A stretch of DNA of 64,000 bases, taken from NCBI GenBank assembly GCA_965227035.1, contig OZ245724.1:3072605-3136604 (forward strand). Reading direction: 5' to 3'. The stretch is from Burkholderiaceae bacterium (GTDB lineage Bacteria; Pseudomonadota; Gammaproteobacteria; Burkholderiales; Burkholderiaceae_C). Positions 1 to 64,000 of the stretch are shown in pieces (within the stretch, counting starts at the first letter, position 1; every line of letters begins with the position of its first letter). The notes under the pieces were generated by a model. The model worked only from the letters and a program-made list of their open reading frames with translations, made no database searches and was not told where the DNA came from. The translations under genes and the position numbers were made by a program.

Positions 1-580
1 GCTTGGTGCAATGAATGTAGGTACGCGGCAGTCCGTTGCCGACTGGATTCTTCAAATTCAATGGGCTGCTGTAGAGGCTCATCGGCTGATCGGTGAGACG
101 TCTTTGCACCCATGCTTCGTCGGGCGTTCCCGGCACCATTCCGAAGGATGCCGCAGTACCCGACGGCAGGCCGAATCGGCCCAGACCTTCCCGCGCCGCG
201 ACCATGGCTTTTCGGCGCTCGACTTCTTCTGGCGGGTAGGTGGAAAACAGTGTCTTGTTCGGTTGGAGGATCAGGCTGTCCAGGTACACCAGATGCCTGA
301 TCTTCTCGGGAATACGATCGGCGACACCGCTGATGGGAAGGCCGCCGAAGCTGTGCCCCACCAGAATGATGTCGTCGAGTTCTTCATGCGTGATGTGGTT
401 GATCACGTCCAGAACAAAAGTGTCCAGCGTGATCTGGTCCGAGATGAGATGACTTTTTTCTCCCACGCCGGTTTGATTCGGCGTGGTCACGCGATGCCCT
501 TTTGCGCGCAGCCTGTCGGCCACGCGAGTCCAGCACCACGCGCCATGCCATGCACCGTGAAGAAGAACGAAGTTACTCAT
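1..580 (-). CDS. alpha/beta hydrolase (esterase-like), 3' end cut by window edge
   Basis: Own minus-strand translation from ATG (complement of 578-580): MSNFVLLHGAWHGAWCWTRVADRLRAKGHRVTTPNQTGVGEKS...DDIILVGHSFGGLPISGVADRIPEK. It has the HG oxyanion motif and a GHSFGG nucleophile elbow. The ORF runs off the left edge, so it is absent from the ORF track; the plus-strand ORF 11..622 is its antisense shadow. Confidence 0.75.
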   Translation of the reverse strand, partial: MSNFVLLHGAWHGAWCWTRVADRLRAKGHRVTTPNQTGVGEKSHLISDQITLDTFVLDVINHITHEELDDIILVGHSFGGLPISGVADRIPEKIRHLVYLDSLILQPNKTLFSTYPPEEVERRKAMVAAREGLGRFGLPSGTAASFGMVPGTPDEAWVQRRLTDQPMSLYSSPLNLKNPVGNGLPRTYIHCTK

Positions 581-605
581 CTCTATTCACCAGACCTGAT
601 GCTGA

Positions 606-1832
606 TTACTTCAGCGGTGTGACGAACTTCCAGGTGGAAGTTGCAGGGTCCACTTGCAGAATGCCCACGGGCGAGTTGCCGTCGCCATCGGCATTGAAGC
701 TGATCGCGTTTAAACCCTTGTAGGTCTTGGTGGCGTTGATGCCTTCCATGAGCTTGGTGCGTGCGTCTGCAATAGGCGTGTTGCCGTCGATGCCGGCCTT
801 GCGAGCTGCATCGGCCAGAATGATGACTGCGTCGTAGCCGAGTGCAGCGTTGGACACGTTGGGCGGCTGGAACTGATTGAGCTGCTCGTCTTTCGCGATT
901 GCCGCGTTGTAGCGGGTCACGAAGGACTTGTACTTCGCTGCGTCGCCGGTTGCCATGTCGTTCGATGCCTGGCCGACGGTGTACCACTGCTTGGCTTGCT
1001 CACCCACCGACTTCACTGCCACCTGCGGGAACACGCCTGGGTAAACCACCTGGGTGTTCATGATCGGTGTCGTCACGTTCTGGATTTGAAGTTCGCGTGC
1101 GAAGCGAGCTGCATCGCCGGACAGGATGGCTGCGAGCACTGCGTCGGGCTTCAGGTCCTTCAGGCGAATTGCCATGGGCGAGAAGTCGCTGGCGCCCGAT
1201 GTGAATTCGATGGTACCGACCACTTCGAGGCCCTTGGCTTTCGCAATCTGCTGCCACAGATCGAGCGCAGCCTTGCCGGCCGAGTCGCGAATGTCTGCCA
1301 TGACGGCGACTTTCTTGGTGTTGGGGAACAGCGTGATGAATGCGTCGAGTCCCTTGGGCAACAACACATCGTCGGGCGTATTCAAGCGGGTGCCGTAAGG
1401 ACGCGCCTTGATGCCCGACTTGCTGGAGTTCATGTTGATTGCAGGAATCTTCAGCTGGTTGAAGGTGGGGTACGCGGTTTCCCATTGCCCGCCAGACAGC
1501 GGACCGAGCGTTGCAATTGCACCGCTTGATGCTGCTTCGCGGACACGCAACACGCCTTGATCGGGACGCAGCTGATCGTCCACGCGAACGATCTCGATCA
1601 TGCTGCCGTTGATACCGCCGGCCTTGTTCACGTCATCGACCGCGATGTCGATGGCGATGCCCTGCAACTTGCCCACCGAGCCGAGCTGGCCGGTGAGCGG
1701 AGCCGTGTGCACGACCTTGATCGGGGGCTTGGATTGAGCCTGGGCTGCGCAGGTCATCATGACGACGGCAAGAGCTGCGCCTGCTGTGCCCGAAACGAGG
1801 TTCCAGGCCAGCTTCTTAGAAACTGATTTCAT
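606..1832 (-). CDS. ABC transporter substrate-binding protein, Leu/Ile/Val-binding (LivJ/type I PBP) family, paralog 1
   Basis: 408 aa with an N-terminal signal peptide (..AALAVVMMTCAAQAQS). Periplasmic-binding-protein-like sequence. Downstream of Liv-type permease and ATPase genes on the same strand. Confidence 0.9.
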   Translation of the reverse strand: MKSVSKKLAWNLVSGTAGAALAVVMMTCAAQAQSKPPIKVVHTAPLTGQLGSVGKLQGIAIDIAVDDVNKAGGINGSMIEIVRVDDQLRPDQGVLRVREAASSGAIATLGPLSGGQWETAYPTFNQLKIPAINMNSSKSGIKARPYGTRLNTPDDVLLPKGLDAFITLFPNTKKVAVMADIRDSAGKAALDLWQQIAKAKGLEVVGTIEFTSGASDFSPMAIRLKDLKPDAVLAAILSGDAARFARELQIQNVTTPIMNTQVVYPGVFPQVAVKSVGEQAKQWYTVGQASNDMATGDAAKYKSFVTRYNAAIAKDEQLNQFQPPNVSNAALGYDAVIILADAARKAGIDGNTPIADARTKLMEGINATKTYKGLNAISFNADGDGNSPVGILQVDPATSTWKFVTPLK

Positions 1833-1856
1833 TTACTACTTTCTGGTAACTGAGAC

Positions 1857-1890
1857 AAAAAAAGAGCGCTCGGTCGGGAGCGCTCTTTTT
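1857..1890. terminator. Rho-independent terminator-like hairpin between the two binding-protein genes
   Basis: A7-GAGCGCTC-ggtcgg-GAGCGCTC-T5: an 8-bp GC stem extendable by 5 A:T pairs. Read on the minus strand the stem is followed by T7. Confidence 0.6.
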
Positions 1891-1896
1891 AAAAAC

Positions 1897-3099
1897 TTAC
1901 TTCAGGAACTTCCAGGTGGAAGTTGCGGGGTCCACTTGCAGGACACCGACCTTTTCGATCGCGTCGCCGAAGGGGTTGAACTTCAGTTCGTTGATGCCGC
2001 GATAGACCTTGGTTTCGTTGATCGCGGTGCTCAGTGCTTCACGTGCGGGCTGGATAGGCGTGCTGCCGTCGATCTTGGCCTTGCGTGCGCTTTCGGCAAC
2101 CAGCATCACTGCGCTGTAGCCGAGGCTTGCGTTCGCGACGTTAGGCGGCTGGAACTGGTTCAGCTGCGGATCTTTTGCGATCGCGTCGATGTACTTCTGC
2201 ACGAATGCCTTGTACTTCACCGGGTCGCCGGACGACACGCTGTTCGATGCCTGACCGACCACGTACCACTGCTTGGCCTGATCGCCGACAGTCTTGCTGA
2301 TGGTTTGCGGGAACACGCCGGGATAGATCAGCGGGTTGCACAGGATTGGCACCGTGACCGTCTGGATTTGCAGCTCGCGTGCAAGCTTCGCGGCATCGCC
2401 GGAAAGAATCGCGGTGAGCACTAGGTCGGGCTTCATTTCCTTGAGCTTGATGGCCACAGGCGAGAAGTCGGTCATGCCCGAAGTGAATTCGATCGTGCCG
2501 ACGATTTCCATGCCCTTGGCCTTGGCGATGTTGGTCCAGCTTTCGATAGCGGCCTTGCCTGCAGCTTCGCGAATGTCGCCCATGACGGCAACACGCTTGG
2601 CCTTGGGGAACAGCTTGACGAACTCGTCGAAACCTTGCGGCAGCGAGTTGTCATCGGGCGTATTCAGACGCGTGCCGTAAGGACGCGCCGCAATGCCAGG
2701 CTTGTTCGAATTCATGTTGATCGAAGGCATGCGCAGCGAATTGATGGTCGCTGCAGCGGTTTCCCACTGCGTAGACGACATCGGGCCGAGGACCGCGAGC
2801 GCACCGCTGGACGATGCTTCGCGAATGCGCAGCACGCCCTGATCGGGACGCAGCTGGTCATCGAAGCGCACGATCTCGATCATGCTGCCGTTGATGCCGC
2901 CGGACTTGTTGACTTCATCGACGGCGATGTCGATCGCGATGCCTTGCAGCTTGCCCACCGAGCCGAGCTGGCCCGACAGAGGAGCCGTGTGCACGATCTT
3001 GATCGGCGGCTTGGCTTGCGCGTGAGCTGTGCTCACGACACCTGCAAAAGCCAGTGTCGATGCGACTGCAAGGACCAGGCGGGAGAAGGATAGTTTCAT
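1897..3099 (-). CDS. ABC transporter substrate-binding protein, Leu/Ile/Val-binding family, paralog 2
   Basis: 400 aa with a signal peptide (..AFAGVVSTAHAQA). The mature N-terminus is almost identical to paralog 1 (KPPIKIVHTAPLSGQLGSVGKLQGIAIDIAVDEVNKSGGINGSMIEIVRFDDQLRPDQGVLRIREA). Confidence 0.9.
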   Translation of the reverse strand: MKLSFSRLVLAVASTLAFAGVVSTAHAQAKPPIKIVHTAPLSGQLGSVGKLQGIAIDIAVDEVNKSGGINGSMIEIVRFDDQLRPDQGVLRIREASSSGALAVLGPMSSTQWETAAATINSLRMPSINMNSNKPGIAARPYGTRLNTPDDNSLPQGFDEFVKLFPKAKRVAVMGDIREAAGKAAIESWTNIAKAKGMEIVGTIEFTSGMTDFSPVAIKLKEMKPDLVLTAILSGDAAKLARELQIQTVTVPILCNPLIYPGVFPQTISKTVGDQAKQWYVVGQASNSVSSGDPVKYKAFVQKYIDAIAKDPQLNQFQPPNVANASLGYSAVMLVAESARKAKIDGSTPIQPAREALSTAINETKVYRGINELKFNPFGDAIEKVGVLQVDPATSTWKFLK

Positions 3100-3143
3100 G
3101 ATGGACGCTCCTGAGAAAAAATCTGCTTTGAAGAAACGGGATG

Positions 3144-3176
3144 GGTGAACTGACGAACCGGGTGAATCACGAACCG
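3144..3176. repeat. 17/16-bp tandem duplication spanning the livF-like stop codon
   Basis: ggtgaactgacgaaccg (3144-3160) followed by ggtgaatcacgaaccg (3161-3176). The stop codon (complement of 3167-3169) lies in the second copy. Confidence 0.7.
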
Positions 3177-3910
3177 AGGTAATGAGAAAGCACAGCGTCG
3201 TCGGCTAACAGATCCGTCGACTTGCCGTCATGCACCATGACCCCTTGCTTGAGGACATAAGCGCGATGAGAAAGCTTCAGTGCCGCACGCGCGTTCTGCT
3301 CGACGATCAGGATCGTGAGACCCGTATCGCGCAATTCGCGCAGCACCGAAAAAACGGTAGACACCATCACCGGCGACAGGCCGAGCGAGGGTTCGTCGAG
3401 CATCAGAAGCTTGGGACGCGCAAGAATAGGACGAGCCATTGCGAGCTGTTGCTGCTCGCCGCCCGACATGCTTCCTGCGGCCTGCTTCAGGCGCTCTTTC
3501 AATCTTGGAAACCGAAGGAACACGCGCTCGCATGCTTCTTCGAAAGACTCTGTAGTGCTGGTATCGCGATCGAACGCGATCTTCAGATTCTCCTGAACCG
3601 AAAGACGTCCGAGCGTGCCGCGCCCTTCAGGAATATGCAGCAAGCCCTTGCGTGCAATCGTGTGCACCGGCAATTTGGACAGGTCCATATCGCCGAAGGT
3701 CGCCGAACCGGTGGTTGGACGCAGCAGGCCGGAGAGCGTACGCATCAGCGTCGATTTACCGGCGCCGTTGGCTCCGATGACCGCGACGGTTTCGCCCTCT
3801 TTCACGTTTAGCGTGACGCCGCGCAGTGCCTTGATGGCACCGTAGTTGACATGCAGGTTGTCTACCGACAGAACGGGTTTGCCGCTCGGGCTGTTCATGG
3901 CATCGGTCAT
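3167..3910 (-). CDS. branched-chain-amino-acid-type ABC transporter ATP-binding protein (LivF-like)
   Basis: Walker A GANGAGKST, signature MSGGEQQ, Walker B LLMLDEPS. Its start overlaps the upstream stop by ATGA. Confidence 0.9.
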   Translation of the reverse strand: MTDAMNSPSGKPVLSVDNLHVNYGAIKALRGVTLNVKEGETVAVIGANGAGKSTLMRTLSGLLRPTTGSATFGDMDLSKLPVHTIARKGLLHIPEGRGTLGRLSVQENLKIAFDRDTSTTESFEEACERVFLRFPRLKERLKQAAGSMSGGEQQQLAMARPILARPKLLMLDEPSLGLSPVMVSTVFSVLRELRDTGLTILIVEQNARAALKLSHRAYVLKQGVMVHDGKSTDLLADDAVLSHYLGS

Positions 3911-4695
3911 GCTGCGACCTCCTCTTCGTCCGGCCCCAGATAGGCCTCGATGACTTGCGGATGCGTGAGCACCGATTCGACCGAGCCTTCGGTCACCAGC
4001 TTGCCCGCGATGAGCGCGATCAATCGGCTGGACAGCGCGCGAATCAAGGACATGTCGTGTTCAACCAGAAGAATCGCTTCGACACGCGAACGTGCCTTGC
4101 CGATGTCTTCCACCAGCGCTGCGGTCTCTTCTTCGTTCATGCCGGCGGCGGGTTCGTCGAGCAACAGCAGTTTGGGTTTGGTCGACAGCGCGCGTGCAAT
4201 TTCGAGCCGACGCGCAGCGCCGTACGGCAGGCTGCCGGCAGTCTGATCGGCCAGATGCGTGAGACGCATCAGATCGAGCAGTTCGATGGCAGCATCGAGG
4301 TTCTTGCGACGGCCGGTGAACATCGTGCGGAAAGGCGTGTATGCGGTTGCAGGATCTGCAACCAGCACGTTCTCCAGCACGGTCATGCGCTTGAACAGAC
4401 GGATGTTCTGGAAGGTTCTACCGATGCCGCTACGAGCCATCTTCTGGCGCGAGAATTCGGTGGCATCTTCGCCGTCGAACTGAATGGTTCCCGACGTAGG
4501 CGCGTAGAACTTGGTGACCAAATTGATGAACACCGATTTGCCTGCACCGTTGGGACCGACCACGCCGAGAATCTCTCCGCGCTTGATATCGATGGACACA
4601 TCGGACAGCGCAGTGAGCCCGCCGAAAGTTTTGGTCATGTTGCGTGCGACGAGAATGGAATCGCCCACGTTCGAGGTGACTGGAGTCGCGCTCAT
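3907..4695 (-). CDS. branched-chain-amino-acid-type ABC transporter ATP-binding protein (LivG-like)
   Basis: I use the internal start MSATPVTSNVGDSILVARNMTKTFGG (codon 171 of the 432-aa track ORF; ATG = complement of 4693-4695). It overlaps the permease stop as ATGA. Walker A GPNGAGKS, LLLLDEPAAG. Confidence 0.85.
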   Translation of the reverse strand: MSATPVTSNVGDSILVARNMTKTFGGLTALSDVSIDIKRGEILGVVGPNGAGKSVFINLVTKFYAPTSGTIQFDGEDATEFSRQKMARSGIGRTFQNIRLFKRMTVLENVLVADPATAYTPFRTMFTGRRKNLDAAIELLDLMRLTHLADQTAGSLPYGAARRLEIARALSTKPKLLLLDEPAAGMNEEETAALVEDIGKARSRVEAILLVEHDMSLIRALSSRLIALIAGKLVTEGSVESVLTHPQVIEAYLGPDEEEVAA

Positions 4696-5561
4696 TGCAC
4701 TTCCTCCTTCAGCTTCGCGAGTGTCTCGTGTTGCTCGACAGACTCTTTGCGCGACAACTTGATCGTCTTGAATCGCTTCACGGTCAGGCCTTGAGGACGG
4801 AACAGCAGCAGCACGATGATCACGACTGCAAATACAGTCGGACGCCATTCGCGCATGAAGGTCACTTCTTCCGGAACGATGGTCATGATCGCCGCGCCGA
4901 GTGCGCATCCGAGCATGTTGTTGGTGCCGCCCAAAATCACGAACATCACGGCGTAAGTCGACATGAGAACGTTGAACGTATCGGGACGCACGAAGGTGAG
5001 GTAGTGACCGTAGAGGCCGCCGGCGTAACCGCAGATCGCGGAGCCGATCGAGAAAGCCATCAGCTTCACGAACACCGAGTTGATGCCCAGTGCCGCAGCG
5101 ATGTCGTCGTCTTCGCGCACCGCATCGATAGTTCGCTGCAAGGGAGAAATCGACAGCAGGAAAAGCGCGATGCCGACAACCGCCACCGAGATACCTGCAT
5201 GCCACAAGGTTGCACCGCTCATGCCGCCGAAGCCGACCGAGCTACCGACGTATTCGACGTTCTCGAAAATCACTTGCGTGGACATAGCGATGCCGAGCGT
5301 CGTGAGAATCAGGTAGATACCGCGAAGGCGAAGCGCGGGATAGCCGAGGATGAATCCGGCAAGACCTGCGCCGATGCCGCCCACGATGCAGGCAGGGATC
5401 AAAGGCATGCCGAATTTGACGGTCAGGATGCCCGCGCCGTAGCAACCCATGGCCACGAATGCTGCCGCGCCGAAGTTCAACACACCCGCCGACAAGGCGA
5501 TGTACACACCCCATGCCATGAGGATGTTGATGCAGGCGAAGAAAAGAATATCTGGGGTCAT
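4692..5561 (-). CDS. ABC transporter permease (LivM-like)
   Basis: 289 aa, polytopic and hydrophobic. Operon position between the LivH-like and LivG-like genes. Confidence 0.85.
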   Translation of the reverse strand: MTPDILFFACINILMAWGVYIALSAGVLNFGAAAFVAMGCYGAGILTVKFGMPLIPACIVGGIGAGLAGFILGYPALRLRGIYLILTTLGIAMSTQVIFENVEYVGSSVGFGGMSGATLWHAGISVAVVGIALFLLSISPLQRTIDAVREDDDIAAALGINSVFVKLMAFSIGSAICGYAGGLYGHYLTFVRPDTFNVLMSTYAVMFVILGGTNNMLGCALGAAIMTIVPEEVTFMREWRPTVFAVVIIVLLLFRPQGLTVKRFKTIKLSRKESVEQHETLAKLKEEVQ

Positions 5562-6445
5562 GCGCGTGTCGCTCCACCGTGGAAGACGCTACCGAACAGC
5601 CCTTGAGGACGAATCAACAGCACGAGAATCATGACCGCCCAGACCAGCAGATCGACCAGATATCCGTAGCCGAACTGAGTGGCCATGGCTTCGACCACAC
5701 CGATGAGCAGGCCGCCGATGACCGCACCCCACGCATTGCCCATGCCGCCGATTGCGGTAATGGCCAACGCCTTCAGGCCGAAGGTCAAACCGATGTCCGA
5801 GTTGACCGTGCCAACGCGAAGAGCGAACAGCAGACCCGCCAGCGCAGCGAGCGCAGACGAAAGAAAGAACACCTGCTGCCCCACCTGCTTGACTGGAATG
5901 CCGAGCAGAGATGCGTTGGTGGCGTTGTCTGCCACAGCACGAATGTTGCGCCCCATCTTGGTTTTCTCGAGCAGCAAATGCAGGCCGATGACGAACACTG
6001 CCGTAAGAACAATTACCAGACCTTGAACCGGCACGAAACGAACACCGGCAATTTCGAAACTGCCCGATCCGAAGTTGTTTACGAGCGGAAGCGCCAAGGG
6101 CTCGGTGCCCCACTTGTGGTGGACCAGATCGATGATCAGCAGGCCGACCGCCATGGACGACAAGGCTGCAGTGATGTTGGCTTCTTCGGAATTGAGGTTA
6201 CGAAAGCTGATGCGTTCGACCACGATGCCGAGAATTCCACCAAGCACGAAAGCCATCAACATGGCCAACGGGATCGAAGGCGCGATCGAGGCCGACACCA
6301 AACCGATGAAGCCGCCGATCATGAAGACTTCGGTATGAGCGAAGTTCAACCGATGCAGCACGCCCACGATGTGCGTGAAGCCTACGGCCACGAGTGCGTA
6401 AAGCCCCCCGACCATCAGCCCGTTAAGTATTTGTCCAGCAAACAT
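5558..6445 (-). CDS. ABC transporter permease (LivH-like)
   Basis: 295 aa. Begins MFAGQILNGLMVGGLYALVAVGF, typical of the LivH family. 4-nt overlap with the next gene. Confidence 0.85.
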   Translation of the reverse strand: MFAGQILNGLMVGGLYALVAVGFTHIVGVLHRLNFAHTEVFMIGGFIGLVSASIAPSIPLAMLMAFVLGGILGIVVERISFRNLNSEEANITAALSSMAVGLLIIDLVHHKWGTEPLALPLVNNFGSGSFEIAGVRFVPVQGLVIVLTAVFVIGLHLLLEKTKMGRNIRAVADNATNASLLGIPVKQVGQQVFFLSSALAALAGLLFALRVGTVNSDIGLTFGLKALAITAIGGMGNAWGAVIGGLLIGVVEAMATQFGYGYLVDLLVWAVMILVLLIRPQGLFGSVFHGGATRA

Positions 6446-6479
6446 GCGTTGATCGCTTCCGGTTCAGGTCGGTTGAAAA

Positions 6480-7220
6480 TTAGAAGTGCGACATGAGCTT
6501 GCCGAAGCCCTGGATCTTGTCGTTGATACCGACTGCGCGAAGCGCGTGCCAGTACGTGGCGGTGTTGATCGCAATGACGGGCTTGCCGAGAAAGAGTTCC
6601 GCAGCTGCTGCAAAGCGAATGGCCGACAGGTTGGTGCCGACCTGCACGATCGCATCGACGTCGTCGCCATTGAGTTGCATCAGTGCATCGCGAACCATGT
6701 CGTCGGTGGTGTACGCAATCGCGACCGGGCTGGGACGACGCAGGCAGATATCGCGAACCACCGTGAAGCCGCAGTCTTGATAGAAGCGACGAACCTGATC
6801 GTTGGCGACAGGGAAATAAGGCGAGAAGAACGCGATCTTCTTTGCACCGTAGGCGTTCAGCGCCGCTTCGGTCGCGAAGGATCCGCAAGACACGCCCACG
6901 CCCACGCGGTCACGCATCAGCTGAAGGTATTTTTCTGCGCCGGCACGGCCGTCCCAGAAAGTCGCAGCAGACATGCCCATGACCAGATACTGGATCTCGC
7001 AGCTCTTCAACACGTCGGCAGCCTGCAGCGTGTTTTCCTGAATGTTTTGCACCAGTTGCAAAAACTCTGCATCGGTGTTGACCGGATCGTTAGGAATCAC
7101 GATGCGGCTGTAGTGGTTGGTCACGCCGACCGGACGCAGATCGTCGAAGTCGGGTTGAACGATGGTGTTGGTGGAGGGGCCGAGAGCCCCGAACTTCATT
7201 CGATAACCTAGATGATCCAT
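6480..7220 (-). CDS. Asp/Glu/hydantoin-racemase superfamily protein (maleate isomerase / arylmalonate decarboxylase-like)
   Basis: 246 aa. The N-terminal GALGPSTNTIVQPDF matches the (I/V)VPSSNT-type motif of this family, and length and layout fit. The expected catalytic Cys positions read GMS and GTN (see findings). The start could also be M8 (7199). Confidence 0.7.
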   Translation of the reverse strand: MDHLGYRMKFGALGPSTNTIVQPDFDDLRPVGVTNHYSRIVIPNDPVNTDAEFLQLVQNIQENTLQAADVLKSCEIQYLVMGMSAATFWDGRAGAEKYLQLMRDRVGVGVSCGSFATEAALNAYGAKKIAFFSPYFPVANDQVRRFYQDCGFTVVRDICLRRPSPVAIAYTTDDMVRDALMQLNGDDVDAIVQVGTNLSAIRFAAAAELFLGKPVIAINTATYWHALRAVGINDKIQGFGKLMSHF

Positions 7221-7256
7221 GTCACACGTCCACTTCTGAATTTCAATTCGATTGCA

Positions 7257-7292
7257 ATTGCGACTACTTTTGCGATTGCGATTACTTTTGCG
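7257..7292. repeat. 18-bp x2 tandem duplication spanning the stop codon of the isochorismatase-like gene
   Basis: attgcgactacttttgcg / attgcgattacttttgcg (1 mismatch). On the coding strand this reads ..S Q K TAA S Q | S Q K TAG S Q. Confidence 0.8.
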
Positions 7293-7905
7293 ATGCGAGC
7301 GCAGCCAGGAACTCGTCGCGCGTCATCACGTCTGCGTACTTCTGGCGCATGTCGAACAGGTTCGCTTCATGCGGCTCCATCGCGCGATCGCCGACGCAGT
7401 CCTCGATCACGATGGTGCGGAAATTGAACTGCACTGCGTCGATCACGGTGGCGCGAATGCAGCCGCTGGTGGTGCAGCCAGTCACGATAGCCGTGTCGAC
7501 GCCGCGGAATCGCAGCCACTCCGACAAGCCTGTCGAGAAGAACGCAGATGCGCCCTGCTTGCGAACCACGAACTCGCCGTCACCGGGCGTGAGCTCGGAG
7601 ACGAATTGCGAGATGTGCGATGTTTCGGTCAGCGTGCGAAGACCGGGCACTTTCATGCTGAAGGCATTCGCACCGGCTTCGTTTTCCGGATACACGACGC
7701 GCGTGTGTGCGACCGGCAAACCTTGTTCGCGAAATGCTGCAAGCAAAGGCACGGTCGCATTCACGGCTTCGACAATGTGCGGGCCACCGAAGTGTTCCGG
7801 ATCGACGAAACCGTTCACGAAGTCCACCAGGATCAGACCGCAGCGCTTACCGATGCCTACGGTCTGCCCGAACTTCTGTTTCTTGTAGACGTCGTCGCGG
7901 CTCAT
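7282..7905 (-). CDS. isochorismatase-family cysteine hydrolase (maleamate/N-carbamoylsarcosine amidohydrolase-like)
   Basis: 207 aa. LILVDFVNGF (Asp block) and VTGCTTSGCIRAT (nucleophile Cys block) are hallmarks of the isochorismatase/CSHase family. Confidence 0.85.
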   Translation of the reverse strand: MSRDDVYKKQKFGQTVGIGKRCGLILVDFVNGFVDPEHFGGPHIVEAVNATVPLLAAFREQGLPVAHTRVVYPENEAGANAFSMKVPGLRTLTETSHISQFVSELTPGDGEFVVRKQGASAFFSTGLSEWLRFRGVDTAIVTGCTTSGCIRATVIDAVQFNFRTIVIEDCVGDRAMEPHEANLFDMRQKYADVMTRDEFLAALASQK

Positions 7906-8843
7906 GCTTTTTCCGTCGCCTTCATCACTTCTTTCGCGATGGCAGGCTTGTTGTCTGCGTGTGCGGAGTCGAACTCGGCAACCCAGTCGAAGCCGAGCAG
8001 CGTCGAGAACTTCTGGAAGTCATGAACCGGGGCGGTCAACTCTGCGCTAGAACGAGTCTTCTTGAAGGTGTTGTAGACGCTTTCGAAAGCAGCGCCAGCA
8101 GCCAGGAAAGCCGCCGAGGGGAAGATAGCCAGGCGGTAGCCAACGCGTGCCAATTCGGCCTCGGACAGCACCGGTGTGCGGCCGCCTTCGACCATGTTCG
8201 CAAGCATCGGCTTGTCGAATGCCTTGCCGATTTTTTCCATCTCTTCGATGGACTCCGGGCTCTCGACGAAAAGAATGTCGGCTCCTGCCTTGGAATACAT
8301 CTCCATGCGGCGAAGCGCTTCGTCCAGGCCGTGAACGGTGCGCGCATCGGTACGGGCGATGATCTGGAAATTCTTGTCGGTGCGGGTTTCGACTGCAACC
8401 TTGATCTTCGCGACCATGTCTTCGGCAGGCACCACGCGGCGACCCAGCATGTGGCCGCACTTCTTCGGGAATTCCTGGTCTTCGAGCTGGATGACGCAAG
8501 CGCCGGCTTCTTCGTAGCTGCGCACCGTGTGCATCACGTTGAGCAAACCACCGTAGCCGGTATCGCCATCGCAAATCATTGGGGTGTCGGTGATGGACGT
8601 GAGCTGCTTGACCCGGTTGATCATGTCCGAGAAGCTAGCGATGCCCGCATCGGGCATGCCCAGATACGAGGCAACCGTGCCGTAGCCGGTCATGTACAGG
8701 GCGTCGAAGCCCATGCGATCGGCCATCTTGGCGGAAATGCCTTCGAAGATGCCGGGAGCAATGACGAGCTTGCCACTGTCCATGCGTGCTTTGAGTTCTG
8801 CGCGTTTTTGCGCATTCGTTTTTGTGGTCAGACCTTGTTTCAT
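7902..8843 (-). CDS. isocitrate lyase / PEP mutase family enzyme (methylisocitrate-lyase / oxaloacetate-decarboxylase-like)
   Basis: 313 aa. Family motifs ICDGDTGYGG, QLEDQEFPKKCGH and ARTDA. ATGA overlaps at both ends. Confidence 0.85.
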   Translation of the reverse strand: MKQGLTTKTNAQKRAELKARMDSGKLVIAPGIFEGISAKMADRMGFDALYMTGYGTVASYLGMPDAGIASFSDMINRVKQLTSITDTPMICDGDTGYGGLLNVMHTVRSYEEAGACVIQLEDQEFPKKCGHMLGRRVVPAEDMVAKIKVAVETRTDKNFQIIARTDARTVHGLDEALRRMEMYSKAGADILFVESPESIEEMEKIGKAFDKPMLANMVEGGRTPVLSEAELARVGYRLAIFPSAAFLAAGAAFESVYNTFKKTRSSAELTAPVHDFQKFSTLLGFDWVAEFDSAHADNKPAIAKEVMKATEKA

Positions 8844-10042
8844 TGGATGGACTCCGCGCGCTCAAGCGCATCGATCATTGATGTTTTGCGCAGGTAGTCC
8901 CGCGCAGCTTCTGGATTCGCCGCTATCTCCCGCAGCTCTTGGTGATTCTTCTCGCGCGCAGCCGCATCGCGTTCTTCGATGTGCTTCTTGTTGCGCGCGG
9001 TATTTGCGTTGATGTATTCGATGGCCACCTGACGGCGCTGGCGTTCGTAGCGATCGAGCAGCGATGCATCGGCCCTGCCGGTCAGCACCGCGATGAGCTT
9101 CTCGCTCACGTTGAAAGCGTCCTGCACTCCGCCGTTCATGCCCATGCCGCCCAGCGGATTGTTCACGTGTGCGGAATCGCCTGCGAGCAGCACGCGGCCC
9201 TTGCGGAATTCCTTGGCAACACGTTGGTGAACCTTGTACAGAGTGCGGTGAACCGTCTTGTAGGGCACCGGCTGGGGCAGCAGCTTTTGCAGGCGCGCCT
9301 GAACCGACTCGTCGCTCAGCAGCTCTTCGTCGCTGATTTCCGGCGGCACCGGGAACAGAACGCGCCACAGCGCCGGCACGCGCAACAGCACGCACCATTC
9401 TTCCGGATCCGATATGTAGTTCACGTAAGAGAGCTTGGGGAAGTGATCGGCGTATTCGAAATCGGTCGAGACCACGAGGAATCGCTCCGGATAGGTGAAA
9501 CCTTCGAATTCGATACCCAGGACCTGACGAACCGTGCTCCAGGCGCCGTCGGCACCGATCAGGTAATCGCCGGTGAAGCTTCGTTCTTCGCCGTCGATGG
9601 TTGCAGTCAGCGTGACCGAATCTGCGTCCTGCGTCACGTCCTTGACGACCGCGTTGAACAGCACTTCTGCGTGGGGCAGCTTGTCGAGCTGCTCTTTAAG
9701 AAGGCGGGTGAGCTTCCATTGCTCGCACTGAAGGCGATACGGGTGGTCGGTCACGTCCTTGAGCAACTCCATGTCGAACTCGGCCACCAGACCTTCGGTG
9801 CGATCGCGCTGCTGGGTGTAGCGCGCGACCAGCCCCTGTTCGACCAGCTTGGGCACGATGCCGAACTGATCCAGCAGATCCATCGTGGGTGGGTGAAATG
9901 TGGAGGCGCGAAGGTCGTCCGCGAGAAGCGGTGCCCGTTCGACAACGGTCACCTTGATGCCCGCTTGTGCGAGCTTGAGCGCGCTGACCAGACCGACAGG
10001 GCCTGCTCCGGCGATCAATACGTGTGAAGAAGCTTGAGTCAT
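8840..10042 (-). CDS. FAD-dependent aromatic-ring monooxygenase (PheA/UbiH-type)
   Basis: I use the internal start MTQASSHVLIAGAGPVGLVSALKLAQAG (codon 54 of the track ORF; ATG = complement of 10040-10042). GxGxxG dinucleotide fold and GDSAHVNNPLGGMGMNGGVQDA motif. Confidence 0.85.
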   Translation of the reverse strand: MTQASSHVLIAGAGPVGLVSALKLAQAGIKVTVVERAPLLADDLRASTFHPPTMDLLDQFGIVPKLVEQGLVARYTQQRDRTEGLVAEFDMELLKDVTDHPYRLQCEQWKLTRLLKEQLDKLPHAEVLFNAVVKDVTQDADSVTLTATIDGEERSFTGDYLIGADGAWSTVRQVLGIEFEGFTYPERFLVVSTDFEYADHFPKLSYVNYISDPEEWCVLLRVPALWRVLFPVPPEISDEELLSDESVQARLQKLLPQPVPYKTVHRTLYKVHQRVAKEFRKGRVLLAGDSAHVNNPLGGMGMNGGVQDAFNVSEKLIAVLTGRADASLLDRYERQRRQVAIEYINANTARNKKHIEERDAAAREKNHQELREIAANPEAARDYLRKTSMIDALERAESIQ

Positions 10043-10277
10043 GACAGGGGGATGTCCGAATGAATGTACACAATGGTCTAGGCTGTCTGACGCAAAACAT
10101 GTGCCACATCTATATATATATGGCGCAGTCTGGTCTCGGGCGTTCGTGGGCCATTCGAGAAATACCAGAAAGATATGCATTTCTCGCCGAGCCATGCACA
10201 TTCTTATATGGCGCGTAAATCAGGTCAATGCCCTGCCAATGTATACAAATCAGCGTATTCCCTAGCTTGCAGACATG

Positions 10278-10322
10278 AAAAAACGCACCGCTCCGATGCA
10301 TTCGAATGCATCGAAGGGTGCG
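10278..10322 (-). terminator. Rho-independent terminator of the FAH gene
   Basis: Perfect 18-bp palindrome GATGCATTCGAATGCATC (10295-10312), flanked by CGCACC/GGTGCG. On the minus strand it is followed by TTTTTT (complement of 10278-10283). It starts about 50 nt after the FAH stop. Confidence 0.6.
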
Positions 10323-10370
10323 TTGCCTAGGTTTGGTGCGCCGAAGACGCTCAGCCGAACCGGAACTGCC

Positions 10371-11228
10371 TTACTCGTCCTTGACCGGATTGCTCAGAAT
10401 GCCGATTTTTTCGATTTCGATCTCGACCTTGTCGCCGTCTTTCATCCAGAGCGGAGGGGTGCGGGCCTGACCGACGCCAGCGGGCGTTCCCATGATGATC
10501 ACGTCGCCCGGTTCGAGCGTCATGCACTCGGTGAGCAGCTTGATGGTTTCGGCGACTCCCCAGATCATGTCGCTGGTGTTGGCGCTCTGGACCACTTCAC
10601 CGTTCAGGCGAGCCTCGATCTTCAAGCCGGTTGCGCCGGGAGCCAACTCGTCGGCGGTAACCAGGATCGGGCCGAACGGGCCGGTCGCGTCGAAGTTCTT
10701 GCCGATGGTCCACTGCGGCGTCTTCTTTTGGTAATCGCGAACCGAGACGTCGTTGAAGCAGCTGTAGCCGAACACGCAGCTCAGGGCATTCTCTTCAGTC
10801 AGATGACGCGCCTTGGTGCCGATGATCACGGCCAGCTCGGCTTCGTAATCGAAGCGGTCGGACACCTTCGGGCGAATCGTGGGTTCGCCATGGGCAATGA
10901 GCGACGACGAACCGCGGAAGAAGAACCAGGGGTACACGGGCTTTTCGCGTCCGCCTTCTTTTGCGTGATCGAAATAGTTGAGGCCCAGGCAGATGATCTT
11001 GTTGGGGCGCTTGATCAGGGTTTCGTATTCCAGATCTTCCAGCTTCATGCGGGGGGCGCTAGACGCGACAGCCTTGGCAGCGGCGGCCTTCAGATCGACG
11101 CCCGCCTCGAGGGCTTTGCCCAGATCGCCGGGAATGCTGCTGTCGCCGGCGGAAATGTCGACAACGCCTTGATCGGTCACGACGCCCAGGGAAATCTTGC
11201 CCTTCGAACGGTAGCTCACCAACTTCAT
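10371..11228 (-). CDS. fumarylacetoacetate hydrolase (FAH) family protein
   Basis: 285 aa. Begins MKLVSYRSKGK and ends ..IIMGTPAGVGQARTPPLWMKDGDKVEIEIEKIGILSNPV, typical of FAH-family hydratase/decarboxylases. Confidence 0.9.
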   Translation of the reverse strand: MKLVSYRSKGKISLGVVTDQGVVDISAGDSSIPGDLGKALEAGVDLKAAAAKAVASSAPRMKLEDLEYETLIKRPNKIICLGLNYFDHAKEGGREKPVYPWFFFRGSSSLIAHGEPTIRPKVSDRFDYEAELAVIIGTKARHLTEENALSCVFGYSCFNDVSVRDYQKKTPQWTIGKNFDATGPFGPILVTADELAPGATGLKIEARLNGEVVQSANTSDMIWGVAETIKLLTECMTLEPGDVIIMGTPAGVGQARTPPLWMKDGDKVEIEIEKIGILSNPVKDE

Positions 11229-11325
11229 GAAAACTCCTTGTGTTGAATTCGGGGTTTCAGGTTTGGCGAAAATATATACAAAACCTGAAGTTCGATACGG
11301 AATATATCAAATATAGAATCGCCGA

Positions 11326-12015
11326 ATGGCAAAACTTTCCCTCGTTTCAGGCTCGAACTCCGAAACCCTCTCGACGAATCTGTACGACCGGATTCGGGCG
11401 GACGTGTTGGCCGGTGCGCTGGAGCCAGGCCGCAAGCTGCAGATCGAGTTCGTCTGCGAACGCTATGGCGCGGGGCAAACTCCGGTTCGCGAGGCGCTGA
11501 ACCGCCTCACCAGCGACGGGTTGATCGAAAGGCGCGAACAGCGCGGATTCGCGGTCACGACGATCAGCGCCGAGGACCTTCGTGAAATCACCAAAACCCG
11601 CTGCTGGCTGGAAGCGGTCGGGCTGCGTGAGTCGATTGCGAAAAAGTCAGACGAATGGGAAGAAGCTTTGGTGCTGGCACATCACCGGCTAACCAAAACG
11701 CCACGATTTTTAGGTGAGGAGCTCGATCCCAATCCGGAATGGGAAGAGCTACATCACGCGTTTCACCGTGCGTTGATTAGCGGCTGCGATTCGAAATGGC
11801 TTATGGGATTCTGCGATCAACTGTCCGAGCAACTCACCCGCTACAGGCAGCTATCGACACGCCGGATCTATCCGAAAAGATTCGAGCGCGGCGAACACAG
11901 CGACATCATCGACGCGGTAATTGCCGGGGATGCAGACAAGGCAGTCGCGCTGCTGACTTCGCACTACGAAGAAACAGCGTCGATCATTTTGTCGGACGAG
12001 AAGTTGTTCAGCTGA
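11326..12015 (+). CDS. GntR-family (FadR/FCD subfamily) transcriptional regulator
   Basis: 229 aa. N-terminal winged-helix (..LEPGRKLQIEFVCERYGAGQTPVREALNRLTSDGLIERREQRGFAV) plus an all-helical FCD-like C-terminus. Divergent from the FAH gene. Confidence 0.9.
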   Translation: MAKLSLVSGSNSETLSTNLYDRIRADVLAGALEPGRKLQIEFVCERYGAGQTPVREALNRLTSDGLIERREQRGFAVTTISAEDLREITKTRCWLEAVGLRESIAKKSDEWEEALVLAHHRLTKTPRFLGEELDPNPEWEELHHAFHRALISGCDSKWLMGFCDQLSEQLTRYRQLSTRRIYPKRFERGEHSDIIDAVIAGDADKAVALLTSHYEETASIILSDEKLFS

Positions 12016-12050
12016 TCGACCTCAGCTGATCAATCTCGGCTGATCAACTG
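12009..12050. repeat. 14-bp x3 tandem repeat starting at the GntR stop codon
   Basis: cagctgatcgacct / cagctgatcaatct / cggctgatcaactg, then a partial cagc. Contains 3 GATC sites, 2 TCAGCTGA palindromes and 2 TGATCA sites. Confidence 0.8.
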
Positions 12051-12062
12051 CAGCCACCCGAT

Positions 12063-13469
12063 TCAGCTACTGAGCGCTCCCACCGCAGCAAGCTTTGCCA
12101 ACCGATCCCGCGTCGCGTTCACCACGATCGCGACTCCCGCAAAACAGGCGGCTGCTGCCAGCGCGTAATGCGCGCCGGATACGCCGGAGAACGCGAGGCA
12201 AAGGCCAGCAATCGACGCGCCTAGCGTGAGGCCGCCCATGCGAGCGATGGCCAACACGCCGCCTGCCGCGCCGCTTCGTTCACGCGGTGGAATCGACAGC
12301 ATTTCCCGGTTGCTCGGCGCCTGGAAGAAGCCGTAACCGACACCGGCAATCAACATGCCGACGACCAAAAGCAGATTGGAAGCGGAGGGTGTCATGAGTG
12401 CCAGGGCTACGATACCGACCAGAAGAATCGACGCGCCGATGGCGCATTGGAGCGTCGGGCGGGCATCGCTGAAAAACTTGGCGGCGATTACCGTGGTGAT
12501 ACCTGCCGCGATCGGCCATGCACTCATGAGCAAACCGGTTTGCACTGTGGTGCGCGAGAAGAAATGCAGGAAGTGAAAGGGCAGCGCCACAAAGCAAAGC
12601 ATCTGCGCGCAGAACATCACGACCGATGCGAACACCGAGAGGCGGAATCGCGGAATTCGAAACAGATCGATCGGCAGCAGCGGCGTTGCCTGACGAATGC
12701 TTCGCTTGATAAAAACTGTCCATGACACGACTGCCAAAGCAATGACGCCTACGGCCCATCCGCCGTGCTTCGCCAGCAGGTCCAGCCCGATGATGGTCGA
12801 TGCCAATGCAACGGCATTGAGTGCAATGCTCGGGAAATCGAACTTGCGCGGCTGCGTGCCGGTTGCAGGTAACGCACGGGTTAGCACGAAGGCGGCAATG
12901 CCCAGCGGCACGTTCACCAGGAACAGCCACGGCCAACTTGCGAACGAAAGAATGAGCGCGCCTAGCGTCGGCCCTGCAGCAGCAGATACCGTGACGACCA
13001 CGGTGTTCAACGCAATGCCTTTACCGAATATCGCTCTCGGGTAGGTGTATCGCATCAACGCCGGGGAGCAGGTCATGGCTGCTGCCGCTCCGAAGCCTTG
13101 CACAACTCGCGCGGCAATCAGCAGGTCCAGCGAACGTGACAGCGCGCAGGCCAGCGATGCGAGCACGAAGAGCGCGAGCCCCAACCGAAACACTTTCGCG
13201 TGGCCGAGGCGCTCACCCAACGCGCCAAGTGGCAACAAAGCCATCACGGTTGCGAGTTGATAGGCATTGACCACCCAGACCGACTCCGATGCGGTGGTGT
13301 TCAGCTCGACCGCAAGAGTAGGCAGTGCGACGTTGGCAATGGTGGCGTCCAGCACAGTAAGTGCAACGACAGTGGAAAGGCCAATGACCGCAATTGCGCG
13401 GCGCGGCATGGCAAGGCCGTCTTCGAGGGGAGCGTTTGTCATCGGGTGCAATTGTAGGAGGCTGCCCAC
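12063..13469 (-). CDS. MFS transporter, DHA2/EmrB-like (14-TMS drug:H+ antiporter type)
   Basis: 468 aa, about 14 hydrophobic segments. DATIANVALP motif near TM1. The true start may be M10 (MTNAPLEDG..). Confidence 0.85.
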   Translation of the reverse strand: MGSLLQLHPMTNAPLEDGLAMPRRAIAVIGLSTVVALTVLDATIANVALPTLAVELNTTASESVWVVNAYQLATVMALLPLGALGERLGHAKVFRLGLALFVLASLACALSRSLDLLIAARVVQGFGAAAAMTCSPALMRYTYPRAIFGKGIALNTVVVTVSAAAGPTLGALILSFASWPWLFLVNVPLGIAAFVLTRALPATGTQPRKFDFPSIALNAVALASTIIGLDLLAKHGGWAVGVIALAVVSWTVFIKRSIRQATPLLPIDLFRIPRFRLSVFASVVMFCAQMLCFVALPFHFLHFFSRTTVQTGLLMSAWPIAAGITTVIAAKFFSDARPTLQCAIGASILLVGIVALALMTPSASNLLLVVGMLIAGVGYGFFQAPSNREMLSIPPRERSGAAGGVLAIARMGGLTLGASIAGLCLAFSGVSGAHYALAAAACFAGVAIVVNATRDRLAKLAAVGALSS

Positions 13470-13578
13470 GCCCTGTCCCTCTGTGCGCTCACACCCCGCC
13501 CGGTCGGTTGATGACCTGAGGAAATCTTTCGCACACCTATCGTTCAGTCATCAAAACAACTGACTGGCGGAGAAAAAA

Positions 13579-13737
13579 ATGACTCTCGGAACAATCCTTC
13601 TCATCGTACTTATCCTCATCCTGATCGGGGCGCTTCCGAGCTGGCCGCATAGTCGCAGCTGGGGCTACGGTCCTTCGGGCGGCCTTGGCCTAGTCGTTCT
13701 GATCGTGGTGATTCTGCTGGTCATGGGCCGCATATAA
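13579..13737 (+). CDS. DUF3309-family small membrane protein (52 aa)
   Basis: Own translation: MTLGTILLIVLILILIGALPSWPHSRSWGYGPSGGLGLVVLIVVILLVMGRI, then TAA. Two TM helices around the conserved PxWPxSRxWGYxP core. GGAG lies 8 nt upstream of the ATG. Below the 60-aa cutoff of the ORF track. Confidence 0.6.
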   Translation: MTLGTILLIVLILILIGALPSWPHSRSWGYGPSGGLGLVVLIVVILLVMGRI

Positions 13738-13772
13738 GCGTTCGCTCCTCCATTAGATAAAACGGGCATTCA

Positions 13773-14567
13773 ATGAAATATCCAATTCGGCGCGGTGCGT
13801 CATCACGCCGAATCCTGGATGCTTCGAAAGATCGCATGAAGGGTCTGGCCACCATCGCCGTCGTCGTGCTGCTCGCAGGAGCGGCAGGCGCGGCGATGGT
13901 CGGCTACAAGCTTTCCAGATCGGCCGAGCTTGTCAAAAAATCTTCTGCTTATCAGCAGAATCCGCCGAGGCCAACCGCGAAGATTCTTGTGGCTGGCGAC
14001 AGCACCGGCGTAGGCACCGGAGCATCATCCCCCGAAGACAGCGTCTCTGGACGATTGGGTCGCGATCATCCGAACTGGTCGATCGAGAATCGCTCTGTCA
14101 ACGGCGCGAAATACGAGGACGTCATCGAACAGCTCTCGAGCCTTGATTCGGTCACCTACGACGCCATCATCATCTTCGCCGGTGGCAACGACGTGATCAG
14201 ATCTACCGATCCGATCAAGCTCGATCAGGAAGTCGATAGAGCCTTGACTCTGGCTGACGCACACAGCAAGAACGTAATCATTCAGCCGAGCGGAAACGTC
14301 GGAAATACCACGCTGTTTCCCTGGCCCTTCTCGTTAGGCATGACCAAGCGTTCCGAAGAACTGCATGCCATCGTGAGGAAGCGTGCCGCGCAACATGGCG
14401 CCGCATACGTGAATCTTTTCAAAGACAAAAATACTGATCCTTTCTCGAAGGATCCGGATCGCCTGAACGCTGCCGATGGTCTGCACCCGAGCAGCGACGG
14501 CTACGCAATCTGGTACGCGGAACTCACCACGCAAGCTGCGGCGGCGCTGGCAAAAATTCCGCGTTGA
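13773..14567 (+). CDS. SGNH/GDSL-family hydrolase, membrane-anchored
   Basis: 264 aa with an N-terminal TM anchor. Block I VAGDSTGVG, block V ADGLHPS. Confidence 0.75.
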   Translation: MKYPIRRGASSRRILDASKDRMKGLATIAVVVLLAGAAGAAMVGYKLSRSAELVKKSSAYQQNPPRPTAKILVAGDSTGVGTGASSPEDSVSGRLGRDHPNWSIENRSVNGAKYEDVIEQLSSLDSVTYDAIIIFAGGNDVIRSTDPIKLDQEVDRALTLADAHSKNVIIQPSGNVGNTTLFPWPFSLGMTKRSEELHAIVRKRAAQHGAAYVNLFKDKNTDPFSKDPDRLNAADGLHPSSDGYAIWYAELTTQAAAALAKIPR

Positions 14568-14594
14568 ACACTTCGGTCATAGAAGGAGACTCCG

Positions 14595-14909
14595 ATGACA
14601 AAAGATAAAAACGTACCGCAAGAACCCGGGCCCGAGGGCTCACGCACTCGTGAGATCGACAACGAATTGGTTAGCGGCACCAACAATGGTTTCGGCGACA
14701 AAGTTGTGGGCGAACCTGCGCGCGTCCCGTCACCCGAAACGAGCAAAGTCAAAGGCGAGCCCAGAGTCCGCCAAGGCGCGGAAGCCGGTGCCGAAAAAGA
14801 TTTGAAGCGTTCCCAGGCAGGCGAGTACGACAACTACGGCCTGAAGAAAAACATGGAAAATGGAACCGCAAGCGGATCGAACGATGCGCGTCCGATTCGA
14901 CCCGATTGA
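14595..14909 (+). CDS. hypothetical small hydrophilic protein (104 aa, predicted disordered)
   Basis: Strong SD (GAAGGAGA) 5 nt before the ATG. Composition is rich in G/E/K/P/N, with no hydrophobic core and no motif I recognise. Confidence 0.5.
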   Translation: MTKDKNVPQEPGPEGSRTREIDNELVSGTNNGFGDKVVGEPARVPSPETSKVKGEPRVRQGAEAGAEKDLKRSQAGEYDNYGLKKNMENGTASGSNDARPIRPD

Positions 14910-14951
14910 TTTTTTAAGCGAGTTTTCGGGCCAACAGGGCCGACAGTACTG

Positions 14952-15788
14952 TCAGGCGTCCTCGGACACAGGAGCGTCTTCGCGAGGTGCCTCGGGTTCC
15001 CAATTCGCAACACGCGAGGGATCGAGTCCGATCGCTTTACTTGCTTCGATCGGGAAGAATCGAATCTGCACTTCTTCCGGAATCTGAAGCTCGAGTGCGC
15101 GTGCACGCCACGACGCAATATGAACAATGGTCGCGTTGCGGTGATTGGGATTTTCCAGATCTGGATTGCTCTGAGACGCAACCACTTCGATCATTCGCGA
15201 TGGCAATTCCCACTTGCGGCATAGCTCAGCACCCACCTCGGCGAAGCTATATCCAAACTTCGCCAGTTCAGCTTTGTCTCGTCCCACGGCAAGCGGGTGA
15301 ATTTTGTCGTCGAGCTCGTTCATTTCCTTGGTCAGCACCACGCGCATGACGAGCTCGCCAATCATGTGAAGAAGGCCGCCGGTGTAGGCAACATCGTCGT
15401 CTGCGCCGACCTTCTGGGCGATGTATCGAGCCAACTCACCGGTCACGGAACTGAACCGCCAAAATTGCTTGAGCGCATCTTCGGGCAGGCTCGGAAAACT
15501 GTCCTTGGCAATCAGACCGATCACCAGTGCGCGCACCTTCGTCTGCCCCATCAGTGCTACAGCTTCCAGCACGCTTTCAGCCGGCCGCCCGCGATAGAAG
15601 AACGGCGAATTCGCGAGGCGAAGCACCTTCGCCACGATGACTGGGTCGGACTCGATGCAACTGACGATCTCCTTGATATGGACATCGTCGTCTTCGAAGG
15701 TTTTCATGAGCCGCAGCACCGCGTGCGGCGCACTAGGCAGCGCATTCGGGCGCGATAGCAAACTGTTGAGATCCATGGCTGCAGGCAC
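14952..15788 (-). CDS. HDOD domain-containing signalling protein
   Basis: 278 aa. The PSAPHAVLRLMKTFEDDDVHIKEIVSCIESDPVIVAKVLRLANSPFF pattern is typical of HDOD domains. Confidence 0.8.
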   Translation of the reverse strand: MPAAMDLNSLLSRPNALPSAPHAVLRLMKTFEDDDVHIKEIVSCIESDPVIVAKVLRLANSPFFYRGRPAESVLEAVALMGQTKVRALVIGLIAKDSFPSLPEDALKQFWRFSSVTGELARYIAQKVGADDDVAYTGGLLHMIGELVMRVVLTKEMNELDDKIHPLAVGRDKAELAKFGYSFAEVGAELCRKWELPSRMIEVVASQSNPDLENPNHRNATIVHIASWRARALELQIPEEVQIRFFPIEASKAIGLDPSRVANWEPEAPREDAPVSEDA

Positions 15789-15949
15789 GTTGATGTAACC
15801 GAACGATACAAGAGGGCGACGGGTTCAGCTAGTCGGATTACATATTTATTGCTTCTCTGAGGATTTCTGCCGCGTTGGGCGTGGCTTTTTCGCAGTACGT
15901 TCGCCAAAACGGTTTTCCAGATCGACGCGTTATCTGCGTTCGAACCGAC

Positions 15950-16348
15950 TCACCCCAAGGGCATCTGCCCCAGCTCGATGATGTTCCCATCCGGATCGAC
16001 GAACTGGGCGATCCACCCGCGTGGCGCGATTCCGGGGGGAGACACCGTCGGGCAGATGCCGGTGATGCACTTGGCACCAAGACTCTCCAGGCGGGCAACC
16101 TCCGCCTTTATGTCTTCCACATGGAAGGAAATCAAACATTTGTTGCGATCCCAGCCCTGCTGCTTGCCGACCGATTCCGGCCCGTTGTCCATGCGTCCCA
16201 TCAACTCGAGGATGCAGCTGCCAGTATCGAAAGCAACGATCAACTCGCTGGCCTTCTTGATTTTCAGGCCCATGATGTTTTCGTAGAAGTGCCGCATCGC
16301 GGGCACGTTCTCGGTGTACACCAGCACCCAGCTCAATGGTCCGATCAT
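15950..16348 (-). CDS. VOC (glyoxalase/bleomycin-resistance/dioxygenase) family protein
   Basis: I use the internal start MIGPLSWVLVYTENVPAMRHFYENIMGL (ATG = complement of 16346-16348), giving 132 aa. The longer track ORF would overlap the upstream gene by 300 nt. Confidence 0.75.
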   Translation of the reverse strand: MIGPLSWVLVYTENVPAMRHFYENIMGLKIKKASELIVAFDTGSCILELMGRMDNGPESVGKQQGWDRNKCLISFHVEDIKAEVARLESLGAKCITGICPTVSPPGIAPRGWIAQFVDPDGNIIELGQMPLG

Positions 16349-16365
16349 CGCTTCGCTTTCCAGGT

Positions 16366-16878
16366 TTAAACGGGATACACCAGACAGTTCGGCACCATCA
16401 CAGTATCGAAAATGCAGGTTCGTTCCTTCAGACGCAAACCGTCCGGCTCGCGTACGAATTTGTCGCGGTACTTGCCGACTTGCAATAGACGGGTCGCCTC
16501 GTCGATAAGCGTTTCGTAGATCACGTAGTTCGCTTCCGCGATCACCAGGCCACCTTCCACGCCAGTGACCCGAGTCATCGAAACCGAATGCTGCACATAA
16601 CGCGGCGCAAACATTTCGGTATGCGCGATAGCGTAGGCACGATCTTTGAGCATGCCCATGCCATCGCAAAGCATCAGACAAAGCGGCAGGTTCGATTCGT
16701 AGTTGTCACGCGCGATGACTCGGTAGATTGCATCTTCCGTGAAGAAAGATGGCCACTTCTCTACATCGTTCGCGTCGAGGACTGCTGCGTAATCACAATG
16801 AAATTCTTCGACCAGCAAACGAAGCTCTCGCAGCTCGCTCGCATCGACGCTCAAGGTTTTGGACGTCTCCATTTTCAT
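16366..16878 (-). CDS. aromatic-ring-hydroxylating oxygenase beta (small) subunit, set 1
   Basis: 170 aa, NTF2/SnoaL-like. 4-nt overlap with the preceding alpha subunit gene. Confidence 0.85.
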   Translation of the reverse strand: MKMETSKTLSVDASELRELRLLVEEFHCDYAAVLDANDVEKWPSFFTEDAIYRVIARDNYESNLPLCLMLCDGMGMLKDRAYAIAHTEMFAPRYVQHSVSMTRVTGVEGGLVIAEANYVIYETLIDEATRLLQVGKYRDKFVREPDGLRLKERTCIFDTVMVPNCLVYPV

Positions 16879-18176
16879 AAGCCCATCACCCGGCGGTAGT
16901 GCTGATACATCAACCTGATTGCACGGTCGGTGATCACCGTGTCCGGCGTGTCGTCCTCGCCGCCGAGCGCAGCGATTCCGCTACGCGGCACCGCCCGGTT
17001 GAGACCATCCTGCACGAACTTCAACGCTTCGTGATCGTCGATCCCGAGGAATCCACCCGGTCCGAAGATGTTGTTCTGGCGAAGCCGATGTTGAGTCATC
17101 TCCTCGGTGTCGTCTTCGTAGCCGAACGCTGTCCATACCAGCATGAATTCGGTTGGGCTGGTCGGCACGATCTGTCGCAAGCTAAGGATGTTCATCTGCC
17201 GAAGAAGAATCAGATTCGGCCAGATGGTCATCGCACTGCTGGACCACTCGGAATCGAATTCCGGGAAGTAATCGAGCACGCGGTCGTCCGCGAGTTTCAT
17301 GCCCTGCCTGAACGATTTGATATCGACCTTGTGTTCGTCGAATTCGGGAGCGACCTTGGGCTTGGCATTCAGTAGCGCCGAATGCAGTCCCGAGGGATCG
17401 ACCACGATGTTGGTTTTATTGCCGGCGACGAACAATCCGAATGTCGTGAGATACGTGTGCAGCAAGGTTGCGTGGTAAGGGTCCTTCAGGTTCTCTTGAT
17501 AGAGCTTCCAGTTGCCTTCTAGCGTGTTGCGATGGATGCCCAAAAGTTTGAGCTTCTTGCCGCTGAATATCGTGTCGAATTGCGCGAGCATTTCTTCGCC
17601 GAGGTATTCGGCGAAAGGCGGCGCATGGTCGTCGAAGGTCGCGAAGATCGCACCGCCGCGAACAGTCACATTGAGCTTGCGAAGATGGTGATCTTCCATC
17701 TTGAAATCGGCAGGCATGCCACCCTTGCCCTGCACACCGCGCCGGAACGGTACTGCGGCGAGCGAGCCATCCAGCGCATAGCTCCATTGGTGATACGGGC
17801 ACACGAACAACTCGGTATTGCCACGATAAGTCTTGCAGAACTCCGCGCCACGGTGGGCACACCGGTTCTCGAAGACATGGATCTCGCCCTCCTTATCGCG
17901 CGCCACGATCACCGGCACCGAGCCGATATAGGAGCGGATGTAGTCGCCCGGGTTGGGTACTTCGACTTCGAGTCCGATGTAGCTCCACGCTGCGCCGCCG
18001 AAGATTTTCTGCTGCTCGAGTTCGTAGATGCGTTGGTCGGTGTAGATCCAATCAGGGATCTCCGCCGGATCGTCCGGCCATTTCAGATCGGTCACGTCGT
18101 CGGCCTGCGGGCTGACAGGCAAAGGCGTCAACATGTGAACCTTCTTGGCTCCGATATTTTTTACTGCGGTATCCAT
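16875..18176 (-). CDS. Rieske non-heme iron oxygenase alpha subunit, set 1
   Basis: 433 aa. Rieske motif CAHRGAEFCK-x11-CPYHQW and mononuclear-iron motif NLKDPYHATLLH. Confidence 0.9.
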   Translation of the reverse strand: MDTAVKNIGAKKVHMLTPLPVSPQADDVTDLKWPDDPAEIPDWIYTDQRIYELEQQKIFGGAAWSYIGLEVEVPNPGDYIRSYIGSVPVIVARDKEGEIHVFENRCAHRGAEFCKTYRGNTELFVCPYHQWSYALDGSLAAVPFRRGVQGKGGMPADFKMEDHHLRKLNVTVRGGAIFATFDDHAPPFAEYLGEEMLAQFDTIFSGKKLKLLGIHRNTLEGNWKLYQENLKDPYHATLLHTYLTTFGLFVAGNKTNIVVDPSGLHSALLNAKPKVAPEFDEHKVDIKSFRQGMKLADDRVLDYFPEFDSEWSSSAMTIWPNLILLRQMNILSLRQIVPTSPTEFMLVWTAFGYEDDTEEMTQHRLRQNNIFGPGGFLGIDDHEALKFVQDGLNRAVPRSGIAALGGEDDTPDTVITDRAIRLMYQHYRRVMGL

Positions 18177-18188
18177 CGCGTTCTCGCT

Positions 18189-18554
18189 TCAGGAGGCTGC
18201 GTCGAGAATGTGCTGCGGCGTGCTCGACACAACCTCTGCGTAGGTCGGAATAAATTTGCCGCCGACTATCAGTTTCATGTATTCGAGCTTCGGCCCCATG
18301 CCGAGCTGTTTGCCGATGGAAGCGTGCTCTGCAATATCGCTCCACTCACCCAACAGGTAGAAATGGTCGGGGTTGTTCGTATCGCGGCAGAGAACACCGT
18401 CTTTCACCTGAGCCGATGATTTGTGAAAAGGGTTGTTGTCCGAGTAGTCGAACTCCTCGAACAGCTTGATGAATTCTTCACCGGTACCGGGCAGCACATG
18501 AAAATCGAACACGTGCATGAAGTTGCCTTTGGTGGACAGCGGGACAAGGGCCAT
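18189..18554 (-). CDS. hypothetical protein, possibly ABM/dimeric alpha-beta-barrel monooxygenase-like
   Basis: I chose the start at MALVPLSTKG (ATG = complement of 18552-18554) because AGGAGA lies 6 nt upstream. The track start at 18596 is a TTG. Its size (121 aa) and the ..HFYLLGEWSD.. pattern resemble ABM domains; this assignment is weak. Confidence 0.5.
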   Translation of the reverse strand: MALVPLSTKGNFMHVFDFHVLPGTGEEFIKLFEEFDYSDNNPFHKSSAQVKDGVLCRDTNNPDHFYLLGEWSDIAEHASIGKQLGMGPKLEYMKLIVGGKFIPTYAEVVSSTPQHILDAAS

Positions 18555-18592
18555 GTTGTTCTCCTGAATAAAGTTTGTGTAAGTCGACTCGA

Positions 18593-19978
18593 TCAAGCCG
18601 GAATGCGTCTATCGAATGCCATCGCTTTTTCAATGGCTGCAGCCGCGATCAGAACCGAGCGGTCGTCGCCGTAAGCGCCGACGATCTGAAGCCCAACTGG
18701 CAATCCATCGGTGGTGAGTCCGATCGGCACTGTGATTGCAGGCTGTCGCGTCAGGTTGAACAGCGAGGTGAACGGCGCCCAGGCTCGTCGATTGGAGTAC
18801 TGCTCGAACTCTTCCGGAAAAGTCCTGCTCGCATCGAACGCGGGCCAGGCGACGGTCGGCGTGATCAGCACACGATAGTGCGCATATCGTTTCGCCAGGG
18901 TTTGAGCGAGCATCTGGCAGTGTTCGACCGAAGCAAGGTAGCGCTCCAGCGAAATAGGCTTGGCTGGGAGGCAGTCGATGACTGCCTGAGACAAAGCCCT
19001 TCGCCTTTCCTCGTCGATCGCTCGGAGCGCGTATTGATAGCCGGCACCCAGGAGAACGACATAGTGATCGATCGGATCTTCGATTCCAGGATCGAGCTCG
19101 TCGACATTGGCGCCGAGGTCCCTGAATCTGGTCGCTGCATTCCCGACTAGCCGCTCGATGTCGGAATGAATTTTTTTAGCGTAGCCGAGGGTCATGCTGA
19201 GTGCTATGCGCCAGCCATCGACACCTTCGTGGAGGCCGTCGAAATCGACGTCGGGTTTGTTTGCCGATGGATCCCGCAGATCGGGTTGCGACAGAATCGG
19301 CATCAAGACAGCCACGTCGTCGACACTTCTGCAAATTGGACCCACGGCCGAAATAAAGCCGGTGGGGCTTGCGGGGTACATAGGCACCATGCCTCCGCTT
19401 GGCTTGAAACCGACCACGCCGTTGAGCGCCGAAGGTGTGCGGATCGAGCCTCCGGCGTCCGAAGCCAATGCGAAAGCGCAGAAGCCACTTGCGACAGCAG
19501 CCGCAGCGCCGCCGCTAGAGCCGCCTGCGTGCCTGGAAGAATCCCAGGCATTGAATGTGGTTCCGGAAAGGGGAGAGATAGTGATCGGTCCCGCGCCGAA
19601 TTCCGGCATGGTGGTCAAGCCGATAAAGGCCGCGCCCTTCTCCAGACATCGTGCGACCACAGGCGCCGTCTCCTGCACCGGCTCTGCACTCGATAAAAGG
19701 GAACCTCGGCGGCACGGATAACCGCTCACCATCATGTTGTCTTTGGCGGCGAACAACTGCCCGTCTATCGACCCTCTCTGCTCTTTCGCCCGCCATCGGC
19801 GAGTGCTTTCTGCAGCACTTCGCAATGCAGCGTCCTCGTCCAGAAACGTGAATGCGTTGATCGCTTCATTCCGGCTGTGTATGCGCTCTAAGCGCTGCTC
19901 GGCAACAGCAGTCGGCGTCAGCTCACCGCTCGCAAATGCGCGGGCAGTTTCAGCGATTGAGAGCCTGAACGGGTTCAT
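18593..19978 (-). CDS. amidase (amidase-signature family)
   Basis: I use the internal start MNPFRLSIAETARAF (codon 252 of the 712-aa track ORF; ATG = complement of 19976-19978), giving 461 aa. AS-family core GGSSGGAAAAVASG..ASDAGGSIRTPSA. Confidence 0.9.
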   Translation of the reverse strand: MNPFRLSIAETARAFASGELTPTAVAEQRLERIHSRNEAINAFTFLDEDAALRSAAESTRRWRAKEQRGSIDGQLFAAKDNMMVSGYPCRRGSLLSSAEPVQETAPVVARCLEKGAAFIGLTTMPEFGAGPITISPLSGTTFNAWDSSRHAGGSSGGAAAAVASGFCAFALASDAGGSIRTPSALNGVVGFKPSGGMVPMYPASPTGFISAVGPICRSVDDVAVLMPILSQPDLRDPSANKPDVDFDGLHEGVDGWRIALSMTLGYAKKIHSDIERLVGNAATRFRDLGANVDELDPGIEDPIDHYVVLLGAGYQYALRAIDEERRRALSQAVIDCLPAKPISLERYLASVEHCQMLAQTLAKRYAHYRVLITPTVAWPAFDASRTFPEEFEQYSNRRAWAPFTSLFNLTRQPAITVPIGLTTDGLPVGLQIVGAYGDDRSVLIAAAAIEKAMAFDRRIPA

Positions 19979-20001
19979 TGATCTGCGACGCTTGTTCCAC
20001 T

Positions 20002-21141
20002 TCAGGAATGCGCGATTTCCATTCGCTGCAGGTAATCGCCGAGCACATGGTGAATCGCGACCTCCATACCCGCCATGGGACCCGCGCGATAGTTGCGCGA
20101 GCTCATCGCTTTTTGCAACGACTCCATCATGAGCCGGTCTTCTTCGAGCACCACGATCTGATAGTCGCGATACACATCGACCTTCGCCTGAAAGTCGTCT
20201 GCAGCAAAAAACTCTTTCGGAAAAAGGTGATAACAAACCACCTGACATTTGTCCGCGCCTTTCGGCCAGATCACCAGGTATCGAATCTGATCGATACGCG
20301 CGAACATGTGGGTGTTCGGCGGCAGACGGAAGGTGCCACCGAAAGAATCGGTGTGCTCTTCCGGCATCCACGGCATACGGCCGAAGAGGCTCTTGCCATC
20401 GGGCGTTGCAGGTGCCGACTGGTAGTAATAGCTGACACCGCCATCCGGGCGAAGATCGACCGCGCTCGCCTTCGCATCGAAATGAGCACCGAAGCTTTTT
20501 GCGTGCAACACGCGTACGTGATAGATATCGAGCAGGTTTTCGACAGCGAATTTCCAGTTGCAATCCAGATCGATCACCAGTTTCGCAGCGAGTTTGCAGT
20601 CTCCCTGTTTCAGATAGTCGAAGTCGCGGCTGTATTGCGCAATGAAATCCGAAAACGGTTGCGGGTTTTTCGAGAAATTGATGAACAGACTGCCACCCCA
20701 GTTCTCGAGCTTCAACTCGGGCAGCTTGCAATTGCTGCTGTCGAACACTTCGCTGTCATCGATCAAAGGAGCGCCGAGCAAAGTGCCATCGAGCTTGTAA
20801 GCCCAGCCGTGATACGGGCAACTGAATTGCCTGCGATTGCCCTGTCCGAAGGCGACTTCGACTCCGCGATGTGCGCAAACGTTGGCAAACGCATGCAGCA
20901 CGCCCTGCTGATCTCTGGTCAGGACCACAGGCTCATCGAGCAGGCGCAAGGTCATGTAGTCGCCGGAATTTTGAAGTTCCTCCTCACGCGCAACGAACAA
21001 CCATTCGCGCATGAAGATTTTTTCTTTCTCGATCTCGTGAATGCCGTGATCCGCGTATATCGAAGGCAGGGCGTGTTTGGCCTTCGACAAAGGCATGCGC
21101 ACCGTTGCCACCTGAGCCGATGTGTAGGGATTGCTTTGCAT
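20002..21141 (-). CDS. Rieske non-heme iron oxygenase, alpha-only type (no cognate beta subunit)
   Basis: 379 aa. CAHRGVEVAFGQGNRRQFSCPYHGW and ENLLDIYHVRVLH. No small-subunit gene is adjacent. Confidence 0.85.
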   Translation of the reverse strand: MQSNPYTSAQVATVRMPLSKAKHALPSIYADHGIHEIEKEKIFMREWLFVAREEELQNSGDYMTLRLLDEPVVLTRDQQGVLHAFANVCAHRGVEVAFGQGNRRQFSCPYHGWAYKLDGTLLGAPLIDDSEVFDSSNCKLPELKLENWGGSLFINFSKNPQPFSDFIAQYSRDFDYLKQGDCKLAAKLVIDLDCNWKFAVENLLDIYHVRVLHAKSFGAHFDAKASAVDLRPDGGVSYYYQSAPATPDGKSLFGRMPWMPEEHTDSFGGTFRLPPNTHMFARIDQIRYLVIWPKGADKCQVVCYHLFPKEFFAADDFQAKVDVYRDYQIVVLEEDRLMMESLQKAMSSRNYRAGPMAGMEVAIHHVLGDYLQRMEIAHS

Positions 21142-21157
21142 CGTATGTCTCTCCTTG

Positions 21158-22153
21158 CTACGCGCTGAGCGTCGTCAAACCGTCCGCGACGATCTGTTGC
21201 CCGTCGACCCAAACAGACTGCGCCGATATCACAGCGTCCGGATGATTTTCTCCACCGCCAGGCACCCACCACGGCAGGCCAAGACCCACCGCATCGCTGC
21301 CCAGGGCTCGCATGTCTTCTACAAAGCAGTCACCGGTAAGGCGCGCTGCCGGATGAACGCCGTGCGTGAAATGAATCACGTATCCGAACAGCCCGCCGCC
21401 AGCCCTAAGCAATGCTTTCTCGAGCAGCGCCCTGTCTGGACCATGACCGGCGACCGACCTGATCCGACCATCGATCTCGAGCGTGAGCAGATGCCTGAGC
21501 GGCGTGTAGAACTCGTGAAAAACAGTCTCGATCACGATCTGGCCGCGCACGCTTTCGATATCGGGGTTCATGCCACACGCGCCGGGGAGCGTGTACAGGC
21601 CAGGCGAATCGGCACTGGTCTTATGGAGACCTTTCGAGGGCGCCAGCGTGTAGGTCACGTCGGTTCCAAGTGCAGTGGTGATGCGCGTAGTCGCGCCCGC
21701 CTTCCTGGCGATGAAGTTCTCGAACCTCGCCATGTCTTCGTACACCGAAGCGAGCGCTCCGCCGCCGAACAATCTTTGCAGGCCACCGGCATTCAGATCG
21801 CTCGACAGCATGTAGCGCACGCGCTTTTTCTCCATCACGCTCGCGTGAAGCTCGGAGCCTGCAATGTAGGGAAACGTGAGGTCGATCCAGACATCGCATT
21901 TTTCGACGGCACCGAGAACCGAAGCGGGAATGAAGGGGTCGGCCAACTTGCCCTGGTAAGGCAACTGCGGAATCGTGATAACTACCGGAAGCACATCCAG
22001 CGCCATTGCAGCCGCACACAGGGCTTGCACCACAGCCTGATCGCCATTCGTATCGGTCGTGATGATCAGGGACTCGCCCGACTTGACGCACATGAACTTC
22101 AGGAATGCATTCGCAGCCGGAAACAATTCGGGGCGCAGCTTCCCGGTGGCCAT
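21158..22153 (-). CDS. M29 aminopeptidase-fold protein, NicX (2,5-dihydroxypyridine 5,6-dioxygenase)-like
   Basis: 331 aa. The C-terminal blocks LTLEIDGRIRSVAGHG, YVIHFTHGVHP and GGGENHPDAVISAQSVWVDGQQIVADG resemble my recollection of P. putida NicX (..ITLEIEKGFITGIHGG.., ..ISHIGWG.., ..HLDIPLRNCDIYLDDKAVVLAGD). Assigned from memory and needs HMM confirmation. Confidence 0.5.
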   Translation of the reverse strand: MATGKLRPELFPAANAFLKFMCVKSGESLIITTDTNGDQAVVQALCAAAMALDVLPVVITIPQLPYQGKLADPFIPASVLGAVEKCDVWIDLTFPYIAGSELHASVMEKKRVRYMLSSDLNAGGLQRLFGGGALASVYEDMARFENFIARKAGATTRITTALGTDVTYTLAPSKGLHKTSADSPGLYTLPGACGMNPDIESVRGQIVIETVFHEFYTPLRHLLTLEIDGRIRSVAGHGPDRALLEKALLRAGGGLFGYVIHFTHGVHPAARLTGDCFVEDMRALGSDAVGLGLPWWVPGGGENHPDAVISAQSVWVDGQQIVADGLTTLSA

Positions 22154-22156
22154 GAT

Positions 22157-22987
22157 TTACTTTCTGGCCTTGTGCGTCTTGCGGTGCGACACATGCCACG
22201 GCAAGCATTTGCGCTCGGCAAAATCGATTGCGTTGAACAGGACCACGCCCAAGATGGACAGGAAGGTGATGGCCGCAAACACCAGCGGTGTCTGATAGGT
22301 ACCCTGCGCCTGCAATACGACAAATCCAAGGCCCTTGTTCGCTCCCACGAACTCACCGACGATGGTGCCGATGAGCGCGAGCGTGATGCCTACTTTCATG
22401 CCGGCAAAAATTCCGGGCAACGCATTCGGAAAACGGATCTTCCAGAACATTTTCAGTTGCGACGAACGATAGGTTCGAACCAGATCGAGCTGCGCCGGAT
22501 CGACCGAGCGCAAGCCCATGACGGTGTCGACCACGATCGGAAATATAGCGATCAGAAACGCCATGAGCACTTTCGATTCGATGTCGGTGCCGATCCAGAT
22601 GATGAACAGCGGCGCGATCGCAATCTTGGGAATCGCGTTGAAGGCAACGAGCGAAGTAAACAGCGTTTTCTCGAGGAACTTCGAATACACGATCGCCACT
22701 GCCAAGGCAATGCCAACGACAACCGCGAGTACGAAACCCGCAAGCGTCGCACCGGCAGTGACTGCGCCATTTCGGATCAAATACATCGGATCAGAGGCGA
22801 TGGTTGCGATGATCATGCTCGGCGTCGGCAACAGGAACGGGCCGATCTTGAACACTCGACACGCACCCTCCCAAAGCAGCAGAAACACGATCATCGCGCC
22901 GGTCATGTAGACCGCGTTCGACATCGACTCGCTGAAATTGCTGGCGCCGTTCGATGCGACGGAAACGTTGGATGGTGTGCTGCTCAT
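22157..22987 (-). CDS. ABC transporter permease (NitT/TauT/SsuC family)
   Basis: 276 aa, 6 TMS, with an EAA-like loop. 4-nt overlap with the ATPase gene. Confidence 0.85.
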   Translation of the reverse strand: MSSTPSNVSVASNGASNFSESMSNAVYMTGAMIVFLLLWEGACRVFKIGPFLLPTPSMIIATIASDPMYLIRNGAVTAGATLAGFVLAVVVGIALAVAIVYSKFLEKTLFTSLVAFNAIPKIAIAPLFIIWIGTDIESKVLMAFLIAIFPIVVDTVMGLRSVDPAQLDLVRTYRSSQLKMFWKIRFPNALPGIFAGMKVGITLALIGTIVGEFVGANKGLGFVVLQAQGTYQTPLVFAAITFLSILGVVLFNAIDFAERKCLPWHVSHRKTHKARK

Positions 22988-23826
22988 ACCGTTGCGTGCC
23001 CCATCTTTTCGAAGATCGTTCGGATGTATTTGCTGTACTCGTTGAATTCTTTTGCGTCACGCGTGAACAGGGTGCGAGGACGCGGCAAATCGATGTCGAT
23101 GACTTCCACGATGCGGCCCGGGTTGCGCGCCATCACCGCCACTCGCGTCGAAAGCAATATCGCTTCGGGAATGCTGTGCGTGATGAACACGACGGTCTTG
23201 TGCGTCTCTGCCCAGAGGCGTTGCAACTCCAGATTGAGCTGATCCCGGGTGAACTCATCCAGCGCGCCGAAGGGCTCGTCCATCAGGAGCAGTGCGGGGT
23301 CGTCCAGAAGAGCGCGGCAGATGGCGGCGCGCTGACGCATGCCACCGGACAACTCCCACGGATGGCGATCGGCATAGCCGCCGAGGCCTACCATCTCGAG
23401 AAGCTGCATCGCTTTGGGCCGTAGCGCCTCGACCTTTTTCTTGTCGCCGAACTCGGCCGGCAACAACACGTTGTCGAGCACGGTACGCCAGTCGAGAAGC
23501 ACATCGCGCTGAAACACGACACCCAGTTTTTCAGGCGGGCCGTTCACCGGTTTACCGCTGATTTCCAGGGTGCCCGAAGAGATGTCTTCGAGACCGGCCA
23601 GACATCGCAGCACCGTGCTCTTGCCGCAACCGCTAGGACCAAGCAGGCTCAGGAACTCGCCCTGCCGCACATCGAGGTTCACATCTTTCAACGCGGTGAG
23701 GTCACCATTCATCGAGTGGTAGACCTTGCCCACGTTTTGCAAGCGAAGGTGAAGCGGCGTCATTTCGGGCGACTCTGCTTCGACCATTTCTTCGCGCGAC
23801 TGCATGCTGACCACGGAACCCATCAT
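22984..23826 (-). CDS. ABC transporter ATP-binding protein (NitT/TauT/SsuB family)
   Basis: I place the start at MMGSVVSMQ.. (ATG = complement of 23824-23826), which shares 1 nt with the upstream TAA. Walker A GPSGCGKST, signature LSGGMRQR, Walker B LLLMDEPFGALD. Confidence 0.8.
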   Translation of the reverse strand: MMGSVVSMQSREEMVEAESPEMTPLHLRLQNVGKVYHSMNGDLTALKDVNLDVRQGEFLSLLGPSGCGKSTVLRCLAGLEDISSGTLEISGKPVNGPPEKLGVVFQRDVLLDWRTVLDNVLLPAEFGDKKKVEALRPKAMQLLEMVGLGGYADRHPWELSGGMRQRAAICRALLDDPALLLMDEPFGALDEFTRDQLNLELQRLWAETHKTVVFITHSIPEAILLSTRVAVMARNPGRIVEVIDIDLPRPRTLFTRDAKEFNEYSKYIRTIFEKMGHATV

Positions 23827-24830
23827 TACTTCGGCACGAACTGGTTCGTGTAGATCGATTCGGGGACGGTGCCGTCCTTGATCAACTTGAGTTCTTCCAT
23901 GACAGCAACGGCAGCCTTCCAGTCGGAAGGCGGCATCCACAACAGGGGCTGGCCTTTGGATGCCTCGGTGTTGAGGAACGGATAGACCGCTTCGATCTGC
24001 GCCTTCATGACCTTGGGGTCAAGCTTCGCGTTAGGACGATTCTTGATAAGCGCCGCGACACCTTCGTCGATCATGCCGCCGGTGTAGATAGCGATCCATG
24101 CACGCTGAAATGCGCTCACGAATGCTGCAATCTCTTTGGGCCGCTTGGCAATGGCGTCTTCGCTGGCAACCAGGCCGAAGCTGGGCACCTGAATACCGGA
24201 TTCCGAAAACAGAATGCCCTTGGATGCGCGCGGCGTGATGCCCTTGAGCGTGTACAGCGGAACCGGCGACAACATGCCGTCGCCCTTGCCAGCCATGTAG
24301 GTCGAAATTTTCGCGGACAGATCCACGTTCATCATGTTGACCTTTGAACGGTCGACTCCAGCGCGCTTCAGATAGATGTCGATGAATGGAGTCTCGACAG
24401 AATTCGTCGAATAGATGATTGTTTTGCCTTCAAGATCCTTCGGCGAGTTGATCTTGCTGTTTTCATCGACCACCAGACCCACGTCGCCCTTTCGAACGAC
24501 GGCTGCAATAGCCTTGATCGGCATGCCGCCTTTCTCGCGGGCAATCGGTAGAGCCGCCAGGCTGATGTGCGCAATGTCGTACTTGCCTTGCGAGACCAGT
24601 GCAAGCGCGGGGCCACTTCCGTTGCCGTCATCGATCTCGACTGCAATTCCCTTCTCTGCGAACCAGCCCTTCTCGAACGCCAGATAGAACGGCGCATGCA
24701 GACCGTAAGGCAGGAAGTCGAGCCGAACCTTGACTGTCTCGACCGCGTGAGCAGTGGTGCTTGCAATCAACAGGGCCGCAGTCATCAAAGACGACACGCC
24801 GATTAGAGACTTGAGTTTTTTGAGCAACAT
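23826..24830 (-). CDS. ABC transporter substrate-binding protein (NMT1/THI5-SsuA/TauA-like)
   Basis: 334 aa with a signal peptide ending ..STTAHA. The VRLDFLPYGLHAPFYLAFEKGWF pattern is typical of NMT1-like binding proteins. Confidence 0.8.
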   Translation of the reverse strand: MLLKKLKSLIGVSSLMTAALLIASTTAHAVETVKVRLDFLPYGLHAPFYLAFEKGWFAEKGIAVEIDDGNGSGPALALVSQGKYDIAHISLAALPIAREKGGMPIKAIAAVVRKGDVGLVVDENSKINSPKDLEGKTIIYSTNSVETPFIDIYLKRAGVDRSKVNMMNVDLSAKISTYMAGKGDGMLSPVPLYTLKGITPRASKGILFSESGIQVPSFGLVASEDAIAKRPKEIAAFVSAFQRAWIAIYTGGMIDEGVAALIKNRPNAKLDPKVMKAQIEAVYPFLNTEASKGQPLLWMPPSDWKAAVAVMEELKLIKDGTVPESIYTNQFVPK

Positions 24831-24870
24831 GATTGGCCCTCGTGAAGAATTTGTTGATGAACTTCGAAAT

Positions 24871-24900
24871 AAGAACTTTGAGGAACTTTGAGGAACTTTG
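24871..24900. repeat. 10-bp x3 tandem repeat in the FAH-to-binding-protein intercistronic spacer
   Basis: aagaactttg aggaactttg aggaactttg, with a further ggaact at 24911-24916. On the mRNA (minus) strand this is CAAAGUUCCU x3. Confidence 0.8.
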
Positions 24901-24914
24901 AAAACGGCAAGGAA

Positions 24915-25805
24915 CTACGCGGTCTTCTGCCTGACGCTGCCCAACGTGACCGTCTGACGACCCAGCCCCTTGAGTTCAGTCGTCACTTCGTCGCCGGCTT
25001 TGAGCCAGACTTTTTTGTCTTTCGGGTAACCCAGGATCACGCCTTCGGGCGTGCCCATGAAAATCACATCGCCGGGCTTTAGCGTCATGTACTGCGAGAT
25101 GTAGCTCACAGTGAAGGCACATTTGAAAATCATGTCCTTCGTGTTGGAGTTCTGACGTTGCTCGCCATTCACCCAGCATCCGATATCCAGTCCATCCGGA
25201 TCCGGCACTTCGTCTGCGGTCACGACGTAGGGGCCTATAGGTGCGAATCCGTCGGAAGTTTTGCCCAGCATGAACTGCGCGGTACGGATCTGGAGTTCGC
25301 GCGCGCAGATGTCGTTGCCGGTTGCGTAACCGAACACGTAGTCGAGCGCTTCCTTTTCATTCACCTGATAGGCCTCTTTCCCGATGACGATGACCAGCTC
25401 CGCTTCGTAGTCGAACTCGGAGGCGACGTTGTCGGGTAGTGCAATAACCGCGCCATGTCCGGACAGCGCGTTGTTGTATTTGTTGAAAAGGATCGGGAAC
25501 TTCGGCAGCGGCGTATTCGTTTCTTCGGCGTGACGGCGGTAGTTGAAGCCCAGGCAAAGAATCTTCTCGGGCTTGGTGATGGCAGGCAGCCATTTCACCG
25601 TTGAAGCAAGCAGCACATATTGCTCATCGACAACACCGTCGAGCGCCTTGGTCACCGCAGTCAGATCGGGGCCGCCGATCAACTCGTCGGTACAGGTTAC
25701 TGAGACGCCCTTGCCGGTCATGAGGCCGGTAACGTCGATCAACTTGCCATCGACATCTGCGCCAAGGCGCATGGCGCCGCCGTTCGAAAAATTGAAGAAC
25801 TTCAT
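24915..25805 (-). CDS. fumarylacetoacetate hydrolase (FAH) family protein
   Basis: I place the start at MKFFNFSNGG (ATG = complement of 25803-25805), 20 nt after the Bug gene stop. The track start at 25865 is a GTG inside the Bug gene. C-terminal ..GDVIFMGTPEGVILG.. FAH motif. Confidence 0.85.
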   Translation of the reverse strand: MKFFNFSNGGAMRLGADVDGKLIDVTGLMTGKGVSVTCTDELIGGPDLTAVTKALDGVVDEQYVLLASTVKWLPAITKPEKILCLGFNYRRHAEETNTPLPKFPILFNKYNNALSGHGAVIALPDNVASEFDYEAELVIVIGKEAYQVNEKEALDYVFGYATGNDICARELQIRTAQFMLGKTSDGFAPIGPYVVTADEVPDPDGLDIGCWVNGEQRQNSNTKDMIFKCAFTVSYISQYMTLKPGDVIFMGTPEGVILGYPKDKKVWLKAGDEVTTELKGLGRQTVTLGSVRQKTA

Positions 25806-25825
25806 GTCTTTTGATTCATTGGTAA

Positions 25826-26812
25826 TTAAGGAGTGATCTTTGCGGTCTTGATCACTTGCGACCACTTGTCAGATTCCGACTTGACGAACGCGGCGCTGTC
25901 AGCGGTGCTGGTGTAGCCCGCGACTTCGCCCGACTTCTCGAGCGCTTCGATAGTGGCCGACGCGGTGAGAACCTTCTTGGCTTCTGCGTTCAGCTTTTGC
26001 ACGATGGCGTCTGGAGTTCCTGCTGGAACGAAGAGGCCGGTCCAGAAGAGGACTTCGAAATTCTTGATGCCTGATTCAGCCACTGTCGATACGTTGCCGA
26101 ATGCTGGGGGACGCATCGGGCCCGACGTGGCGATCGCGCGAATGCGGCCGTCTTTCACCGCCGGTCCCGCAGCTGCGATGGTGCTGAACGCCATCTGCAC
26201 ATGACCCGCCATCAAGTCGGCCATGGCAGGCCCGCTGCCCTTGTAAGGAACATGTGTGAGCGGCACGCCGCTACGCAGTGCAAGCAATTCGCCCGCCATG
26301 TGCGGCGTAGTGCCGACGCCCGCCGATGCAAAACTCACCTTGTCGGGGTTTGCCTTCGCGTAGGCGAGCAGGGAAGGAATGTCGGTGATCGGTAGTTGCG
26401 CATTCACCGACAGCACCAGAGGCGATGCAGTGAGCAAGGAAACTGGACGAAGGTCCTTCAACTGGAAGGGCAGATTCGCCTGCAGTGCCGGGTTGATCAC
26501 GACGGAAGGATCAATCACCAATAGCGTCAAACCGTCCGGCGCCGATTGCGCCACGAACTGCGCGCCGATCATTCCGCCTGCGCCGGGACGGTTGTCCACT
26601 ACTACTGGTACGCCCATGACCTCGCCCAGACGCTGCGCCATTGCACGGCCCACGAAATCGACTGCACCGCCAGGCGAGTAGGGCACGACTACCTTGATGG
26701 TGTGACCCGATGGGTAAGCCGCCGATTGCGCCATCGAGACAGAAGAAAACGATGCAGCAAACACTGTGCATGCTGCAAGCAGGAGCGTCTTGACGGGAAG
26801 GCGGCGATTCAT
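25826..26812 (-). CDS. Bug-family (TctC-like) tripartite tricarboxylate transporter substrate-binding protein
   Basis: 328 aa with a signal peptide. The AYPSGHTIKVVVPYSPGGAVDFVGRAMAQRL and VPYKGSGPAMADLMAGHV motifs are typical of Bug proteins. Confidence 0.9.
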   Translation of the reverse strand: MNRRLPVKTLLLAACTVFAASFSSVSMAQSAAYPSGHTIKVVVPYSPGGAVDFVGRAMAQRLGEVMGVPVVVDNRPGAGGMIGAQFVAQSAPDGLTLLVIDPSVVINPALQANLPFQLKDLRPVSLLTASPLVLSVNAQLPITDIPSLLAYAKANPDKVSFASAGVGTTPHMAGELLALRSGVPLTHVPYKGSGPAMADLMAGHVQMAFSTIAAAGPAVKDGRIRAIATSGPMRPPAFGNVSTVAESGIKNFEVLFWTGLFVPAGTPDAIVQKLNAEAKKVLTASATIEALEKSGEVAGYTSTADSAAFVKSESDKWSQVIKTAKITP

Positions 26813-26837
26813 GGGGAGCTCCTGGAGGGACGTGGGT

Positions 26838-27374
26838 TTAGAAAGGTTGCGTCAGCGCTGGAAAGCTCTGATCGCAATTGGTGAGTTCGACCTTCTTGAG
26901 GACGATCTCGAATCCTTGCGCGACAGGGCGCAGCACATGGCGATAGCGACCACCGAAGAATCGGCGTGGTGCCGTGAAACGGTCTTCGAGCATGATGAAT
27001 TTCGACGTGACTGCGACGAGCCCGTCGTCGTGCTCTTTCTGCGTCGTGTCGATGTTGAAGCTGGACACCACACGCACGCAGGACGACGCCGGATCCTGAC
27101 AATGGATCATCTCGTGCGCGAGCCGCGCAGCACGCGTTTTGAGAATCGTCTTGTCGTCGTAGAAGATCGACACGTTGCTCAGGAAATCGAGCTGTCCGCG
27201 CTCTGCGGGCACCCAGTAGGCACCGTCTTCTGCGAACAGGTTTACCCAGGCGTCGAAGTCCTGACGATCGAGCAGATCGGTCTCATGCTCGACGAAGGTG
27301 CGCAGGGTGTGGATGTCTGCAGCGGAAGTTACAGCAGAAGGTACGGCGGGGGCGAGTTTGAGTGTGGTGGTCAT
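26838..27374 (-). CDS. aromatic-ring-hydroxylating oxygenase beta (small) subunit, set 2
   Basis: I place the start at MTTTLKLAP (ATG = complement of 27372-27374), preceded by GGGAGA at 7-nt spacing. An alternative ATG at 27389 overlaps the alpha-subunit stop. NTF2-like, 178 aa. Confidence 0.8.
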   Translation of the reverse strand: MTTTLKLAPAVPSAVTSAADIHTLRTFVEHETDLLDRQDFDAWVNLFAEDGAYWVPAERGQLDFLSNVSIFYDDKTILKTRAARLAHEMIHCQDPASSCVRVVSSFNIDTTQKEHDDGLVAVTSKFIMLEDRFTAPRRFFGGRYRHVLRPVAQGFEIVLKKVELTNCDQSFPALTQPF

Positions 27375-27388
27375 CGTTGTTTCTCCCA

Positions 27389-28693
27389 TCACGCGCTCAT
27401 CAGGTCGCGCCATGCGTAATGACGCATGCGTTGGCCGACTTCGCTGGAGCGCGGGCCGAACTGAACGCCCTGCCCTTCGTCGATTTCATCGCCCAGGCCC
27501 TTGGCAACCAGCACCCAGTCGGTTCCCTGTGTTTGCAGGCCTTCCTGGCAACGCTCGAAACCTTCCAGATCGTCCGACTGGATGAACGATGCGGCTGCGT
27601 GGCTGATGTTCACGAATCGAACCAGGTCTTTCGAGATTTTTTCCGGAGCACCCTTGAGCTTCACCGGCCAGATCTCGACTTCGGTCAGATCTACGGCAAG
27701 CGGTCGAATGACGCGAATCGATGTCTGGGCCATCACGATGTCTACGTTGGGAAACAAGGTCATCGAATGGCGACGGTTTTTCAGGATGTCCTTGGTGCGG
27801 TCTTCGCCGTAAGCGTTCACCATGAGTGCGCGGTACTCATCGAAGTCGCCGCCGGATTGCTCCTTGTCGAATAGCGATGCTTCCGAGCTATGGCCCTTGA
27901 GGAATCCGCGAACACCGGTCTGCGCAACTATGGCTTCGCCATTGGGTGCGAAGAACATCGCCTCGCCGCCCTTGCCGCCGGGACGACGCTGGAACTGACG
28001 ACCGTCCGGACCCACTGTGGATCCATGACATGCAGCCGGGTGGTACATGTCGGCCATGTTGTCCATTTGCAGTTTCCAGTTGCCGCGATAGTGATAGCGG
28101 TGGCAGCCCGACACGAGCTCGATTTGTCCGATGGGCGAACGATCGACGATCTCATCGATACCTGCGCGTGCGGGGCCGAGGAAATCGAGCAGCGGTTCCA
28201 CGTCGGGATTCAGCGACGCAAAGATGAAGCCGCGATAGTTTTCTACACGCGGCAATTGCGCCATGCCGAATTGCGGCTCCTGAAGAACTGCCTCGGGAAA
28301 GTCGCTGCGCATAGGAACGCCCGCGAGCTCGCCGTTCGGACGAAAGCCCCAGCCGTGATACATGCACGTGAACGCCTTGGCATTGCCACGAACCTTGTTG
28401 AGCACCTTCGAGCCGCGATGACCGCAGCGGTTGAATAGCACGTAGGTTTTGCCATCGGTATGACGGCTGAGCACCATCGACTGACGCGCGACATTGGTGG
28501 TGTAGTAATCACCCGGATTCGGCACCAGGCTTTCGTGTCCGATGTAGAGCCACACCTTGCCGAAGATCTTGGTCATCTCGGCTTCGAACACCTGCGGGTC
28601 GACGTAGATGCCGCGATGAACGCGATCCAGCTGAACCATGCTGTGAAATTGCTCGGGCGTATACGACGTCTGAGGAATGGGTGAGTAAGTCAT
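27389..28693 (-). CDS. Rieske non-heme iron oxygenase alpha subunit, set 2
   Basis: 434 aa. CGHRGSKVLNKVRGNAKAFTCMYHGW and DNMADMYHPAACH. Confidence 0.9.
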   Translation of the reverse strand: MTYSPIPQTSYTPEQFHSMVQLDRVHRGIYVDPQVFEAEMTKIFGKVWLYIGHESLVPNPGDYYTTNVARQSMVLSRHTDGKTYVLFNRCGHRGSKVLNKVRGNAKAFTCMYHGWGFRPNGELAGVPMRSDFPEAVLQEPQFGMAQLPRVENYRGFIFASLNPDVEPLLDFLGPARAGIDEIVDRSPIGQIELVSGCHRYHYRGNWKLQMDNMADMYHPAACHGSTVGPDGRQFQRRPGGKGGEAMFFAPNGEAIVAQTGVRGFLKGHSSEASLFDKEQSGGDFDEYRALMVNAYGEDRTKDILKNRRHSMTLFPNVDIVMAQTSIRVIRPLAVDLTEVEIWPVKLKGAPEKISKDLVRFVNISHAAASFIQSDDLEGFERCQEGLQTQGTDWVLVAKGLGDEIDEGQGVQFGPRSSEVGQRMRHYAWRDLMSA

Positions 28694-28741
28694 GTTGCTT
28701 GTCTGGTGTTGTCGTTATCGGATTGCGCTGCGTTTCGCTTC

Positions 28742-30106
28742 TCAGCTTTCGAAAAAGCCCTGGCCGGTCGTTTCGTCGTAGCGAAAGAGTCCGTTCAGAA
28801 AAATCTTGTGCTTCTCGTAGTACATGCGTTTGCGTGGAGCAGGCGGTGTGCGATCGATCGGCTCGCCGCCCTTGAAAATGAAATCGAACTTCGATGGCTT
28901 TTGCAGCACCGTGATGTCTTTGGTCGGATCGCCGTCGATGACCAGGATGTCGGCGTAACGCCCAGCTTCGAGCTTGCCCACCTTGTTGCCGAATCTTTTG
29001 AAAATCTTCGTCGCACCCAGCGTGGTGGCATGGATCGCTTCGAGCGGTGTGAAGCCCAGGTACTGCACGAAGATTTCCGCTTCGCGCGCGTGCCAATGTC
29101 CATACGGCACCGGCGACCAACCCGATTCGGATCCCTGCACGAACGGCACTCCGGCCTTGTGTGCCTTGGTGAGATTCACGACCGCAGCATCGACTTCGCG
29201 TTGGAATGCGTCGGTGCTCGACACGCCGGCAGATGCGCCCTTCGCTTCGCAAATATTTACGAGCAGGGGCAAGGTCGGGATGATCACCGAGCCGTTCTTC
29301 AATGCGTTCTCGATACCCTCGTCGTCGATGTACGACGCATGAAAAAGAATGTCGAATCCTGCGCGCGCGGCATCCAGTGCAGAGTCACGAGTGCGGGCAT
29401 GCACCGAACACATCTTGCCGAGACGATGAGCTTCGTTGGCGATGAGTTGCAACTCGGGCAGGCTCATGGCCGAGCCATCGAGCGAGTCAGGCGTGATCAG
29501 TGAATCGCTTGAGCCGGACACCTTGATGCAGTCGACACCGTCTTTCACCTGATAGCGAATCTGCGAAATGATGTCGTCGTTCGAACGCATCAGCACACCG
29601 GCTTGACCAGGCGGGAACTGCATTTCGTTGGGGAAAGAATCTTCCAGCCCCTGATTGTTCGTGAGCTGTCTGCCCGACACCGCAAAACGCGGACCATCAA
29701 ACATGCCGCTGTCGATCGAATCGCGAACCGATTGCGCAATGTTGTAAGTGGTGGCCGCATCGAAGGCGCTGGTCACACCTGCCTGCAACACCTTCTTGGC
29801 GTTCCAGACTGCCTTGAGCGTGCGGAATTCGACTGGTGTGTAGAGGGCCAGTTCCTCTTCCGAACGCGCTTCACCGAATGAAATATGGGTATGTCCGTCG
29901 ATGATGCCCGGCATGACGGTGCGGCCTGGGAGATCGATGACTTCGTATTCGGTCGTCTTGTATTCCGGCGGCAAGGCAGCCGCTTCGCCGACCCATGCAA
30001 TGGTCTCGCCAGTCGTCGCCATTGCGCCGTTTGCGATCGGCGCGTTCAGGCTGCCATCGACGATTTTTCCGTAGAAGACGTACCCTTTTTTAATTCCGTT
30101 GGTCAT
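28742..30106 (-). CDS. metal-dependent amidohydrolase (PF01979-like)
   Basis: I use the internal start MTNGIKKGYVFYGKIVDG (codon 153 of the 606-aa track ORF; ATG = complement of 30104-30106), which overlaps the upstream stop as ATGA. PGIIDGHTHISFGE (HxH) motif. Confidence 0.8.
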   Translation of the reverse strand: MTNGIKKGYVFYGKIVDGSLNAPIANGAMATTGETIAWVGEAAALPPEYKTTEYEVIDLPGRTVMPGIIDGHTHISFGEARSEEELALYTPVEFRTLKAVWNAKKVLQAGVTSAFDAATTYNIAQSVRDSIDSGMFDGPRFAVSGRQLTNNQGLEDSFPNEMQFPPGQAGVLMRSNDDIISQIRYQVKDGVDCIKVSGSSDSLITPDSLDGSAMSLPELQLIANEAHRLGKMCSVHARTRDSALDAARAGFDILFHASYIDDEGIENALKNGSVIIPTLPLLVNICEAKGASAGVSSTDAFQREVDAAVVNLTKAHKAGVPFVQGSESGWSPVPYGHWHAREAEIFVQYLGFTPLEAIHATTLGATKIFKRFGNKVGKLEAGRYADILVIDGDPTKDITVLQKPSKFDFIFKGGEPIDRTPPAPRKRMYYEKHKIFLNGLFRYDETTGQGFFES

Positions 30107-30936
30107 GCGACGCTCGCGCTTTCTGTTGTCTCGAAGAAGTTGTTCGCCAAGCTGATGAACTTTCCCGGATGCTCGAACGCCACCGAGTGCGAGCAATTGC
30201 CGAGCATCACGACATCGGCTTGGGGAATCGACCGGGAGAGAACCTCGGTGAGTTCGGGTGGGAACGCGAGATCGTTGCGGCCATGCACCATGAGCACGTC
30301 GCAATGGATCTTTCCGAGCTCGTCGGCAGAGAGCACCGCGGCATCGACGAACTTGCGTTTGTCGCCACCGAACATCTGTCCGAAATAGCCTTCGTATTCG
30401 CCGTCGAACAGCACCTTCTCGCGGTTGAGCAAATACGCTTCGTCGATCAGCGACTTGTCGTGGATCAGGTTTTCCGCCGCACGCTGCAACTCGGCGCGAT
30501 TCTTCGGAAATGTCCAGGTCTGCTCGGTCGCGACGTTTGGTGTGAACACGATGCCCATGCACCCGGTGGTCATTACCTTGACGATGCGCGAATCGAGCGC
30601 GGCCAGCTTCAGCGCCATCGCACCGGAAATCGAATGACCGATGAGCCCGATCGGGCCGGCAGGCATTTTCGCGATCATGGCCTGCGTCTGCGCGATCCAG
30701 AGAGCCATGTCGAAATACGGAGGAGCCGGCTTTCGCTTCGATTTACCGAACCCGATCAAGTCCATTGCATAGACATGAAAACGGCTCGATAGCGGTTCAA
30801 GCACCTTGCGCCAGTTGCCGATGGAAGACACGCCCGGTCCGGAGCCATGCAACATCAGGATAGGGAACGCATCGGAAGCGCCGCCTTCGAGGTAGTGAAC
30901 CTCGAGTCCTTCGAAAACGAAATTCTTTTCCTGCAC
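30103..30936 (-). CDS. alpha/beta hydrolase (C-C bond / meta-cleavage-product or N-formylmaleamate deformylase-type)
   Basis: Motifs HGSGPGVS and nucleophile elbow GHSISGAMAL. I prefer the GTG start at 30936 (GAAGG 6 nt upstream, 13 nt after the RidA stop). The track start at 30963 is a TTG that overlaps ridA. Confidence 0.8.
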   Translation of the reverse strand: MQEKNFVFEGLEVHYLEGGASDAFPILMLHGSGPGVSSIGNWRKVLEPLSSRFHVYAMDLIGFGKSKRKPAPPYFDMALWIAQTQAMIAKMPAGPIGLIGHSISGAMALKLAALDSRIVKVMTTGCMGIVFTPNVATEQTWTFPKNRAELQRAAENLIHDKSLIDEAYLLNREKVLFDGEYEGYFGQMFGGDKRKFVDAAVLSADELGKIHCDVLMVHGRNDLAFPPELTEVLSRSIPQADVVMLGNCSHSVAFEHPGKFISLANNFFETTESASVA

Positions 30937-30949
30937 GTCCGACCTTCGA

Positions 30950-31357
30950 TTAGAGCGCGGCAATGGCCTGAACCTCGACCAGGAAGGGCTCCTGCACCAG
31001 GCGATCCACCATCAACAGTGTGTTGGGCGGATAGACGCCGCTTGTAAAGATCTTTGGAAACTCGCGTAGCCGATAGCTCATGAACTTCGGAATGTCCTGC
31101 GAATGCACCAAGTAAGTCGTGAACTGCACAACATTGGCCCATCCCGCACCAGCGGACTGCAACGCCTTTTCGATGTTGGCGAACACTTGCACGCATTGCG
31201 CGTCGAAATCGTCGACTCCGACAATCTGCCCCGCCTTGTTTGCCGACAGTTGTCCGGAAATGAAGAGCAACTCCGAACACTTGACCCGAGTCATCTGTGA
31301 ATACTGGCCGAGGGGCTCTCCCAGGGTGTCGGGGTTGTAGATCTTGATATCCGGCAT
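30950..31357 (-). CDS. RidA/YjgF/UK114-family enamine/imine deaminase
   Basis: I place the start at MPDIKIYNPDTLGEPLGQYSQ (ATG = complement of 31355-31357), with GAGGAG upstream. 135 aa, ending ..PFLVEVQAIAAL, typical of the family. Confidence 0.85.
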   Translation of the reverse strand: MPDIKIYNPDTLGEPLGQYSQMTRVKCSELLFISGQLSANKAGQIVGVDDFDAQCVQVFANIEKALQSAGAGWANVVQFTTYLVHSQDIPKFMSYRLREFPKIFTSGVYPPNTLLMVDRLVQEPFLVEVQAIAAL

Positions 31358-31480
31358 CGAAATTGCTCCTCGTGAGGGAAAGAAGGTTCTGTAAAAACCG
31401 ATGGCAAAAGATAAGAGCAAGGCAAATCGATGTCAGCCGAATCTTTCTCACTTGCCAGATGAGCTGGATTCAACTGCCCC

Positions 31481-32482
31481 ATGAACACAAGAACTCCCCC
31501 ACTCAATGCGCTGAAGGTTTTCGAAGCTGCGGCGCGACTGAAGAGCTTCAAAAAGGCTGCGGAGGAGCTGCACGTGACGCCGGCTGCGGTAAGTCATCAG
31601 CTCAGCCAGCTCGAGGCGATGCTGGGTGTGATGCTGTTCAAGCGGGTGAATCAGGGCATCGAGCTGACGCCATCGGCGCGGCTATGCCTGCCCAAACTTC
31701 AGGAGGGACTCGATTGCGTTCGCGAGTCGATCGAGCAGATACGCCAGCACGCAACATCGGAAACCATCACCGTTGCAGCGTCGCCGAGTTTTGCGATGCG
31801 CTGGCTGATGCCGCGCTTGCACCGTTTTATCGTCGCGCATCCGGAATTCGATGTGCAGGTGTCCACGAAGATCGGGCCTTTCCGGGGCGGGCGCGGCGAG
31901 CGAAGCAATGCGCTGGGCATTCACGCGTGCGCGGAAGAAGCCGATATGGTGCTCATGTACGGCAGCGGTCACTACCCTGATTTGCGCGTCGAGAAATTGA
32001 TGAGTCTTGCAGTGACACCCATGTGCAGTCCGCAATTGCTGACGGGCGACAAGGCCCTGAAAACACCGGAAGATCTGCGCAATCATCTGTTGCTGCACGA
32101 CGATCGCGGCATGCTTTACTCCAACAAATCGTTCTGGCAACTGTGGCTCGAAAGAGCCGGCGTGCAGGGCGTCAATGCCGAGCAGGGCCCGCGCTTCACG
32201 CATGCCTGGCTCGCGCTTGCAGCCACGCTCGAACACGGCGGCGTCGTTGCGAGCACCCCGCTGCTCGCCGCAGAAGAAATCGCGACCGGCCGTCTGATCA
32301 CGCCATTCGACATCGAAGTGCCTCTGGAATCTGGCTATCACATGGTGAGCACAGAGCAGGCCTATAAACGCGACGATGTGTCGACGTTCAGGGCCTGGTT
32401 GATCGATGAGGCGAATGCCTCGATCGCGTCGATGGCGCCGGTGCCTGATGGGAAGCCGGCGGCTTTGTACGCGGTGGGTTGA
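31481..32482 (+). CDS. LysR-family transcriptional regulator (GcvA-like), divergent from the 17-gene operon
   Basis: 333 aa. HTH region PPLNALKVFEAAARLKSFKKAAEELHVTPAAVSHQLSQLE. Confidence 0.9.
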   Translation: MNTRTPPLNALKVFEAAARLKSFKKAAEELHVTPAAVSHQLSQLEAMLGVMLFKRVNQGIELTPSARLCLPKLQEGLDCVRESIEQIRQHATSETITVAASPSFAMRWLMPRLHRFIVAHPEFDVQVSTKIGPFRGGRGERSNALGIHACAEEADMVLMYGSGHYPDLRVEKLMSLAVTPMCSPQLLTGDKALKTPEDLRNHLLLHDDRGMLYSNKSFWQLWLERAGVQGVNAEQGPRFTHAWLALAATLEHGGVVASTPLLAAEEIATGRLITPFDIEVPLESGYHMVSTEQAYKRDDVSTFRAWLIDEANASIASMAPVPDGKPAALYAVG

Positions 32483-32500
32483 GCCTAGAACTTGGCGCCG

Positions 32501-32542
32501 TTTTCAGGACAAAACACTGGTTTAGGTGTTTTATCCTGAAAA
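32501..32542. terminator. long AT-rich hairpin between convergent genes (possible bidirectional terminator)
   Basis: TTTTCAGGACAAAACAC-tggtttag-GTGTTTTATCCTGAAAA: 16 of 17 positions pair, with an 8-nt loop. A second small hairpin ACGCGTCG-n15-CGACGCGT followed by TTT lies at 32563-32596. Confidence 0.35.
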
Positions 32543-32600
32543 GCTTTATAGATCATGAACTTACGCGTCGGAAAATCGCGTAATTCGACGCGTTTTCAGC

Positions 32601-34028
32601 TCAAACGCTCCATCCCCCACCCAAAGCCCGAATCAACCCCACCGTCGCCAGATACTGCGCATTCTTCACCTGCAGTGCCCTGCGCCGATTGCTGAGTTCG
32701 CTGCGCTGCGCGTCGAGCAATTCCAGCTGGCTCACGAATCCATTGCGATAACGCGAGTCCGACAGCAAGGTTGCACGGGTCGAGGACGCGACCGAACGAG
32801 TTTGTGCGTCGGCCTGATCGGCGAGGATTCTTAAAGCGGCGAGTTGATCCTCGACATCGCGGAACGCCACGAGAACTTGCTCGCGATAGTCGGCCAATGC
32901 GATGTCGAGTTCGGCATTCGAATTCTCGATTCCCGCCTCCCGGCGACCGCCGTCGAAGATCGGCAACGACAACAGCGCGCCGATCCCCCATGCGCTGGTC
33001 GAGGCCTTGAACAGGTCGCCCAGATTAGGCGCCGCGTAGCCGCCGTTTCCGGTTAGCGAGAAGGTCGGAAACCACGCGGCCTTTGCGACACCGACTCGCG
33101 CGGCAGCCGCCTGCATCGATGCCTGAGCTGCAGCCACATCCGGTCGACGCGTGAGCACCGTGCTCGGCACGCCTGCAGGAATCGTCGGCAATGCTGTCGT
33201 CCAGTCGGCTTGCGCCACCGAGAAGTTCGATGCCACTTCACCTACGAGCACTGCCAGCGCATGCTCGATCTCGGCGCGCCGACGGTCGAGCGCGAACGCG
33301 TCCGATTCGGTCGACGCCACTTCGGTGCGAACTCGCGCTACGTCGAGCTCGGCCACATCGCCTTCGCGAAATCGCGACTCGGTGAGCCGCAGCGTGTTGC
33401 GGTACGCGGACAAGGTGTCACGCACCAGCTCACGTTCGGCATCGAGGGCACGCAGATTCAAATACGCCTGCGCCACGTCGGCCTGCACGATCAATCTGGT
33501 GCTGCGAAGCAGGGCTTCGCGCGACTGCGCATCCAACGACGCAGCGTCCGAGTTGAGCGACAGCTTGCCGAGCAAATCGACCTCGTACGACAGACCGATG
33601 CCCGCGCTCACCACCGTTTGCGGCGTGTTGCCTGTCGTGGCGTCACGCGAACGCGACGCACCGACGCTGGCTCCCACTTGCGGCGACCGATCGGCATCGA
33701 CCGAGCGCAGAATTGCGCGCGCCTGACGCAGTCGTCCTGCTGCCACCATGACACTGCTGTTGCGATCGGCCTTGTCCATGAGCTTGTCCAGCGTCGGGTC
33801 GGAGAACACCTTCCACCAGGTGCCCTGAGCTTGCGGTTGCGCAATCGTGACTGCGGCGTTCGCGGAGCTAGAAGTTTCTTTGTACGCAGCGGGCGCTGTG
33901 GGCAAAGATGACGAATCGATGGATGCGCTCGTGGCGCATCCTGCGAGCACCAGCGCTGCGACGAGCGTCGTCAGCGTGAGTGACGCTGTACGTGGTGCAA
34001 ACCTGAATCCTTTTTGGATCGAAGTCAT
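32601..34028 (-). CDS. RND efflux outer-membrane factor lipoprotein (NodT/OprM/OpcM family)
   Basis: I use the internal start MTSIQKGFRF..LVAALVLAGCATS (lipobox LAGC; ATG = complement of 34026-34028), giving 475 aa. 22 nt downstream of the RND gene. Confidence 0.85.
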   Translation of the reverse strand: MTSIQKGFRFAPRTASLTLTTLVAALVLAGCATSASIDSSSLPTAPAAYKETSSSANAAVTIAQPQAQGTWWKVFSDPTLDKLMDKADRNSSVMVAAGRLRQARAILRSVDADRSPQVGASVGASRSRDATTGNTPQTVVSAGIGLSYEVDLLGKLSLNSDAASLDAQSREALLRSTRLIVQADVAQAYLNLRALDAERELVRDTLSAYRNTLRLTESRFREGDVAELDVARVRTEVASTESDAFALDRRRAEIEHALAVLVGEVASNFSVAQADWTTALPTIPAGVPSTVLTRRPDVAAAQASMQAAAARVGVAKAAWFPTFSLTGNGGYAAPNLGDLFKASTSAWGIGALLSLPIFDGGRREAGIENSNAELDIALADYREQVLVAFRDVEDQLAALRILADQADAQTRSVASSTRATLLSDSRYRNGFVSQLELLDAQRSELSNRRRALQVKNAQYLATVGLIRALGGGWSV

Positions 34029-34050
34029 GATGAATTCCTCTTGATCTTTG

Positions 34051-37000
34051 TTATTCGTGAAAGCCGATTTGGGCAGCAGGCTGCGCTTGGACACCAGCGG
34101 CACCAGCACCCGCGCCACCGACAGGACCGGTCTCGATATGCGGTGCAGGACCATGCTGCTTGAGCGGTTTGTTGCCGGTGAGCTTGCGCAAGGCCACGTA
34201 GAACACTGGCGTCAGGAACAGGCCGAACGCAGTCACGCCGATCATTCCCGAGAACACTGCGATCCCCATGGCCGAACGCATTTCTGCACCTGCACCGTGA
34301 GCCAGCACCAGCGGCAGCACGCCCATGATGAAAGCCATGGATGTCATCAGGATCGGACGCAGACGCAAGCGGCTCGCCTCGATGGCAGCTTGCACTGGCG
34401 TGAAGCCTTCGAACTCGAGTTCACGCGCGAACTCTACGATCAGGATCGCGTTCTTCGCCGATAGCCCCACAAGGACGATGAGCCCGATCTGCGTGAACAC
34501 GTTGTTGTCGCCGTGCGAGAGCCAGACACCGAACATCGCAGCGAACAATCCCATCGGCACGATCATCACGATGGACATCGGCAGGGTCAGGCTTTCGTAT
34601 TGCGCAGCCAGCACCAGGAACACCAGCAAGATCGCGATCGGGAACACCAGCGCTGCAGAATTGCCCGCGATGATTTCCTGATACGTGAGATCGGTCCATT
34701 CGTAGGTGATGCCTTTGGGCAATGTTTCTGCAGCAATGCGAGCCACTGCATCCTGTGCCTGACCGGTCGAGTAGCCCGGCGCGGCACCGCCGTTGACGTC
34801 GGCTGCGAGGAAGCCGTTGTAGCGCATCGCGCGTTCCGGCCCGAAGGTCGGGGTCACCTTCATGAGCGCAGACAGCGGCACCATTTCACCGGTGGTCGAA
34901 CGCACCTTGAGCGATCCGATATCTTCTGCGCGAGCACGGTGCGCGGCATCGGCCTGGACGCGAACCGTGTAGGTGCGTCCGAACTTGTTGAAGTCGTTGG
35001 CGTACGCGCTACCCAGATAGATCTGCATCGTCTCGAAAACATCGGTGATCGGCACGTTCAGCTGCCGAGCCTTGGTGCGATCGATATCGGCGAACAGTTG
35101 CGGCACGTTCACCTGATAGCTCGAGAACAGTCCGGTCAATTCGGGTGTCTTGTAGGCTTTTTCCATGAACGCCTTGAGCGCTGCATCCATTGCGTCGTAG
35201 CCGAGCGAAGCGCGGTCTTCCAGCATCAGCTTGAACCCGCCGGTGGTGCCGAGACCTTGCACGGGTGGAGGCGGGAAGATCGCAATGAAAGCGTCCTGAA
35301 TCTGGCCGAAATCCTGATTGAGCTTCGCTGCGATTTCATTCGCGGTCATGCCAGGACCTTTGCGATCGACGAAGTCCTTGAGTGGCACGAACACGATGCC
35401 GGAGTTCGAGCTGTTGGTGAATCCGTTGATGGACAAGCCCGGAAACTGCACCGCATGCGCCACGCCGGGCTGCTTCAGCACGATGTCACCCATGCGACGC
35501 ATCACGTCTTCGGTGCGGTCGAGCGTCGCTCCGTCGGGCAATTGAGCAAAGCCGATCAGGTACTGCTTGTCCTGCGCAGGAACGAACCCGGACGGCACCA
35601 GCTTGAACAGGCCAACGGTTGCAGCGGCCAGCACCAGATAGACGATGAACACGATCGCTTTGCGATTCACCACTGTTTTCACGCCGTTGCCATAGGCATC
35701 GCTGCCGCGTCGGAACGCCTTGTTGAACAGGGCGAAACCGCGTCCGAATACCTTGTCCATGCCACGCGTGAGCCAGTCTTTCGGCGCATCGTGTTTGCGC
35801 AGCAGCAATGCGGCCAGCGCAGGCGACAAGGTGAGCGAGTTGATGGCGGAAATGACGGTCGACATCGCGATGGTCAAAGCGAACTGCTTGTAGAACTGAC
35901 CGGTCAGCCCGCTGATGAAAGCGAGCGGCACGAACACGGCCACCAGCACAAGTGCAATCGCAATGATCGGACCGGTGACTTCACGCATGGCCTTGTATGT
36001 CGCTTCCAACGGCGTAAGGCCCGCTTCGATATTGCGCTCGACGTTCTCGACCACCACGATCGCGTCGTCCACCACGATGCCGATGGCCAGGACCAGCCCG
36101 AACAGGCTGAGCGCATTGATCGAGAAGCCGAAGATGTTCATCACCGCAAACGTGCCGACCACTGCAACCGGCACGGCCAGCAGCGGAATGATCGAAGCGC
36201 GCCAGGTTTGAAGGAACAGGATCACGACGAGCACCACGAGCGCGATCGCTTCAAACAGTGTCGTAATGACCGATTCGATGGAAGAACGCACGAAGCGGGT
36301 CGGGTCGTAGACCACCTCATAAGTCATGTCGTCGGGGAAGCTCTTCTTGATCTCTTCCATGACTTCATGAACGCCATCCGAAATCGCAATCGCGTTCGAG
36401 CCTGGGGCCGGGAACATCAACACCGCAACCGCGTCCTTGTTGTTCAACATGGAGCGCAACGCGTAGTCGGCCGATCCGAGTTCTATGCGCGAAATATCTT
36501 TGAGACGCGTGACTGCGCCATCGCGCTCGGTCTTCACGATGATGTCGCCGAACTCTTCTTCGTTCTGCAATCGTCCTTGCGCGTTCACCGACATCTGCAC
36601 GTCGATGCCTTGCAGTCCGGGCGATGCGCCCACCACGCCTGCTGCAGCCTGCACGTTCTGCTCGCGAATCGCGGCCAGCACCGAACTGGCGGAAAGACCG
36701 CGCTCTGCTACTTTTTGCGGATCGAGCCAGACCCGCATCGAGTAGTCGCCCGATCCAAAAAGCTGGACGTCACCCACGCCCGGCACACGTGCAAGTCGAT
36801 CCTTCACGTTGAGCAAGGCGTAGTTGCGCAGATACGCCATGTCGTAGCGTCCGTTCGGCGAAATCAGATGCACCACCGAGTTCACTTCTGCAGAACTCTT
36901 TACGGTGACGACGCCGAGCCTGCGCACTTCTTCAGGCAAACGCGCTTCGGCGCGAGCGACCCGGTTCTGCACCAGCTGCTGCGCCTTGTCCGGGTCGGTG

Positions 37001-37296
37001 CCGAGTTTGAAGGTGACGGTCAAAGTCATCAGGCCGTCGGTAGTTGCCTGGCTGCTCATGTAGAGCAAACCTTCGATGCCGTTGATCTGTTCTTCGATGG
37101 GCGTTGCCACGGTTTCAGCAATGACCTTCGGATTTGCGCCCGGATAGTTGGCGCGCACCACGATCGAAGGCGGAATCACGTCCGGGTATTCCGAGATCGG
37201 TAGCTTGCCCACCGAAATCAGTCCTCCCAGGAATATGAGTAGCGACAGCACGCCGGCAAATATCGGCCGGTCGATGAAAAACTTGGAGATGTTCAT
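34051..37296 (-). CDS. RND multidrug efflux permease (HAE1; MexF/CeoB/BpeF-like)
   Basis: 1081 aa. Begins MNISKFFIDRPIFAGVLSLLIFLGGLISVGKLPISEYPDVIPPSIVV, close to the MexF-type N-terminus. 12 TMS. Gly/Ala/Pro-rich C-terminal tail. Confidence 0.95.
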   Translation of the reverse strand: MNISKFFIDRPIFAGVLSLLIFLGGLISVGKLPISEYPDVIPPSIVVRANYPGANPKVIAETVATPIEEQINGIEGLLYMSSQATTDGLMTLTVTFKLGTDPDKAQQLVQNRVARAEARLPEEVRRLGVVTVKSSAEVNSVVHLISPNGRYDMAYLRNYALLNVKDRLARVPGVGDVQLFGSGDYSMRVWLDPQKVAERGLSASSVLAAIREQNVQAAAGVVGASPGLQGIDVQMSVNAQGRLQNEEEFGDIIVKTERDGAVTRLKDISRIELGSADYALRSMLNNKDAVAVLMFPAPGSNAIAISDGVHEVMEEIKKSFPDDMTYEVVYDPTRFVRSSIESVITTLFEAIALVVLVVILFLQTWRASIIPLLAVPVAVVGTFAVMNIFGFSINALSLFGLVLAIGIVVDDAIVVVENVERNIEAGLTPLEATYKAMREVTGPIIAIALVLVAVFVPLAFISGLTGQFYKQFALTIAMSTVISAINSLTLSPALAALLLRKHDAPKDWLTRGMDKVFGRGFALFNKAFRRGSDAYGNGVKTVVNRKAIVFIVYLVLAAATVGLFKLVPSGFVPAQDKQYLIGFAQLPDGATLDRTEDVMRRMGDIVLKQPGVAHAVQFPGLSINGFTNSSNSGIVFVPLKDFVDRKGPGMTANEIAAKLNQDFGQIQDAFIAIFPPPPVQGLGTTGGFKLMLEDRASLGYDAMDAALKAFMEKAYKTPELTGLFSSYQVNVPQLFADIDRTKARQLNVPITDVFETMQIYLGSAYANDFNKFGRTYTVRVQADAAHRARAEDIGSLKVRSTTGEMVPLSALMKVTPTFGPERAMRYNGFLAADVNGGAAPGYSTGQAQDAVARIAAETLPKGITYEWTDLTYQEIIAGNSAALVFPIAILLVFLVLAAQYESLTLPMSIVMIVPMGLFAAMFGVWLSHGDNNVFTQIGLIVLVGLSAKNAILIVEFARELEFEGFTPVQAAIEASRLRLRPILMTSMAFIMGVLPLVLAHGAGAEMRSAMGIAVFSGMIGVTAFGLFLTPVFYVALRKLTGNKPLKQHGPAPHIETGPVGGAGAGAAGVQAQPAAQIGFHE

Positions 37297-37357
37297 GGCT
37301 CTTCTCGTGAACGGTTATTTGTTGTTTTTGTAGAAAGATTGGTAAGCAGTGCTGCGC

Positions 37358-38605
37358 TCAAGAATTCGTCGCCAGCTTCACCGGCTTGTTGGCGTGATCG
37401 ATCTCTGCCTTCGCAGACATCTCGACCACTTGCGGTGCTACCAAAGATCCCGGACGAATACGCTGCAGTCCGTTCACCACAATGCGTTCGTTCGCCTTAA
37501 GACCGCTCTTGACGACACGCAATCCATTGATCGATGCGCCCAGCGTGACTTCGCGATAGGCGGCCTTGTTGTCGGCATCGACCACCAGCACGAACTTCTT
37601 GCTCTGGTCGGTACCGACCGCGCGTTCGTTGATCAGCAGCGCACTCATCTTGGAGGTTTGACCCAGGCGGATATGCGCGAACTGACCCGGCATGAGCGAG
37701 CCGTCCTTGTTGTCGAACACCGCACGTGCGCGAACGGTGCCGCTCTTTGCATCGACCTGGTTGTCGACCAGTTGCAGCTTGCCGGTGAATGGAGTGTCGG
37801 TCGTTGCCGAGGTGCCCATCTGCACAGGAATGCGTTCGATGTTGCGCGAAGCGCCGTTGCCGCCCGCGTCTTTCAACGCCTTGGACACGACCTCCTCGTC
37901 TGCATCGAAGCTTGCGTAAATCGGGCTCACCGAGACCAGCGTCGTCAGCACCGGAGCGCTCGCACCAGCGGCCACCTGATTGCCCACGGTGACTTCCAGC
38001 TTGCCAACGCGGCCTGCGACCGGCGCACGAACCTGGGTGTAGCTCAGGCTCAGTCGAGCCGATTGCAGCTCCGCTTGCGCTGCACGCAAATTCGCATCGG
38101 CTTCGCGTCCACCATTTGCACGCTCGTCGAACTCACGCTTCGAGATCGCCTGCTCGTTCCACAGACGCTGCGAGCGATCCTGCTCGCCCTTCGCTTGCGT
38201 CAGTCGTGCCTGCGCTGCAGCAACCTGTGCTTCCGCGCGTTCGACATCGGCTGCGAATGGAGCAGGATCGATGGTCAGCAGCAAGTCGCCCTTCTTCACC
38301 AGAGAGCCTTCCTTGAATTGCACCGACTGGATGACGCCTGCGACTCGCGATCGAATGTCCACACGATCGACCGCTTCGAGTCGTCCGGAAAATTCATCCC
38401 AGATCGATACTTCGCTTTGAACCACTGTTGCAACCGACACCGGTGTAGCGGGCGGCGCAGCTGGCGCGCTCTGGGCTTGCGTGCCCTGTACGCCGAACAG
38501 AATGGCGGAAAAAGCGATCACCGCACTCGCAGCGATCGTGATGGTGAGTGCGCGGCCGCGCGAAGCGTTTGTATTGAAACTGGTGCTGGTGTTGTTGTCG
38601 TTCAT
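37358..38605 (-). CDS. RND efflux periplasmic adaptor (MFP; MexE/CeoA/BpeE-like)
   Basis: 415 aa with an N-terminal anchor and coiled-coil hairpin region (AQVAAAQARLTQAKGEQDRSQRL..). Immediately upstream of the RND gene. Confidence 0.9.
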   Translation of the reverse strand: MNDNNTSTSFNTNASRGRALTITIAASAVIAFSAILFGVQGTQAQSAPAAPPATPVSVATVVQSEVSIWDEFSGRLEAVDRVDIRSRVAGVIQSVQFKEGSLVKKGDLLLTIDPAPFAADVERAEAQVAAAQARLTQAKGEQDRSQRLWNEQAISKREFDERANGGREADANLRAAQAELQSARLSLSYTQVRAPVAGRVGKLEVTVGNQVAAGASAPVLTTLVSVSPIYASFDADEEVVSKALKDAGGNGASRNIERIPVQMGTSATTDTPFTGKLQLVDNQVDAKSGTVRARAVFDNKDGSLMPGQFAHIRLGQTSKMSALLINERAVGTDQSKKFVLVVDADNKAAYREVTLGASINGLRVVKSGLKANERIVVNGLQRIRPGSLVAPQVVEMSAKAEIDHANKPVKLATNS

Positions 38606-38686
38606 GGTCTATCCCTCAAAAGTAAAAGGCAAAAGAAGTCCCTCGGCGCGTAATCGCCGATTCAAAAATTTCGTTCTGGTGATTTC

Positions 38687-38716
38687 AGAAAACTGCGCGT
38701 CGTCCCCTACGCGCAG
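38687..38716 (-). terminator. Rho-independent terminator-like hairpin after the LlpE-like gene
   Basis: CTGCGCGT-cgtcccct-ACGCGCAG (8-bp stem). On the minus strand it is followed by TTTTCT. It begins 9 nt after the stop at 38725. Confidence 0.5.
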
Positions 38717-38724
38717 CTGCTATC

Positions 38725-39570
38725 TCAGGAAGGTGCGGATGCCTTCTCGTGCAAAAACAATTTCAAATATTGCTGGATGTCCGCAGTGCACTGGCAGGTT
38801 TTCTCGCATTGCGCATCGAGCGATTCCGGCCATCCGGTGTTCTGAAAAATATGAGTGGTCACATTGCTGCCGGCCTTGCTCAGGCGATCCGCGTAAGCCA
38901 GCGCTTCGTCATGCATCGGGTCGTCACTCGATGTGAGGATGAGCGCGCGCGGCATGCCAGCAAGCCGCAACATCTGGCTGGGCACTGCGTAAGGATGATC
39001 GATATCCATCGGTCCCTGCAGATAGTCGCACCAGCCGCGCGCCCACTTGCTGTCGGTGCATTCACCCATGCAACTGCGGAGGGAGGCTGTGCCGGTACGC
39101 GGATCGAGCATCGGCGTGACCAGGATTTGCCCGGCCAGCGGAGGGCCCAGACGGTCTCGCGCCATGACGGCAACTCCTGCTGCCAGATTGCCACCTGCTT
39201 CTTCGCCTGCAACGAACAGGGGTGCATTCGCGCCGCCGAGTTTTGTTTTGTTCTTGGCTGCCCATTGCAGGGTTGCGAAGCCGGCTTCCACCGCTTGCGG
39301 GAACGGATTTTTGGGTGCGAGTGGATAGTCCACCGACACAACCACCGCTCCGGCCGATGCAATCAAACGGCTGAGGCGCGATCCGGTATCGAGATCGCCC
39401 GTCGTGAAGTTGCCGCCATGGAAATGAACGACGACCGGCACCGCCGACGGAACCGCGCCAGCCTTGGGCTTGGTTCCGTAAATGCGAATGCCGATGCTGC
39501 ATCGGCCGACGTCGACGGTAGCCGTCTTGGTCGGGATGCTTTCCAGCATGTTGATGGGGTCGTTGTCCAT
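38725..39570 (-). CDS. alpha/beta-hydrolase fold-3 (HSL/esterase-lipase family) protein, LlpE-like, nucleophile Ser replaced by Glu
   Basis: Has HFHGGNF (HGG oxyanion block) and VDYPLAPKNPFPQA. The elbow reads GEEAGGNLA instead of GDSAGGNLA (codon GAA = complement of 39199-39201). The start is uncertain: ATG 39570 (MDNDPIN) or 39549 (MLESIP). Confidence 0.7.
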   Translation of the reverse strand: MDNDPINMLESIPTKTATVDVGRCSIGIRIYGTKPKAGAVPSAVPVVVHFHGGNFTTGDLDTGSRLSRLIASAGAVVVSVDYPLAPKNPFPQAVEAGFATLQWAAKNKTKLGGANAPLFVAGEEAGGNLAAGVAVMARDRLGPPLAGQILVTPMLDPRTGTASLRSCMGECTDSKWARGWCDYLQGPMDIDHPYAVPSQMLRLAGMPRALILTSSDDPMHDEALAYADRLSKAGSNVTTHIFQNTGWPESLDAQCEKTCQCTADIQQYLKLFLHEKASAPS

Positions 39571-39679
39571 GAGAAGTAATGTAGGTAGGTTGATGCGTTG
39601 CACAAAGGGGCTAACTTGCAGTTCAGTGTTTCCCGGAATCGAACAATGACGACACGGTGACTGCGCACATTGGCTGCGT

Positions 39680-40588
39680 CTAGAAGTGCGGATGATTGGA
39701 GAACAGGTCGACTGTCCAGTCGACAAAAGCCCGAACCTTGGCGCTCAGGTGCCGGTTGGGCGGATAGACGACGTAAATTGGGAAAGGCGGGAATAGCCAG
39801 TCCGGAAGAACCTCGACAAGCTTGCCCGATTCAAGATGCTCGGTGGCATGAAACCTGGCGAGCTGCGAAATACCCAGCCCAGCCAAAGCTGCATCCACCA
39901 CCGCATTCGCTTCATTGATCGAAATCCGGTGCTTCGCCTTGAACTCGATCGACTCCCCGTCTTTCTCGAAGATGTTCGCGAAATGCTTACCAGTGCGCGC
40001 CGAGAAATAGTTGATAGGCACATGCCCCTGATCATCGAGATCTTTCGGATGCTTGGGCACGCCATACCTTTTCAGGTAGTCGGGCGAAGCTGCCGTCACC
40101 ATGTGAATGCTGCCGACGCGGCGAGCGACGAGCGATTGCTCCATCAGGTCACCGCCGCGAATCACTACGTCAACGTTGTCTGCGATCAGATCGACCGGGC
40201 GATCCGATACCCCCACGTCGATCTGTATATCCGGATATCGCTCGCAGAAGCTGGGAAGCTGCGGAATGATCACCAGCCTCGCGACCGACGTCGGAATGTC
40301 GATCCGCAATCGCCCGCTAGGGTTCTGCTGCGAATTCGACATGCTCGCCTCGAGTTCGTCGAGCTCCCCCAGCAATCGCATCGCACGCTCGTAATACACC
40401 GCACCAGCAGGCGTGACCGTGACCGATCGCGTGGTGCGATTGAGCAGCTTGACCTTCAGGTGCGATTCGAGGTTCTGAATATGCTTGGTAACCGTGCCCT
40501 TGGGCAGGTTCAGCGACTCCGCCGCCTTGGTGAAGCCCCCCGCTTCCACCACCCGGTTGAACACCCTCATCCAGGAAATTTGATCCAT
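39680..40588 (-). CDS. LysR-family transcriptional regulator (MexT/CeoR/BpeT-like by context)
   Basis: I use the internal start MDQISWMRVFNRVVEAGGFTKAAESLNLPKGTVTKHIQNLE (ATG = complement of 40586-40588), giving 302 aa. Confidence 0.85.
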   Translation of the reverse strand: MDQISWMRVFNRVVEAGGFTKAAESLNLPKGTVTKHIQNLESHLKVKLLNRTTRSVTVTPAGAVYYERAMRLLGELDELEASMSNSQQNPSGRLRIDIPTSVARLVIIPQLPSFCERYPDIQIDVGVSDRPVDLIADNVDVVIRGGDLMEQSLVARRVGSIHMVTAASPDYLKRYGVPKHPKDLDDQGHVPINYFSARTGKHFANIFEKDGESIEFKAKHRISINEANAVVDAALAGLGISQLARFHATEHLESGKLVEVLPDWLFPPFPIYVVYPPNRHLSAKVRAFVDWTVDLFSNHPHF

Positions 40589-40744
40589 GTGTCTTGACCG
40601 CCGTACAGTTGATTGGTGTCGTGGCGCTCCCACCCCAACTGCCGGAAGGTAGCGCAAATGGCCCATTTGCGGGCAAAACGCGAATAATCAACCGATACGG
40701 GCTGTCCGTATAAGCACAAACAAGGTTTGCATTCCGAGAGCCAG

Positions 40745-41272
40745 ATGAGTCTTTTCTCCTCCGTAATGGGGCCGTCCTTCGAAAAACTTCACCCCGCACT
40801 GCAGAAGTTTCACTCCATGAAGAGTGCTCAGGAGTTCGCAGGCGAAGTCCGCACGTCAGCACCGACCTCTTTTTTTGCGAAGCTGTTGGCGATGCTGTTG
40901 GGCTCGCCACTTGAAGCCTCAACTGGACCGATCAGGTTCACGCTTCACGTATCGCCATCTCAAGAGCGATGGACGCGTGAATTTCCGGGAACGACGATGA
41001 AGTCGGTTCTGACGGCCGTCGATGGAAACGTCACAGAGAAGCTCGGTGCAGCAACTCTCACCTTTCGAGTGATCGAGACGGGGGGTGCGCTGGAGATGCA
41101 ACTCGCGAAAATGAAATTTCTCGGCATATCTTGCCCGGGATGGCTTTTGCCGCGAATCGTTGCCCGTGAAGAGGGGCGGGACAACGGCCTCGGTTTCACA
41201 ATCAGCGCACACGTGGTTTTGATCGGACAAGTCGTCGGCTACGAGGGATACCTCGACATTCCTAACTCTTGA
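40745..41272 (+). CDS. DUF4166-like protein
   Basis: 175 aa from ATG 40745 (the track start at 40727 is a TTG). The MSLFSSVMGPSFEKLHPALQKFH.. and ..ERWTREFPG.. patterns resemble DUF4166. Divergent from the LysR gene. Confidence 0.5.
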   Translation: MSLFSSVMGPSFEKLHPALQKFHSMKSAQEFAGEVRTSAPTSFFAKLLAMLLGSPLEASTGPIRFTLHVSPSQERWTREFPGTTMKSVLTAVDGNVTEKLGAATLTFRVIETGGALEMQLAKMKFLGISCPGWLLPRIVAREEGRDNGLGFTISAHVVLIGQVVGYEGYLDIPNS

Positions 41273-41684
41273 ACCTCACATATCCCTCTTCCGAAATCTC
41301 CCACTTCGGGTTGTGCGCGATCTCCCAGACGTGACCATCGATATCGGACACGTTGCCCGAGTACCCGCCCCAGGGCAGAGGCGTCGCCTGACGCAGCTTC
41401 TTTGCACCGAACGACACCATTCGCCCGATGAGGGCATCGACTTCTTCGCGGGAACCCACGTTGTGGCCCAAGGCCATCTTGTGACCTTCGACCACGCTTT
41501 TGGAGTGAATGTCCGAATCGAAAGATGCACGGGACCAGAGGCCGAGCACGAATCCGTTGAACTGGAAAAAGACGACATCGCCGTCGTCGAACACGGGGGT
41601 CCAGCCCAGCGCGTCGACATAAAAAGCCTTCGATTTGGCGAGATCCGATACCGGAAGGGTGATGACTGAAACCTGTTGCTGCAT
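41262..41684 (-). CDS. VOC (glyoxalase/bleomycin resistance) family protein
   Basis: I place the start at MQQQVSVITLPVSDLAKSKAFY (ATG = complement of 41682-41684), with AAGGAG 7 nt upstream. 140 aa. Its 3' end overlaps the convergent DUF4166 gene by 11 nt. Confidence 0.75.
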   Translation of the reverse strand: MQQQVSVITLPVSDLAKSKAFYVDALGWTPVFDDGDVVFFQFNGFVLGLWSRASFDSDIHSKSVVEGHKMALGHNVGSREEVDALIGRMVSFGAKKLRQATPLPWGGYSGNVSDIDGHVWEIAHNPKWEISEEGYVRFKS

Positions 41685-41884
41685 AGCTTGACTCCTTTGC
41701 GAATACATGGAAACCAGCCTAGCCCAACAGTGCCGGGAATCGTGCTTTCACAAGTAAGCGACGTAGCGTGCGTATCGGCCGAGCCCCGGCCAAAAACTCG
41801 ACTTCGTGAAAGATTGCCAAGTAGCGATTCCGCAAAAGGAAGAGAATCTGCCCACCGTCATGTACTTCAGACCCTTCAAAGACT

Positions 41885-42577
41885 ATGCGACTCTTACTTG
41901 TTGAAGACGAAACCGAAATGGCATCCTGGCTGGTGCGTGCATTCAAACAAAGCGGCTACGTGCCCGATCACGCACCCGATGCCGCAACTGCGGAGTCGCT
42001 GCTGGCTGGCAACGATTACGACGCCGCCGTGCTCGACCTTCGTTTGCCGGACAAACACGGGCTTTCCATCCTTGCCGATATGCGCAAGAGCGGAAACCGC
42101 ACACCGGTCCTCATCCTTACCGCGCAGGGATCTCTGCAGGACAAGGTCAAGGGCCTGAATCTCGGTGCCGACGACTTTCTGGCAAAACCTTTCGATATCG
42201 AAGAACTGGAAGCGCGACTTACCGCGCTCGTCCGGCGCAGCCGGGGCAACAATGCGCACACCGAACTCGTCTGCGGCTCGCTCTCATGCGCGCACGACAG
42301 CCGCGCGTTCACGCTGGGCGGCAACCTGCTGGCGTTGACGCCGCGTGAATCGGCAGCGCTTTATGTGCTGCTCTCGCGTAGCGGCGCGCCGGTCGAGAAA
42401 ACCCTGCTCTCCAATAAAGTGTTCCCCGCCGATAGCAATGCCGGACCCGATGCAATCGAACTGGTTCTGCACCGTCTTCGCCGCAAGCTCACCGGCGGCG
42501 ATGTGCGTATCGTCACGGTGCGTGGCCTCGGCTACATGCTCGAAGCGATCACCAGCGAAGACGCGACCGTCCACTGA
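41885..42577 (+). CDS. tctD: OmpR-family response regulator TctD
   Basis: 230 aa. Receiver domain (MRLLLVEDE..LDLRLPDKHG..) plus winged helix. The C-terminus IELVLHRLRRKLTGGDVRIVTVRGLGYMLE closely matches my recollection of Salmonella TctD. Upstream of tctE-tctBA. Confidence 0.85.
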   Translation: MRLLLVEDETEMASWLVRAFKQSGYVPDHAPDAATAESLLAGNDYDAAVLDLRLPDKHGLSILADMRKSGNRTPVLILTAQGSLQDKVKGLNLGADDFLAKPFDIEELEARLTALVRRSRGNNAHTELVCGSLSCAHDSRAFTLGGNLLALTPRESAALYVLLSRSGAPVEKTLLSNKVFPADSNAGPDAIELVLHRLRRKLTGGDVRIVTVRGLGYMLEAITSEDATVH

Positions 42578-42595
42578 TTGCGGTAGTTCGCCGGT

Positions 42596-44128
42596 TTGAA
42601 TCGCCTCCTCGGTCTCTTCAGTCGTTTCGGCATTCGGGCACGGCTGCTGACGCTGCTGCTGCCTGGCGTCGTCGGTCTGCTCGTTCTCGATAGCCTGAAC
42701 GACTATCGCGCCGAGCGCGCCCTGGTGCAGAACACCTTCGACTCGGCCATGCTCGAGTCGGTCTCGATTCTCCAGAGCAGCATGGCAGTGGCTCCCGATG
42801 GCAGCCTGAAAATCAACGCGCCTTTTCTGCTGCAGACGATGATCGATTCGAACCGCGCGCAGCACAAACACGTGCACGTTGGCGTGACACCGCGCGATGG
42901 CGCAGGACAGGCAGCACGCGAGGTAACGCTGCTCGGCGATGCCGTATTGCCCCTGCCGCCGCGATCACCCACGCCAGAGGCCAGATCGGTCGGACCTTCG
43001 GCGGTCGCGTACGACGCAATGGTGGATAGCGAGCCGTCGCGCATCGTTGCACTTCGAACCCAGGTGCAGGACGGAGGCGGCAAGCCTTTCGATCTGTTGA
43101 TCCAACTGGCAGAAAGCACCGCCCCGCGCGATGAAGCCCTGGCCGCTTCCCTCAGGCAGCAGCTGATTCGCGACGTGCGCATGGTGCTCGTGACCGTTTT
43201 GCTGGTATGGCTCGGCATTCTCTGGTCTTTGCAACCACTCGAGAAACTTCGGCGGTCGGTTCTTAAAAGCAAAGGTCACGAGCTCAAGCCTCTCGACACC
43301 AGCGACGTGCCCCATGAGGTGGCGCCTCTGGTCGACGCAGTGAACATTCATGTGGCGAGCTATCGCGAATTGCTGGATCAACAGTCGCAATTCCTGGCCG
43401 ACGCTTCCCATCAATTGCGCACGCCGCTGGCCATCATGCTGACCCAGGCCGGCGTTGCCTTGCGCGAGAAAAACCCCGATGTGATGCGCGAAACGCTTCG
43501 GGCCATGGTCGCCCAGATTTCGCGCAGCCGGCGTCTTTGCGAGCAGCTACTGTCACTTGCTCACGCAAGCGATGGCGTGGAGCCGTCCGACGCTCCGGCG
43601 CTGGTCGACCTCAACGCGATCGCTCGCGATGTGGTGCTGCAGTATTTGTCGTTGGCGCACGAGAAGAACCAGGATCTGGGATGGGTCGACGCGAGGGAGA
43701 ACGACGCCCGGGCCGACGCCGGCGGAATCGCAGTTCCGGTCATGGCAAACGGTCTGGAGTTACACGAGGTGTTGTCGAACCTGGTTCACAACGCAATCGT
43801 CTACACCCCGCTGGGCGGCAACATCACGGTAATGACCAGCATCGGCAACGGACGAGCAATGGCGGAGGTTCGCGACGACGGGCCGGGCATAAGCGAGGAA
43901 CGTCGGGTCGAAGTGTTCGAACGCTTCCATCATGGTGGCACTTCGCTTGCCAAGAGCACGCACGGCGCCGGTCTGGGCCTTTCGATCGCCCGGGCCTACG
44001 CGCGTCGAAACGGCGGCGATATCGAGCTGGTCACGGTCGATAAATCCGACGCGAACAAACGCGCCGGATTGCGCGCCATCCTCACTCTCCCGCTGAGCGA
44101 CAACGCTTCTTCTGCCTCCTCCATCTGA
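42596..44128 (+). CDS. tctE: sensor histidine kinase TctE
   Basis: 510 aa with a TTG start (first start codon after an in-frame TAG at 42584). Two TM segments flank a periplasmic domain. H-box ASHQLRTPLA and G2 box GAGLGLSIAR. Confidence 0.8.
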   Translation: MNRLLGLFSRFGIRARLLTLLLPGVVGLLVLDSLNDYRAERALVQNTFDSAMLESVSILQSSMAVAPDGSLKINAPFLLQTMIDSNRAQHKHVHVGVTPRDGAGQAAREVTLLGDAVLPLPPRSPTPEARSVGPSAVAYDAMVDSEPSRIVALRTQVQDGGGKPFDLLIQLAESTAPRDEALAASLRQQLIRDVRMVLVTVLLVWLGILWSLQPLEKLRRSVLKSKGHELKPLDTSDVPHEVAPLVDAVNIHVASYRELLDQQSQFLADASHQLRTPLAIMLTQAGVALREKNPDVMRETLRAMVAQISRSRRLCEQLLSLAHASDGVEPSDAPALVDLNAIARDVVLQYLSLAHEKNQDLGWVDARENDARADAGGIAVPVMANGLELHEVLSNLVHNAIVYTPLGGNITVMTSIGNGRAMAEVRDDGPGISEERRVEVFERFHHGGTSLAKSTHGAGLGLSIARAYARRNGGDIELVTVDKSDANKRAGLRAILTLPLSDNASSASSI

Positions 44129-44181
44129 GGCAGTTCTGCCTCCTCCACGTGAGGCACTTCTGCCGCCTCCGCGTGACGCAG
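44110..44181. repeat. 24-bp x3 tandem repeat spanning the tctE stop codon, each unit a small hairpin with an in-frame TGA
   Basis: ttctgcctcctccatctgaggcag / ttctgcctcctccacgtgaggcac / ttctgccgcctccgcgtgacgcag. TGA at 44126, 44150 and 44174, all in the tctE frame. Unit 1 has a CTGCCTC..GAGGCAG stem. Confidence 0.85.
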
Positions 44182-44376
44182 GCTACCGGCCGGACGACCG
44201 GAATTACCCGGTGAGTGATTACACGTATTTTGGGGGCGAGCTTTCAATTCGAAAGCCGATTGGAAGCCTCGCTTTTTACGATCGCGTCCAACCCGAACCT
44301 CCTATGGACGCGATGTGACACGGCCATGAAGCGACGGGGACGAAACCCGCAATTTCTGTCACTCAAAGTAGTCGAA

Positions 44377-44799
44377 ATGAACAATCGAAATCTGGTCAGA
44401 GGCATCTTCCTCATGGCCATTGCCCTGCTCTTCGGGGTTCTAGCCCTGAGATACAACATCGGTCAGCTCAGCCGCTCCGGCCCGGGCATGTTCCCGCTGC
44501 TGATCAGCTCCTTCCTGTTCCTGATCGGTTTGCTCAGCCTGGTTCGCTCGTACTACGTCGAGAAAACCGTCCTCAGCTACAACGTCAAGAACATTGCGTT
44601 GATCATGGCCGGCCTCGGCGGCTTCGCTGCCATCTCGACCTACGTGAACATGATCGCCGGCATCGTCTGGCTGGTGTTCATCACGACGTTCGCTGGAACG
44701 TCCTACTCGGTCATGCGAAACATCAAGATCACTGCCGGTCTGATCGCCATCGCATTCGCCTTCCGAAACTTCCTCGGCCTGAACCTGCCGTTGTTCTGA
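44377..44799 (+). CDS. tctB: tripartite tricarboxylate transporter small membrane subunit TctB
   Basis: I use the internal start MNNRNLVRGIFLMAIALLFGVLALRYNIG (ATG 44377). 140 aa, 4 TMS. Immediately upstream of tctA. Confidence 0.75.
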   Translation: MNNRNLVRGIFLMAIALLFGVLALRYNIGQLSRSGPGMFPLLISSFLFLIGLLSLVRSYYVEKTVLSYNVKNIALIMAGLGGFAAISTYVNMIAGIVWLVFITTFAGTSYSVMRNIKITAGLIAIAFAFRNFLGLNLPLF

Positions 44800-44815
44800 T
44801 TGAGATTGAACCAAG

Positions 44816-46372
44816 ATGGAAATCCTACATAACCTCGCGTTCGGGTTCGAGCATGCGCTCACCCTCCAGAACATCCTCTACTGCGCACTCGGTTGCGTTG
44901 TCGGCACGCTCATCGGCTTGCTGCCTGGCCTCGGCCCACTGTCCACCATCAGCTTGCTGCTGCCGCTGACCTACTCGATCCCCACCGGCGGTGCGCTGAT
45001 CATGATGGCCGGTATTTACTACGGCGCTCAATACGGCGATAGCGTGAGCGCCATCACCATGAAGATCCCGCACGCGAGCTCGATCGTGGCGTGTATCGAC
45101 GGCTATCAGATGACGCTGAAAGGCAAGACCGGCCTCGCGCTGTTCACAGCTGGCATTTCCAGCTTCATCGGCGGCACGGTTGCGATCGTCGTGCTGGCCA
45201 CGATGGCTCCCGCACTCGGCGAAGTCGGCTTCCTGTTCGGCCCTGCCGATTACTGCGCACTCATGCTGCTCGGCTTCTTCTGCGTGAGCTTCGTGTCTGC
45301 TGGCAGCTTGCTCAATGGTCTGGCGATGGCGATGGTCGGCGTGCTGCTGGGCATGGTCGGCACCGACGTGAACTCGGGTGTGGCTCGCTACACCTTCGAC
45401 TTCGCGTTCCTGGCCGACGGCATTGGCCTGATCAGTATTGCGCTGGGTTGCTTCGGTATTGCCGAAGTGGTGAAAAACCTCGACTCCAAGAGCACGCAAA
45501 CGCCTTTCAACGGCACCATCAAGCTCATGCCCACCTGGCCTGAGTTCAAGCGAATTATTCCCAGCGCGTTGCGCGGTAGCGTGGTCGGCTCGGTCCTGGG
45601 CATCCTGCCAGGCGGCGGCCCCACCATTGCCCAGTTCGCAGCCTATGCGCTCGACAAGAAGGTGAGCAAGTTCCGTCACGAAATCGGCGACGGCGCCATC
45701 GAAGGTGTGGCCGGTCAGGCTGCTGCCGACGAAGCCGCTGCCCGTACCAGCTTCATCCCGCTCATGGCTATCGGTATTCCGGAAAACCCGGTGATGGCGC
45801 TGATGCTTGCTGCATTCGTGATCAAGGGCATCCAGCCCGGCCCGAACATGATTGCAAGCCATCCCGACCTGTTCTGGGGCCTGGTTGCCTCGATGTGGGT
45901 GGGTAACGTGTTCCTCGTGATCCTGAACGTGCCGCTGGTGCGCTACTGGCTGTCGGTGTTCAAGATCCCGTACGTGGTCCTGTTCCCTGCGATTCTGTTC
46001 TTCTGCTGCATCGGCACCTACAGTATCAACAACAACCTCGACGACATCTACATCACGGCACTGTTCGGCTTCATCGGCTACATCTTCCTGCGGCTCGACA
46101 TGGAACCTGCACCCTTGCTGCTCGGCTTCATTCTTGGCCCGATGCTCGAAGAAAACTTCCGACGCGCCATGCTGCTGAGCCGCGGTAGCTTCAAGGTGTT
46201 CGTCGATCGTCCGATCAGCGCGACGCTGCTGTCGTTCATTGCGATCTTCATCGTCATCCAGTTCGTTCTGTTCGTCCGCAAGGCCAGGAAGACCCACGGT
46301 CACATCCCTGCAGATCATTCCATCATTGCCGATACACCGGTCACTGCTACCGCGGTTCCCGGAAGCAAATAA
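44816..46372 (+). CDS. tctA: tripartite tricarboxylate transporter large membrane subunit TctA
   Basis: 518 aa, polytopic. LLPGLGPLSTISLLLP and GILPGGGPTIAQFAAY motifs are typical of the TctA family. Confidence 0.9.
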   Translation: MEILHNLAFGFEHALTLQNILYCALGCVVGTLIGLLPGLGPLSTISLLLPLTYSIPTGGALIMMAGIYYGAQYGDSVSAITMKIPHASSIVACIDGYQMTLKGKTGLALFTAGISSFIGGTVAIVVLATMAPALGEVGFLFGPADYCALMLLGFFCVSFVSAGSLLNGLAMAMVGVLLGMVGTDVNSGVARYTFDFAFLADGIGLISIALGCFGIAEVVKNLDSKSTQTPFNGTIKLMPTWPEFKRIIPSALRGSVVGSVLGILPGGGPTIAQFAAYALDKKVSKFRHEIGDGAIEGVAGQAAADEAAARTSFIPLMAIGIPENPVMALMLAAFVIKGIQPGPNMIASHPDLFWGLVASMWVGNVFLVILNVPLVRYWLSVFKIPYVVLFPAILFFCCIGTYSINNNLDDIYITALFGFIGYIFLRLDMEPAPLLLGFILGPMLEENFRRAMLLSRGSFKVFVDRPISATLLSFIAIFIVIQFVLFVRKARKTHGHIPADHSIIADTPVTATAVPGSK

Positions 46373-46414
46373 GGCTGGCAACGGATAACAACAACTGAGA
46401 AGGTTTCGACCTTT

Positions 46415-46458
46415 AACCACATCTGCCGCCGGGCGACCGGTAGCGATGTGGTTTTTTT
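46415..46458 (+). terminator. Rho-independent terminator of tctA
   Basis: AACCACATC..(21 nt with an inner CCGG-gcga-CCGG)..GATGTGGTT, followed by a T run to 46458. Confidence 0.6.
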
Positions 46459-47095
46459 ATTTCTGCGAGCCGTCCGATGCTGACTTGTCGTCGGGCAGAG
46501 GCTCGAAGCCTTCGCCGCGAGCATGGGCGCGTTTGCTCAGATAGAGATGGACCGCATAAGCGATCAAGGAAATGACGGCAACGATGAGCACGCCGATCAG
46601 CAGAACATGTGTCACACGCCGGATGCGCCCGAAGAAAGTTTCGATCCAGACGCCGAAGTAGTAGCCCACGCCGACGAAAACGATGGACCACACGATCGCG
46701 GCGAAGAAGTTGAGAACGAGGAATTTTTTGGCGCTCAACGATGTGGTGCCGATAGCGATCGGGCTGATGGTTCTGAAGCCGTAGACGAAGCGGAATCCGA
46801 AAACGAACAACACCGGGTATTTGTGAAAGGTAGCCAACGCGCGAACGAACGCGGGCTTGGCCATGATCTTCCTGACGTATCGATGCTCACGATTCTTGCG
46901 TCCGAGCATGAAGAACAGCTGATCGGCGATGAACGATCCGGCGGATGCCACCGCCACTGCCGGCCAGAAATGGAACAGAGACCGGTGCACCATCATTCCG
47001 GCCAGGACCACCACGCTTTCGCCCTCGAGGCCTGCACCGAAGAAAAGTGCGATCAGGCCGTAGTCCGAGATCAGTTGGGAAATGTGGTGGTGCAT
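46457..47095 (-). CDS. DedA-family (SNARE-associated) inner-membrane protein
   Basis: 212 aa. GLIALFFGAGLEGESVVV and FGFRFVYGFRTISPIAIG patterns are typical of DedA. Confidence 0.85.
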   Translation of the reverse strand: MHHHISQLISDYGLIALFFGAGLEGESVVVLAGMMVHRSLFHFWPAVAVASAGSFIADQLFFMLGRKNREHRYVRKIMAKPAFVRALATFHKYPVLFVFGFRFVYGFRTISPIAIGTTSLSAKKFLVLNFFAAIVWSIVFVGVGYYFGVWIETFFGRIRRVTHVLLIGVLIVAVISLIAYAVHLYLSKRAHARGEGFEPLPDDKSASDGSQK

Positions 47096-47421
47096 TGGTG
47101 GACTTTACCCAGACTCTCCAGCACCGATGCCGCCGATCTGCCGGATTCGTAACTCGACGCATCCTGGAATTGGCTCGATTCGGTTGCAACAAGCGCCAAT
47201 ACCGGGTGTTTACCCTCATGGAATAGAACTCGCGAACGCCTGAATTGCGCAAACAGGCAAATCAGGTCTGCTTGAAGGCGGCGTGTAAAAACAAGGCGGC
47301 ATCGCTACACTCAATTCGAGAGACAACTCGCGGAATCGAGACGCGGCTTGCGCCGGGAAAGCATGTTCGTGCTGTTTGCGCATTGCCCCCAATTTTCGAA
47401 ACCAAGGGATTCAAACAAACC

Positions 47422-48198
47422 ATGAATAACTTCACCCAGCTGGAAGTTCATGTCGAGTCGCACATTGCGACGCTGACTCTGAACGCGCCCCCAGTCAACG
47501 CACTTACTCGCACGCTCAACGACGAGCTGACGTTGGCGCTCGATCAGATTTCCGAGACCGCCGATATTCGGGTCGTGATCCTCACCGGCGCGGGCAAGGT
47601 GTTTTGCGCAGGAGCCGACCTGAAGGGTCGCGCCGAGAACATCAAGGGACCGGGCGATTTGCTCGCCCATTCACGCCGAACCCGCGAATGCTTTCACGCG
47701 ATCCGCGAGTGCGCGAAGCCGGTGATCGCAGCCATCAACGGCGCAGCGTTGGGGTCGGGCCTTGCGATGGCCGCGTCGTCCGACATATTGATCTGCTCCG
47801 ACAAGGCATCGCTCGGTTTGCCGGAAGTCGATGTCGGCCTGCTTGGTGGATGCCGTCATGCCATGCGACTGTTCTCGCATTCACGCCTTCGCCGCATGAT
47901 GCTCACCGGTTATCGGGTGCCCGGCGCCGAGTTGCTGCGCCTTGGCATCGTCGAAGAATGCACCACGCCGGAAGGCCTGATGCCCGCTGCGATGGAACTT
48001 GCGGCCACGATTGCATCGAAGAGCCCGGTTTCCACACGCATGGGCAAGCACACGCTGAATGTGATCGAGGACATGAGCCTGCGCGACGGTTATCGATACG
48101 AACAGGACATGACAGCAATGATCGGCAAGACCGATGACGCGAAAGAAGCGCAACTGGCGTTCAAAGAAAAGCGCGCGCCGAAATTCACCGGTCGCTAA
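47422..48198 (+). CDS. enoyl-CoA hydratase/isomerase (crotonase) family protein
   Basis: I use the internal start MNNFTQLEVHVESHIATLTLNAPPVNAL (ATG 47422), giving 258 aa. Oxyanion motif GAGKVFCAGADLKG. Confidence 0.85.
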   Translation: MNNFTQLEVHVESHIATLTLNAPPVNALTRTLNDELTLALDQISETADIRVVILTGAGKVFCAGADLKGRAENIKGPGDLLAHSRRTRECFHAIRECAKPVIAAINGAALGSGLAMAASSDILICSDKASLGLPEVDVGLLGGCRHAMRLFSHSRLRRMMLTGYRVPGAELLRLGIVEECTTPEGLMPAAMELAATIASKSPVSTRMGKHTLNVIEDMSLRDGYRYEQDMTAMIGKTDDAKEAQLAFKEKRAPKFTGR

Positions 48199-48206
48199 AC
48201 AATCAC

Positions 48207-49454
48207 ATGACAACAAACGATTCGAAAACTTCCGGTGCAGGTCCGCTGTCGCACGTTCGCGTGCTGGACCTGAGCCGCATTCTTGCGGCGCCGTGGGCCA
48301 GCCAGATCCTGGCCGACCTGGGTGCAGAGGTAATCAAAGTCGAGCGTCCCGGCGCGGGCGACGACACACGTTCATGGGGGCCGCCATTCCTCAAAGATGC
48401 GGACGGCAAGGACACGAAAGAAGCGGGCTACTACCTCGCGGTGAATCGCGGCAAGCGCTCGATCACGGTGAGCCTGGACAAGCCCGAAGGACAGAAGATT
48501 GTTCGCGAGCTCGCGATGAAATGCGACATCGTCCTCGAGAACTACAAGGCGGGCGCGCTTGCCCGCTACGGTCTTGACGAAGCGTCACTGCGCAAGATCA
48601 ATCCGAAGCTCATCTACTGCTCGGTCACAGGCTTCGGTCAGACCGGTCCGCGCAAAGACCAGCCCGCGTACGACTTCCTCATCCAGGCCATGGGCGGCCT
48701 GATGAGCGTGACCGGCGAGCGCGATGGCAAGCCCGGCGGCGGCCCGCAAAAGGTCGGCATTCCAATCGTCGACCTGATGACCGGCATGTACACCGCAGTA
48801 GCGGTGTTGGCTGCATTGGCGCGGCGCAATGAGACAGGCGTTGGCGACAACATCGACATTGCGATGCTCGATGTTCAGGTGGCCACGCTGTCGAATCAGG
48901 CGATGAATTACCTGGTGTCGGGCAAGCTGCCGAAACGCAACGGCAATGCGCATCCGAACATTCAGCCGCAAGACGTTTACGCCTGCGCCGATGGCAACTT
49001 CATTTTGGTGGTGGGCAACGACGGTCAGTTCGCCAAGCTGTGCGGCGTGCTCGGCGCGCCCGAGTGGGCGCAAGACGAACGCTTTGCAGCCAATGCGAAT
49101 CGGGTCAGAAACATCGAGACCTTATCGGGCATGCTCAACGAAAAATTCATGTCGTGGAAGCGGGAAGATCTGATTGCCGCGCTCGACAAGGCCGGCGTGC
49201 CTTCCGGCGCCATCAACAACGTGGCCGAAGTATTCGAAGATCCGCAGGTCAAGGCGCGAGGCATGTTGTCGCGGGTGCCGCATCCTGCTGGGGTCGATGT
49301 GCCGCAAGTGGGAACGCCCATGCGTTTCGCAGAAGCAAAACTGGAAACCCGCACTCCACCGCCGCTGCTTGGACAACACAGCGCCGACATCCTCGGCGAA
49401 CTCGGCTACGACGCGGCGTCCATTGAAGCGCTGCAAAACTCGGGAGTTATCTGA
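48207..49454 (+). CDS. family III (CaiB/BaiF) CoA-transferase
   Basis: 415 aa. VLDLSRILAAPWASQILADLGAEVIKVERPG.GDDTR is typical of the family. Confidence 0.9.
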   Translation: MTTNDSKTSGAGPLSHVRVLDLSRILAAPWASQILADLGAEVIKVERPGAGDDTRSWGPPFLKDADGKDTKEAGYYLAVNRGKRSITVSLDKPEGQKIVRELAMKCDIVLENYKAGALARYGLDEASLRKINPKLIYCSVTGFGQTGPRKDQPAYDFLIQAMGGLMSVTGERDGKPGGGPQKVGIPIVDLMTGMYTAVAVLAALARRNETGVGDNIDIAMLDVQVATLSNQAMNYLVSGKLPKRNGNAHPNIQPQDVYACADGNFILVVGNDGQFAKLCGVLGAPEWAQDERFAANANRVRNIETLSGMLNEKFMSWKREDLIAALDKAGVPSGAINNVAEVFEDPQVKARGMLSRVPHPAGVDVPQVGTPMRFAEAKLETRTPPPLLGQHSADILGELGYDAASIEALQNSGVI

Positions 49455-50059
49455 TGAAACTTCACTGGTCACCCAAATCGCCATACGTTCGTAAGGTGAT
49501 GATCTGCATCGACGAGCTCGGCATCAAGAACGATGTCGAACTGGTGCGCTCGGTTGCTGCCATGCTCAAGCCGAATCCGGACATCATGGTCGACAACCCG
49601 CTCAGCAAAATTCCGACGCTGGTTACCGGCGATGGACTGCCCTTGTTCGACTCGTCGGTCATCTGCGAATACCTGAACGACTTCGCCAAAGGCCCGCTGT
49701 TTCCTGCAAGCGGACAAGCTCGGTGGCAGGCTTTGCGGATGCAGTCTTTTGCTAACGGCCTGCTCGACATCCTCATTCTCTGGCGCAACGAGCGCGAGCG
49801 CGAACATCCCCTGCAAACCCTGATAGACGCCTTCGACGTGAAGGCTCAGGCTTCGATCCGGCAGCTCGAAACCGAAGTGGATGCGTTGAGCAAAAAACAA
49901 TTCGATATCGGCCATGCAACCCTGTGCTGTGCACTGGGTTATGCCGACTACAGGTTCGAGAGTTTCGATTGGCGAAGTGCCGCGCCCGAACTCGCGAAAT
50001 GGTATGCGCAGATGCGTGAGCGGCCATCGGTCAAAGCGACCGAACCCGCTGAAGGCTAA
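49454..50059 (+). CDS. glutathione S-transferase family protein
   Basis: 201 aa. N-terminal thioredoxin-like fold with SPYVRKV and SKIPTLV..LFDSSVICEYL. The start shares 1 nt with the upstream TGA. Confidence 0.8.
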   Translation: MKLHWSPKSPYVRKVMICIDELGIKNDVELVRSVAAMLKPNPDIMVDNPLSKIPTLVTGDGLPLFDSSVICEYLNDFAKGPLFPASGQARWQALRMQSFANGLLDILILWRNEREREHPLQTLIDAFDVKAQASIRQLETEVDALSKKQFDIGHATLCCALGYADYRFESFDWRSAAPELAKWYAQMRERPSVKATEPAEG

Positions 50060-50092
50060 AGCGAAAAAAAACGGAATTTATCAGGAGACAAC

Positions 50093-51079
50093 ATGAAGAT
50101 CACACTCAGTAAAAAACTTGCACTTACCGTTGCTGTAGGAGCCGCTTCGCTGCTCATGCAAACAGGCGTCAACGCACAGCAGGCATGGCCCAGCAAAGCG
50201 GTTCGACTGGTGGTGCCGTTCGCAGCCGGCGGCCCAGCCGACTCGCTTGCACGATTCATCGCGAACAAGATGACGCCCGAACTCGGACAGCAGGTCATCA
50301 TCGACAACAAGGGCGGCGCGGGCGGTTTGCTGGGCGCCAACGATGTCATCAATTCGAGCGACGGCCATAGCTTCCTCTTCGCATCGACCGGCGCGATCGT
50401 GATCCTGCCGGTGATGACGCCCAACCCCAACTACAACCCGGACAAAGACCTGGTCTCGGTCGGTCAAGCGGTGAACACGCCATCGGTGGCAGTGGTGGCC
50501 GGCAAGAGCCGCTTCAACACGCTGGGCGATCTGGTGAAGTTCGCGAAGGCGAATCCCGCGAAGCTGAACTACGCGTCTGCCGGTAGCGGCACCTCGACCC
50601 AATTGGGTTCCGAGTTGCTCAAGCGCGATGCAGGAATTTTCATGACGCATATTCCTTATCGCGGTGCAGCTCCCGCTACCACCGACATCATCGCGGGCAA
50701 CGCAGATGTGATGTTCGCGGACGTGCCCGCCGTTATTGGCTTCATCAAGGGCGGACAACTGAAGGCACTGGCACTTGCCGATGCCTCCCGCTCCCCTGCA
50801 CTGCCCGATGTGCCCACCACAGCAGAAGCCGGATTCAAGACAGTGATCAGCGGAACCTGGTACGGCATTCTTGCGCCCACAAAAACTCCGCAGGACGTGA
50901 TCACCAAATTGAATGCAGCTTTGAACAAGGCACTTCAGAACCCGGACACGATCGCGTTCTTCAAGCAGCAGGGCGTGACAGCCGCCGGCGGTTCGCCGCA
51001 AGATTTCACCAAGTTCATCCAGTCGGAAAGCGCCAAGTGGGGCGGGCTGGTGAAATCTGCCGGTATCAAGCCCGATTGA
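50093..51079 (+). CDS. Bug-family (TctC-like) substrate-binding protein
   Basis: 328 aa with a signal peptide. WPSKAVRLVVPFAAGGPADSLARFIANKM and IPYRGAAPATTDIIAGNA. AGGAGA SD. Confidence 0.9.
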   Translation: MKITLSKKLALTVAVGAASLLMQTGVNAQQAWPSKAVRLVVPFAAGGPADSLARFIANKMTPELGQQVIIDNKGGAGGLLGANDVINSSDGHSFLFASTGAIVILPVMTPNPNYNPDKDLVSVGQAVNTPSVAVVAGKSRFNTLGDLVKFAKANPAKLNYASAGSGTSTQLGSELLKRDAGIFMTHIPYRGAAPATTDIIAGNADVMFADVPAVIGFIKGGQLKALALADASRSPALPDVPTTAEAGFKTVISGTWYGILAPTKTPQDVITKLNAALNKALQNPDTIAFFKQQGVTAAGGSPQDFTKFIQSESAKWGGLVKSAGIKPD

Positions 51080-51088
51080 TCGCACGTC

Positions 51089-51973
51089 ATGAAAATACTC
51101 ATAGCACTAGCCACGAGCGTGGCTTTGATGGCGGGATGCTCGTCCATGAATAACTCGAACCATTCGATGAGTGCCGCGCGCGAATCTCATCTGGTGGAGT
51201 TCAAGGACATCAATAATGCCGACGTAAAAATCGCGGTGGTGGCCGAAGGACGCGGCCCGTTGGTGGTCATGCTGCCATCGCTAGGCCGCGATTCGGACGA
51301 CTACGGACCGGTTGCCGAAGCATTCGTTCGCGAAGGCTACCGCGTGTTGCGCCCTGCCCCGCGCGGCATCGGACGCAGCACCGGACCTGCAACCAACGTG
51401 AGCCTGCACGACTACGCACGCGATATTTCGAAGGTCATCGACTACGAGAACAACGGCCCGGCAGTCATCGTCGGCCACGCGTACGGCAACTGGGTTGCGC
51501 GCACCGTGGCGACCGACTATCCGAAGCATGTTCGCGGTGTCGTGATTGCAGCGGCGGCGTCGAAGCAATACGACCCGAAGCTCACCGGCTACATCGACAA
51601 GTGCGAAGACTCGAGCTTGCCGGATGAAGAGCGCCTCAGGTACTTGCGCATGACTTTCTTCGCACCGACCAGCGATCCGAAGCCCTGGCTTCACGGATGG
51701 CACACCGACGTGAAGAAGGTGCAACGTGCTGCGCGCGCTGCCATTCGCACAGAAGAATTCTGGGGCGGTGGTAACGCACCGATGCTCGACCTGATGGCCA
51801 GCGACGACCCGTTCCGCCTACCGCCGACTCGCAATGAAAACGTGCAGGAGTTCGGCCCCCGCGTGACTGCAGTCGTTATTCCTAACGCGAGTCATGCACT
51901 GATTCCCGAGCAGCCGGTTGCAGTTGCAGCAGCGGTTTCGCAGTGGATGAAACAGCTACCCGCGAGCCGTTGA
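51089..51973 (+). CDS. alpha/beta-hydrolase-fold lipoprotein with Ala at the nucleophile position
   Basis: Lipobox LMAGCSS. The elbow reads VGHAYGNW (GCG codon at 51479-51481) instead of GHSxG. Asp (ASDDPF) and His (NASHALIPEQP) blocks are retained. Confidence 0.75.
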   Translation: MKILIALATSVALMAGCSSMNNSNHSMSAARESHLVEFKDINNADVKIAVVAEGRGPLVVMLPSLGRDSDDYGPVAEAFVREGYRVLRPAPRGIGRSTGPATNVSLHDYARDISKVIDYENNGPAVIVGHAYGNWVARTVATDYPKHVRGVVIAAAASKQYDPKLTGYIDKCEDSSLPDEERLRYLRMTFFAPTSDPKPWLHGWHTDVKKVQRAARAAIRTEEFWGGGNAPMLDLMASDDPFRLPPTRNENVQEFGPRVTAVVIPNASHALIPEQPVAVAAAVSQWMKQLPASR

Positions 51974-51987
51974 TTCGTAGTTTGTAG

Positions 51988-52827
51988 TTAGGCGTAGAGC
52001 GCAGCAGGATTGGTCGCCAGCACCTTGGTAACCAACTCCTCGCTGCCGGTCCAGCGCTTGAACATCGCCAGCAGTTCTGCAGTGTCCGGCACCGGAGTCA
52101 CTCGTAGATGCGGCCAGTCGGTTCCCCAAACTAACCTATCCGGGTTCGCTTCGAGCAGCGCCTTGTGAAACGGCAGCACGAGATCTTTGTTCTCGACCGT
52201 GAACAGATTTCGATAAGCGCAGATCTTCAGCCACACATTGCCAGTCTTCAGAAGCGAGAGCAGCTCCTGAAACCCCGGCTCGTCGACACCCGCGTTCACA
52301 TCGAATCCACCCATGTGATCGAGCACGACCGGCACTGGAAGTTTGCGGATATCGGCAGTGATGTCGGGCAGCACTTTGCAGTCGGTCCACAGCTCTGCGT
52401 GAAGCTGCGCATCGGCAAGCGGGCGGGCCATCTTCAACAGGTCATCGAAAGACGCGCTGCCCGCGAAGTTCGCGCCTGCGCCACTGCGATGGCTGAATCG
52501 GAATCCGCGAATGCCTTTGTCTCGCAAGCCGGGAAGCATGTCGACGCGATCCTGTTGCGCGACCAGCACGCCGCGCAGTTTCGGCTGCGCCTGCAATGCA
52601 GCGAACACCAGCGAATAGTCGTTGCCGTAGGCGCTCGGGTGCACCAGCACGCCGTGATCGAAGCCGAGCCTGGACAACAACTCCATGTAAAGATGCTCAA
52701 CGGCTTCGGGCGGCGTGTAGCTGCGATCTTCCGCGAGCGGGAACTGCGCGTAAGGGCCGAACAAATGCGCATGGCAATCCCATGCGCCGCCTTCGACGGT
52801 TTCTCTTTTGACGATCGATTGGTTCAT
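51988..52827 (-). CDS. amidohydrolase-2 family protein (LigI/2-pyrone-4,6-dicarboxylate lactonase-like)
   Basis: 279 aa. N-terminal WDCHAHLFGP motif and C-terminal WGTDWPH motif. Confidence 0.8.
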   Translation of the reverse strand: MNQSIVKRETVEGGAWDCHAHLFGPYAQFPLAEDRSYTPPEAVEHLYMELLSRLGFDHGVLVHPSAYGNDYSLVFAALQAQPKLRGVLVAQQDRVDMLPGLRDKGIRGFRFSHRSGAGANFAGSASFDDLLKMARPLADAQLHAELWTDCKVLPDITADIRKLPVPVVLDHMGGFDVNAGVDEPGFQELLSLLKTGNVWLKICAYRNLFTVENKDLVLPFHKALLEANPDRLVWGTDWPHLRVTPVPDTAELLAMFKRWTGSEELVTKVLATNPAALYA

Positions 52828-53399
52828 TACTTCAGATCCGAATGTTGGGGCAGCGGGAATGCGACTTCGACGCCGGCGGGCAACGGAATCTCGTGTGCGT
52901 TGAGCGTCATCGCGACCATGGTGTAGTAGCCGACCAGTCCCGTGAGTTCGACGACTGTTTTCGCGCCGAACTTCTCGAGCGCCTCGGCATAGATCGCATC
53001 GGACACCGACCGATGAATTGCGAGCTGATGCGCATAGCGCCAGACGATGGATTCTTCGGGGGCTTTGAACGGCGGATCGGTGCCAGCAAGCATCGCATCG
53101 AGAATGTCTTTTTCGATGCCGATTTTTTCCGATTCACGACGATGCGCGTACCACTCGAACGGCGAGCGACATGCAAGGCCGGTCGCGAGGATCGCAATTT
53201 CAGACAGGCGTGGCGGCAGGCCAGTGCCATAGCGCAGCAACGCGCCTAGCGCCTGCCATTTGTCTGCGAGTTCCGCGTTGTAGAGCGCAGCACGCAACGG
53301 CCCTTCGATTCGACCGCGCGGACCGGACACCACCTTGTCGTACACCGCACGTTGCTCCGGCGACATGCTCTCCGGTTCGGGAAATGGAATTCTGCTCAA
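52827..53399 (-). CDS. carboxymuconolactone decarboxylase (AhpD-like) family protein
   Basis: I prefer the TTG start (complement of 53397-53399), which overlaps the upstream TGA as TTGA and gives MSRIPFPEPESMSPEQRAVYDKV.., a typical CMD-family N-terminus. The alternative ATG at 53366 (MSPEQ) is also possible. FEWYAH motif. Confidence 0.7.
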   Translation of the reverse strand: MSRIPFPEPESMSPEQRAVYDKVVSGPRGRIEGPLRAALYNAELADKWQALGALLRYGTGLPPRLSEIAILATGLACRSPFEWYAHRRESEKIGIEKDILDAMLAGTDPPFKAPEESIVWRYAHQLAIHRSVSDAIYAEALEKFGAKTVVELTGLVGYYTMVAMTLNAHEIPLPAGVEVAFPLPQHSDLK

Positions 53400-54049
53400 G
53401 ACTTCTCTCCTGCCTGGGATGAATTGAATTTCTCTCGACCCGCGTCCAGCTTCTGCATGATCGCGTCGAGTTTCGATTTCGCGTGTTCCTGCGCATCGGC
53501 ATAGGTGCTGTTGCCATGCGAGTCGATCGCTACCGTGACCGGGCCAAGCCCTTCGACGCGCAGGCGAACCACGCGGTAGTGCATGAGCATGTCGCTCCAG
53601 CCCACTTCGATGACTTCGCGCACCGCACGGGTGTGGAGCGTCGCACCGCCACCGAGGAACGAGAGATACACGCAACCGGTTTTACGCATGGCTTCGACGC
53701 TTTTCTCGTCGAGCCCGCCCTTGCCGCCGATGGCGTGAAACTGCAACTCTTCGATCAGCCTCGGCATGACCGGATTGAAGCGAGTGCTGGTGGTCGGGTT
53801 CACGTACAGAAGATCGAGCGTGCCCTGGTCGTTCTCCTGGCTGTAACTGCCCAAATGAAACAGCGACTCGCCGTGCAGCTTCATCGGCAACGGCTCCTTG
53901 CCATCGAGGCATCCGATCAGCCGGTGATGCGTAGGCAAGCCTGCGGTTACGACAATCTCGCCATCGATGATGACCTGATCGCCCGCGCGAAGTTTGCGCG
54001 CATCGGACTCGCTCAAAGGGAAAGACATTCTGTGTGTCTGCAGAGTCAT
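53396..54049 (-). CDS. Fe-S hydro-lyase beta subunit (class I fumarase C-terminal / tartrate dehydratase TtdB-like)
   Basis: I use the internal start MTLQTHRMSFPLS (ATG = complement of 54047-54049), with GAGGGA upstream. HAIGGKGG motif. 217 aa. Confidence 0.8.
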   Translation of the reverse strand: MTLQTHRMSFPLSESDARKLRAGDQVIIDGEIVVTAGLPTHHRLIGCLDGKEPLPMKLHGESLFHLGSYSQENDQGTLDLLYVNPTTSTRFNPVMPRLIEELQFHAIGGKGGLDEKSVEAMRKTGCVYLSFLGGGATLHTRAVREVIEVGWSDMLMHYRVVRLRVEGLGPVTVAIDSHGNSTYADAQEHAKSKLDAIMQKLDAGREKFNSSQAGEKS

Positions 54050-54059
54050 GGCGCGTCCC

Positions 54060-54938
54060 TCACTCGACGATCTCGACGCGACCGTCGTTGTAGATCTTTG
54101 CGCGTGTACGCCGATTGATCCAGCAATTGAAAGCCACCGCCACGGGCGTGAATCCATGGCCCGCTGCGTAGTTCACATGCACCGCAGATGCAGTGCTGTC
54201 GCCGCCGGTGCCCATCGGACCGAACCCCAACTGGTTCACCGCTTCGAGCAATCGCGCTTCCATGTCGGCCACCATCGCTTCCGGATGTTTGGAGCCGATC
54301 GGGCGCAGCGTCGCTTCCTTGGCCATCTTGGCGGCGTAGTCGAATGTGCCGCCCACTCCAACGCCGATAACCACCGGAGGGCACGGCTGCGAGCCGGCTT
54401 TCATCACGACATCGAGCACATATTTTTCGATGGTTCGCATGTCGGGAAAGCTGAAGATTTCGAGATCGGCCCAGCGACCGGAACCGAGTGCCTTGGGCGA
54501 ACAGGTGATGTCGAGGCAATCCGATCCATCGACCATGTCGAAGGTCGTTATCGGCATGCTCTTGCCGCTGTAGCCGCGCTCGTTGGTGAGCGGATGCGTC
54601 ACGTGCGGGAGCAGCGGCGGATCGATGGTTTCGACCAGCCGATCGAACCCGTCGCGAATCGCTTTCACCACATTGCCGCTGAATCGCGCCTGCGTTCCGA
54701 CGCGCACGAAGTACACCGGCACACCTGAATCGGAGCAGACGAATCGGTTGGCTTTCTCGGCCTCTTCCGCGCTCTTGATCATGATCTTGAGCGTGTGGCG
54801 TGCAGTCTCGTTGGACTCGGTGGTGTCTGCGTTTTTAAGAGCCGACATTGCGTCATCCGGAATGCGGCGAAGCGAACGGTTGTACAGATCGGCCGTGACC
54901 GATGCAATGAGTTCCGGAGTGATTGAAGTAGTCGACAT
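54060..54938 (-). CDS. Fe-S hydro-lyase alpha subunit (class I fumarase N-terminal / TtdA-like)
   Basis: 292 aa. CSDSGVPVYFVRVG corresponds to the CQDTG-type cluster-ligand block. Followed directly by the beta subunit gene. Confidence 0.8.
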   Translation of the reverse strand: MSTTSITPELIASVTADLYNRSLRRIPDDAMSALKNADTTESNETARHTLKIMIKSAEEAEKANRFVCSDSGVPVYFVRVGTQARFSGNVVKAIRDGFDRLVETIDPPLLPHVTHPLTNERGYSGKSMPITTFDMVDGSDCLDITCSPKALGSGRWADLEIFSFPDMRTIEKYVLDVVMKAGSQPCPPVVIGVGVGGTFDYAAKMAKEATLRPIGSKHPEAMVADMEARLLEAVNQLGFGPMGTGGDSTASAVHVNYAAGHGFTPVAVAFNCWINRRTRAKIYNDGRVEIVE

Positions 54939-54942
54939 TGGG

Positions 54943-55986
54943 TTATGCCTTCATCAAACCGAATGTCTTTGCACGCATGTGTGCAAGCGCGTAGACCGTG
55001 TCGAGTGCGGGAGTCGATACGCCCACTTTCTGTCCGAGCTCACATGTCGCGCGAAGAATCGCATCGACCTCCACGCTGCGTCCGGCTTCGGCATCCTGCA
55101 GCATCGACGTCTTGATGTTGCCCAACTTGCGAGACACCGCAATACGATCCGCAACCTTGATGCCCACGTCGATGCCGAGCGCGGTGCCGACATCGAGTGT
55201 CTCCTGCATCATGATGCTGAAGAGCTTGTAGACGCCGGCGTCGTCGATCATCACATCGGTGGCCGATCCGGTAATCAGGCTCACCGGGTTGAAGCAGACG
55301 TTGCCGAGCAGTTTCTTCCAGACTTCGACACGAATATCCGGGCTCGCTTCGGCTTCGAATCCTGCGCCGTTCAATGCATCGACCCAGCGCTGAAGGCGTG
55401 CCGACGGCGGCGCATTCGGCGCTGCATCCGGTTCGCCGAATACCACCTTGGTACCCGAGTTATGGCGGGTCACTCCGGGCGCGGGACTCATGCACGACGG
55501 ATACACCACCGCGCCGATGATGTTGCGTGCATCGATAGCGGCTTCGATCTGACCGGTGGGATCGACGCTATCGAGCTTGCCTTTGACCGGCACCTTGGAT
55601 GCGCCTAGCGTGAACCACCACGGCACGCCGTTCACTGCGGGCACGACTATCGTGTCCGGCCCGACCAGCGATGAAATCATCGGCGCGATATCGGTAAGTG
55701 CGTATGCCTTGACCGCGATGACGACCACGTCCTGAACGCCTAGCGTCGACGCATCGTTCGTCGCTCGAACCTTGGCGGCCTGCCGCTCGCCTTTGTGTTC
55801 GTAAATCCAGCCGTTGGACTGGATGGCTTCAAGCGTTGCGCCGCGTGCGACGACGCTCACGTCGTGTCCGGCCAGTGCGAGGCGCGCACCAAAAAATCCG
55901 CCGACTGCACCCGCGCCGATGACGCAGATTTTGAGGGGCGAAGAGGGTGATGTAGAGGGGGATGAGGAGGAGGTCGAGGAACTCAT
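54943..55986 (-). CDS. 2-dehydropantoate 2-reductase (PanE/ApbA) family oxidoreductase
   Basis: I place the start at MSSSTSSSSPSTSPSSPLKICVIGAGAVGGFFGARLA (ATG = complement of 55984-55986). Rossmann GxGxxG after an unusual 17-aa Ser/Thr/Pro-rich leader. Confidence 0.8.
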   Translation of the reverse strand: MSSSTSSSSPSTSPSSPLKICVIGAGAVGGFFGARLALAGHDVSVVARGATLEAIQSNGWIYEHKGERQAAKVRATNDASTLGVQDVVVIAVKAYALTDIAPMISSLVGPDTIVVPAVNGVPWWFTLGASKVPVKGKLDSVDPTGQIEAAIDARNIIGAVVYPSCMSPAPGVTRHNSGTKVVFGEPDAAPNAPPSARLQRWVDALNGAGFEAEASPDIRVEVWKKLLGNVCFNPVSLITGSATDVMIDDAGVYKLFSIMMQETLDVGTALGIDVGIKVADRIAVSRKLGNIKTSMLQDAEAGRSVEVDAILRATCELGQKVGVSTPALDTVYALAHMRAKTFGLMKA

Positions 55987-56115
55987 TCGTGGTCTCTTTT
56001 GTTGTCTCTTGTCATGAACCAGGCGCACGCCCGGCAATGTTTAAAGACAGTCTATCCACTTGACCTCGCCTCCTGCCAACGCAATCCGCAAAGCAGCTAT
56101 GCGCCGGGCGGGTTG

Positions 56116-57534
56116 TCAGGCCTTTTCGACGGTCTTTACGCTGGTCTGTGCGCCCGAGTTTCTTGCGGCTCTTCGTGCCAGCGATTCGATCATCGGATGC
56201 GCATTGAAACGCGCCATCATCCGGGTCTTCGAAAGCTGGGTGATAGCCGATTCTGCAATCATCTTCGGCCAGGTCTCGTACGCCGCCTTAACGCATGCCG
56301 ATATGGCGGCCATCGCTGGTTTCTCCGGAATGCTCAGCGCCGAGCAAAACGCGCGAACCATAGCGGGCGAGAGAGATTGTTTTGGCGCCGCCCCGCCCTC
56401 CAACGGCTCCGCTTTGGGACTCAAGCCTGGTGGGACGATGAACAGCGCGTGACCCTTCGCGGTATTGAAGGCCGAGTACGCGACGATGTCATAGGCCGGA
56501 GGAAACTCCGGCGTCCTGCCGTCCGGATATCGCAGGCCCATATTTTTGAGATGCATGTCCGGATTACCGAGCAACTCGTTCACGACGAGTCTTCGAAGTA
56601 GCTCGTGCACTGCAGACTCGCCAAGCGAAGGTTCGCTCATCAATACGGCTGCAACGCTCAGATAGGTTTGCGGATTCGCCCGATCGGCACCGCGGTATTT
56701 GTCTTCCGGCATCTCGCCCAGGACCTGCGCGAAGTCTTCGCAATGGATGCGTCCTTCGGGCGAGCGATCGTATCGAACAACTGCGAGAAAGTTGGTTTGA
56801 GCGTCGATGTTGCCGAGGTCGTAATCGTGCTGCGCGCCGAGTTTTTCCAATGGCTCCAGGTACGCTTCGCATGCGTTCACGCCGGCCGCGCGCGCGAGTC
56901 GTAGCGAGAGGTCTTCCACCTCGGGCAGCATTGGCTGACCCGTTACCGGAAGCTTTGCAATGATCGAGGTATCGCGATCCTTCGTGCGGCCAACGTATCT
57001 GTCGCCCAACTTGATCACGCCGAGTTTCGGTTGCACACCCGAGAGCGATACGCCCTCGTCGAGAGGATCTGCGGTGACCGACATTTCCAGCGCGTCCTGA
57101 TCTTGCGTCACGTAATGAGCAAGTTCGTCTCGAGTCAACTCGACAGGCAGCGCGTAGATGTTTCCGGGCAGATCCTTGCCGCACGCGGCCAGCATTTCGA
57201 AATGATCTTTCGGATCGCATTGGCGAAGCGCCGCAACATGATCGCGGAACACGCCTTCGGGCAAAAGGTTCTGAAAATACGAGGGCAGCAGCCATCCGTT
57301 CGCCGCCGAGTAGCGCCCGTTGAATGGTGCCGATGCGATGCTGGCCCACAGCGCCTGTTGCTGCTCGGGGCTTTCGGCCAAATAGGAAAGTGAAATAAGC
57401 GGAGCGTCGCGAAGATTGCGAAACGCCACGTCGGCTTCGAATCGATTGATGACTGCGGCTCCGGCGGACGCGTACTGGAACAGCACGCCGACCCGCAGTG
57501 TGCCTAGATAGATGCCGAGCGCCTTGACGTTCAT
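56116..57534 (-). CDS. hipA: type II toxin HipA-family serine/threonine kinase
   Basis: 472 aa. SLSGVQPKLG (P-loop-like motif) and LLGNPDMHLKNMGL (catalytic loop). ATGA overlap with the upstream HTH gene. Confidence 0.9.
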   Translation of the reverse strand: MNVKALGIYLGTLRVGVLFQYASAGAAVINRFEADVAFRNLRDAPLISLSYLAESPEQQQALWASIASAPFNGRYSAANGWLLPSYFQNLLPEGVFRDHVAALRQCDPKDHFEMLAACGKDLPGNIYALPVELTRDELAHYVTQDQDALEMSVTADPLDEGVSLSGVQPKLGVIKLGDRYVGRTKDRDTSIIAKLPVTGQPMLPEVEDLSLRLARAAGVNACEAYLEPLEKLGAQHDYDLGNIDAQTNFLAVVRYDRSPEGRIHCEDFAQVLGEMPEDKYRGADRANPQTYLSVAAVLMSEPSLGESAVHELLRRLVVNELLGNPDMHLKNMGLRYPDGRTPEFPPAYDIVAYSAFNTAKGHALFIVPPGLSPKAEPLEGGAAPKQSLSPAMVRAFCSALSIPEKPAMAAISACVKAAYETWPKMIAESAITQLSKTRMMARFNAHPMIESLARRAARNSGAQTSVKTVEKA

Positions 57535-57869
57535 TCTGCGTCTCGCATGGTGTCGTTGGCGGAAGCGATCCGGTCGAGTGCCGCCTGGACTTTCGATTTG
57601 ACCGCCGGTGCTGCTGATTCATCCGACCCTGCATATTCGTTCACTGCATTCACTGCATTTGCCGCGCCTTTCGGCACCAGGAGAAGCTCCAGCCCCAGCC
57701 TGTCTGCCAGCGCCAGCAAGGTGCTGAGCTTGAAATCTTCCTTGCCGCTGAGGACATTCGTGAGCGTGCGACCGGAGATGCCGGCCATCGCCTTGAGTTC
57801 GGCCTGAGTGAGGTTAAGGCGGGTGAGCGCGGCGCGTAATTGCTCTGAGGTTTCGGCAAGCGTTTTCAT
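57531..57869 (-). CDS. hipB: HipB-like XRE-family HTH antitoxin
   Basis: 112 aa. HTH LTQAELKAMAGISGRTLTNVLSGKEDFKLSTLLALADRLGLEL. Immediately upstream of and overlapping hipA. Confidence 0.8.
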   Translation of the reverse strand: MKTLAETSEQLRAALTRLNLTQAELKAMAGISGRTLTNVLSGKEDFKLSTLLALADRLGLELLLVPKGAANAVNAVNEYAGSDESAAPAVKSKVQAALDRIASANDTMRDAE

Positions 57870-57876
57870 GGCAATA

Positions 57877-57905
57877 AAGTAGTATTTATTCTAATAATAC
57901 TACTT
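57877..57905. promoter_or_regulatory. inverted repeat AAGTAGTATT-n9-AATACTACTT (candidate HipB operator 1)
   Basis: Perfect 10-bp arms (57877-57886 and 57896-57905), 8 nt upstream of the hipB ATG. Core AAGTAG-N17-CTACTT. Confidence 0.4.
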
Positions 57906-57948
57906 CGATGCGTTATCGAATTGCTTTCGAGCTCCCATTTATAGAAAC

Positions 57949-57979
57949 AAAGTAGCTTGAATAACAAATACGCTACTTT
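57949..57979. promoter_or_regulatory. inverted repeat AAAGTAGC-n15-GCTACTTT (candidate HipB operator 2)
   Basis: Perfect 8-bp arms with the same AAGTAG-N17-CTACTT core and spacing as operator 1. The centres are 73 bp apart. Confidence 0.4.
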
Positions 57980-57992
57980 ATTGCGTAAAAAC

Positions 57993-58994
57993 TCAGTCGG
58001 CAGGTACTGGCTTCTTGACCGTCGGACGCTCGGTCCACATGCCGCGTCTGGCGTTGTCTTCGGTAATTTCCATCAACTGCGCCGCCACGGCAGAAACCGC
58101 GCTGCTCGGCCCCTTGCTTTTGGAGAACGCCATCGACACGAACCGCTGAATCGGCGGATTCACGATTCGCGTGGCCTGAAGCTGGCCGCTCGCGATCTCG
58201 TTCCAGACCGCGTGAATCGGCAGCACCGTGTAGAGCTTCTCGTGCTCGACCACCGAACGCATGATCGGCAGCGAATCGGCCTCGATTGCGGGCGACAAAT
58301 CGACCCGCTCCTGACGCGCCAAAGAATCGAGCGCAGTCCGCAATCCATTGGGGGCGCTGGGCAGGATGAACGGCAAACCGTCCAGCGATTTGAAATCGAT
58401 TTCGTCCTGCTGCGTGAGTCGGTCGCCGGGCGCGCCGATCAAATAACTGTCGACCGTAGCGAGTGCCTGCTCACGTTCCGGCACTGTGGGCCCGTAGCGA
58501 TAAAGAATCGCAATGTCGATTCGCGAATCGGCCAACCATTCTTCGACCAGACCGCTAGATCCTTCGAGAATCTTGAGATGCACCGCCGGATGCTTGGCGC
58601 GCAGCTCCTTGAATAACCGTCCGATGATCGGGAAGGTAATAGACGGAAGCGCGCCCAAAATGACCCGCCCTGCCGGCTGGCGCGCTTCGCCGCGAATGTC
58701 GCTGAGCAGCTGGTCGGCGTCGGCAACGAGATCTTTCACGCGAGGAAAAATCCGCTGCCCCATTTCCGATAGCGTCACGCCGCGCCCGGTCCGATTGAAG
58801 AGGCGAGCCCCGCAATCGCGCTCCAGTCCGTTGATCTGCCGACTCAACAGCGACTGATTTCTATCCAGCGCAATAGCGGCGCGTGTCAGGCTGCCGAGCT
58901 CGGCAATCGCCAAAAAGGTGCGCCACCGCTGAAGATCGGAGATGGCGTCCACGTCGATATGGGCCGGGGAGTTGAGCGGGCGGGAGGCTTCCAT
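57993..58994 (-). CDS. LysR-family transcriptional regulator, divergent from the peroxiredoxin gene
   Basis: 333 aa. HTH LQRWRTFLAIAELGSLTRAAIALDRNQSLLSRQINGLE. Confidence 0.85.
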   Translation of the reverse strand: MEASRPLNSPAHIDVDAISDLQRWRTFLAIAELGSLTRAAIALDRNQSLLSRQINGLERDCGARLFNRTGRGVTLSEMGQRIFPRVKDLVADADQLLSDIRGEARQPAGRVILGALPSITFPIIGRLFKELRAKHPAVHLKILEGSSGLVEEWLADSRIDIAILYRYGPTVPEREQALATVDSYLIGAPGDRLTQQDEIDFKSLDGLPFILPSAPNGLRTALDSLARQERVDLSPAIEADSLPIMRSVVEHEKLYTVLPIHAVWNEIASGQLQATRIVNPPIQRFVSMAFSKSKGPSSAVSAVAAQLMEITEDNARRGMWTERPTVKKPVPAD

Positions 58995-59120
58995 TTATAT
59001 CGATTGTGCATGTGAACATGTAGAAAATGGATTTGCCACGATGCGCCCTGTTGAGTCACCATCGTCTGTCAAACTCCCATCGTCCAACCGACAAACCGCT
59101 AAAAACAGGAGATAAGTTTC

Positions 59121-59774
59121 ATGGCTCTTCGCATCAACGACACCGTTCCCGATTTCTCTGCAGAGACCGATCAGGGCCCCATCAAATTTCACGACTGGAT
59201 CGGCTCCGACTGGGCCATCCTGTTCTCGCATCCCAAAGACTTCACGCCCGTGTGCACCACCGAATTCGGCGCAGTGGCACAACTGTCCGCCGAATGGGCC
59301 AAGCGCAAGACCAAGGTGATCGGCGTGTCGGTGGACGACGCGGAATCGCACAAAAAATGGAAAGGCGACATCGAGAAGTATTGCGGAACCACCGCCGGTT
59401 TCCCGATCATTGCCGACGTCGGCCTGGCCGTGTCGAAAGCATTCGACATGCTGCCCGCCGAAGCCTACCTTCCCGATGGCCGCACACCCAACGACACCGC
59501 TACGGTGCGCTCGGTTTTCATCATCGGCCCGGACAAGAAGGTCAAGCTGTCGATGACCTACCCCATGTCGGTAGGTCGCAACTTCGCCGAAGTGTTGCGC
59601 GCGCTGGATGCGTTGCAGCTCACCTTCAATGTGCCGCTCGCTACGCCTGCAAATTGGAGCGTTGGGGAAGATGTGATCGTGGCGCTGGCGTTGAATGACG
59701 AGCAGGCTAAGGAGAAGTATGGGGAGCTGGATAAGAAGTTGCCGTATTTGAGGACGGCGCGGGCGCCTAAGTGA
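59121..59774 (+). CDS. 1-Cys peroxiredoxin (Prx6 subfamily)
   Basis: 217 aa. FSHPKDFTPVCTTE peroxidatic-Cys motif. AGGAGA SD. Confidence 0.9.
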   Translation: MALRINDTVPDFSAETDQGPIKFHDWIGSDWAILFSHPKDFTPVCTTEFGAVAQLSAEWAKRKTKVIGVSVDDAESHKKWKGDIEKYCGTTAGFPIIADVGLAVSKAFDMLPAEAYLPDGRTPNDTATVRSVFIIGPDKKVKLSMTYPMSVGRNFAEVLRALDALQLTFNVPLATPANWSVGEDVIVALALNDEQAKEKYGELDKKLPYLRTARAPK

Positions 59775-59869
59775 ACTAATAGTCTATAGCGCTCCCGACA
59801 CCTTGGGGTTAGTCCTCAACTGGCTCTCCTTATCTAACTTCTGCAGCGAGCAAGTTGCCTTACGCGTGA

Positions 59870-61774
59870 TCAGTTTGCGTAAGTCATGTTCGCTTCAACG
59901 GTGTCAGCGTCATTCTCCGCGTCAATACCCTCATCGCCGGACTCCCCTGCATATGCAGTCTTGCCAGTTGCCAGTTCAATCAACGTCAACAATCGCTGTT
60001 GTCGGTCCGCCATAAACGCGCCGAAGTCATCATCGCGTATCAACTTAGGGGTAATGAGGTGAGAGTCTAGGTAAGCGTTGAGTCTCTGCCCATCTATGGC
60101 GGGCGTTGCCGCGTCACCGTTCGACAACCTTGCCAAATATTCTGATGGTGCGACTCCACCAATCATTCGGTTCGTTCGAAACGACAAGGGCGTCTTATTG
60201 ATGATGGAATCGAATACTGACGGTTTAATGCCATGCTTTTTGCACCAGTCTTGCGGAAAGATGTGATGGATATCGACGTTTTCACCAAAAAAAACTGTGT
60301 GGTCGAATTTTTGGCCCGATCGGAAGTCCTGCGCCCCTTGCTTCATCAGCAAGGCATTGATTCCTTTGTACGCCGCAGAGAGGCGCATTCGCATCGTCTT
60401 CAGTCGATCGGCCCTGAAAATAGTTTCACTGACCGTACTTGGCTCGATACCGCCGTTGAGCCACGCGGGCACCTCCACAAAATCCTTCGCTATGCGAGTC
60501 TCCACCGTAGATCCATAAAGCTCTCCAAAAACCCCATTCCAATACCAACGCACTAACTTTTCGCGGTTTGCTTCGTGCTCCCACGCGTCGCCTATGTCCG
60601 CAAGAATTGCCGCCAACGGCACGATCTGCGACTGGTAGGGCAGGTCGAATATGCGATAGATGTGAAGCAAATGCAAAAACTTTGCCGCCTTCAAAAACCC
60701 TGCCTCAACTCGGCTCTCGTATTGTTTGTACGCGGCGAGTGGCAAGCCAAGCAGCGCTTGGCGATTGCCGGTGACGGCGGGCAACTCTTTCCCCTGCTTC
60801 CCAGCGAGTTCAGCCTGACGGCGGCGATCACGAGTGTAGAAAAGCGAAATCGCTTGCAAAAAATCGGTATTGCCTACGTTGGCAATGATTCCTGCCTCGG
60901 AGTCCGCAGGTTTCAAAGTATCGACAAAACGGCGATGGCGACCACGTGAGTGGTCATCGCCATACCAATCCTTGCGCAACTCGTGACCATCTGACGCGTA
61001 CATCGCCGTCACCAATTCAAAAGCATCTAAGGGCTTACCGCCTGTGTTCACTTTTTCAAACACAACGCATACGGCCTCTTTCGTAGTGCTCCTATCCAAC
61101 GCGATTACCGGCACGCGGTACGACTTGAAGTTTTCCAGCACCTCTCGCTTAAAACGTCTGAACTCCTCTCGCACGGTTTCGTGCTCGTCACCGCGCCACG
61201 CTTTATCGAATCCGTCTTGCCACTTATCCCAATCGAAGACTTTCGTCACCGGATACATCAGTAGCTTGTATTCTTGCTCCGCCGAAGAAAGATCCGGACC
61301 TGCTTCCCGGCCGAATTCGCCACGAACTATTCGATCCTCAGGAACGCCCAATATGGCTTCCTCGCGATCTGCTGAGGCATCCAACGCTTTACGAATGTCG
61401 ATGTAAAACCACCGCTTGACTTTCTTTTTCTTGGGCGTGACCGTATCAACTACCTTGTCTCTCATAGACACTTGGTACAGCGAGGTCATGCGCTGTTGTC
61501 CATCCAACAATAAGGAGAACGGCTTCATTTCCTTAGATGCCGCTGGAACCCCTTCAATTGGTCGCGGCTTGAAATTAACGTCGCCACCCGTTTCAAGTGT
61601 CATCAACGCTCCCACTGGGAAAGCACGCGAAATTGACGCGATCAGACTTTTAATTCGATCCTCGTCCCATACCCAACTACGCTGAAAATCTGGCAACTGC
61701 AGCGCGCCAAGGTGACAGTCCTCAAGCAGTTTGGATAGATCGTACGGGTTGGTTTGGAACGTTGAGCCGGCCAT
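59870..61774 (-). CDS. DUF262/DUF1524 protein, GmrSD-type (type IV modification-dependent restriction / SspE/BrxU-like) nuclease
   Basis: 634 aa. N-terminal LQLPDFQRSWVWDEDRI, LLLDGQQRMTSLYQ and VVFEKVNTGGKPLDAFEL (DUF262/ParB-like NTPase motifs). C-terminal DIHHIFPQDW..INKTPLSFRTNR (His-Me finger, DUF1524-like). Confidence 0.8.
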   Translation of the reverse strand: MAGSTFQTNPYDLSKLLEDCHLGALQLPDFQRSWVWDEDRIKSLIASISRAFPVGALMTLETGGDVNFKPRPIEGVPAASKEMKPFSLLLDGQQRMTSLYQVSMRDKVVDTVTPKKKKVKRWFYIDIRKALDASADREEAILGVPEDRIVRGEFGREAGPDLSSAEQEYKLLMYPVTKVFDWDKWQDGFDKAWRGDEHETVREEFRRFKREVLENFKSYRVPVIALDRSTTKEAVCVVFEKVNTGGKPLDAFELVTAMYASDGHELRKDWYGDDHSRGRHRRFVDTLKPADSEAGIIANVGNTDFLQAISLFYTRDRRRQAELAGKQGKELPAVTGNRQALLGLPLAAYKQYESRVEAGFLKAAKFLHLLHIYRIFDLPYQSQIVPLAAILADIGDAWEHEANREKLVRWYWNGVFGELYGSTVETRIAKDFVEVPAWLNGGIEPSTVSETIFRADRLKTMRMRLSAAYKGINALLMKQGAQDFRSGQKFDHTVFFGENVDIHHIFPQDWCKKHGIKPSVFDSIINKTPLSFRTNRMIGGVAPSEYLARLSNGDAATPAIDGQRLNAYLDSHLITPKLIRDDDFGAFMADRQQRLLTLIELATGKTAYAGESGDEGIDAENDADTVEANMTYAN

Positions 61775-62288
61775 AAATTCTCGAATTAGGAAAGTTCAAA
61801 TGCTCTCGATTGTTCGGTGTTTCACCGCTAATCATGCGAAGTAGCAGCATTAAAAATCAACTGCAATCGTGGGTCTACTTAATTATGTGCTAGTCATTGG
61901 ATACCATCGAATGACAAAAATTGTGTGAACGAGAAGTTCGCAGGACCCGTCTACTTCAGCAACCCATTTTCCCAACAACTTTGATTTTCCGCCGCGTAGA
62001 TTTTTCACTAGGGTTGCTGCAACGCGCAAGGCGCGCACCACTACTTTCAAATTTCGTTGTCCCGAGTAATTGGATCTCTGCTTACCGAACAACGTATCAA
62101 ACTTCGTCGTATCGAAAAGAGCATCGTAAAAATGTCTTTCCTCAATACACCGCCAATGCCATTCCTCAGAAATAGGTGTCTTAGATTACGCGGCGAGTCT
62201 TTGCGAGAACGCTTGGTCAAAATGTGGGCACGTCGACCTGTGATGGCAAGATGTCTCCTAGTGCATTCTTTAAAGCGCGGTTTGCCCA

Positions 62289-63245
62289 TTACTCAAAAAG
62301 CGCTTCGCCAGGTAGCGTCGCACGGATAGTAGCTTTCAATTTGTTGGCGGCTTCATCCAAATTCGCCGGATCCCACACCACCGTTAAATGGTGATTTGTG
62401 TCGAAATGGGTACCCTGACTCTTATCGTTGAATACGTCCTTGCGACACAGATAGATCACTGGCTTGCCAAGCCCTTCCGCGAACCCCGCCTCCCAATAAG
62501 CGCCTTTATTGTGGTGAGTTAGATCCGCAAGCAAAAATCGACTTTTCCTTATTTCTACACGCAAGCGGTCGTCGATAAGTCCTGCGGGCTGAGCATCATC
62601 AAGGCGCTTCAGATCAAAGCCAGTTGCCGCTACTGCCGGAAGAAAAAAGTCGTTAACAACAGCGTCCAAATCTGACTGTCCGAACTGCATCGCGATAAAC
62701 GCGGAGCGACCTGAAGTTTGTCCGCGCTCAAGTTCTTCGTAATAGTTCCACCCGTGCAACGTCAAGCGCAGCTCGTGAACACTAAATTCCCCACCTATAA
62801 AGTCTGCGAATTCGCATTGAATATAGCCAGACTGCTTCGCGTGACTTAGCAGCACTCGCACAGACCGCATGTCCTTGGCGCCCACAGCTGAAAGGACAGC
62901 TTCTGACATTTCAACAGTCGCACCCAAAGTCGGCAAAGACTCCCCCATCCACGAAATCAAGTTCTCAAGTTGCTCTTGCGGTTTTGGAAGGACAGTCCCT
63001 GTGATGATGTTGCCCAATAACTCGCTATCAAGCATGGCCCATTGTTGGCGCTTGGTCATGCGATGAAGCGCGTAACTCAACTTATCGCGTGCCTCGGGGC
63101 GCTGATTCAAGCGCCAACTTAGTTCGTCGAGAGCAGTACGCGACAAGGAAAATCCGCCACAGCGAGGGCATTCATAAAAGAGCCTTTCCCCGCGGTCTTC
63201 ACTCTTGATCAAATCGTGCTTACAGACTGGACATGATTCGGCCAT
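62289..63245 (-). CDS. uncharacterised protein: N-terminal 4-Cys zinc ribbon + C-terminal nucleoside 2-deoxyribosyltransferase/TIR-like domain
   Basis: I place the start at MAESCPVCKH (ATG = complement of 63243-63245), with GAGGAA 5 nt upstream; an in-frame ATG at 63275 is also possible. CPVC-x17-CPRC, then ..SAFIAMQFGQSD.. and ..RFLLADLTHHNKGAYWEAGFAEGLGKPVIYLC... 318 aa. Confidence 0.7.
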   Translation of the reverse strand: MAESCPVCKHDLIKSEDRGERLFYECPRCGGFSLSRTALDELSWRLNQRPEARDKLSYALHRMTKRQQWAMLDSELLGNIITGTVLPKPQEQLENLISWMGESLPTLGATVEMSEAVLSAVGAKDMRSVRVLLSHAKQSGYIQCEFADFIGGEFSVHELRLTLHGWNYYEELERGQTSGRSAFIAMQFGQSDLDAVVNDFFLPAVAATGFDLKRLDDAQPAGLIDDRLRVEIRKSRFLLADLTHHNKGAYWEAGFAEGLGKPVIYLCRKDVFNDKSQGTHFDTNHHLTVVWDPANLDEAANKLKATIRATLPGEALFE

Positions 63246-63518
63246 ATGTTTCCTCGTTGGATAGCGCAAAGGCATATGCCGATGCGCTTTGCACGTTCAC
63301 TCCGACAAGAGTGGCGCGTTGCTTTTTGGCCGCGACGACTCGCATCCTTTACCACTTACATAAAGCGAGTGATCAGCAAAGACAAGCCCGTTGTTCGGCG
63401 GAAATTTTCTTATCGCAGCACTGCCGACAGCATGAATGTTGGCGTTGGCTGTACCGAAGATACGCCGCCCTTCCAAAATTAACAGCGCGAAGGCCGCACC
63501 ATCTAGCTCGGTGCGTTC

Positions 63519-63542
63519 AGCCCTAGCGGAGATTCTAGGGCT
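63519..63542 (-). terminator. hairpin downstream of glmS (possible terminator)
   Basis: AGCCCTAG-cggagatt-CTAGGGCT (8-bp stem), about 75 nt after the glmS stop. There is no clear T run on the minus strand, so confidence is low. Confidence 0.3.
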
Positions 63543-63616
63543 ATGACTGACTTATTTCGAACTCGCAAGACGATCAAGTTTTCAACCTGACCGCCACCTA
63601 ACCAGCTTCACCCCCC

Positions 63617-64000
63617 TCACTCCACCGTCACACTCTTAGCCAAATTCCTCGGCTTATCCACATCCGTCCCCCTCGCACACGCCGTGTGATACGCCAGCAA
63701 CTGCAGCGGCACCACATGCAGCAGCGGTGATAGCGCGCCGTAGTGCTCCGGCATGCGGATCACGTGAATGCCGTCTTCGTTTTCGATGCGGCTGTCGGCG
63801 TCGGCCAGCACGTAAAGCACGCCGCCTCGTGCGCGGACTTCCTGCAGATTGCTTTTGAGTTTCTCGATGAGCGAATCGTTGGGCGCTACCGCGACCACGG
63901 GCATCTCGCTCGTGACGAGAGCAAGCGGGCCGTGCTTCAACTCGCCGGCTGCGTACGCTTCGGCGTGAATGTAGGTGATCTCTTTGAGTTTGAGCGCGCC
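63617..64000 (-). CDS. glmS: glutamine--fructose-6-phosphate aminotransferase, C-terminal part (5' end outside the window)
   Basis: The frame stays open to the right edge: [40 protein letters not shown]...[31 protein letters not shown], the canonical GlmS C-terminus. Confidence 0.95.

Follow-up and report, generated by a model that had tools for sequence, protein, structure and literature searches.

A catabolic gene cluster with three Rieske oxygenases, a probable mosaic of two conserved modules

The 17-gene catabolic cluster described here is probably a mosaic of two independently conserved modules, placed head to tail and joined at an 84-nt repeat spacer, which together we read as serving the catabolism of amide-bearing N-heteroaromatic compounds. 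The cluster lies in a window of 64,000 nucleotides (the whole stretch of DNA that was analyzed), in which listing the ORFs and analyzing their start codons yields an unbroken minus-strand run of 17 genes from ridA to a VOC gene, with a divergent LysR gene 123 bp away from ridA (Table 1). Module B comprises the LysR gene, ridA and the genes for an α/β hydrolase, an amidohydrolase, a Rieske αβ oxygenase, a Bug receptor and a fumarylacetoacetate-hydrolase-family enzyme (FAH). Module A comprises those for an ABC importer, a NicX-like protein, an α-only Rieske oxygenase, an amidase, an ABM-fold protein, a second Rieske αβ oxygenase and a VOC protein. The analysis gives gene families, folds, catalytic motifs and conservation patterns directly, and from these we infer the step order, the substrate class, expression as a single transcript and LysR control of module A.

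Table 1. Features of the cluster in window coordinates, listed from the regulator to the last gene
Feature	Position	Strand	Evidence
LysR-type regulator, GcvA subfamily	31481-32482	+	Pfam HTH_1 + LysR_substrate; NCBIfam GcvA subfamily 296.3 bits (cut-off 288)
σ70-like promoter match, upstream of ridA	31408-31436	-	9/12 hexamer matches; consensus match only
RidA/YjgF-family protein, predicted enamine/imine deaminase	30950-31357	-	Pfam Ribonuc_L-PSP 73.6 bits
α/β-fold hydrolase	30103-30936	-	Pfam Abhydrolase_1 79.6 bits
Metal-dependent amidohydrolase, carboxypeptidase/ochratoxinase type	28742-30106	-	Pfam Amidohydro_1; HxH motif present
Rieske oxygenase α subunit 1, BenA/IadD-like	27389-28693	-	Pfam Rieske + Ring_hydroxyl_A; motifs intact
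Rieske oxygenase β subunit 1	26838-27389	-	Pfam Ring_hydroxyl_B 83.6 bits
Bug/TctC-family periplasmic receptor	25826-26812	-	Pfam TctC 248 bits
FAH, last module B gene	24915-25805	-	Pfam FAA_hydrolase 226.7 bits
Spacer, module B/module A junction	24831-24914	-	84 nt; CAAAGTTCCT x 2.9
NMT1/SsuA-type substrate-binding protein of ABC importer	23826-24830	-	Pfam NMT1 127 bits
ABC importer ATPase	22984-23826	-	Pfam ABC_tran; TauB/SaoA-like 219 bits, under cut-off
ABC importer permease	22157-22987	-	Pfam BPD_transp_1; SaoP/SsuC-like, under cut-off
NicX-fold (M29-like) protein, predicted Fe(II) ring-opening dioxygenase	21158-22153	-	Fold match; homologues carry PF26233 NicX
α-only Rieske oxygenase	20002-21141	-	Pfam Rieske + Ring_hydroxyl_A + VanA_C
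Amidase-signature amidase	18593-19978	-	Pfam Amidase 275 bits; GGSSGG + AKDN motifs present
121-aa ABM-fold protein	18189-18554	-	Pfam ABM E 0.0013, misses cut-off; model pLDDT 91.1
Rieske oxygenase α subunit 2, salicylate-5-hydroxylase/anthranilate-dioxygenase (AndAc) type	16875-18176	-	Motifs intact
Rieske oxygenase β subunit 2	16366-16878	-	Pfam Ring_hydroxyl_B/SnoaL_4; AndAd model 125.7 bits (cut-off 230)
Single-domain VOC/glyoxalase-fold protein, 132 aa, last module A gene	15950-16348	-	Pfam Glyoxalase/Glyoxalase_2

Organization of the cluster

The stretch carries a catabolic cluster that is intact and co-directional. From ridA to the VOC gene the gaps are 13, -4, 48, -1, 25, 20, 84, -1, -4, 3, 16, 23, 38, 12, -4 and 17 nt, with overlaps at 16875-78, 22984-87, 23826 and 30103-06, and all gaps are at most 48 nt except for the single 84-nt spacer. 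The tight operon-like layout with divergent LysR, the repeat spacer and the overlaps are all as described in the initial annotation. The perfect tandem repeat of the spacer (10 bp, 2.9 copies) has no second copy elsewhere in the window, and consensus scanning finds neither a terminator-like nor a promoter-like site there, nor a terminator-like site in any other spacer of the cluster. Two σ70-like matches fall between positions 15000 and 33000, of which only the one upstream of ridA is intergenic.

Pfam (E ≤ 0.001) backs 15 of the 17 family assignments as well as the LysR, and the two genes without a match (NicX-like and 121-aa protein) are settled by structure; the gene inventory originally drawn up is correct. 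All three Rieske α subunits keep the CxH...CxxH and DxxHxxxxH motifs, no cluster gene shows signs of being a pseudogene, and GC and GC3 show no clear break from module A to module B. No cluster protein reaches an NCBIfam equivalog cut-off, and each enzymatic step is therefore assigned at the family level only. The scanned window ORFs include no reductase or ferredoxin genes; the electron-transfer proteins of the three oxygenases must be encoded elsewhere.

Separate conservation of the two modules

Module B occurs alone in Pigmentiphaga sp. NML080357 (L090), with the divergent LysR gene and all seven other genes in the same order (33-72% identity; LysR 51%, in the same divergent position). A metagenome contig (L086) carries ridA through the Bug receptor gene (51-80% identity) with a NicX-like gene adjoining, and L087 has a Rieske α1 homologue with a NicX-like gene and genes for amidases, a VOC protein and an amidohydrolase at distances of up to 8 kb. 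No NicX-like gene is found within 10 kb of the Pigmentiphaga module, but a cupin protein (367 aa, bicupin-sized) is encoded about 6 kb from the ridA end.

The gene set of module A reappears, differently ordered, in Hydrogenophaga (L004), Terripilifer (L008) and a Burkholderiaceae locus (L006), and in part in Pusillimonas (L005). Module A holds two smaller units, one of ABC importer, ABM protein and Rieske αβ and the other of NicX-like protein and α-only Rieske; the former stands alone as a minimal set in P. litoralis. Gene order is kept for module B in Pigmentiphaga but not for module A, and the full 17-gene arrangement is found nowhere else among the loci searched. The super-operon first proposed is not supported as a single unit of evolution or function, the LysR and first seven genes being conserved separately from the last ten.

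A possible but doubtful alternative is that a single transcript from the ridA promoter, under LysR, spans all 17 genes and that these form one coherent pathway, acting on a single compound that has two amide/imine functions and enters through either uptake system. The common strand, gaps of no more than 84 nt, the sole intergenic promoter-like site lying upstream of ridA and spacers free of terminator-like sites are consistent with this, as is the proximity of module B-type genes to NicX-like genes in L086 and L087. Module A by itself also lacks an α/β-hydrolase (deformylase-type) step, which module B could provide, and in other genomes the NicX-like/Rieske pair is found together with genes for α/β hydrolase and RidA. 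However, each module occurs without the other (module B in L090 and L089; module A in L004, L008 and L093) and is equipped with its own uptake system, co-conservation of the LysR gene is seen with module B only, a different LysR adjoins the module A core of P. litoralis, and the position of the sole large, repeat-bearing spacer coincides exactly with the junction. As evidence the consensus scans are weak, with terminator-like sites at chance level (19 found, 17.7 expected).

Proposed reactions of module B

In the two-module reading, module B would be a self-contained LysR operon, in which a tripartite (TTT) system takes up an aromatic carboxylate or acyl-amide. The Bug receptor is 64% identical to that of L086, and TctB/TctA membrane components are encoded at 44215-46372 of the window. 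The amide bond would next be hydrolyzed and the ring then oxygenated. The amidohydrolase (70-72% identical to its L086 and L090 counterparts) has Cc2672 L-Arg carboxypeptidase (143 bits), ochratoxinase and LlADH as its closest PDB relatives. Rieske α1 scores 253 bits against the BenA model (cut-off 781) and has Variovorax IadD as its top PDB match (7YLS/9O71, 269 bits), and its β subunit is 51-52% identical to those of L086, L090 and L087.

The opened ring may then undergo C-C or formamide hydrolysis, enamine/imine deamination by RidA and acylpyruvate-type hydrolysis by FAH. For the α/β hydrolase, a GTG start at 30936 is favoured over TTG at 30963; its orthologues have 268-272 aa and 55-65% identity, and its top NCBIfam matches are meta-cleavage-product hydrolases (HsaD, 85 bits), far under the cut-off. 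RidA is 78% identical to the first gene product of the L086 module and 68% to that of L090. FAH shares 44% identity with the product of the last gene of the Pigmentiphaga module, and its close relatives elsewhere are unlinked to other cluster genes.

Proposed reactions of module A

Module A would begin with import of a second or related compound by the NitT/TauT-type ABC system, which is complete and, with the Bug/TctC receptor, makes up the two uptake systems noted earlier. The substrate-binding protein (50-68% identity in L004, L005 and L008) has ThiY as its top PDB match, at 63 bits only. The best NCBIfam matches of the importer are the SsuA family, TauB/SaoA and SsuC/SaoP, and could suggest uptake and desulfonation of arylsulfonates or other organosulfonates. 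Ortho-substituted aromatic acids are desulfonated or deaminated by Rieske dioxygenases of the group to which the second αβ enzyme belongs, and arylsulfonate degradation is known from Hydrogenophaga and related Alcaligenaceae. We nevertheless regard a sulfonate function as very improbable: the importer scores are far under the cut-offs (73 vs 163 bits; 219 vs 357 bits), the nearest solved binding protein, ThiY, binds pyrimidines, no sulfite-handling genes are seen, and the amidase and NicX-like genes would be left unexplained.

In the amide-centred scheme, the signature amidase would remove the amide. It scores 439.5 bits against PRK06169 (cut-off 506), its top PDB relatives include aryl acylamidase, and its Hydrogenophaga counterpart is a fusion with a reductase. 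The ring would then be hydroxylated by the salicylate-5-hydroxylase-type Rieske αβ enzyme, for which the ABM-fold protein may be an obligatory partner. Rieske α2 scores 409 bits against NagG (7C8Z), 300 bits against TphA2 and 398 bits against the AndAc model (cut-off 750). The AF2 model of the 121-aa protein matches ABM-fold proteins, and its gene always adjoins a Rieske αβ pair of this type; it has 409 homologues, of which the 120 listed are 62-100% identical. The VOC protein is co-conserved (61% in L004, 58% in L008, 50% in L087).

A further ring hydroxylation is proposed for the α-only Rieske monooxygenase, which matches CntA best in the PDB, in its N-terminal part only. The ring would finally be opened by the NicX-fold Fe(II) dioxygenase paralogue. 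This protein has no PDB match at the sequence level, but its AF2 model (pLDDT 91.8) finds NicX as the best Foldseek match (7CN3, E 3.5e-20, TM 0.73, 17-18% identity), and hhalign against true NicX gives a probability of 96%. Its His261, His304 and Asp306 align with the NicX ligands His265, His318 and Asp320, whereas Gly takes the place of the iron ligand Ser302, and the Glu177/His189 substrate-binding region is missing. A NicX-type ring opener, as initially proposed, is upheld at the level of the fold, but with 17-20% identity and the serine ligand replaced, the protein is related to 2,5-dihydroxypyridine dioxygenase as a distant paralogue and is not a NicX orthologue. It could act on another substrate, or even have hydrolase chemistry like its M29 relatives.

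Substrate class

Amide-bearing N-heteroaromatic acids of the pyridine/pyridone type are the most likely substrates, and the earlier proposal of amide/imine hydrolysis, hydroxylation and ring opening finds support at the family level. Across phyla, 52 of 80 loci have the NicX-like and α-only Rieske genes co-oriented within 300 bp of each other, with xanthine-dehydrogenase-type molybdenum hydroxylases, amidases and Amidohydro_2 proteins as recurrent neighbours; the frequent association with molybdenum hydroxylases, hallmarks of N-heterocycle hydroxylation, supports N-heterocycle chemistry. A nic-type gene set including a NicX homologue (274 bits to 7CN3) is located 7 kb from the pair in Variovorax SRS16, and in Agrobacterium T29 the pair occurs with an α/β hydrolase, a racemase-type isomerase and an FAD monooxygenase.

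Counting against this reading, the nearest characterized relatives of the Rieske αβ enzymes use homocyclic acids (salicylate, anthranilate, benzoate and indole-3-acetate), and the cluster encodes neither a molybdenum hydroxylase nor a decarboxylase, reductase or ferredoxin. Degradation of homocyclic aromatic amides or acids (anilides, salicylamide- or anthranilamide-like compounds, aroyl-amino-acid conjugates), with the NicX-fold protein taking a hydroquinone- or gentisate-like intermediate as its substrate or else serving as a metallo-hydrolase, would fit the affinities of both α subunits, the aryl acylamidase relationship of the amidase, the cleavage of acyl-amino-acid amides by the amidohydrolase relatives and the altered NicX residues. 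FAH enzymes are typical of gentisate and homogentisate routes, and the cupin protein near the Pigmentiphaga module would also agree. We consider this unlikely, however, since pyridine-ring cleavage and M29 peptidases are the only known contexts of the NicX fold, the NicX-like/Rieske pair keeps company with molybdenum hydroxylases and nic-type genes, and the cluster encodes neither a dioxygenase for catechol, gentisate or protocatechuate nor a cis-diol dehydrogenase.

Comparison with known pathways

The pic and iad pathways were compared by the gene content described in the respective papers, dip by regulator type and transcription-unit layout only, and nic informally, through a nic-type gene set on a Variovorax plasmid. 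As in the initial annotation, no named pathway matches. The cluster is not collinear with pic or iad; iad depends on a CoA ligase, a thiolase and a dehydrogenase, none of which the cluster encodes, and dip is GntR-controlled with six transcription units, unlike the present cluster in both respects. That the cluster is a diverged copy of a characterized pathway (picolinate pic, nicotinate nic, dipicolinate dip or auxin iad) is hardly credible, despite the shared general logic of pic and nic and the similarity of Rieske α1 to IadD: it has no molybdenum hydroxylase (PicA/NicAB), no decarboxylase (PicC) and no NicC, its NicX-like protein is remote from NicX, and no equivalog model is reached. The likeness to pic and nic lies in the succession of hydroxylation, NicX-type cleavage and hydrolases; in the proposed logic, Rieske enzymes would replace the flavoprotein and molybdenum hydroxylases of those pathways. 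PicB, a hydroxylase of the picolinate pathway, has been likened by its authors to the salicylate 5-hydroxylase/AndAc/TphA2 group.

Two conserved modules joined in one cluster

The 17 minus-strand genes from ridA to the VOC gene, together with the divergent LysR gene, consist of two modules, module B (LysR to FAH) and module A (ABC importer to VOC), because each recurs apart from the other in different genomes. The content of module A (ten genes) is found again in Hydrogenophaga, Terripilifer ovatus and a Burkholderiaceae MAG, and partly in Pusillimonas, with homologues of 50-74% identity except for the amidase (39-40%) and with a different gene order in each genome. In none of these four genomes are the genes from FAH to LysR found alongside module A (tblastn). 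Relatives of module B were reached through homologues of the first Rieske alpha subunit (alpha 1). In Pigmentiphaga sp. NML080357 it forms a stand-alone operon with a divergent LysR gene and the order ridA-hydrolase-amidohydrolase-alpha-beta-TctC-FAH, exactly as in the window (identities of 51, 68, 55, 72, 71, 52, 33 and 44% for LysR, ridA, hydrolase, amidohydrolase, alpha, beta, TctC and FAH). A metagenome contig (L086) carries ridA through TctC at 51-80% identity, with a NicX-like gene (61%) adjoining on the opposite strand.

Other combinations also occur. At a further locus, L087, an alpha 1 homologue (72%) and a beta subunit are accompanied by an alpha-only Rieske oxygenase, a molybdenum hydroxylase and a NicX-like gene; the locus also encodes a VOC protein, two amidases and an amidohydrolase. 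Pigmentiphaga litoralis has only the ABC importer, the ABM gene and a Rieske alpha-beta pair. Module A is itself composed of smaller units. The full 17-gene arrangement has no other instance in PLSDB (megablast), in the best 80 of 225 NicX-like loci or in the FAH-anchored metagenome loci. The 80 loci of the FAH-anchored scan for the module junction are all 49-62% identical and contain none of the other cluster genes. Base composition does not change clearly from one module to the other. A plasmid origin was considered and set aside, as the only match of whole-region megablast in PLSDB is the ABC ATPase gene (72-97% identity, short stretches). The best relatives suggest a host in Burkholderiales, probably in Alcaligenaceae.

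The ORF layout and the gene identities confirm that the 17-gene cluster is real, including the four gene overlaps reported in the initial annotation. The initial annotation read the cluster well at the gene level. The unity implied by its term LysR-controlled super-operon is not supported, and two conserved catabolic modules joined head to tail are the better description.

Gene layout and signals

The layout rests on ORF and start-codon analysis (table). Intergenic distances along the cluster, from ridA to the VOC gene, are 13, -4, 48, -1, 25, 20, 84, -1, -4, 3, 16, 23, 38, 12, -4 and 17 nt, and the sole long spacer coincides with the module junction. The LysR-type regulator (HTH_1 and LysR_substrate domains) is divergent from the adjoining first structural gene, with 123 bp of intergenic sequence between the two, the arrangement of a LysR operon; the Pigmentiphaga regulator (51% identical) is placed equivalently.

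The 84-nt junction spacer contains CAAAGTTCCT x 2.9, a perfect 10-bp tandem repeat on the coding strand, with no second occurrence of the motif in the window. The repeat may bind a regulator, or it may have arisen by slippage or be the scar of a recombination event. No promoter-like or terminator-like site was detected in this spacer. A consensus scan of 15000-33000 gave two sigma-70-like sites, one just upstream of ridA and the other inside the Bug receptor gene, and terminator-like hairpins at chance frequency, in none of the cluster's spacers. A scan for near-palindromic T-N11-A sites gave none. The common strand, the short gaps, the one intergenic promoter-like site and the terminator-free spacers are indirect pointers to one transcription unit, which LysR would control. 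In the 161-bp gap between the VOC and HDOD-domain genes there is a plus-strand GC-rich hairpin followed by TTTTT, which is wrongly oriented to terminate the cluster transcript since both genes lie on the minus strand.

Coordinates of features in the window
Feature	Position	Strand	Remarks
Module B	24915-32482		LysR included
Module A	15950-24830
LysR regulator	31481-32482		divergent from ridA
ridA	30950-31357	minus	first cluster gene
VOC gene	15950-16348	minus	last cluster gene
NicX-like protein	21158-22153	minus	NicX fold by model; homologues carry PF26233
121-aa protein	18189-18554	minus	ABM-fold; no Pfam assignment at threshold
Junction spacer	24831-24914
Tandem repeat	24873-24901
Sigma-70-like site upstream of ridA	31436-31408
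GC-rich hairpin	15869-15885	plus
HDOD-domain gene	14952-15788	minus
Second catabolic cluster	606-12015	minus
GntR/FCD regulator	11326-12015		divergent
FAH-family gene	10371-11228		second cluster
FAD_binding_3 monooxygenase	8840-10201		second cluster
PrpB/PEP-mutase-family lyase	7902-8843		second cluster
Isochorismatase hydrolase	7282-7905		39% identical to isochorismatase-family gene of Variovorax SRS16 nic-type cluster
Asp/Glu-racemase/AMDase-type protein	6480-7220		second cluster
Liv-type ABC importer and two binding proteins			second cluster
RND outer-membrane factor	32601-34154	minus
RND AcrB-type pump	34051-37296	minus
RND membrane-fusion protein	37358-38605	minus
Response regulator	41885-42577
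Sensor kinase	42596-44128
TctB	44215-44799
TctA	44816-46372
Further catabolic genes	47245-53675
Second Bug receptor	50093-51079
HipA-type toxin kinase	56116-57534
GmrSD-type restriction endonuclease	59870-61774
Nucleoside 2-deoxyribosyltransferase-like protein	62289-63275		weak match

Gene identities

Pfam confirms the family calls of the initial annotation for 15 of the 17 genes and for LysR: RidA, alpha/beta hydrolase, Amidohydro_1 amidohydrolase, TctC (Bug) receptor, FAH, two Rieske alpha and beta pairs, the alpha-only Rieske oxygenase, a signature amidase, the VOC protein, and the NMT1-type binding protein, ATPase and permease of the ABC importer. LysR is the sole protein passing an NCBIfam model (GcvA subfamily, 296 versus 288 bits); every cluster enzyme is sub-threshold (e.g. 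BenA, 253 versus a cut-off of 781 bits; AndAc, 398 versus 750; amidase PRK06169, 439.5 versus 506). The amidase keeps the GGSSGG motif, and its nearest characterised relatives are aryl acylamidase and GatA. The amidohydrolase is closest to amide hydrolases of the carboxypeptidase and ochratoxinase types. For the ABC binding protein the nearest relative is ThiY, a pyrimidine-binding protein, and the match (63 bits) is very distant.

The 121-aa protein scores 19.3 bits against Pfam ABM (PF03992), below the cut-off of 23.1, and some of its homologues carry PF03992. It has 409 homologues, of which the 120 listed are 62-100% identical. Its structural model (pLDDT 91.1) is a ferredoxin-like alpha+beta barrel matching ABM-family structures (Foldseek, best E 6.8e-5; the 20 best matches, almost all with the ABM fold, have TMq 0.45-0.60). 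A 121-aa gene adjoining NicX in another locus (L084) was considered as an ABM homologue and rejected, the two having no homology and their equal length being coincidence; a 125-aa gene in L087 likewise has no detectable kinship to the ABM-fold protein.

None of the three Rieske oxygenases, the two amide hydrolases and the diverged NicX-fold enzyme is orthologous to a studied enzyme.

The Rieske oxygenases and their electron supply

All three alpha subunits contain the Rieske CxH-x(15-19)-CxxH and mononuclear-iron DxxHxxxxH motifs and match Pfam Rieske and Ring_hydroxyl_A. They are only 28-33% identical to one another and are therefore not recent duplicates. The most similar solved structure to alpha 1 is IadD (269 bits), while the second alpha subunit (alpha 2) is nearest to salicylate 5-hydroxylase (NagG, 409 bits), AndAc (398 bits) and terephthalate dioxygenase.

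Pfam gave no Fer2, FNR-type, Pyr_redox-type reductase or ferredoxin domain in about 60 window ORFs, comprising the 17 cluster genes, LysR and, in the remainder of the window, most ORFs of at least 150 aa (about 40 of the total flanking the cluster). The amidase of Hydrogenophaga module A is an 815-aa fusion (positions 13138-15585 of locus L001, in MAG CAZAPJ010000017.1) with a C-terminal phthalate-dioxygenase-reductase-type region (NAD_binding_1 and 2Fe-2S); the window amidase has 461 aa and is without the reductase domain. Searching the window with the fused domain (tblastn) gave no match and no remnant. The fusion suggests that the amidase and the Rieske oxygenases are coupled, physically or functionally.

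A NicX-fold protein without the serine ligand

The NicX-like protein, like the 121-aa protein, has no Pfam assignment of its own, but its homologues carry a recent Pfam family named NicX (PF26233). Searches of PDB sequences with the protein itself (phmmer) or with a 35-sequence profile gave no match even at E<=10, 7CN3 included. The AlphaFold (AF2) model (pLDDT 91.8) has the two-domain NicX/M29-like fold, with P. putida NicX (7CN3) as best PDB match (E 3.5e-20, TM 0.73, 17-18% identity) and M29 aminopeptidases as second-best fold match (TM 0.63). For alignment, the NicX-like family profile was compared with a Variovorax plasmid NicX homologue (274 bits versus 7CN3) as NicX reference, and hhalign gave a probability of 96% at 20% identity.

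NicX is a 2,5-dihydroxypyridine 5,6-dioxygenase, which with O2 and Fe(II) cleaves 2,5-dihydroxypyridine to N-formylmaleamate; His105, Glu177 and His189 position its substrate. The iron of NicX is coordinated by His265, His318 and Asp320 and by an unusual fourth ligand, Ser302 (PMC7910607). His261, His304 and Asp306 of the NicX-like protein align to the first three and are invariant in 35 homologues, while Ser302 aligns to Gly289. Opposite the Glu177/His189 substrate-binding stretch the alignment has residues without conservation and a gap. Since the serine is replaced by glycine and this stretch is not conserved, the protein is not a NicX orthologue, and its 17-20% identity lies outside orthologue-level similarity to NicX, PicD or Hpo. 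Judged by its sequence, it is a distant paralogue, a NicX homologue with a predicted metal triad.

A widespread NicX-like/alpha-only Rieske pair

The most interesting element of the cluster is the pair formed by the NicX-like gene and the alpha-only Rieske gene. A NicX-like-anchored scan with one genome per species gave 225 loci, and the best 80 of these were searched with all 18 window proteins (tblastn). An alpha-only Rieske homologue is on the same strand and within 300 bp of the NicX-like gene in 52 of these best 80, ranging over Binatia, Alphaproteobacteria, Acidimicrobiia and Burkholderiales. Recurrent neighbour families, taken from ORF clustering of the loci and kept where Pfam confirmed them, are xanthine-dehydrogenase-type molybdenum hydroxylases (Mo subunit in 29 of the best 80), amidases, Amidohydro_2 proteins and luciferase-like oxygenases. 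Genes for RidA proteins and alpha/beta hydrolases are also found beside the pair. Variovorax SRS16 carries the pair at a distance of 7 kb from a nic-type set including a NicX homologue (verified by sequence comparison) and annotated as alpha/beta hydrolase, isochorismatase, FAD monooxygenase and molybdenum-hydroxylase subunits. The presence of both in one strain shows that the pair and true NicX have separate functions.

Support for N-heterocycle chemistry comes mainly from this pair. A further hint is that, in contig L086, an AtzD/TrzD-family gene (cyanuric acid/barbiturate ring-opening amidohydrolase, 4688-5779) and a Bmp-type ABC importer precede module B. It is possible, in our judgement somewhat short of probable, that the pair constitutes a previously unrecognised, widespread route for opening N-heteroaromatic rings, in which the NicX-fold paralogue lacking the serine ligand would act with an alpha-only Rieske monooxygenase replacing the flavoprotein hydroxylase. 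If so, the window cluster would be a complete, self-importing version of this route with an attached second amide-processing module.

Neighbouring genes in the window

A second catabolic cluster lies on the minus strand at the start of the window, with a divergent GntR/FCD regulator. Its enzyme types resemble those of the lower maleamate pathway, which makes cooperation with the NicX-like gene possible. Directly downstream of the LysR gene there is a complete RND efflux system. Farther on, a two-component system is followed by TctB and TctA, which could be the membrane partner for the cluster's orphan Bug receptor. Next come further catabolic genes encoding an enoyl-CoA hydratase, a family III CoA-transferase, a GST, the second Bug receptor, an alpha/beta hydrolase, a CMD-family protein and an Amidohydro_2 protein, whose best NCBIfam match is 4-sulfomuconolactone hydrolase (171 bits versus a cut-off of 500). 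The stretch 56116-64000 looks like a defence or mobile island; GC falls from about 0.58 to 0.51-0.53 beyond 60 kb.

Proposed function

Bacteria break down pyridine-type compounds, among them vitamins, alkaloids, spore dipicolinate, agrochemicals and drugs, by routes that to our knowledge are established for very few substrates. Our best reading of the cluster is two connected routes whose substrates would be amide-bearing acids, aromatic or, more probably, of the pyridine type, with substrate and step order inferred from the gene families and conservation patterns observed here. Amide hydrolysis would be followed by the Rieske hydroxylations and then by NicX-type ring opening; the formyl and amide products of the opened ring would be hydrolysed, and RidA deamination and then FAH cleavage would follow.

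One unit here combines a diverged NicX-fold enzyme with three Rieske oxygenases and two amide hydrolases, and its substrates can be approached directly by experiment through the two binding proteins. We know of one characterised activity so far in the NicX ring-cleavage family. As the pair is found in several phyla, knowledge of its substrate would allow hundreds of genes to be annotated and would give this family a second branch. Should the cluster instead degrade a common aromatic amide by a variant route, its value would lie mainly in better annotation.

Comparison with known pathways

The pic, iad, nic-type, dip and riboflavin/lumichrome gene sets were compared with the cluster and none fits, in agreement with the initial annotation, which had matched the set to no named pathway. 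The dip cluster, compared on regulator type and unit layout only, is GntR-controlled with six transcription units, and the riboflavin/lumichrome lum pathway has different enzymes. The homarine hom and nicotinamide naa pathways were set aside on search listings, in which neither paper mentions Rieske enzymes.

The likeness to the Variovorax auxin-degradation locus iad (IadCDE) is confined to an IadD-like alpha subunit and a beta subunit, and the 269 bits of the former are well below orthologue level. The iad locus requires CoA-dependent steps, and none of its downstream genes is in the cluster: IadF (CoA ligase), IadG (thiolase), IadH (dehydrogenase), IadI/J and a formamidase-like gene. Rieske alpha-beta 2 belongs to the group of salicylate 5-hydroxylase NagGH, of the naphthalene/salicylate route, and anthranilate dioxygenase AndAcAd, although its AndAc score is well below the equivalog cut-off. 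Unlike these enzymes, it always occurs with a dedicated ABM-fold protein and a NitT/TauT-type importer, and no gentisate or catechol dioxygenase follows it.

The nicotinate (nic) maleamate pathway of Pseudomonas putida KT2440 comprises NicAB, NicC, NicX, NicD, NicF and NicE. With it the cluster shares the NicX fold, the His/His/Asp metal site and the accompanying alpha/beta hydrolase and amide hydrolases. It differs in the serine-to-glycine replacement at the fourth ligand, in the non-conserved substrate-binding region and in having a Rieske monooxygenase at the place of the flavoprotein NicC. Compared with the Variovorax SRS16 nic-type set, used as a proxy for nic, it is without molybdenum hydroxylase, FAD monooxygenase and isochorismatase.

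The closest pathway in logic is the picolinate pathway pic of Alcaligenes faecalis JQ135 (PicA-PicG), comprising the molybdenum dehydrogenase PicA, the four-component PicB, the decarboxylase PicC and PicD/E/F, yet the cluster is not a member of it. PicA, PicC and the ferredoxin and reductase components of PicB are absent; in 15950-32482 Pfam gives neither a molybdenum hydroxylase nor an Amidohydro_2 protein, and no ferredoxin or reductase either. As ring opener the cluster has a distant paralogue rather than a PicD/NicX orthologue, the alpha-only Rieske oxygenase, ABM protein, VOC protein, RidA and FAH are additional, and the gene order is unlike that of pic. What the two have in common is that a Rieske enzyme of the salicylate-5-hydroxylase/AndAc type, the group of alpha 2 to which the pic authors likened PicB, hydroxylates a pyridine acid before NicX-type ring opening, steps that are predicted for the cluster, and that hydrolases follow (an alpha/beta-fold deformylase and an amidase). 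The host order, Burkholderiales, is probably common to both.

Follow-up and report, generated by a model that had tools for sequence, protein, structure and literature searches.

A low-G+C islet next to glmS in a Burkholderiaceae genome is probably the eroded remnant of a type I restriction-modification defence island

The DNA analysed here, a stretch of 64,000 nucleotides (the window), carries, at the 3' flank of glmS, an islet of foreign composition and defence type that is devoid of mobility genes. This islet probably represents the remains of a defence island that was built on a type I restriction-modification (R-M) operon directly downstream of glmS and eroded in place, so that two cargo genes survive. 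The preliminary description had regarded it either as a stranded remnant or as cargo that arrived by another route. The first of these was the better guess, but the remnant points to a type I R-M operon and not to Tn7. The gene order is glmS / hsdR' / ORF B / DUF4917' / GmrSD-like / prx, where the four islet genes and gene remnants lie on the glmS strand (minus) and prx on the plus strand:

59121..59774, plus strand: 1-Cys peroxiredoxin gene (prx), left boundary (Pfam AhpC-TSA 7e-28 and 1-cysPrx_C)
59775..59869, no strand: spacer of 95 bp, flanked by the stops of two convergent genes (prx and GmrSD-like), left boundary (G+C 0.505)
59870..61774, minus strand: GmrSD-like gene, intact, 634 aa (Pfam GmrSD_N 7e-29)
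61878..62187, minus strand: DUF4917', shattered DUF4917 / PADLOC PDC-S21 (sirtuin-like) defence candidate (tblastn with L092:785-1816)
62289..63245, minus strand: ORF B, intact, 318 aa (Pfam, homologue alignment, AlphaFold, Foldseek)
63286..63488, minus strand: hsdR', decayed fragment of a type I restriction R subunit gene, from its N-terminal nuclease region (tblastn with L091 HsdR)
63489..63616, no strand: post-glmS spacer (weak similarity to the start of L091 hsdR)
63617..64000, minus strand: 3' end of glmS, core gene, right boundary, running past the window edge (identity to L001/L082 glmS)

The islet (59775-63616) has a G+C content of 50.8% (0.508), compared to 58.4% (0.5835) in the rest of the window. 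Measured against 560 segments of the same size taken elsewhere in the window (mean 0.5835, sd 0.0106), the deviation amounts to z = -7.1, and none of these segments fell below 55.7% (lowest value 0.557). The drop starts after the prx stop (TGA 59772-59774) and ends at the glmS stop (63617-63619), just as the preliminary description had placed it, and its three hand counts of G+C (48/120 at 61801-61920, 27/60 at 62401-62460 and 39/60 at 33001-33060) were exact on recount. GC3 of the two islet ORFs is 0.58 and 0.535, compared to 0.67-0.80 in Pfam-supported neighbours. Both long minus-strand ORFs that had been noted (59870-61774 and 62289-63275) are present. The earlier remark that mobility genes, an integrase, a tRNA and obvious terminal repeats are missing from the islet was likewise upheld: the islet contains no integrase or Tn7 genes, the 64-kb window has no tRNA genes, and a Pfam search of the small spacer ORFs gave no match. 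Low G+C by itself is, however, a weak sign of recent insertion, since homologues of ORF B are lower in G+C than their own flanks at 16 of 18 loci, yet track the G+C of their hosts (r = 0.87).

The part of glmS within the window matches the full-length gene of L001/L082, which come from the same organism, at 100% identity, and its C-terminus (...AKSVTVE) is intact. In an alignment with four relatives all similarity ended directly after the glmS stop codon. On the other side, prx is host-typical in composition (GC3 0.77) and full length compared to 80 homologues, none of which adjoins glmS. For the 95-bp spacer next to prx, neither similarity to the compared related loci nor repeats common with the right flank above chance were found. 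The spacer following glmS (63489..63616) is weakly similar in nucleotide sequence to the opening ~100 nt of L091 hsdR (59% in a global alignment of 362 nt). It is the glmS 3' UTR, or else the stretch of the hsdR 5' end that has decayed most. Consensus matching alone picked out a hairpin (63523-63545) and a terminator-like site (63497-63482).

Directly beyond this spacer lies the hsdR remnant. Using L091 HsdR as tblastn query, residues 36-97 matched 63488-63303 (50% identity, E 3e-13; E 1e-9 when searched against all compared loci) and, past a frameshift, residues 86-103 matched 63339-63286 (67%). The counterpart of this stretch in L091 overlaps the Pfam HSDR_N match, and the HsdR motif FAD...EAK reads FAD...AAK in the remnant. 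Its position and orientation are those of the intact L091 hsdR, which begins 19 bp past the glmS stop. Remnants of hsdS or hsdM were not found in the window by tblastn. Intact hsdR, hsdM and hsdS, as required for a functional type I system, are not present, and only the frameshifted fragment of about 200 bp (HsdR residues ~36-103) remains.

A second remnant was found in the 514-bp gap between the two intact genes. This gap is indeed riddled with stops, as had been described (4-10 in each frame), but it is not featureless. The tblastn query from L092 (a DUF4917 gene, Pfam 1.7e-78, and PDC-S21, 1.5e-122) gave matches at residues 21-41, 42-113 (43% identity, E 2e-11) and 275-286. Each of the three fragments occupies a frame of its own, there is an internal stop, and no counterpart remains of residues ~114-274 (~160); an intact DUF4917 / PDC-S21 ORF of ~340 aa is not present in the islet. 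In L092 the DUF4917 gene follows the ORF B homologue, the closest one found on a contig (81%), at a distance of 52 bp. Thus, both seemingly empty spacers each carry one pseudogene remnant.

Related contigs reveal the intact form of such an island, hsdR-hsdS-[ORF B, DUF4917, GmrSD-like, DUF4357...]-hsdM, with variable cargo and all genes on one strand. In L090, L091, L094 and L095 the ORF B homologue follows hsdR-hsdS after 9-24 bp, and L094 then reaches hsdM. The L091 island is also located directly after glmS. In L085 the 88% homologue of the GmrSD-like gene is part of an island that opens with hsdR'/hsdS' remnants and closes with an hsdM sharing 75-82% identity with the L094 gene. The DUF4357 neighbour of this homologue is found again in L092 and L093, downstream of ORF B. 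In L087 an hsdR remnant adjoins ORF B as well. At none of 83 loci was the GmrSD-like gene found beside an ORF B homologue, and DNA homology of both genes to their relatives stops at the ends of the coding sequences. Each of the two is an independent single-gene module, and they do not form a pair.

Synteny upstream of glmS is conserved, while the downstream content differs in the window, L083, L084, L091, L200 and L201/L202. The suggestion that the glmS 3' flank is a variable island site is borne out by these six lineages with six contents, three of them defence-like. The site has the features of a defence hotspot, with clustered defence genes between conserved genes and contents that differ among six distant lineages. 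The closest genome in the collections shares about 87% GlmS identity, and the six proteins tested are all singletons at 90% identity. Shared descent of the island with L091 is unproven, because the L091 glmS has 77% nucleotide identity to that of the window, as distant as a different genus, and L091 has no asnC-type gene between glmU and glmS.

We propose the following history. An island of the form hsdR-hsdS-[variable cargo]-hsdM on one strand directly after glmS would have been present in an ancestor common with the L091 lineage, or would have been acquired by recombination within the island family. Subsequent erosion in place would have removed hsdS entirely, hsdR for the most part and also the hsdM side, and the DUF4917 (PDC-S21) cargo gene would have decayed, while the GmrSD-like gene and ORF B would have been kept intact under purifying selection. 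All family-invariant residues are kept in both proteins. Protein identity to homologues exceeds DNA identity, with 88% compared to 75.6% for the GmrSD-like gene (L085) and 81% compared to 73.6% for the closest contig-borne ORF B homologue.

It appears unlikely that the two intact genes instead came recently and separately, by plasmid or phage transfer and recombination into a variable spacer that already existed, and that the pseudogene fragments hitch-hiked. Consistent with such an arrival, copies of the GmrSD-like gene at 65-72% nucleotide identity are found on conjugative and mobilisable plasmids (Sphingomonadaceae, Paenarthrobacter and Burkholderia), and both families are represented in IMG/VR contigs. 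The hsdR'-ORF B unit, adjacent also in L087, could in principle move. The remnants, however, span residues 16-61 in L087 and 36-103 in the window, and these different end points look like independent deletions. Furthermore, hsdR' abuts glmS just as the intact L091 hsdR does. Synonymous sites are saturated compared to every known homologue, and hence there is no recent donor among 15 billion proteins. The G+C content 7.5 points below the host would fit a recent arrival, but low G+C relative to the flanks is a family-wide trait.

The true start of ORF B, judged from its homologues, is 63245 and not 63275. The protein begins with a zinc ribbon (C5, C8, C26, C29), continues with a helical/winged-helix part and ends in an NDT/DNPH1/TIR-like domain. 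Pfam matches were Zn_ribbon_TFIIB (2e-5) and, under the gathering score, Nuc_deoxyrib_tr (1.7e-4; PF05014, 22.1 bits with a cut-off of 28.8); DUF4062 gave no match at E<=0.01. The AlphaFold model (pLDDT 84) was matched by Foldseek to the TIR domains of SARM1/TIR-1, to DNPH1/Rcl, NDT and BcmB (probability ~1.0, target TM-score 0.55-0.70, E from 5e-4 to 2e-2), placing it in the flavodoxin-like fold of the NDT/DNPH1 clan (Nribosyltransf). The motifs GAYWEAG.AEGL and HFDTNHH are invariant across 49 homologues. The former includes the G-x-x-x-E-x-G signature (G248-A-Y-W-E252-A-G254), in which we take E252, from the enzymology and the Foldseek superposition, to be the counterpart of the catalytic Glu in DNPH1/NDT. 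With 1,879 clusters at E<=1e-30 (50% identity clusters), the family is large, conserved and uncharacterised, with a predicted nucleotide- or NAD-cleaving fold. PADLOC (v2) holds no credible model for it, the sole match being a TIR-effector model at E 0.004.

In the GmrSD-like protein, a helical linker connects an N-terminal DUF262 (ParB/Srx-like NTPase) domain to a C-terminal region bearing a D-H-N-N motif. The PF03235 match (7e-29) spans residues 14-259, the N-terminal DUF262/ParB-like part of the GmrSD family. Residues Q31-R32, DGQQR (D91-R95) and F239xxxN243 are invariant in 33 homologues and correspond to the QR, DGQQR and FxxxN motifs of GmrSD-family DUF262 domains (PMC4619093; PMC11411939). 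Equally invariant are D501-I-H503-H504...N526...N535. PF07510 (DUF1524), the His-Me finger nuclease of the family with its E/D-H-N-N residues, was not found in the isolated C-terminus at E<=10, where the sole match was HNH_4 at 0.17, and the structure model is unusable (pLDDT 44). The best PADLOC matches (PDC-M55C, HEC-05, NsnA, SspE) are all confined to the N-terminal domain, and a profile search of the PDB found SspE and BrxU via DUF262 only. The protein is a divergent but well conserved enzyme of the DUF262/GmrSD family and probably a modification-dependent nuclease. Type IV enzymes of the GmrSD family cut only modified DNA, for example DNA with glucosyl-hmC or phosphorothioate.

Most likely the GmrSD-like protein would act as a stand-alone type IV enzyme, in which the DUF262 NTPase, on sensing modified or foreign DNA, would permit a C-terminal His-Me-finger-type nuclease to act. 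NDT-like and TIR-like domains are antiphage effectors, and defence proteins fuse them to sensor domains (10.1101/2023.08.16.553469; 10.64898/2026.05.01.722283). ORF B would most likely be a single-protein sensor-effector. Nucleic acid or a phage cue would be detected by its zinc ribbon and winged helix, and its NDT/DNPH1/TIR-like domain would then cleave the N-glycosidic bond of NAD+ or of a (deoxy)nucleotide, starving the phage. In the closest clade the ORF B homologue is encoded directly after hsdS. As a tentative idea, ORF B might found an undescribed single-protein antiphage family (zinc ribbon, winged helix, NDT/DNPH1-like N-glycosidase) and, encoded after hsdS, serve in the manner of PrrC as a back-up effector when phage anti-restriction proteins disable the type I enzyme. 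A protein that is useful alone would explain why ORF B was retained despite independent loss of hsdR/hsdS in the window and in L087.

Roles outside defence are very improbable. ORF B would then be a nucleoside/nucleotide salvage or regulatory enzyme, the DUF262 protein a ParB-like housekeeping factor and the low G+C incidental. Indeed, PGAP labels distant full-length ORF B homologues 'nucleoside 2-deoxyribosyltransferase', among 109 genes immediately next to ORF B homologues about 10 encode TldD/PmbA peptidases and not defence proteins, and the weak PADLOC result fits as well. Against this stand the patchy distribution of both genes across phyla combined with high conservation, the GmrSD-family nature of the DUF262 motifs, and the genomic context: both genes lie repeatedly inside type I R-M operons, and their homologues have PDC-S21, PDC-S14, PDC-M21, AbiEi, PIN/zeta toxin, Abi_2 and KAP NTPase as neighbours.

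The glmS 3' flank is the classical insertion site of Tn7-like elements (attTn7), which can carry defence cargo. Under a Tn7-type origin, which had been considered before, the islet would have been carried in by a Tn7-like (or CRISPR-associated Tn7-like) element whose transposition genes and ends were later lost. The position fits, and the similarity of relatives ends at the glmS stop codon. However, the islet contains no tnsA/B/C or target selector (tnsD/tniQ) gene or fragment; its intact ORFs match only GmrSD_N and Zn ribbon/NDT, and the sole remnants are those of hsdR and DUF4917. Tn7-like elements end in inverted repeats (5'-TGT...ACA-3') that carry several TnsB sites of ~20 bp at either end. 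Tn7-like end motifs or TnsB-site-like repeats were not detected in the islet flanks above shuffled controls (best 16-mer matches within and between flanks and inner spacer 11-13 of 16, as in the shuffles), and neither TGT nor ACA occurs in the 117 nt that follow the glmS stop. The 95-bp left spacer is too short to hold a Tn7 end, and the 19 bp between glmS and the intact L091 hsdR leave no room for a right end. A Tn7 relic was therefore rejected, and this reading is close to refuted.

A decayed defence island beside glmS is a common, ordinary kind of genomic feature. It illustrates that a low-GC islet without mobility genes at the attTn7 position need not involve Tn7, and that AT-rich, seemingly empty spacers can hide pseudogene fossils that record island history. 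The islet is a further case of type I R-M operons serving as scaffold for embedded defence genes, with the R-M frame recurrently lost while the cargo stays. As a practical lead, ORF B is a reasonable candidate for experimental defence screens, because its family is large, conserved and uncharacterised, has a predicted nucleotide- or NAD-cleaving fold and is, bar the TIR-effector match, absent from PADLOC v2.

Compared to known systems, the islet resembles attTn7 insertions in its position at the glmS 3' flank, but it differs in lacking tnsABCD(E), end repeats and TGT...ACA termini and in the hsdR fragment abutting glmS. Pan-genome studies of E. coli and P. aeruginosa reportedly describe defence hotspots flanked by core genes and without mobility genes. 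The islet site is likewise a defence-rich variable slot with lineage-specific cargo and no integrase, as judged across six distant lineages. ORF B shares the C-terminal Rossmann-like fold and the Glu at G-x-x-x-E-x-G with NDT/DNPH1 (Rcl) N-glycosidases and TIR-like NADases. Unlike the retron Ec86 effector it has no reverse transcriptase or ncRNA partner, and unlike Swarozyc/DUF4062 proteins it has no DUF4062 match and its NDT match is sub-threshold; its N-terminal half with zinc ribbon and winged helix and the invariant HFDTNHH have no described counterpart. The GmrSD-like protein resembles the single-chain type IV enzymes Eco94GmrSD, BrxU/HEC-05 and SspE in the DUF262 motifs, the long helical linker and the C-terminal D-H-N-N, but matches to models or structures are confined to its N-terminal ~260 residues, and its best PADLOC match is the candidate PDC-M55C and not GmrSD, BrxU or SspE. 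On the sphingomonad plasmids the GmrSD-like gene is preceded by an XRE-HTH/P-loop gene of 726 aa, and this preceding gene is absent in the islet. GmrSD homologues are often embedded in type I R-M loci (PMC4619093; TgvAB in PMC11411939). Like TgvAB of V. cholerae VPI-2 and RloF of C. jejuni (PMC11411939, PMC4619093), the relatives of the islet carry a GmrSD-family gene and further cargo in a one-strand hsdR/hsdS/hsdM operon. In contrast to the two-protein TgvAB, the islet enzyme is one polypeptide with a C-terminus that Pfam does not recognise as DUF1524, and in contrast to both operons the frame of the islet operon is destroyed, with hsdR reduced to a short remnant.

The islet between the peroxiredoxin gene prx and glmS (59775-63616) has a G+C content of 0.508, compared to 0.5835 in the rest of the window. 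The computed profile deviates strongly (z = -7.1 against 560 windows of equal size, the lowest of which reached 0.557), showing that the low-GC islet reported in the preliminary description is real. G+C content falls past the prx stop and recovers at the glmS stop, and the three earlier hand counts (48/120, 27/60 and 39/60) were exact on recount. The two long ORFs of the islet have GC3 values of 0.58 and 0.535, while Pfam-supported neighbours range from 0.67 to 0.80. Both ORFs are intact:

59870-61774, minus strand: ORF A, the GmrSD-like gene, 634 aa, with a GmrSD_N/DUF262 domain (Pfam, 7e-29)
62289-63245, minus strand: ORF B, 318 aa, start at 63245 set by homologues

As described before, tRNA genes are absent, here from the whole window, and the islet contains no repeats beyond chance. 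Repeats between the flanks and the inner spacer were likewise at chance level, Rfam gave no match at E<=1 in 59000-64000, and promoter and terminator scans did not rise above shuffles.

The key result was obtained by translated search of the three islet spacers against the fetched loci. Next to glmS, positions 63488-63303 on the minus strand match residues 36-97 of the intact HsdR of locus L091 with 50% identity (E 3e-13), and past a frameshift 63339-63286 matches residues 86-103. The HSDR_N match overlaps the HsdR stretch aligned with this remnant, hsdR', in which the nuclease motif FAD...EAK is changed to FAD...AAK. In L091, hsdR starts 19 bp past the glmS stop and is followed by hsdS and an ORF B homologue. 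A second remnant, DUF4917', was found at 62187-61878 on the minus strand. It matches a 343-aa gene of locus L092, located 52 bp past the ORF B homologue that is the closest among those on contigs (81%), and covers residues 21-41, 42-113 (43% identity, E 2e-11) and 275-286, spread over three frames and interrupted by a stop. The L092 gene belongs to DUF4917 (1.7e-78) and to the PADLOC candidate PDC-S21 (1.5e-122), which we take to be a sirtuin-like family. Thus, the earlier account of two long minus-strand ORFs stands, but the 514-bp spacer between them is not mere AT-rich, stop-riddled DNA, since it holds DUF4917'. Together, the remnants establish the layout glmS / hsdR' / ORF B / DUF4917' / GmrSD-like / prx, with the whole series on the glmS strand.

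Related loci show the same frame in more complete form. In L090, L091, L094 and L095, whose ORF B homologues are 59-77% identical, hsdR, hsdS and ORF B follow each other with gaps of 9-24 bp, and L094 goes on via two further genes to hsdM. Locus L085 carries an 88% homologue of the GmrSD-like gene in an island that opens with hsdR'/hsdS' remnants, contains DUF4747, a dGTPase-like fragment, the GmrSD-like gene, DUF4357/PDC-S14 and PDC-M21A/B, and closes with an hsdM that shares 75-82% identity with its L094 counterpart. L092 and L093 also have the DUF4357 gene on the downstream side of ORF B. According to published work, GmrSD homologues frequently reside inside type I R-M loci (PMC4619093; PMC11411939), and this island family fits. 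In L087, an hsdR' remnant (residues 16-61) directly precedes ORF B. Its end points are unlike those in the window, and hence the R-M frame was lost there in an independent event that spared ORF B. In other organisms, retained cargo genes adjoin independent remnants of the hsdR 5' end (L087:7688-7828; L085:5028-5586, the latter also with the hsdS 3' end and a peculiar duplication of the stretch 'SRFAIRD'); loss of the type I R-M frame, with persistence of the embedded genes, seems to recur.

To place the islet, we compared six distant lineages, the window among them, at the glmS 3' flank. The contents differ in each, and those of the five others are:

L083: a gene for a 234-aa hypothetical protein, then Carb_kinase
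L084: a DUF7933 protein
L200: two hypothetical genes, then MerR
L201/L202: OLD-like TOPRIM fragments and IS pieces
L091: hsdR, hsdS, an ORF B homologue and AbiEi

Since the six flanks differ and relatives lose similarity at the glmS stop codon, the glmS 3' flank is a variable, defence-prone slot. The L201/L202 flank (L201:12187-13691; L202:4956-9304), with fragments of an OLD-like TOPRIM nuclease gene, a DUF772 transposase piece and IS66-family genes, is one more eroding patch, of defence or IS type, in this position. The organism shares the gene order SLT, 5-FTHF cyclo-ligase, lysR, DUF2917, DUF6279, glmU, asnC-type regulator, glmS with Caenimonas terrae and other Comamonadaceae-type Burkholderiales. 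None of the C. terrae genes downstream of glmS occurs in the whole window, so that synteny sets no far boundary of the variable region. The closest GlmS is only 87% identical, all six tested proteins form singleton clusters at 90% identity among ~15 billion proteins, and exact-protein look-ups of prx and of a 328-aa form of ORF B gave no match. A 24.7-kb ENA metagenome contig (ERZ25074310, ctg9486) shares 4,340 bp with the window at 100% identity, with one end inside prx at 59661 and the other running beyond glmS, indicating independent sampling of this organism or of a clone. We conclude that the islet is the decayed remainder of a defence island that was anchored on type I R-M and occupies a variable slot, a known kind of feature. 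The reading as a defence islet and stranded remnant is thereby borne out by the hsdR' and DUF4917' fossils; the link to Tn7 fell away for want of tns genes and ends.

Each intact gene is closer to its nearest homologue in protein than in DNA sequence, and similarity at the DNA level stops at the CDS boundaries. This points to long purifying selection and to the lack of a recent donor in known sequences. ORF B homologues lie below the G+C of their flanks at 16 of 18 loci and track host G+C (r = 0.87); low G+C is therefore as much a trait of the ORF B family as a sign of recent arrival. The island history may be one of old vertical inheritance with losses, or of repeated exchange within the island family. 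There is no sign of recent co-transfer of glmS with the island, since the L091 glmS is as distant from that of the window (77% nucleotide identity) as those of other relatives (79%), and the test for a 3' recombination tract common to both was negative, with no mosaic. Several findings speak against a Tn7 remnant: the islet holds no tns genes or fragments, a check for Tn7-like ends at both flanks found no 16-mers repeated within or between them above shuffles and no TGT or ACA in the 117 nt past glmS, the left spacer measures only 95 bp, and the hsdR gene abuts glmS.

On the left side, a GTDB genome scan with the peroxiredoxin returned 80 loci (<=87% identity), none of them near glmS, lysR, hipA or either cargo gene, and these loci are consequently of no use as an empty-site comparison. 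The closest homologues of prx (59121-59774) are patchy, with Aquabacterium at 87%, Geopseudomonas at 86% and Chitinimonas at 84%, then many Rhodobacterales at 70-79% (loci L002-L081). Two genes from the islet, past lysR and prx, a HipA-like kinase toxin (472 aa) and an overlapping XRE-type HipB-like antitoxin (112 aa) are encoded at 56116-57869 on the minus strand, with host-like composition and slightly low GC3 (0.67). The prx-lysR-hipBA stretch may itself be part of the variable region, despite its host-like composition.

ORF A shows the motifs QR, DGQQR and FxxxN as well as a C-terminal D501-x-H503-H504...N526...N535, all invariant in 33 homologues (GmrSD-family motifs as defined in PMC4619093 and PMC11411939). 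Judged by sequence, its GmrSD-family membership is firm for the N-terminal domain only, because Pfam detects no DUF1524 domain in the C-terminal part, PDB and PADLOC matches are limited to the N-terminal domain (DUF262 only in PDB sequence searches), and the structure prediction is poor (pLDDT 44). The C-terminus is a putative nuclease by motif alone. Homologues at 80-88% identity occur in Nitrosomonas, Oxalobacteraceae and Desulfurivibrionaceae, and the gene is also plasmid-borne in sphingomonads, Paenarthrobacter and Burkholderia. On two sphingomonad plasmids (L203:6667-8847; L204:6667-8859), a 726-730-aa XRE-HTH and P-loop (GPIGVGKST) gene precedes the DUF262/GmrSD-like gene on the same strand by 20-29 bp, the latter having 78% protein identity to that of the window; this may be a two-gene variant. 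The 726-aa partner left no trace in the window, L085 or viral contigs. By analogy with BrxU, SspE and Eco94GmrSD (summarised in PMC11411939), the GmrSD-like protein is probably a stand-alone nuclease that senses modification and is regulated by nucleotides.

A two-gene system of ORF A and ORF B was rejected, as none of 83 ORF B homologue loci has a GmrSD-like neighbour, and we regard the two as independent modules. The uncharacterised ORF B family is the best lead from the islet. An exhaustive profile search recovered 1,879 clusters (50% identity) at E<=1e-30 and 11,627 at E<=1e-3. On five metagenome contigs (L120, L121, L130, L140 and L149), homologues of ~46-48% identity lie between two PmbA/TldD-family peptidase genes, which is not a defence context. 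Upstream of ORF B in the window, 13-48 nt from its start, an imperfect 22-nt palindrome (GCGCAAAGGCATATGCC/GATGCGCTTTGC, 63258-63293) sits at the presumed hsdR'/ORF B deletion junction and could serve as an operator or form an RNA hairpin.

ORF B consists of a CxxC...CxxC zinc ribbon, a helical/winged-helix middle part and a C-terminal domain, with GAYWEAG.AEGL (E252) and HFDTNHH as invariant motifs. PDB sequence searches yielded zinc-ribbon noise only, the match to Pfam NDT was sub-threshold, and assignment to DUF4062/Swarozyc was rejected for lack of a Pfam match. Distant full-length homologues on Bacillus mycoides plasmids are labelled "nucleoside 2-deoxyribosyltransferase" by PGAP. In the predicted model (pLDDT 84), Foldseek finds that the C-terminal fold resembles DNPH1/Rcl, NDT, BcmB and SARM1-type TIR domains. 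ORF B would probably join a zinc ribbon/winged-helix sensor with an N-glycosidase acting to deplete either NAD+ or a (deoxy)nucleotide, a role proposed on the basis of its likeness to the NDT-like effector of retron Ec86 and to the TIR-like NADase Swarozyc.

Follow-up and report, generated by a model that had tools for sequence, protein, structure and literature searches.

The locus and its genes

The window analysed here is a 64,000-nucleotide stretch of contig OZ245724.1 from a Burkholderiaceae bacterium, and near its right-hand end a 1-Cys peroxiredoxin gene and the 3′ end of glmS bracket a low-GC islet of two genes (Table 1). GC content is 0.45-0.54 over ~59750..63500, as against 0.56-0.62 in most intervals of the flanking backbone. 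One of the two genes encodes a GmrSD-type type IV restriction enzyme, with matches to Pfam GmrSD_N (7e-29) and to the PADLOC models PDC-M55C (1.8e-26) and HEC-05 (1.2e-15), in agreement with the initial annotation, which had placed the gene studied here in a low-GC islet beside a GmrSD-type nuclease. That second gene lies in an uninterrupted minus-strand reading frame, 62289..63275, which encodes 328 aa counted from the first ATG and 318 aa from the second, ending in a stop codon at 62289..62291. We assign the start to the second ATG, and the span and length first proposed for the gene are correct, because a Shine-Dalgarno GAGGA lies 5 nt upstream and the homologs are ~319 aa long, every one starting M-x-x-x-C-P-V-C. 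The reading frame is real and the gene intact.

Between glmS and the gene is the remnant of an hsdR pseudogene, which corresponds to HsdR residues ~9-104, carries one frameshift and is then truncated (45% over 71 aa to the HsdR of L105, E=7e-16). Genes for hsdS and hsdM are absent throughout the window. Relatives show the order glmS-hsdR-hsdS-gene, and in one of them (L184) the same slot downstream of glmS holds hsdR-hsdS-gene-...-AbiEi. From the remnant we therefore read the islet as what is left of a type I island, the gene and the GmrSD enzyme having survived its decay. The gene had been called an orphan; it is one only because an ancestral type I restriction-modification (R-M) operon decayed around it. 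The locus offers a clear natural case of single cargo genes outlasting a type I R-M island, and such decay bears on the origin and annotation of "orphan" defence genes. A short way upstream of the hsdR remnant, the sigma-70-like match TCGAAA-17-TAGAAT may once have served the operon as its promoter and may now drive the gene; a scan for promoters and terminators found sites no more numerous than in shuffled sequence. At the islet boundaries, searches for transposon-like ends or direct repeats gave only short matches of chance size, no tRNA was found at the islet, and Rfam had no match in 58500..64000 at E≤1. A palindrome is present at 63258..63293.

Table 1. Features of the islet and its flanks, with the encoded parts of the 318-residue protein
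Feature	Coordinates	Strand	Basis
1-Cys peroxiredoxin gene, islet flank	59121..59774	+	Pfam
Low-GC two-gene islet	59775..63616	.	GC profile, Pfam on flanking genes
GmrSD-type (DUF262 + His-Me finger) type IV restriction enzyme	59870..61774	-	Pfam, PADLOC
ZnR-wHTH-NDT-like CDS	62289..63245	-	ORF list, homolog lengths and alignment, identical protein P0001 in public data
NDT/DNPH1-superfamily Rossmann-like domain, residues 179-318	62292..62711	-	Pfam sub-threshold, Foldseek, hhalign
Putative nucleophile E252, codon	62490..62492	-	hhalign onto DNPH1 E104
PadR/MarR-like winged helix-turn-helix, residues 105-175	62721..62933	-	N-terminal model, Foldseek
Helical linker/bundle, residues 36-104	62934..63140	-	Models, invariant columns, motifs shared with HEPN-/TIR-fused relatives
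Four-Cys zinc ribbon, residues 1-35 (C5, C8, C26, C29)	63141..63245	-	Pfam, alignment, models
Shine-Dalgarno GAGGA, 5 nt upstream of ATG at 63245	63255..63251	-	Read from sequence
hsdR pseudogene remnant	~63276..63515	-	blastx/tblastn to HsdR of L105, L007, L002
Sigma-70-like promoter match TCGAAA-17-TAGAAT	63532..63560	-	Consensus scan
glmS 3′ end, islet flank	63617..64000	-	Pfam

Domain anatomy of the protein

The protein begins with a four-cysteine zinc ribbon, as had been proposed from the pattern CPVC-x17-CPRC. Pfam Zn_ribbon_TFIIB matches residues 1-35 (2e-5; 24.3 bits against a cut-off of 22), the four cysteines are invariant across an alignment of 45 homologs, and both structure models show a three-stranded ribbon with pLDDT 87-95 across the same residues. 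The ribbon also matches, below threshold, Pfam Lar_restr_allev, the type I restriction-alleviation protein. The following ~150 residues had been described as lacking any recognisable motif; the models and Foldseek resolve them into a helical segment, with S57, W69, P87, W99 and G101 conserved, and a winged helix of PadR/MarR type. In a separate model of the N-terminal region the winged helix reaches pLDDT 93.6, and its Foldseek matches to PadR, MarR and LmrR have probabilities of 0.95-1.0 and TM scores of 0.5-0.67 across ~85-100 columns. It is the most variable part of the protein, with a mean pairwise identity of 39%; the N-terminal parts as a whole range over 39-49% versus 75% for the NDT-like half, and the N-terminal module thus evolves much faster than the domain that it precedes. 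The same module is found fused to DUF4145 (HEPN) on Rhizobium and Paracoccus plasmids (Pfam 9e-12 and 6e-7) and, in Agrobacterium vitis, to a TIR domain of CAP12/Pycsar type (CAP12-PCTIR_TIR, 4e-23), and our alignment A4 shows motifs common to the NDT-like, HEPN-fused and TIR-fused forms. One N-terminal module is thus joined to differing C-terminal domains of toxin type, the arrangement expected of Abi-like sensor-effectors. The NDT-like domain for its part carries other N-termini elsewhere, near SEFIR or ThiF/helicase genes.

The C-terminal string SAFIAMQFG...RFLLADLTHHNKGAYWEAGFAEGLGKPVIYLC is present in the protein, and within that string the residues L242, N246, G248-A249-Y250-W251-E252-A253-G254, A256-E257-G258-L259-G260, V263, Y265 and C267 are invariant, as are the motifs AGLIDD (221-226) and HFDTNHH (280-286). 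We know of no nameable counterpart of HFDTNHH in characterised NDT, DNPH1 or TIR enzymes. All 45 of the 45 members match Pfam Nuc_deoxyrib_tr (PF05014, clan Nribosyltransf) at E≤0.01 (best 1.2e-5), with scores of 22.1-22.2 bits that miss the gathering threshold of 28.8; none of the 45 matches a TIR-family Pfam profile (STIR clan) at E≤0.01, and the PADLOC "TIR effector" model gives only a marginal match (E=0.004). Among PDB sequences, neither the protein as a sequence query nor alignment A1 as a profile found anything for the C-terminal domain, and the matches returned were zinc-ribbon noise only. In the structure model, beta-alpha repeats over residues 181-310 form the five-stranded parallel sheet of a Rossmann-like alpha/beta fold. 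Foldseek matches this domain to DNPH1/Rcl at probability 1.0 (TM 0.55-0.66; 0.47-0.66 for DNPH1/Rcl and NDT together), to phage CMP/hmCMP hydrolase and NDT models, and also to SARM1, TIR-1, PdTIR and the RPP1 TIR, which are not clearly better than DNPH1 or NDT. Because the search with the full-length model was noisy, returning ribosome and GPCR matches through long, poor superpositions, we used only compact, domain-sized matches and modelled the N-terminal region apart.

A gapless hhalign register, of weak statistics (E=0.03), sets the invariant E252 on E104 of DNPH1, whose sequence we verified against PDB 8qhr, in accord with the earlier placement of a glutamate at the NDT/Rcl nucleophile position. 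E252 opens the helix that follows strand beta-3, as do the catalytic glutamates of LlNDT (E98) and DNPH1 (E104), and its distance to strand beta-5 is the same as in DNPH1, with W291 falling on W143 when we extend the register. Taken together, these comparisons place the domain in the NDT/DNPH1 (TIR-related) superfamily, as a divergent member nearer to NDT and DNPH1 than to canonical TIR; of the original NDT/TIR-like label, the first half is the better fit.

The family and its genomic contexts

Homologs number 4849 at E≤1e-3 among 8000 candidates scored, and clusters at 50% identity have 11541, 6369 and 1874 representatives at E≤1e-3, 1e-10 and 1e-30, respectively, the best 150 of which are nearly all of about full length. 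Such conservation is far beyond chance and indicates a large, length-conserved and unnamed family. With one genome taken per species, 185,579 species yield 464 matching stretches, distributed patchily over many phyla, and family members are present on plasmids. Searches of viral sequence gave 5 weak loci from 2.9 million contigs, while 50,697 phage genomes yielded none, and a phage-encoded or anti-defence origin was dropped because the family is essentially absent from phages. NCBIfam and PADLOC give no usable family assignment, the PADLOC v2 system models nothing beyond the marginal match mentioned above, and the literature yielded neither a named system with this architecture nor experimental data for the family. 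The earlier view that no named defence system fits is therefore upheld. "Undescribed" holds for the name but goes too far for the architecture, since NDT as the C-terminal toxin of Abi-like proteins was predicted in 2013 (PMC3710099).

In the gene's own clade (≥55% identity) it directly follows hsdS in type I R-M operons at 10 of 17 distinct loci, where the hsdS stop and the gene start overlap or nearly abut (gaps of -8 to +43 nt) and the order is always hsdS, gene, variable cargo, hsdM. A relative at 45% identity follows the unrelated HsdM-S fusion of an independent type I system. Location within an R-M operon is thus typical of the clade, and the window itself keeps only the hsdR remnant. 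Below 55% identity, hsdS lies upstream in just 1 of 102 distinct loci. The cargo next to the gene includes Schlafen/AlbA_2, Mrr, DarTG, Fic, RhuM, AbiEi, MazG_C, UDG-Panacea, DUF4062, NERD and toxin-antitoxin pairs, and neighbours at other loci include Mokosh, DISARM, a BREX helicase, Shedu and DRT; the defence-type context suspected from the outset is borne out by this cargo and by the type I location. R-M genes have been deleted twice independently (in the window and in L095), with the gene intact both times, and all-versus-all ORF clustering over 80 genome loci found no conserved partner gene, the recurrent clusters being ORFs antisense to the gene itself or neighbours confined to particular lineages, ETF among them. 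Both observations make it plausible that the gene is autonomous.

In the wider family the immediate neighbours are mostly ordinary, with 147 Pfam families among 145 neighbours. In Planctomycetota the order is etfB-gene-etfA-acyl-CoA dehydrogenase, all reading in one direction and only a few bases apart, and a beta-proteobacterial lineage has fadB-gene-...-fadA. The fadB-fadA slot behaves as an accessory-gene hotspot, since toxin-antitoxin pairs gather there too. Consistent embedding in housekeeping nucleotide-salvage operons, which the initial annotation had named as evidence that would tell against a defence role, was not observed, although two lineages do carry the gene within etfBA or fadBA operons.

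A predicted sensor-effector and its alternatives

We consider it plausible, and on balance somewhat probable as a predicted function, that the gene encodes a self-contained Abi-like sensor-effector, an N-glycosidase that would deplete NAD+ or nucleotides on infection. The fast-evolving N-terminal part (zinc ribbon, helical segment and winged helix) would serve for recognition, binding a protein of the phage or a nucleic acid as the sign of infection, and the NDT/DNPH1 domain would be a latent N-glycosidase with Glu252 as its nucleophile. Activation would probably proceed through oligomerisation, as in NDT, DNPH1 and TIR enzymes, after which the domain would split base from sugar in some abundant nucleotide (NAD+, or adenine/deoxy-nucleotides), starving the phage and/or arresting the cell. 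Within its own lineage the gene travels in type I operons, where it is the cargo gene next to hsdS; here the R-M genes were deleted, with the gene and the GmrSD enzyme persisting downstream of glmS. The effector fold, the modularity, the evolutionary rates, the context, the distribution, the autonomy and the precedents make this account plausible. Against it count the sub-threshold links to NDT, the lack of a better than marginal match to PADLOC system models, the HFDTNHH motif, the ordinary neighbours and the etfB/etfA and fadB/fadA contexts, which are not typical of defence, and the winged helix could equally well belong to a DNA-bound function. If the account is correct, a single compact gene would make up an anti-phage system of wide occurrence, with at least 1874 representatives (50% identity, E≤1e-30) in many phyla and on plasmids, and it would use NDT-type N-glycosidase chemistry, in defence so far known only from retron effectors. 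Since HEPN and TIR effectors are joined to the same predicted sensor module, one trigger identified would inform all three.

A close precedent in composition is the phage-defence effector of retron Ec86 (Eco1), in which an NDT-like domain (E106) and a wHTH deplete adenine derivatives and activity goes with assembly into dimers or filaments (bioRxiv 10.1101/2023.08.16.553469). The two blocks, an NDT-superfamily domain with a catalytic glutamate and a winged helix, are the same, but their order is reversed here and a zinc ribbon is added. Moreover, Ec86 requires a reverse transcriptase and msDNA, whereas this islet holds only the gene and the GmrSD enzyme; no RT-like conserved neighbour was found over the 80 loci, there is no Rfam match around the islet, and the PADLOC retron-effector models do not match the protein. 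DNPH1/Rcl and NDT (PF05014) share with the C-terminal domain the Rossmann-like fold, the motif (A)(D/E)xT...G..(Y/W)E.G.A...GKP, the position of the glutamate and its spacing to beta-5. Enzymes of this superfamily cleave or transfer N-glycosidic bonds of (deoxy)nucleosides or nucleotides, with an active site that a dimer completes. The present protein differs from them in its additional 175-residue N-terminal predicted sensor module, its sub-cut-off Pfam score, its AGLIDD and HFDTNHH motifs, which are not known from those enzymes, and a genomic context that is not nucleotide salvage. Single-protein TIR-like NADase defence sensors (for instance the DUF4062 "Swarozyc" proteins and the CAP12/Pycsar-type effectors, to whose TIR domain the family's own N-terminal module is found fused) follow the same logic of a recognition domain joined to a TIR/NDT-superfamily glycosidase and bring about abortive infection through NAD+ depletion; the present protein has no Pfam TIR match and has its sequence affinity to NDT. 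Finally, Anantharaman et al. 2013 (PMC3710099) predicted computationally a class in which AbiJ-NTD1 is fused to DUF4145, NDT and other domains, and noted that DUF4145 occurs joined to a zinc ribbon and within R-M operons, naming no system. The protein plausibly belongs to this class of Abi-like N-terminal domain plus toxin, and the partner set matches, AbiJ-NTD1 having been compared by description only.

We think it unlikely that the protein acts as a PrrC-like guard, docked on the type I R-M complex or monitoring it, whose N-glycosidase would fire when the HsdS/M complex is lost or when the enzyme is disabled by an anti-restriction factor of a phage, such as Stp or a DNA mimic of Ocr/ArdA type. 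The gene shares its location, in a type I operon by hsdS, with PrrC, TgvAB, RloF and the PADLOC "embedded candidates"; prrC adjoins hsdS at the EcoprrI locus. The tight hsdS-then-gene order of the close clade and the recurrence of the slot after the unrelated HsdM-S fusion favour a guard, as does the Lar_restr_allev match, although the latter is sub-threshold and reflects only a generic four-Cys ribbon. Independent defence genes share the slot, and the domains are unrelated to those of PrrC (ABC-ATPase + HEPN) and TgvAB (DUF262/DUF1524). The scarcity of upstream hsdS in more distant relatives argues against a guard. Since the R-M genes were lost twice with the gene intact, a toxin masked by the R-M complex is hard to reconcile with the loci, where the gene evidently survives without R-M genes; orphan copies could still act as guards for type I systems at other loci of the same genome. 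Were it true, it would provide a second, mechanistically unrelated counterpart of the PrrC-EcoprrI paradigm.

Rather improbable, in our estimate, is a DNA-directed N-glycosidase whose zinc ribbon and winged helix bind DNA while the NDT-like domain removes or exchanges bases, as is the outcome that this would have, abasic sites in phage or host DNA. The protein does contain two domains of nucleic-acid-binding type, the gene is associated with restriction systems, and Abi-linked NDT domains have been proposed to act on DNA as ricin acts on RNA (PMC3710099). Characterised members of the fold nevertheless use free nucleotides or NAD+, and conservation is lowest in the winged helix, which would not be expected of a surface dedicated to binding DNA.

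We give little credence to a DNPH1/MilB-like hydrolase that destroys the modified-nucleotide precursors of phages (hm-dCMP, hm-dUMP or similar), and as little to its working at the level of nucleotides alongside the type IV restriction of the adjacent GmrSD enzyme. The top structural neighbour, DNPH1, is named 5-hydroxymethyl-dUMP N-hydrolase in its PDB entries, other top neighbours are phage "CMP/hydroxymethyl CMP hydrolase" models, and the length from the glutamate to beta-5 equals that of DNPH1 (W291 on W143); a GmrSD-like gene is its neighbour in the window, and three other loci have one within 5 kb. Such co-occurrence is rare, however, the N-terminal module is common to HEPN and TIR effectors, which are generic suicide toxins, and a zinc ribbon and winged helix would be superfluous for a simple metabolic hydrolase. 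The residues that we take to be the phosphate-binding ones of DNPH1 are not visibly conserved in the family alignment, which also speaks against a hydrolase.

A role outside defence, as a nucleotide- or cofactor-sensing transcription factor or in metabolite repair tied to beta-oxidation and the electron-transfer flavoprotein, seems to us quite doubtful. The arrangements with etfB and etfA in Planctomycetota and with fadB and fadA in beta-proteobacteria would suit it, as would a winged helix of PadR/MarR type. Yet the distribution is patchy and horizontally scattered, the fadB-fadA slot also takes up toxin-antitoxin pairs, and the N-terminal module occurs fused to HEPN and TIR toxins; moreover, the DNA-binding-like part is the most variable and the enzyme part near-invariant, the opposite of what a regulator would show. 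If the gene is not for defence, its recurrent insertion between the genes of etfBA and fadBA operons would call for an explanation of its own.

The two-gene defence module with the GmrSD enzyme that was initially suggested is very improbable and was rejected: the genes are neighbours on one strand within a single low-GC islet, but a 514-nt spacer separates them, there is no conserved partner, and GmrSD-like genes occur within the flanks of just 4 of ~168 other distinct loci (L021, L051, L071 and L076), +1.3 to +8 kb away and on mixed strands, while GmrSD enzymes act alone and commonly sit in the cargo slots of type I loci (PMC11411939), a position that other cargo fills in close relatives.

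The gene and its protein

The gene is an uninterrupted minus-strand frame that could open at either of two ATG codons (the first gives 62289..63275, 328 aa, and the second 318 aa). The second, at 63245, is the true start, because a Shine-Dalgarno sequence, GAGGA, lies 5 nt upstream of it and homologs are ~319 aa long, with N-termini at the equivalent M-x-x-x-CPVC; this is the frame proposed in the initial annotation. The zinc ribbon and C-terminal motifs reported there are likewise present and largely invariant: in an alignment of 45 homologs that share 50-80% identity with the window protein, no substitution occurs in C5, C8, C26 and C29 or in AGLIDD, ..L..N.GAYWEAG.AEGLG and HFDTNHHLT, which make up most of the C-terminal string. 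Scoring of 8000 candidates gave 4849 matches at E<=1e-3, and 11541, 6369 and 1874 cluster representatives (50% identity) matched at E<=1e-3, E<=1e-10 and E<=1e-30, respectively; nearly all of the best 150 representatives are about full length. Databases name members 'hypothetical protein' or 'Zn-finger nucleic acid-binding protein', distant plasmid copies being called 'nucleoside 2-deoxyribosyltransferase' in their source annotation, and a search of viral and phage sequences found the family virtually absent from phages.

An AlphaFold full-length model (mean pLDDT 84.7) and a separate model of residues 1-178 (pLDDT 93.6, pTM 0.85) together divide the protein into four parts (see table). The middle region, previously described as having no recognised motif, contains a winged helix that Foldseek aligns with PadR, MarR and LmrR regulators (probability 0.95-1.0, TM 0.5-0.67, ~85-100 columns); no solved structure found by Foldseek covers the whole N-terminal module. 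Ribbons of family members and of the proteins at loci L197 and L198 (residues ~3-37) give sub-threshold matches to Pfam Lar_restr_allev (E 5e-4 to 2e-3; 19-21 bits for L197/L198 against a cut-off of 28.6), which probably reflect generic ribbon similarity. The match is notable given the type I restriction-modification (R-M) linkage of the gene, Lar being a restriction alleviation protein.

The C-terminal domain is predicted to be NDT/DNPH1-like rather than canonical TIR. Foldseek matches it to DNPH1/Rcl (probability 1.0, TM 0.55-0.66), and further to a cyanobacterial NDT, SARM1/TIR-1, PdTIR and RPP1 TIR; a viral structure library returned 'CMP/hydroxymethyl CMP hydrolase' and 'nucleoside 2-deoxyribosyltransferase' models. 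Pfam Nuc_deoxyrib_tr is matched by 45/45 aligned members, at best at 1.2e-5 and under the gathering score, and TIR families by 0/45. Against human DNPH1, the sequence of which was checked against PDB 8qhr, 8qhq and 4p5e, hhalign gave a gapless 38-column alignment (E=0.03) placing E252 (YWEAG) on the nucleophile E104 (GYELG). A sequence/profile search of PDB sequences detected no solved-structure relative of this domain. Each of the Foldseek, Pfam and hhalign lines is weak alone, but because the three agree, the original NDT/TIR-like assignment is right, refined to NDT/DNPH1-like in place of canonical TIR.

Features of the window locus (nucleotides), the protein (residues) and selected homolog loci (locus coordinates)
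Feature	Position	Strand	Remark
glmS	ends at 63617	minus	first in minus-strand order
'Spacer' glmS-gene	371 nt	minus	contains hsdR remnant
HsdR N-terminal fragment	~63515..63276	minus	translated searches
Imperfect palindrome	63258..63293		22-nt arms, 82% complementary
Gene	62289..63245	minus	318 aa
Spacer gene-GmrSD	514 nt	minus	
GmrSD	61774..59870	minus	after gene
GmrSD C-terminal 276 aa	59870..60700	minus	His-Me-finger-like DIHHIFP...N motif visible
1-Cys peroxiredoxin gene		convergent	follows GmrSD
HipBA-type toxin-antitoxin pair	56116..57869	minus	
Zinc ribbon, three-stranded	residues 1-35		Pfam Zn_ribbon_TFIIB 2e-5, slightly over cut-off
Helical part	residues 36-104		models
Winged helix-turn-helix	residues 105-175		Foldseek PadR, MarR, LmrR
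Rossmann-like beta-alpha domain, five-stranded	residues 179-318		models, Foldseek
etfBA-embedded homologs	L077 9052..13520		also L065, L087, L082, L084, L088, L053
fadB-fadA homologs	L098 4455..11266		also L010, L016, L185, L110, L121
HsdR-HsdS fusion ORF	L095 6715..6981		upstream of homolog
Homolog with hsdM fragment	L190 4271..8740; L191 6217..9114		
Distant hsdS-linked homolog	L155 267..8942		
Homolog beside DUF4062	L042 4134..8327		

Module exchange and a sensor-effector model

Searching with the N-terminal module alone retrieves plasmid genes with other C-termini, which held up when their ORFs were extracted, aligned and run against Pfam. Rhizobium etli and Paracoccus proteins share the module (CxxC...CxxC, RLSHA, LP..Q..N..W, VGA.D and GW motifs) and have the HEPN family DUF4145 as their C-terminal part (9e-12 and 6e-7). 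A CAP12/Pycsar-type TIR domain (4e-23) forms the C-terminus of an Agrobacterium vitis protein whose N-terminus is cut by an IS5 element and whose gene is surrounded by DUF4238 and further TIR genes. Conversely, the NDT-like domain is also found with other N-termini, next to SEFIR or ThiF/helicase genes. Mean identity within the family is 75% in the effector half, 49% in the ribbon, 48% in the helical part and 39% in the winged helix. A single recognition module that joins three toxin-type effectors and changes more quickly than the effector is what marks Abi-like sensor-effectors, a class predicted by Anantharaman et al. 2013 (PMC3710099), who described AbiJ-NTD1 fused to DUF4145 and NDT, and DUF4145 in fusions with zinc ribbons and in association with R-M operons. 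The claim that no named system has this architecture holds in that no PADLOC v2 model matches the protein and a literature search found no description of the family, but proteins of this type were already foreseen in 2013, and comparable effectors have been characterised.

From the observed anatomy, conservation, module swapping and contexts we infer an activity, substrate, trigger and oligomerisation, the best-supported model being a stand-alone sensor-effector. The N-terminal module would recognise an infection cue, and the NDT-like domain, latent until assembled, would then use Glu252 to cleave an N-glycosidic bond in NAD+ or some other abundant nucleotide, starving the phage and/or arresting the cell. 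The retron Ec86 effector likewise combines an NDT-like domain (E106) with a wHTH, depletes adenine derivatives and forms dimers or filaments (bioRxiv 10.1101/2023.08.16.553469), and DUF4062 TIR-like NADases are triggered by phage portal protein. Two minority readings are attractive: an enzyme of the DNPH1/MilB kind that attacks precursors of hypermodified nucleotides and so complements GmrSD, and a DNA-directed glycosidase. The gene is a good candidate, open to testing, for a single-gene defence system that is widespread.

Genomic contexts of the family

All-versus-all clustering across 80 genome loci found no universal neighbour gene, immediate neighbours comprising 147 Pfam families in 145 proteins. 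When distinct loci whose upstream sequence is long enough are counted, the gene immediately follows hsdS (gaps -8 to +43 nt) in 10 of 17 at >=55% identity to the window protein, 0 of 14 at 48-55% and 1 of 88 below 48%; adjacency to hsdS is clearly a habit of the clade to which the window gene belongs. These operons invariably run hsdR-hsdS-gene-[variable cargo]-hsdM, with cargo that may be Schlafen/AlbA_2 and Fic/RhuM; Mrr, DarTG and Fic; RhuM/SRAP fragments; AbiEi (L184); or, in L190/L191, MazG_C with UDG/Panacea behind an hsdM 5' fragment. There, a short HsdM N-terminal fragment directly follows the homolog, then MazG_C, an unknown gene, UDG/SocA_Panacea and full hsdM, which suggests cargo insertion into the hsdM 5' end with duplication. 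The sole distant hsdS-linked case, L155 (45% identity), runs TOTE protein, HsdR, HsdM-S fusion, gene, the gene start overlapping the stop of the 828-aa fusion; the TOTE conflict-system protein carries S1CSD-TOTE domains, and within this unusual type I architecture the gene position is unchanged. According to published work, a gene lying inside a type I operon is in most cases a defence system in its own right, and GmrSD homologs are themselves often found there (PMC11411939). The proposed defence module with GmrSD fails, GmrSD-like genes occurring in the flanks of only four of roughly 168 other distinct loci.

Other homologs neighbour matches to Mokosh, DISARM, BREX helicase, Shedu, DRT and SoFic models, DUF4357 and NERD, PIN and Zeta/ParD, or, on a Hydrogenimonas plasmid, a Septu-like ATPase/HNH pair. 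In the L042 island (type IIG methylase-Mrr-gene-DUF4062-Schlafen), a 47%-identical homolog has an Mrr-type nuclease gene on one side and, on the other, a protein of DUF4062, the TIR-like NADase family that was recently given the name Swarozyc, with Schlafen/AlbA_2 coming next; two NDT/TIR-superfamily candidates are therefore neighbours.

Two contexts fit defence poorly. In Planctomycetota the gene lies co-directionally between etfB (gap -4 to ~25 nt) and etfA, ahead of an acyl-CoA dehydrogenase gene, an odd slot for a gene with a putative defence role. One beta-proteobacterial lineage has it after fadB, whose last base the L098 start shares, and before fadA. The etfBA and fadBA cases look like single lineage-specific insertions, vertically inherited, a metabolic link with these operons being less likely; companions in the fadB-fadA slot differ by locus (VapBC-like PIN, HepT/MNT, ParE/Phd, DUF6933, thioredoxin/TPR), and because the VapBC, HepT/MNT and ParE/Phd pairs are also there, it has the appearance of a hotspot for accessory genes within a beta-oxidation operon.

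The window locus and type I deletions

A GC profile confirms the low-GC islet, at 0.45-0.54 across ~59750..63500 versus 0.56-0.62 in most flanking backbone windows; as a whole, the interpretation given in the initial annotation is supported in part. The hsdR remnant is 45% identical to L105 HsdR over 71 aa (E=7e-16) and 47% to L007 HsdR over 58 aa, with one frameshift followed by truncation; hsdS and hsdM are undetectable within the 64-kb window. The same slot in L184 (66-68% identity), which shares the 5-FTHF cyclo-ligase ... glmU-glmS backbone, reads glmS-hsdR-hsdS-gene-184 aa-AbiEi. The locus is therefore a decayed type I R-M island whose survivors are the gene and GmrSD. In L095 (65% identity), an 88-aa ORF fuses HsdR 1-48 in frame to HsdS ~400-457, a second, independent type I R-M deletion sparing the gene. 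Because both deletions left the gene intact, we argue that it is probably independent of the type I enzyme, and a PrrC-like masked toxin tied to type I R-M, with which the constant hsdS-then-gene order and the Lar_restr_allev matches would agree, has a low probability.

The nuclease half of GmrSD seems divergent, its C-terminal 276 aa giving no Pfam DUF1524/GmrSD_C match at E<=0.001. The palindrome, between the hsdR remnant end and the gene's ribosome-binding site, sits at or near the deletion junction; it may have arisen by chance, serve as an operator or be the scar of a recombination. The HipBA pair, separated from the islet by about 2 kb with LysR regulator and peroxiredoxin genes in between, comprises a 472-aa HipA kinase (HipA_C 1.9e-35, Couple_hipA 1.1e-13) and, upstream with a 4-nt overlap, a 112-aa HipB-like HTH_3 protein.
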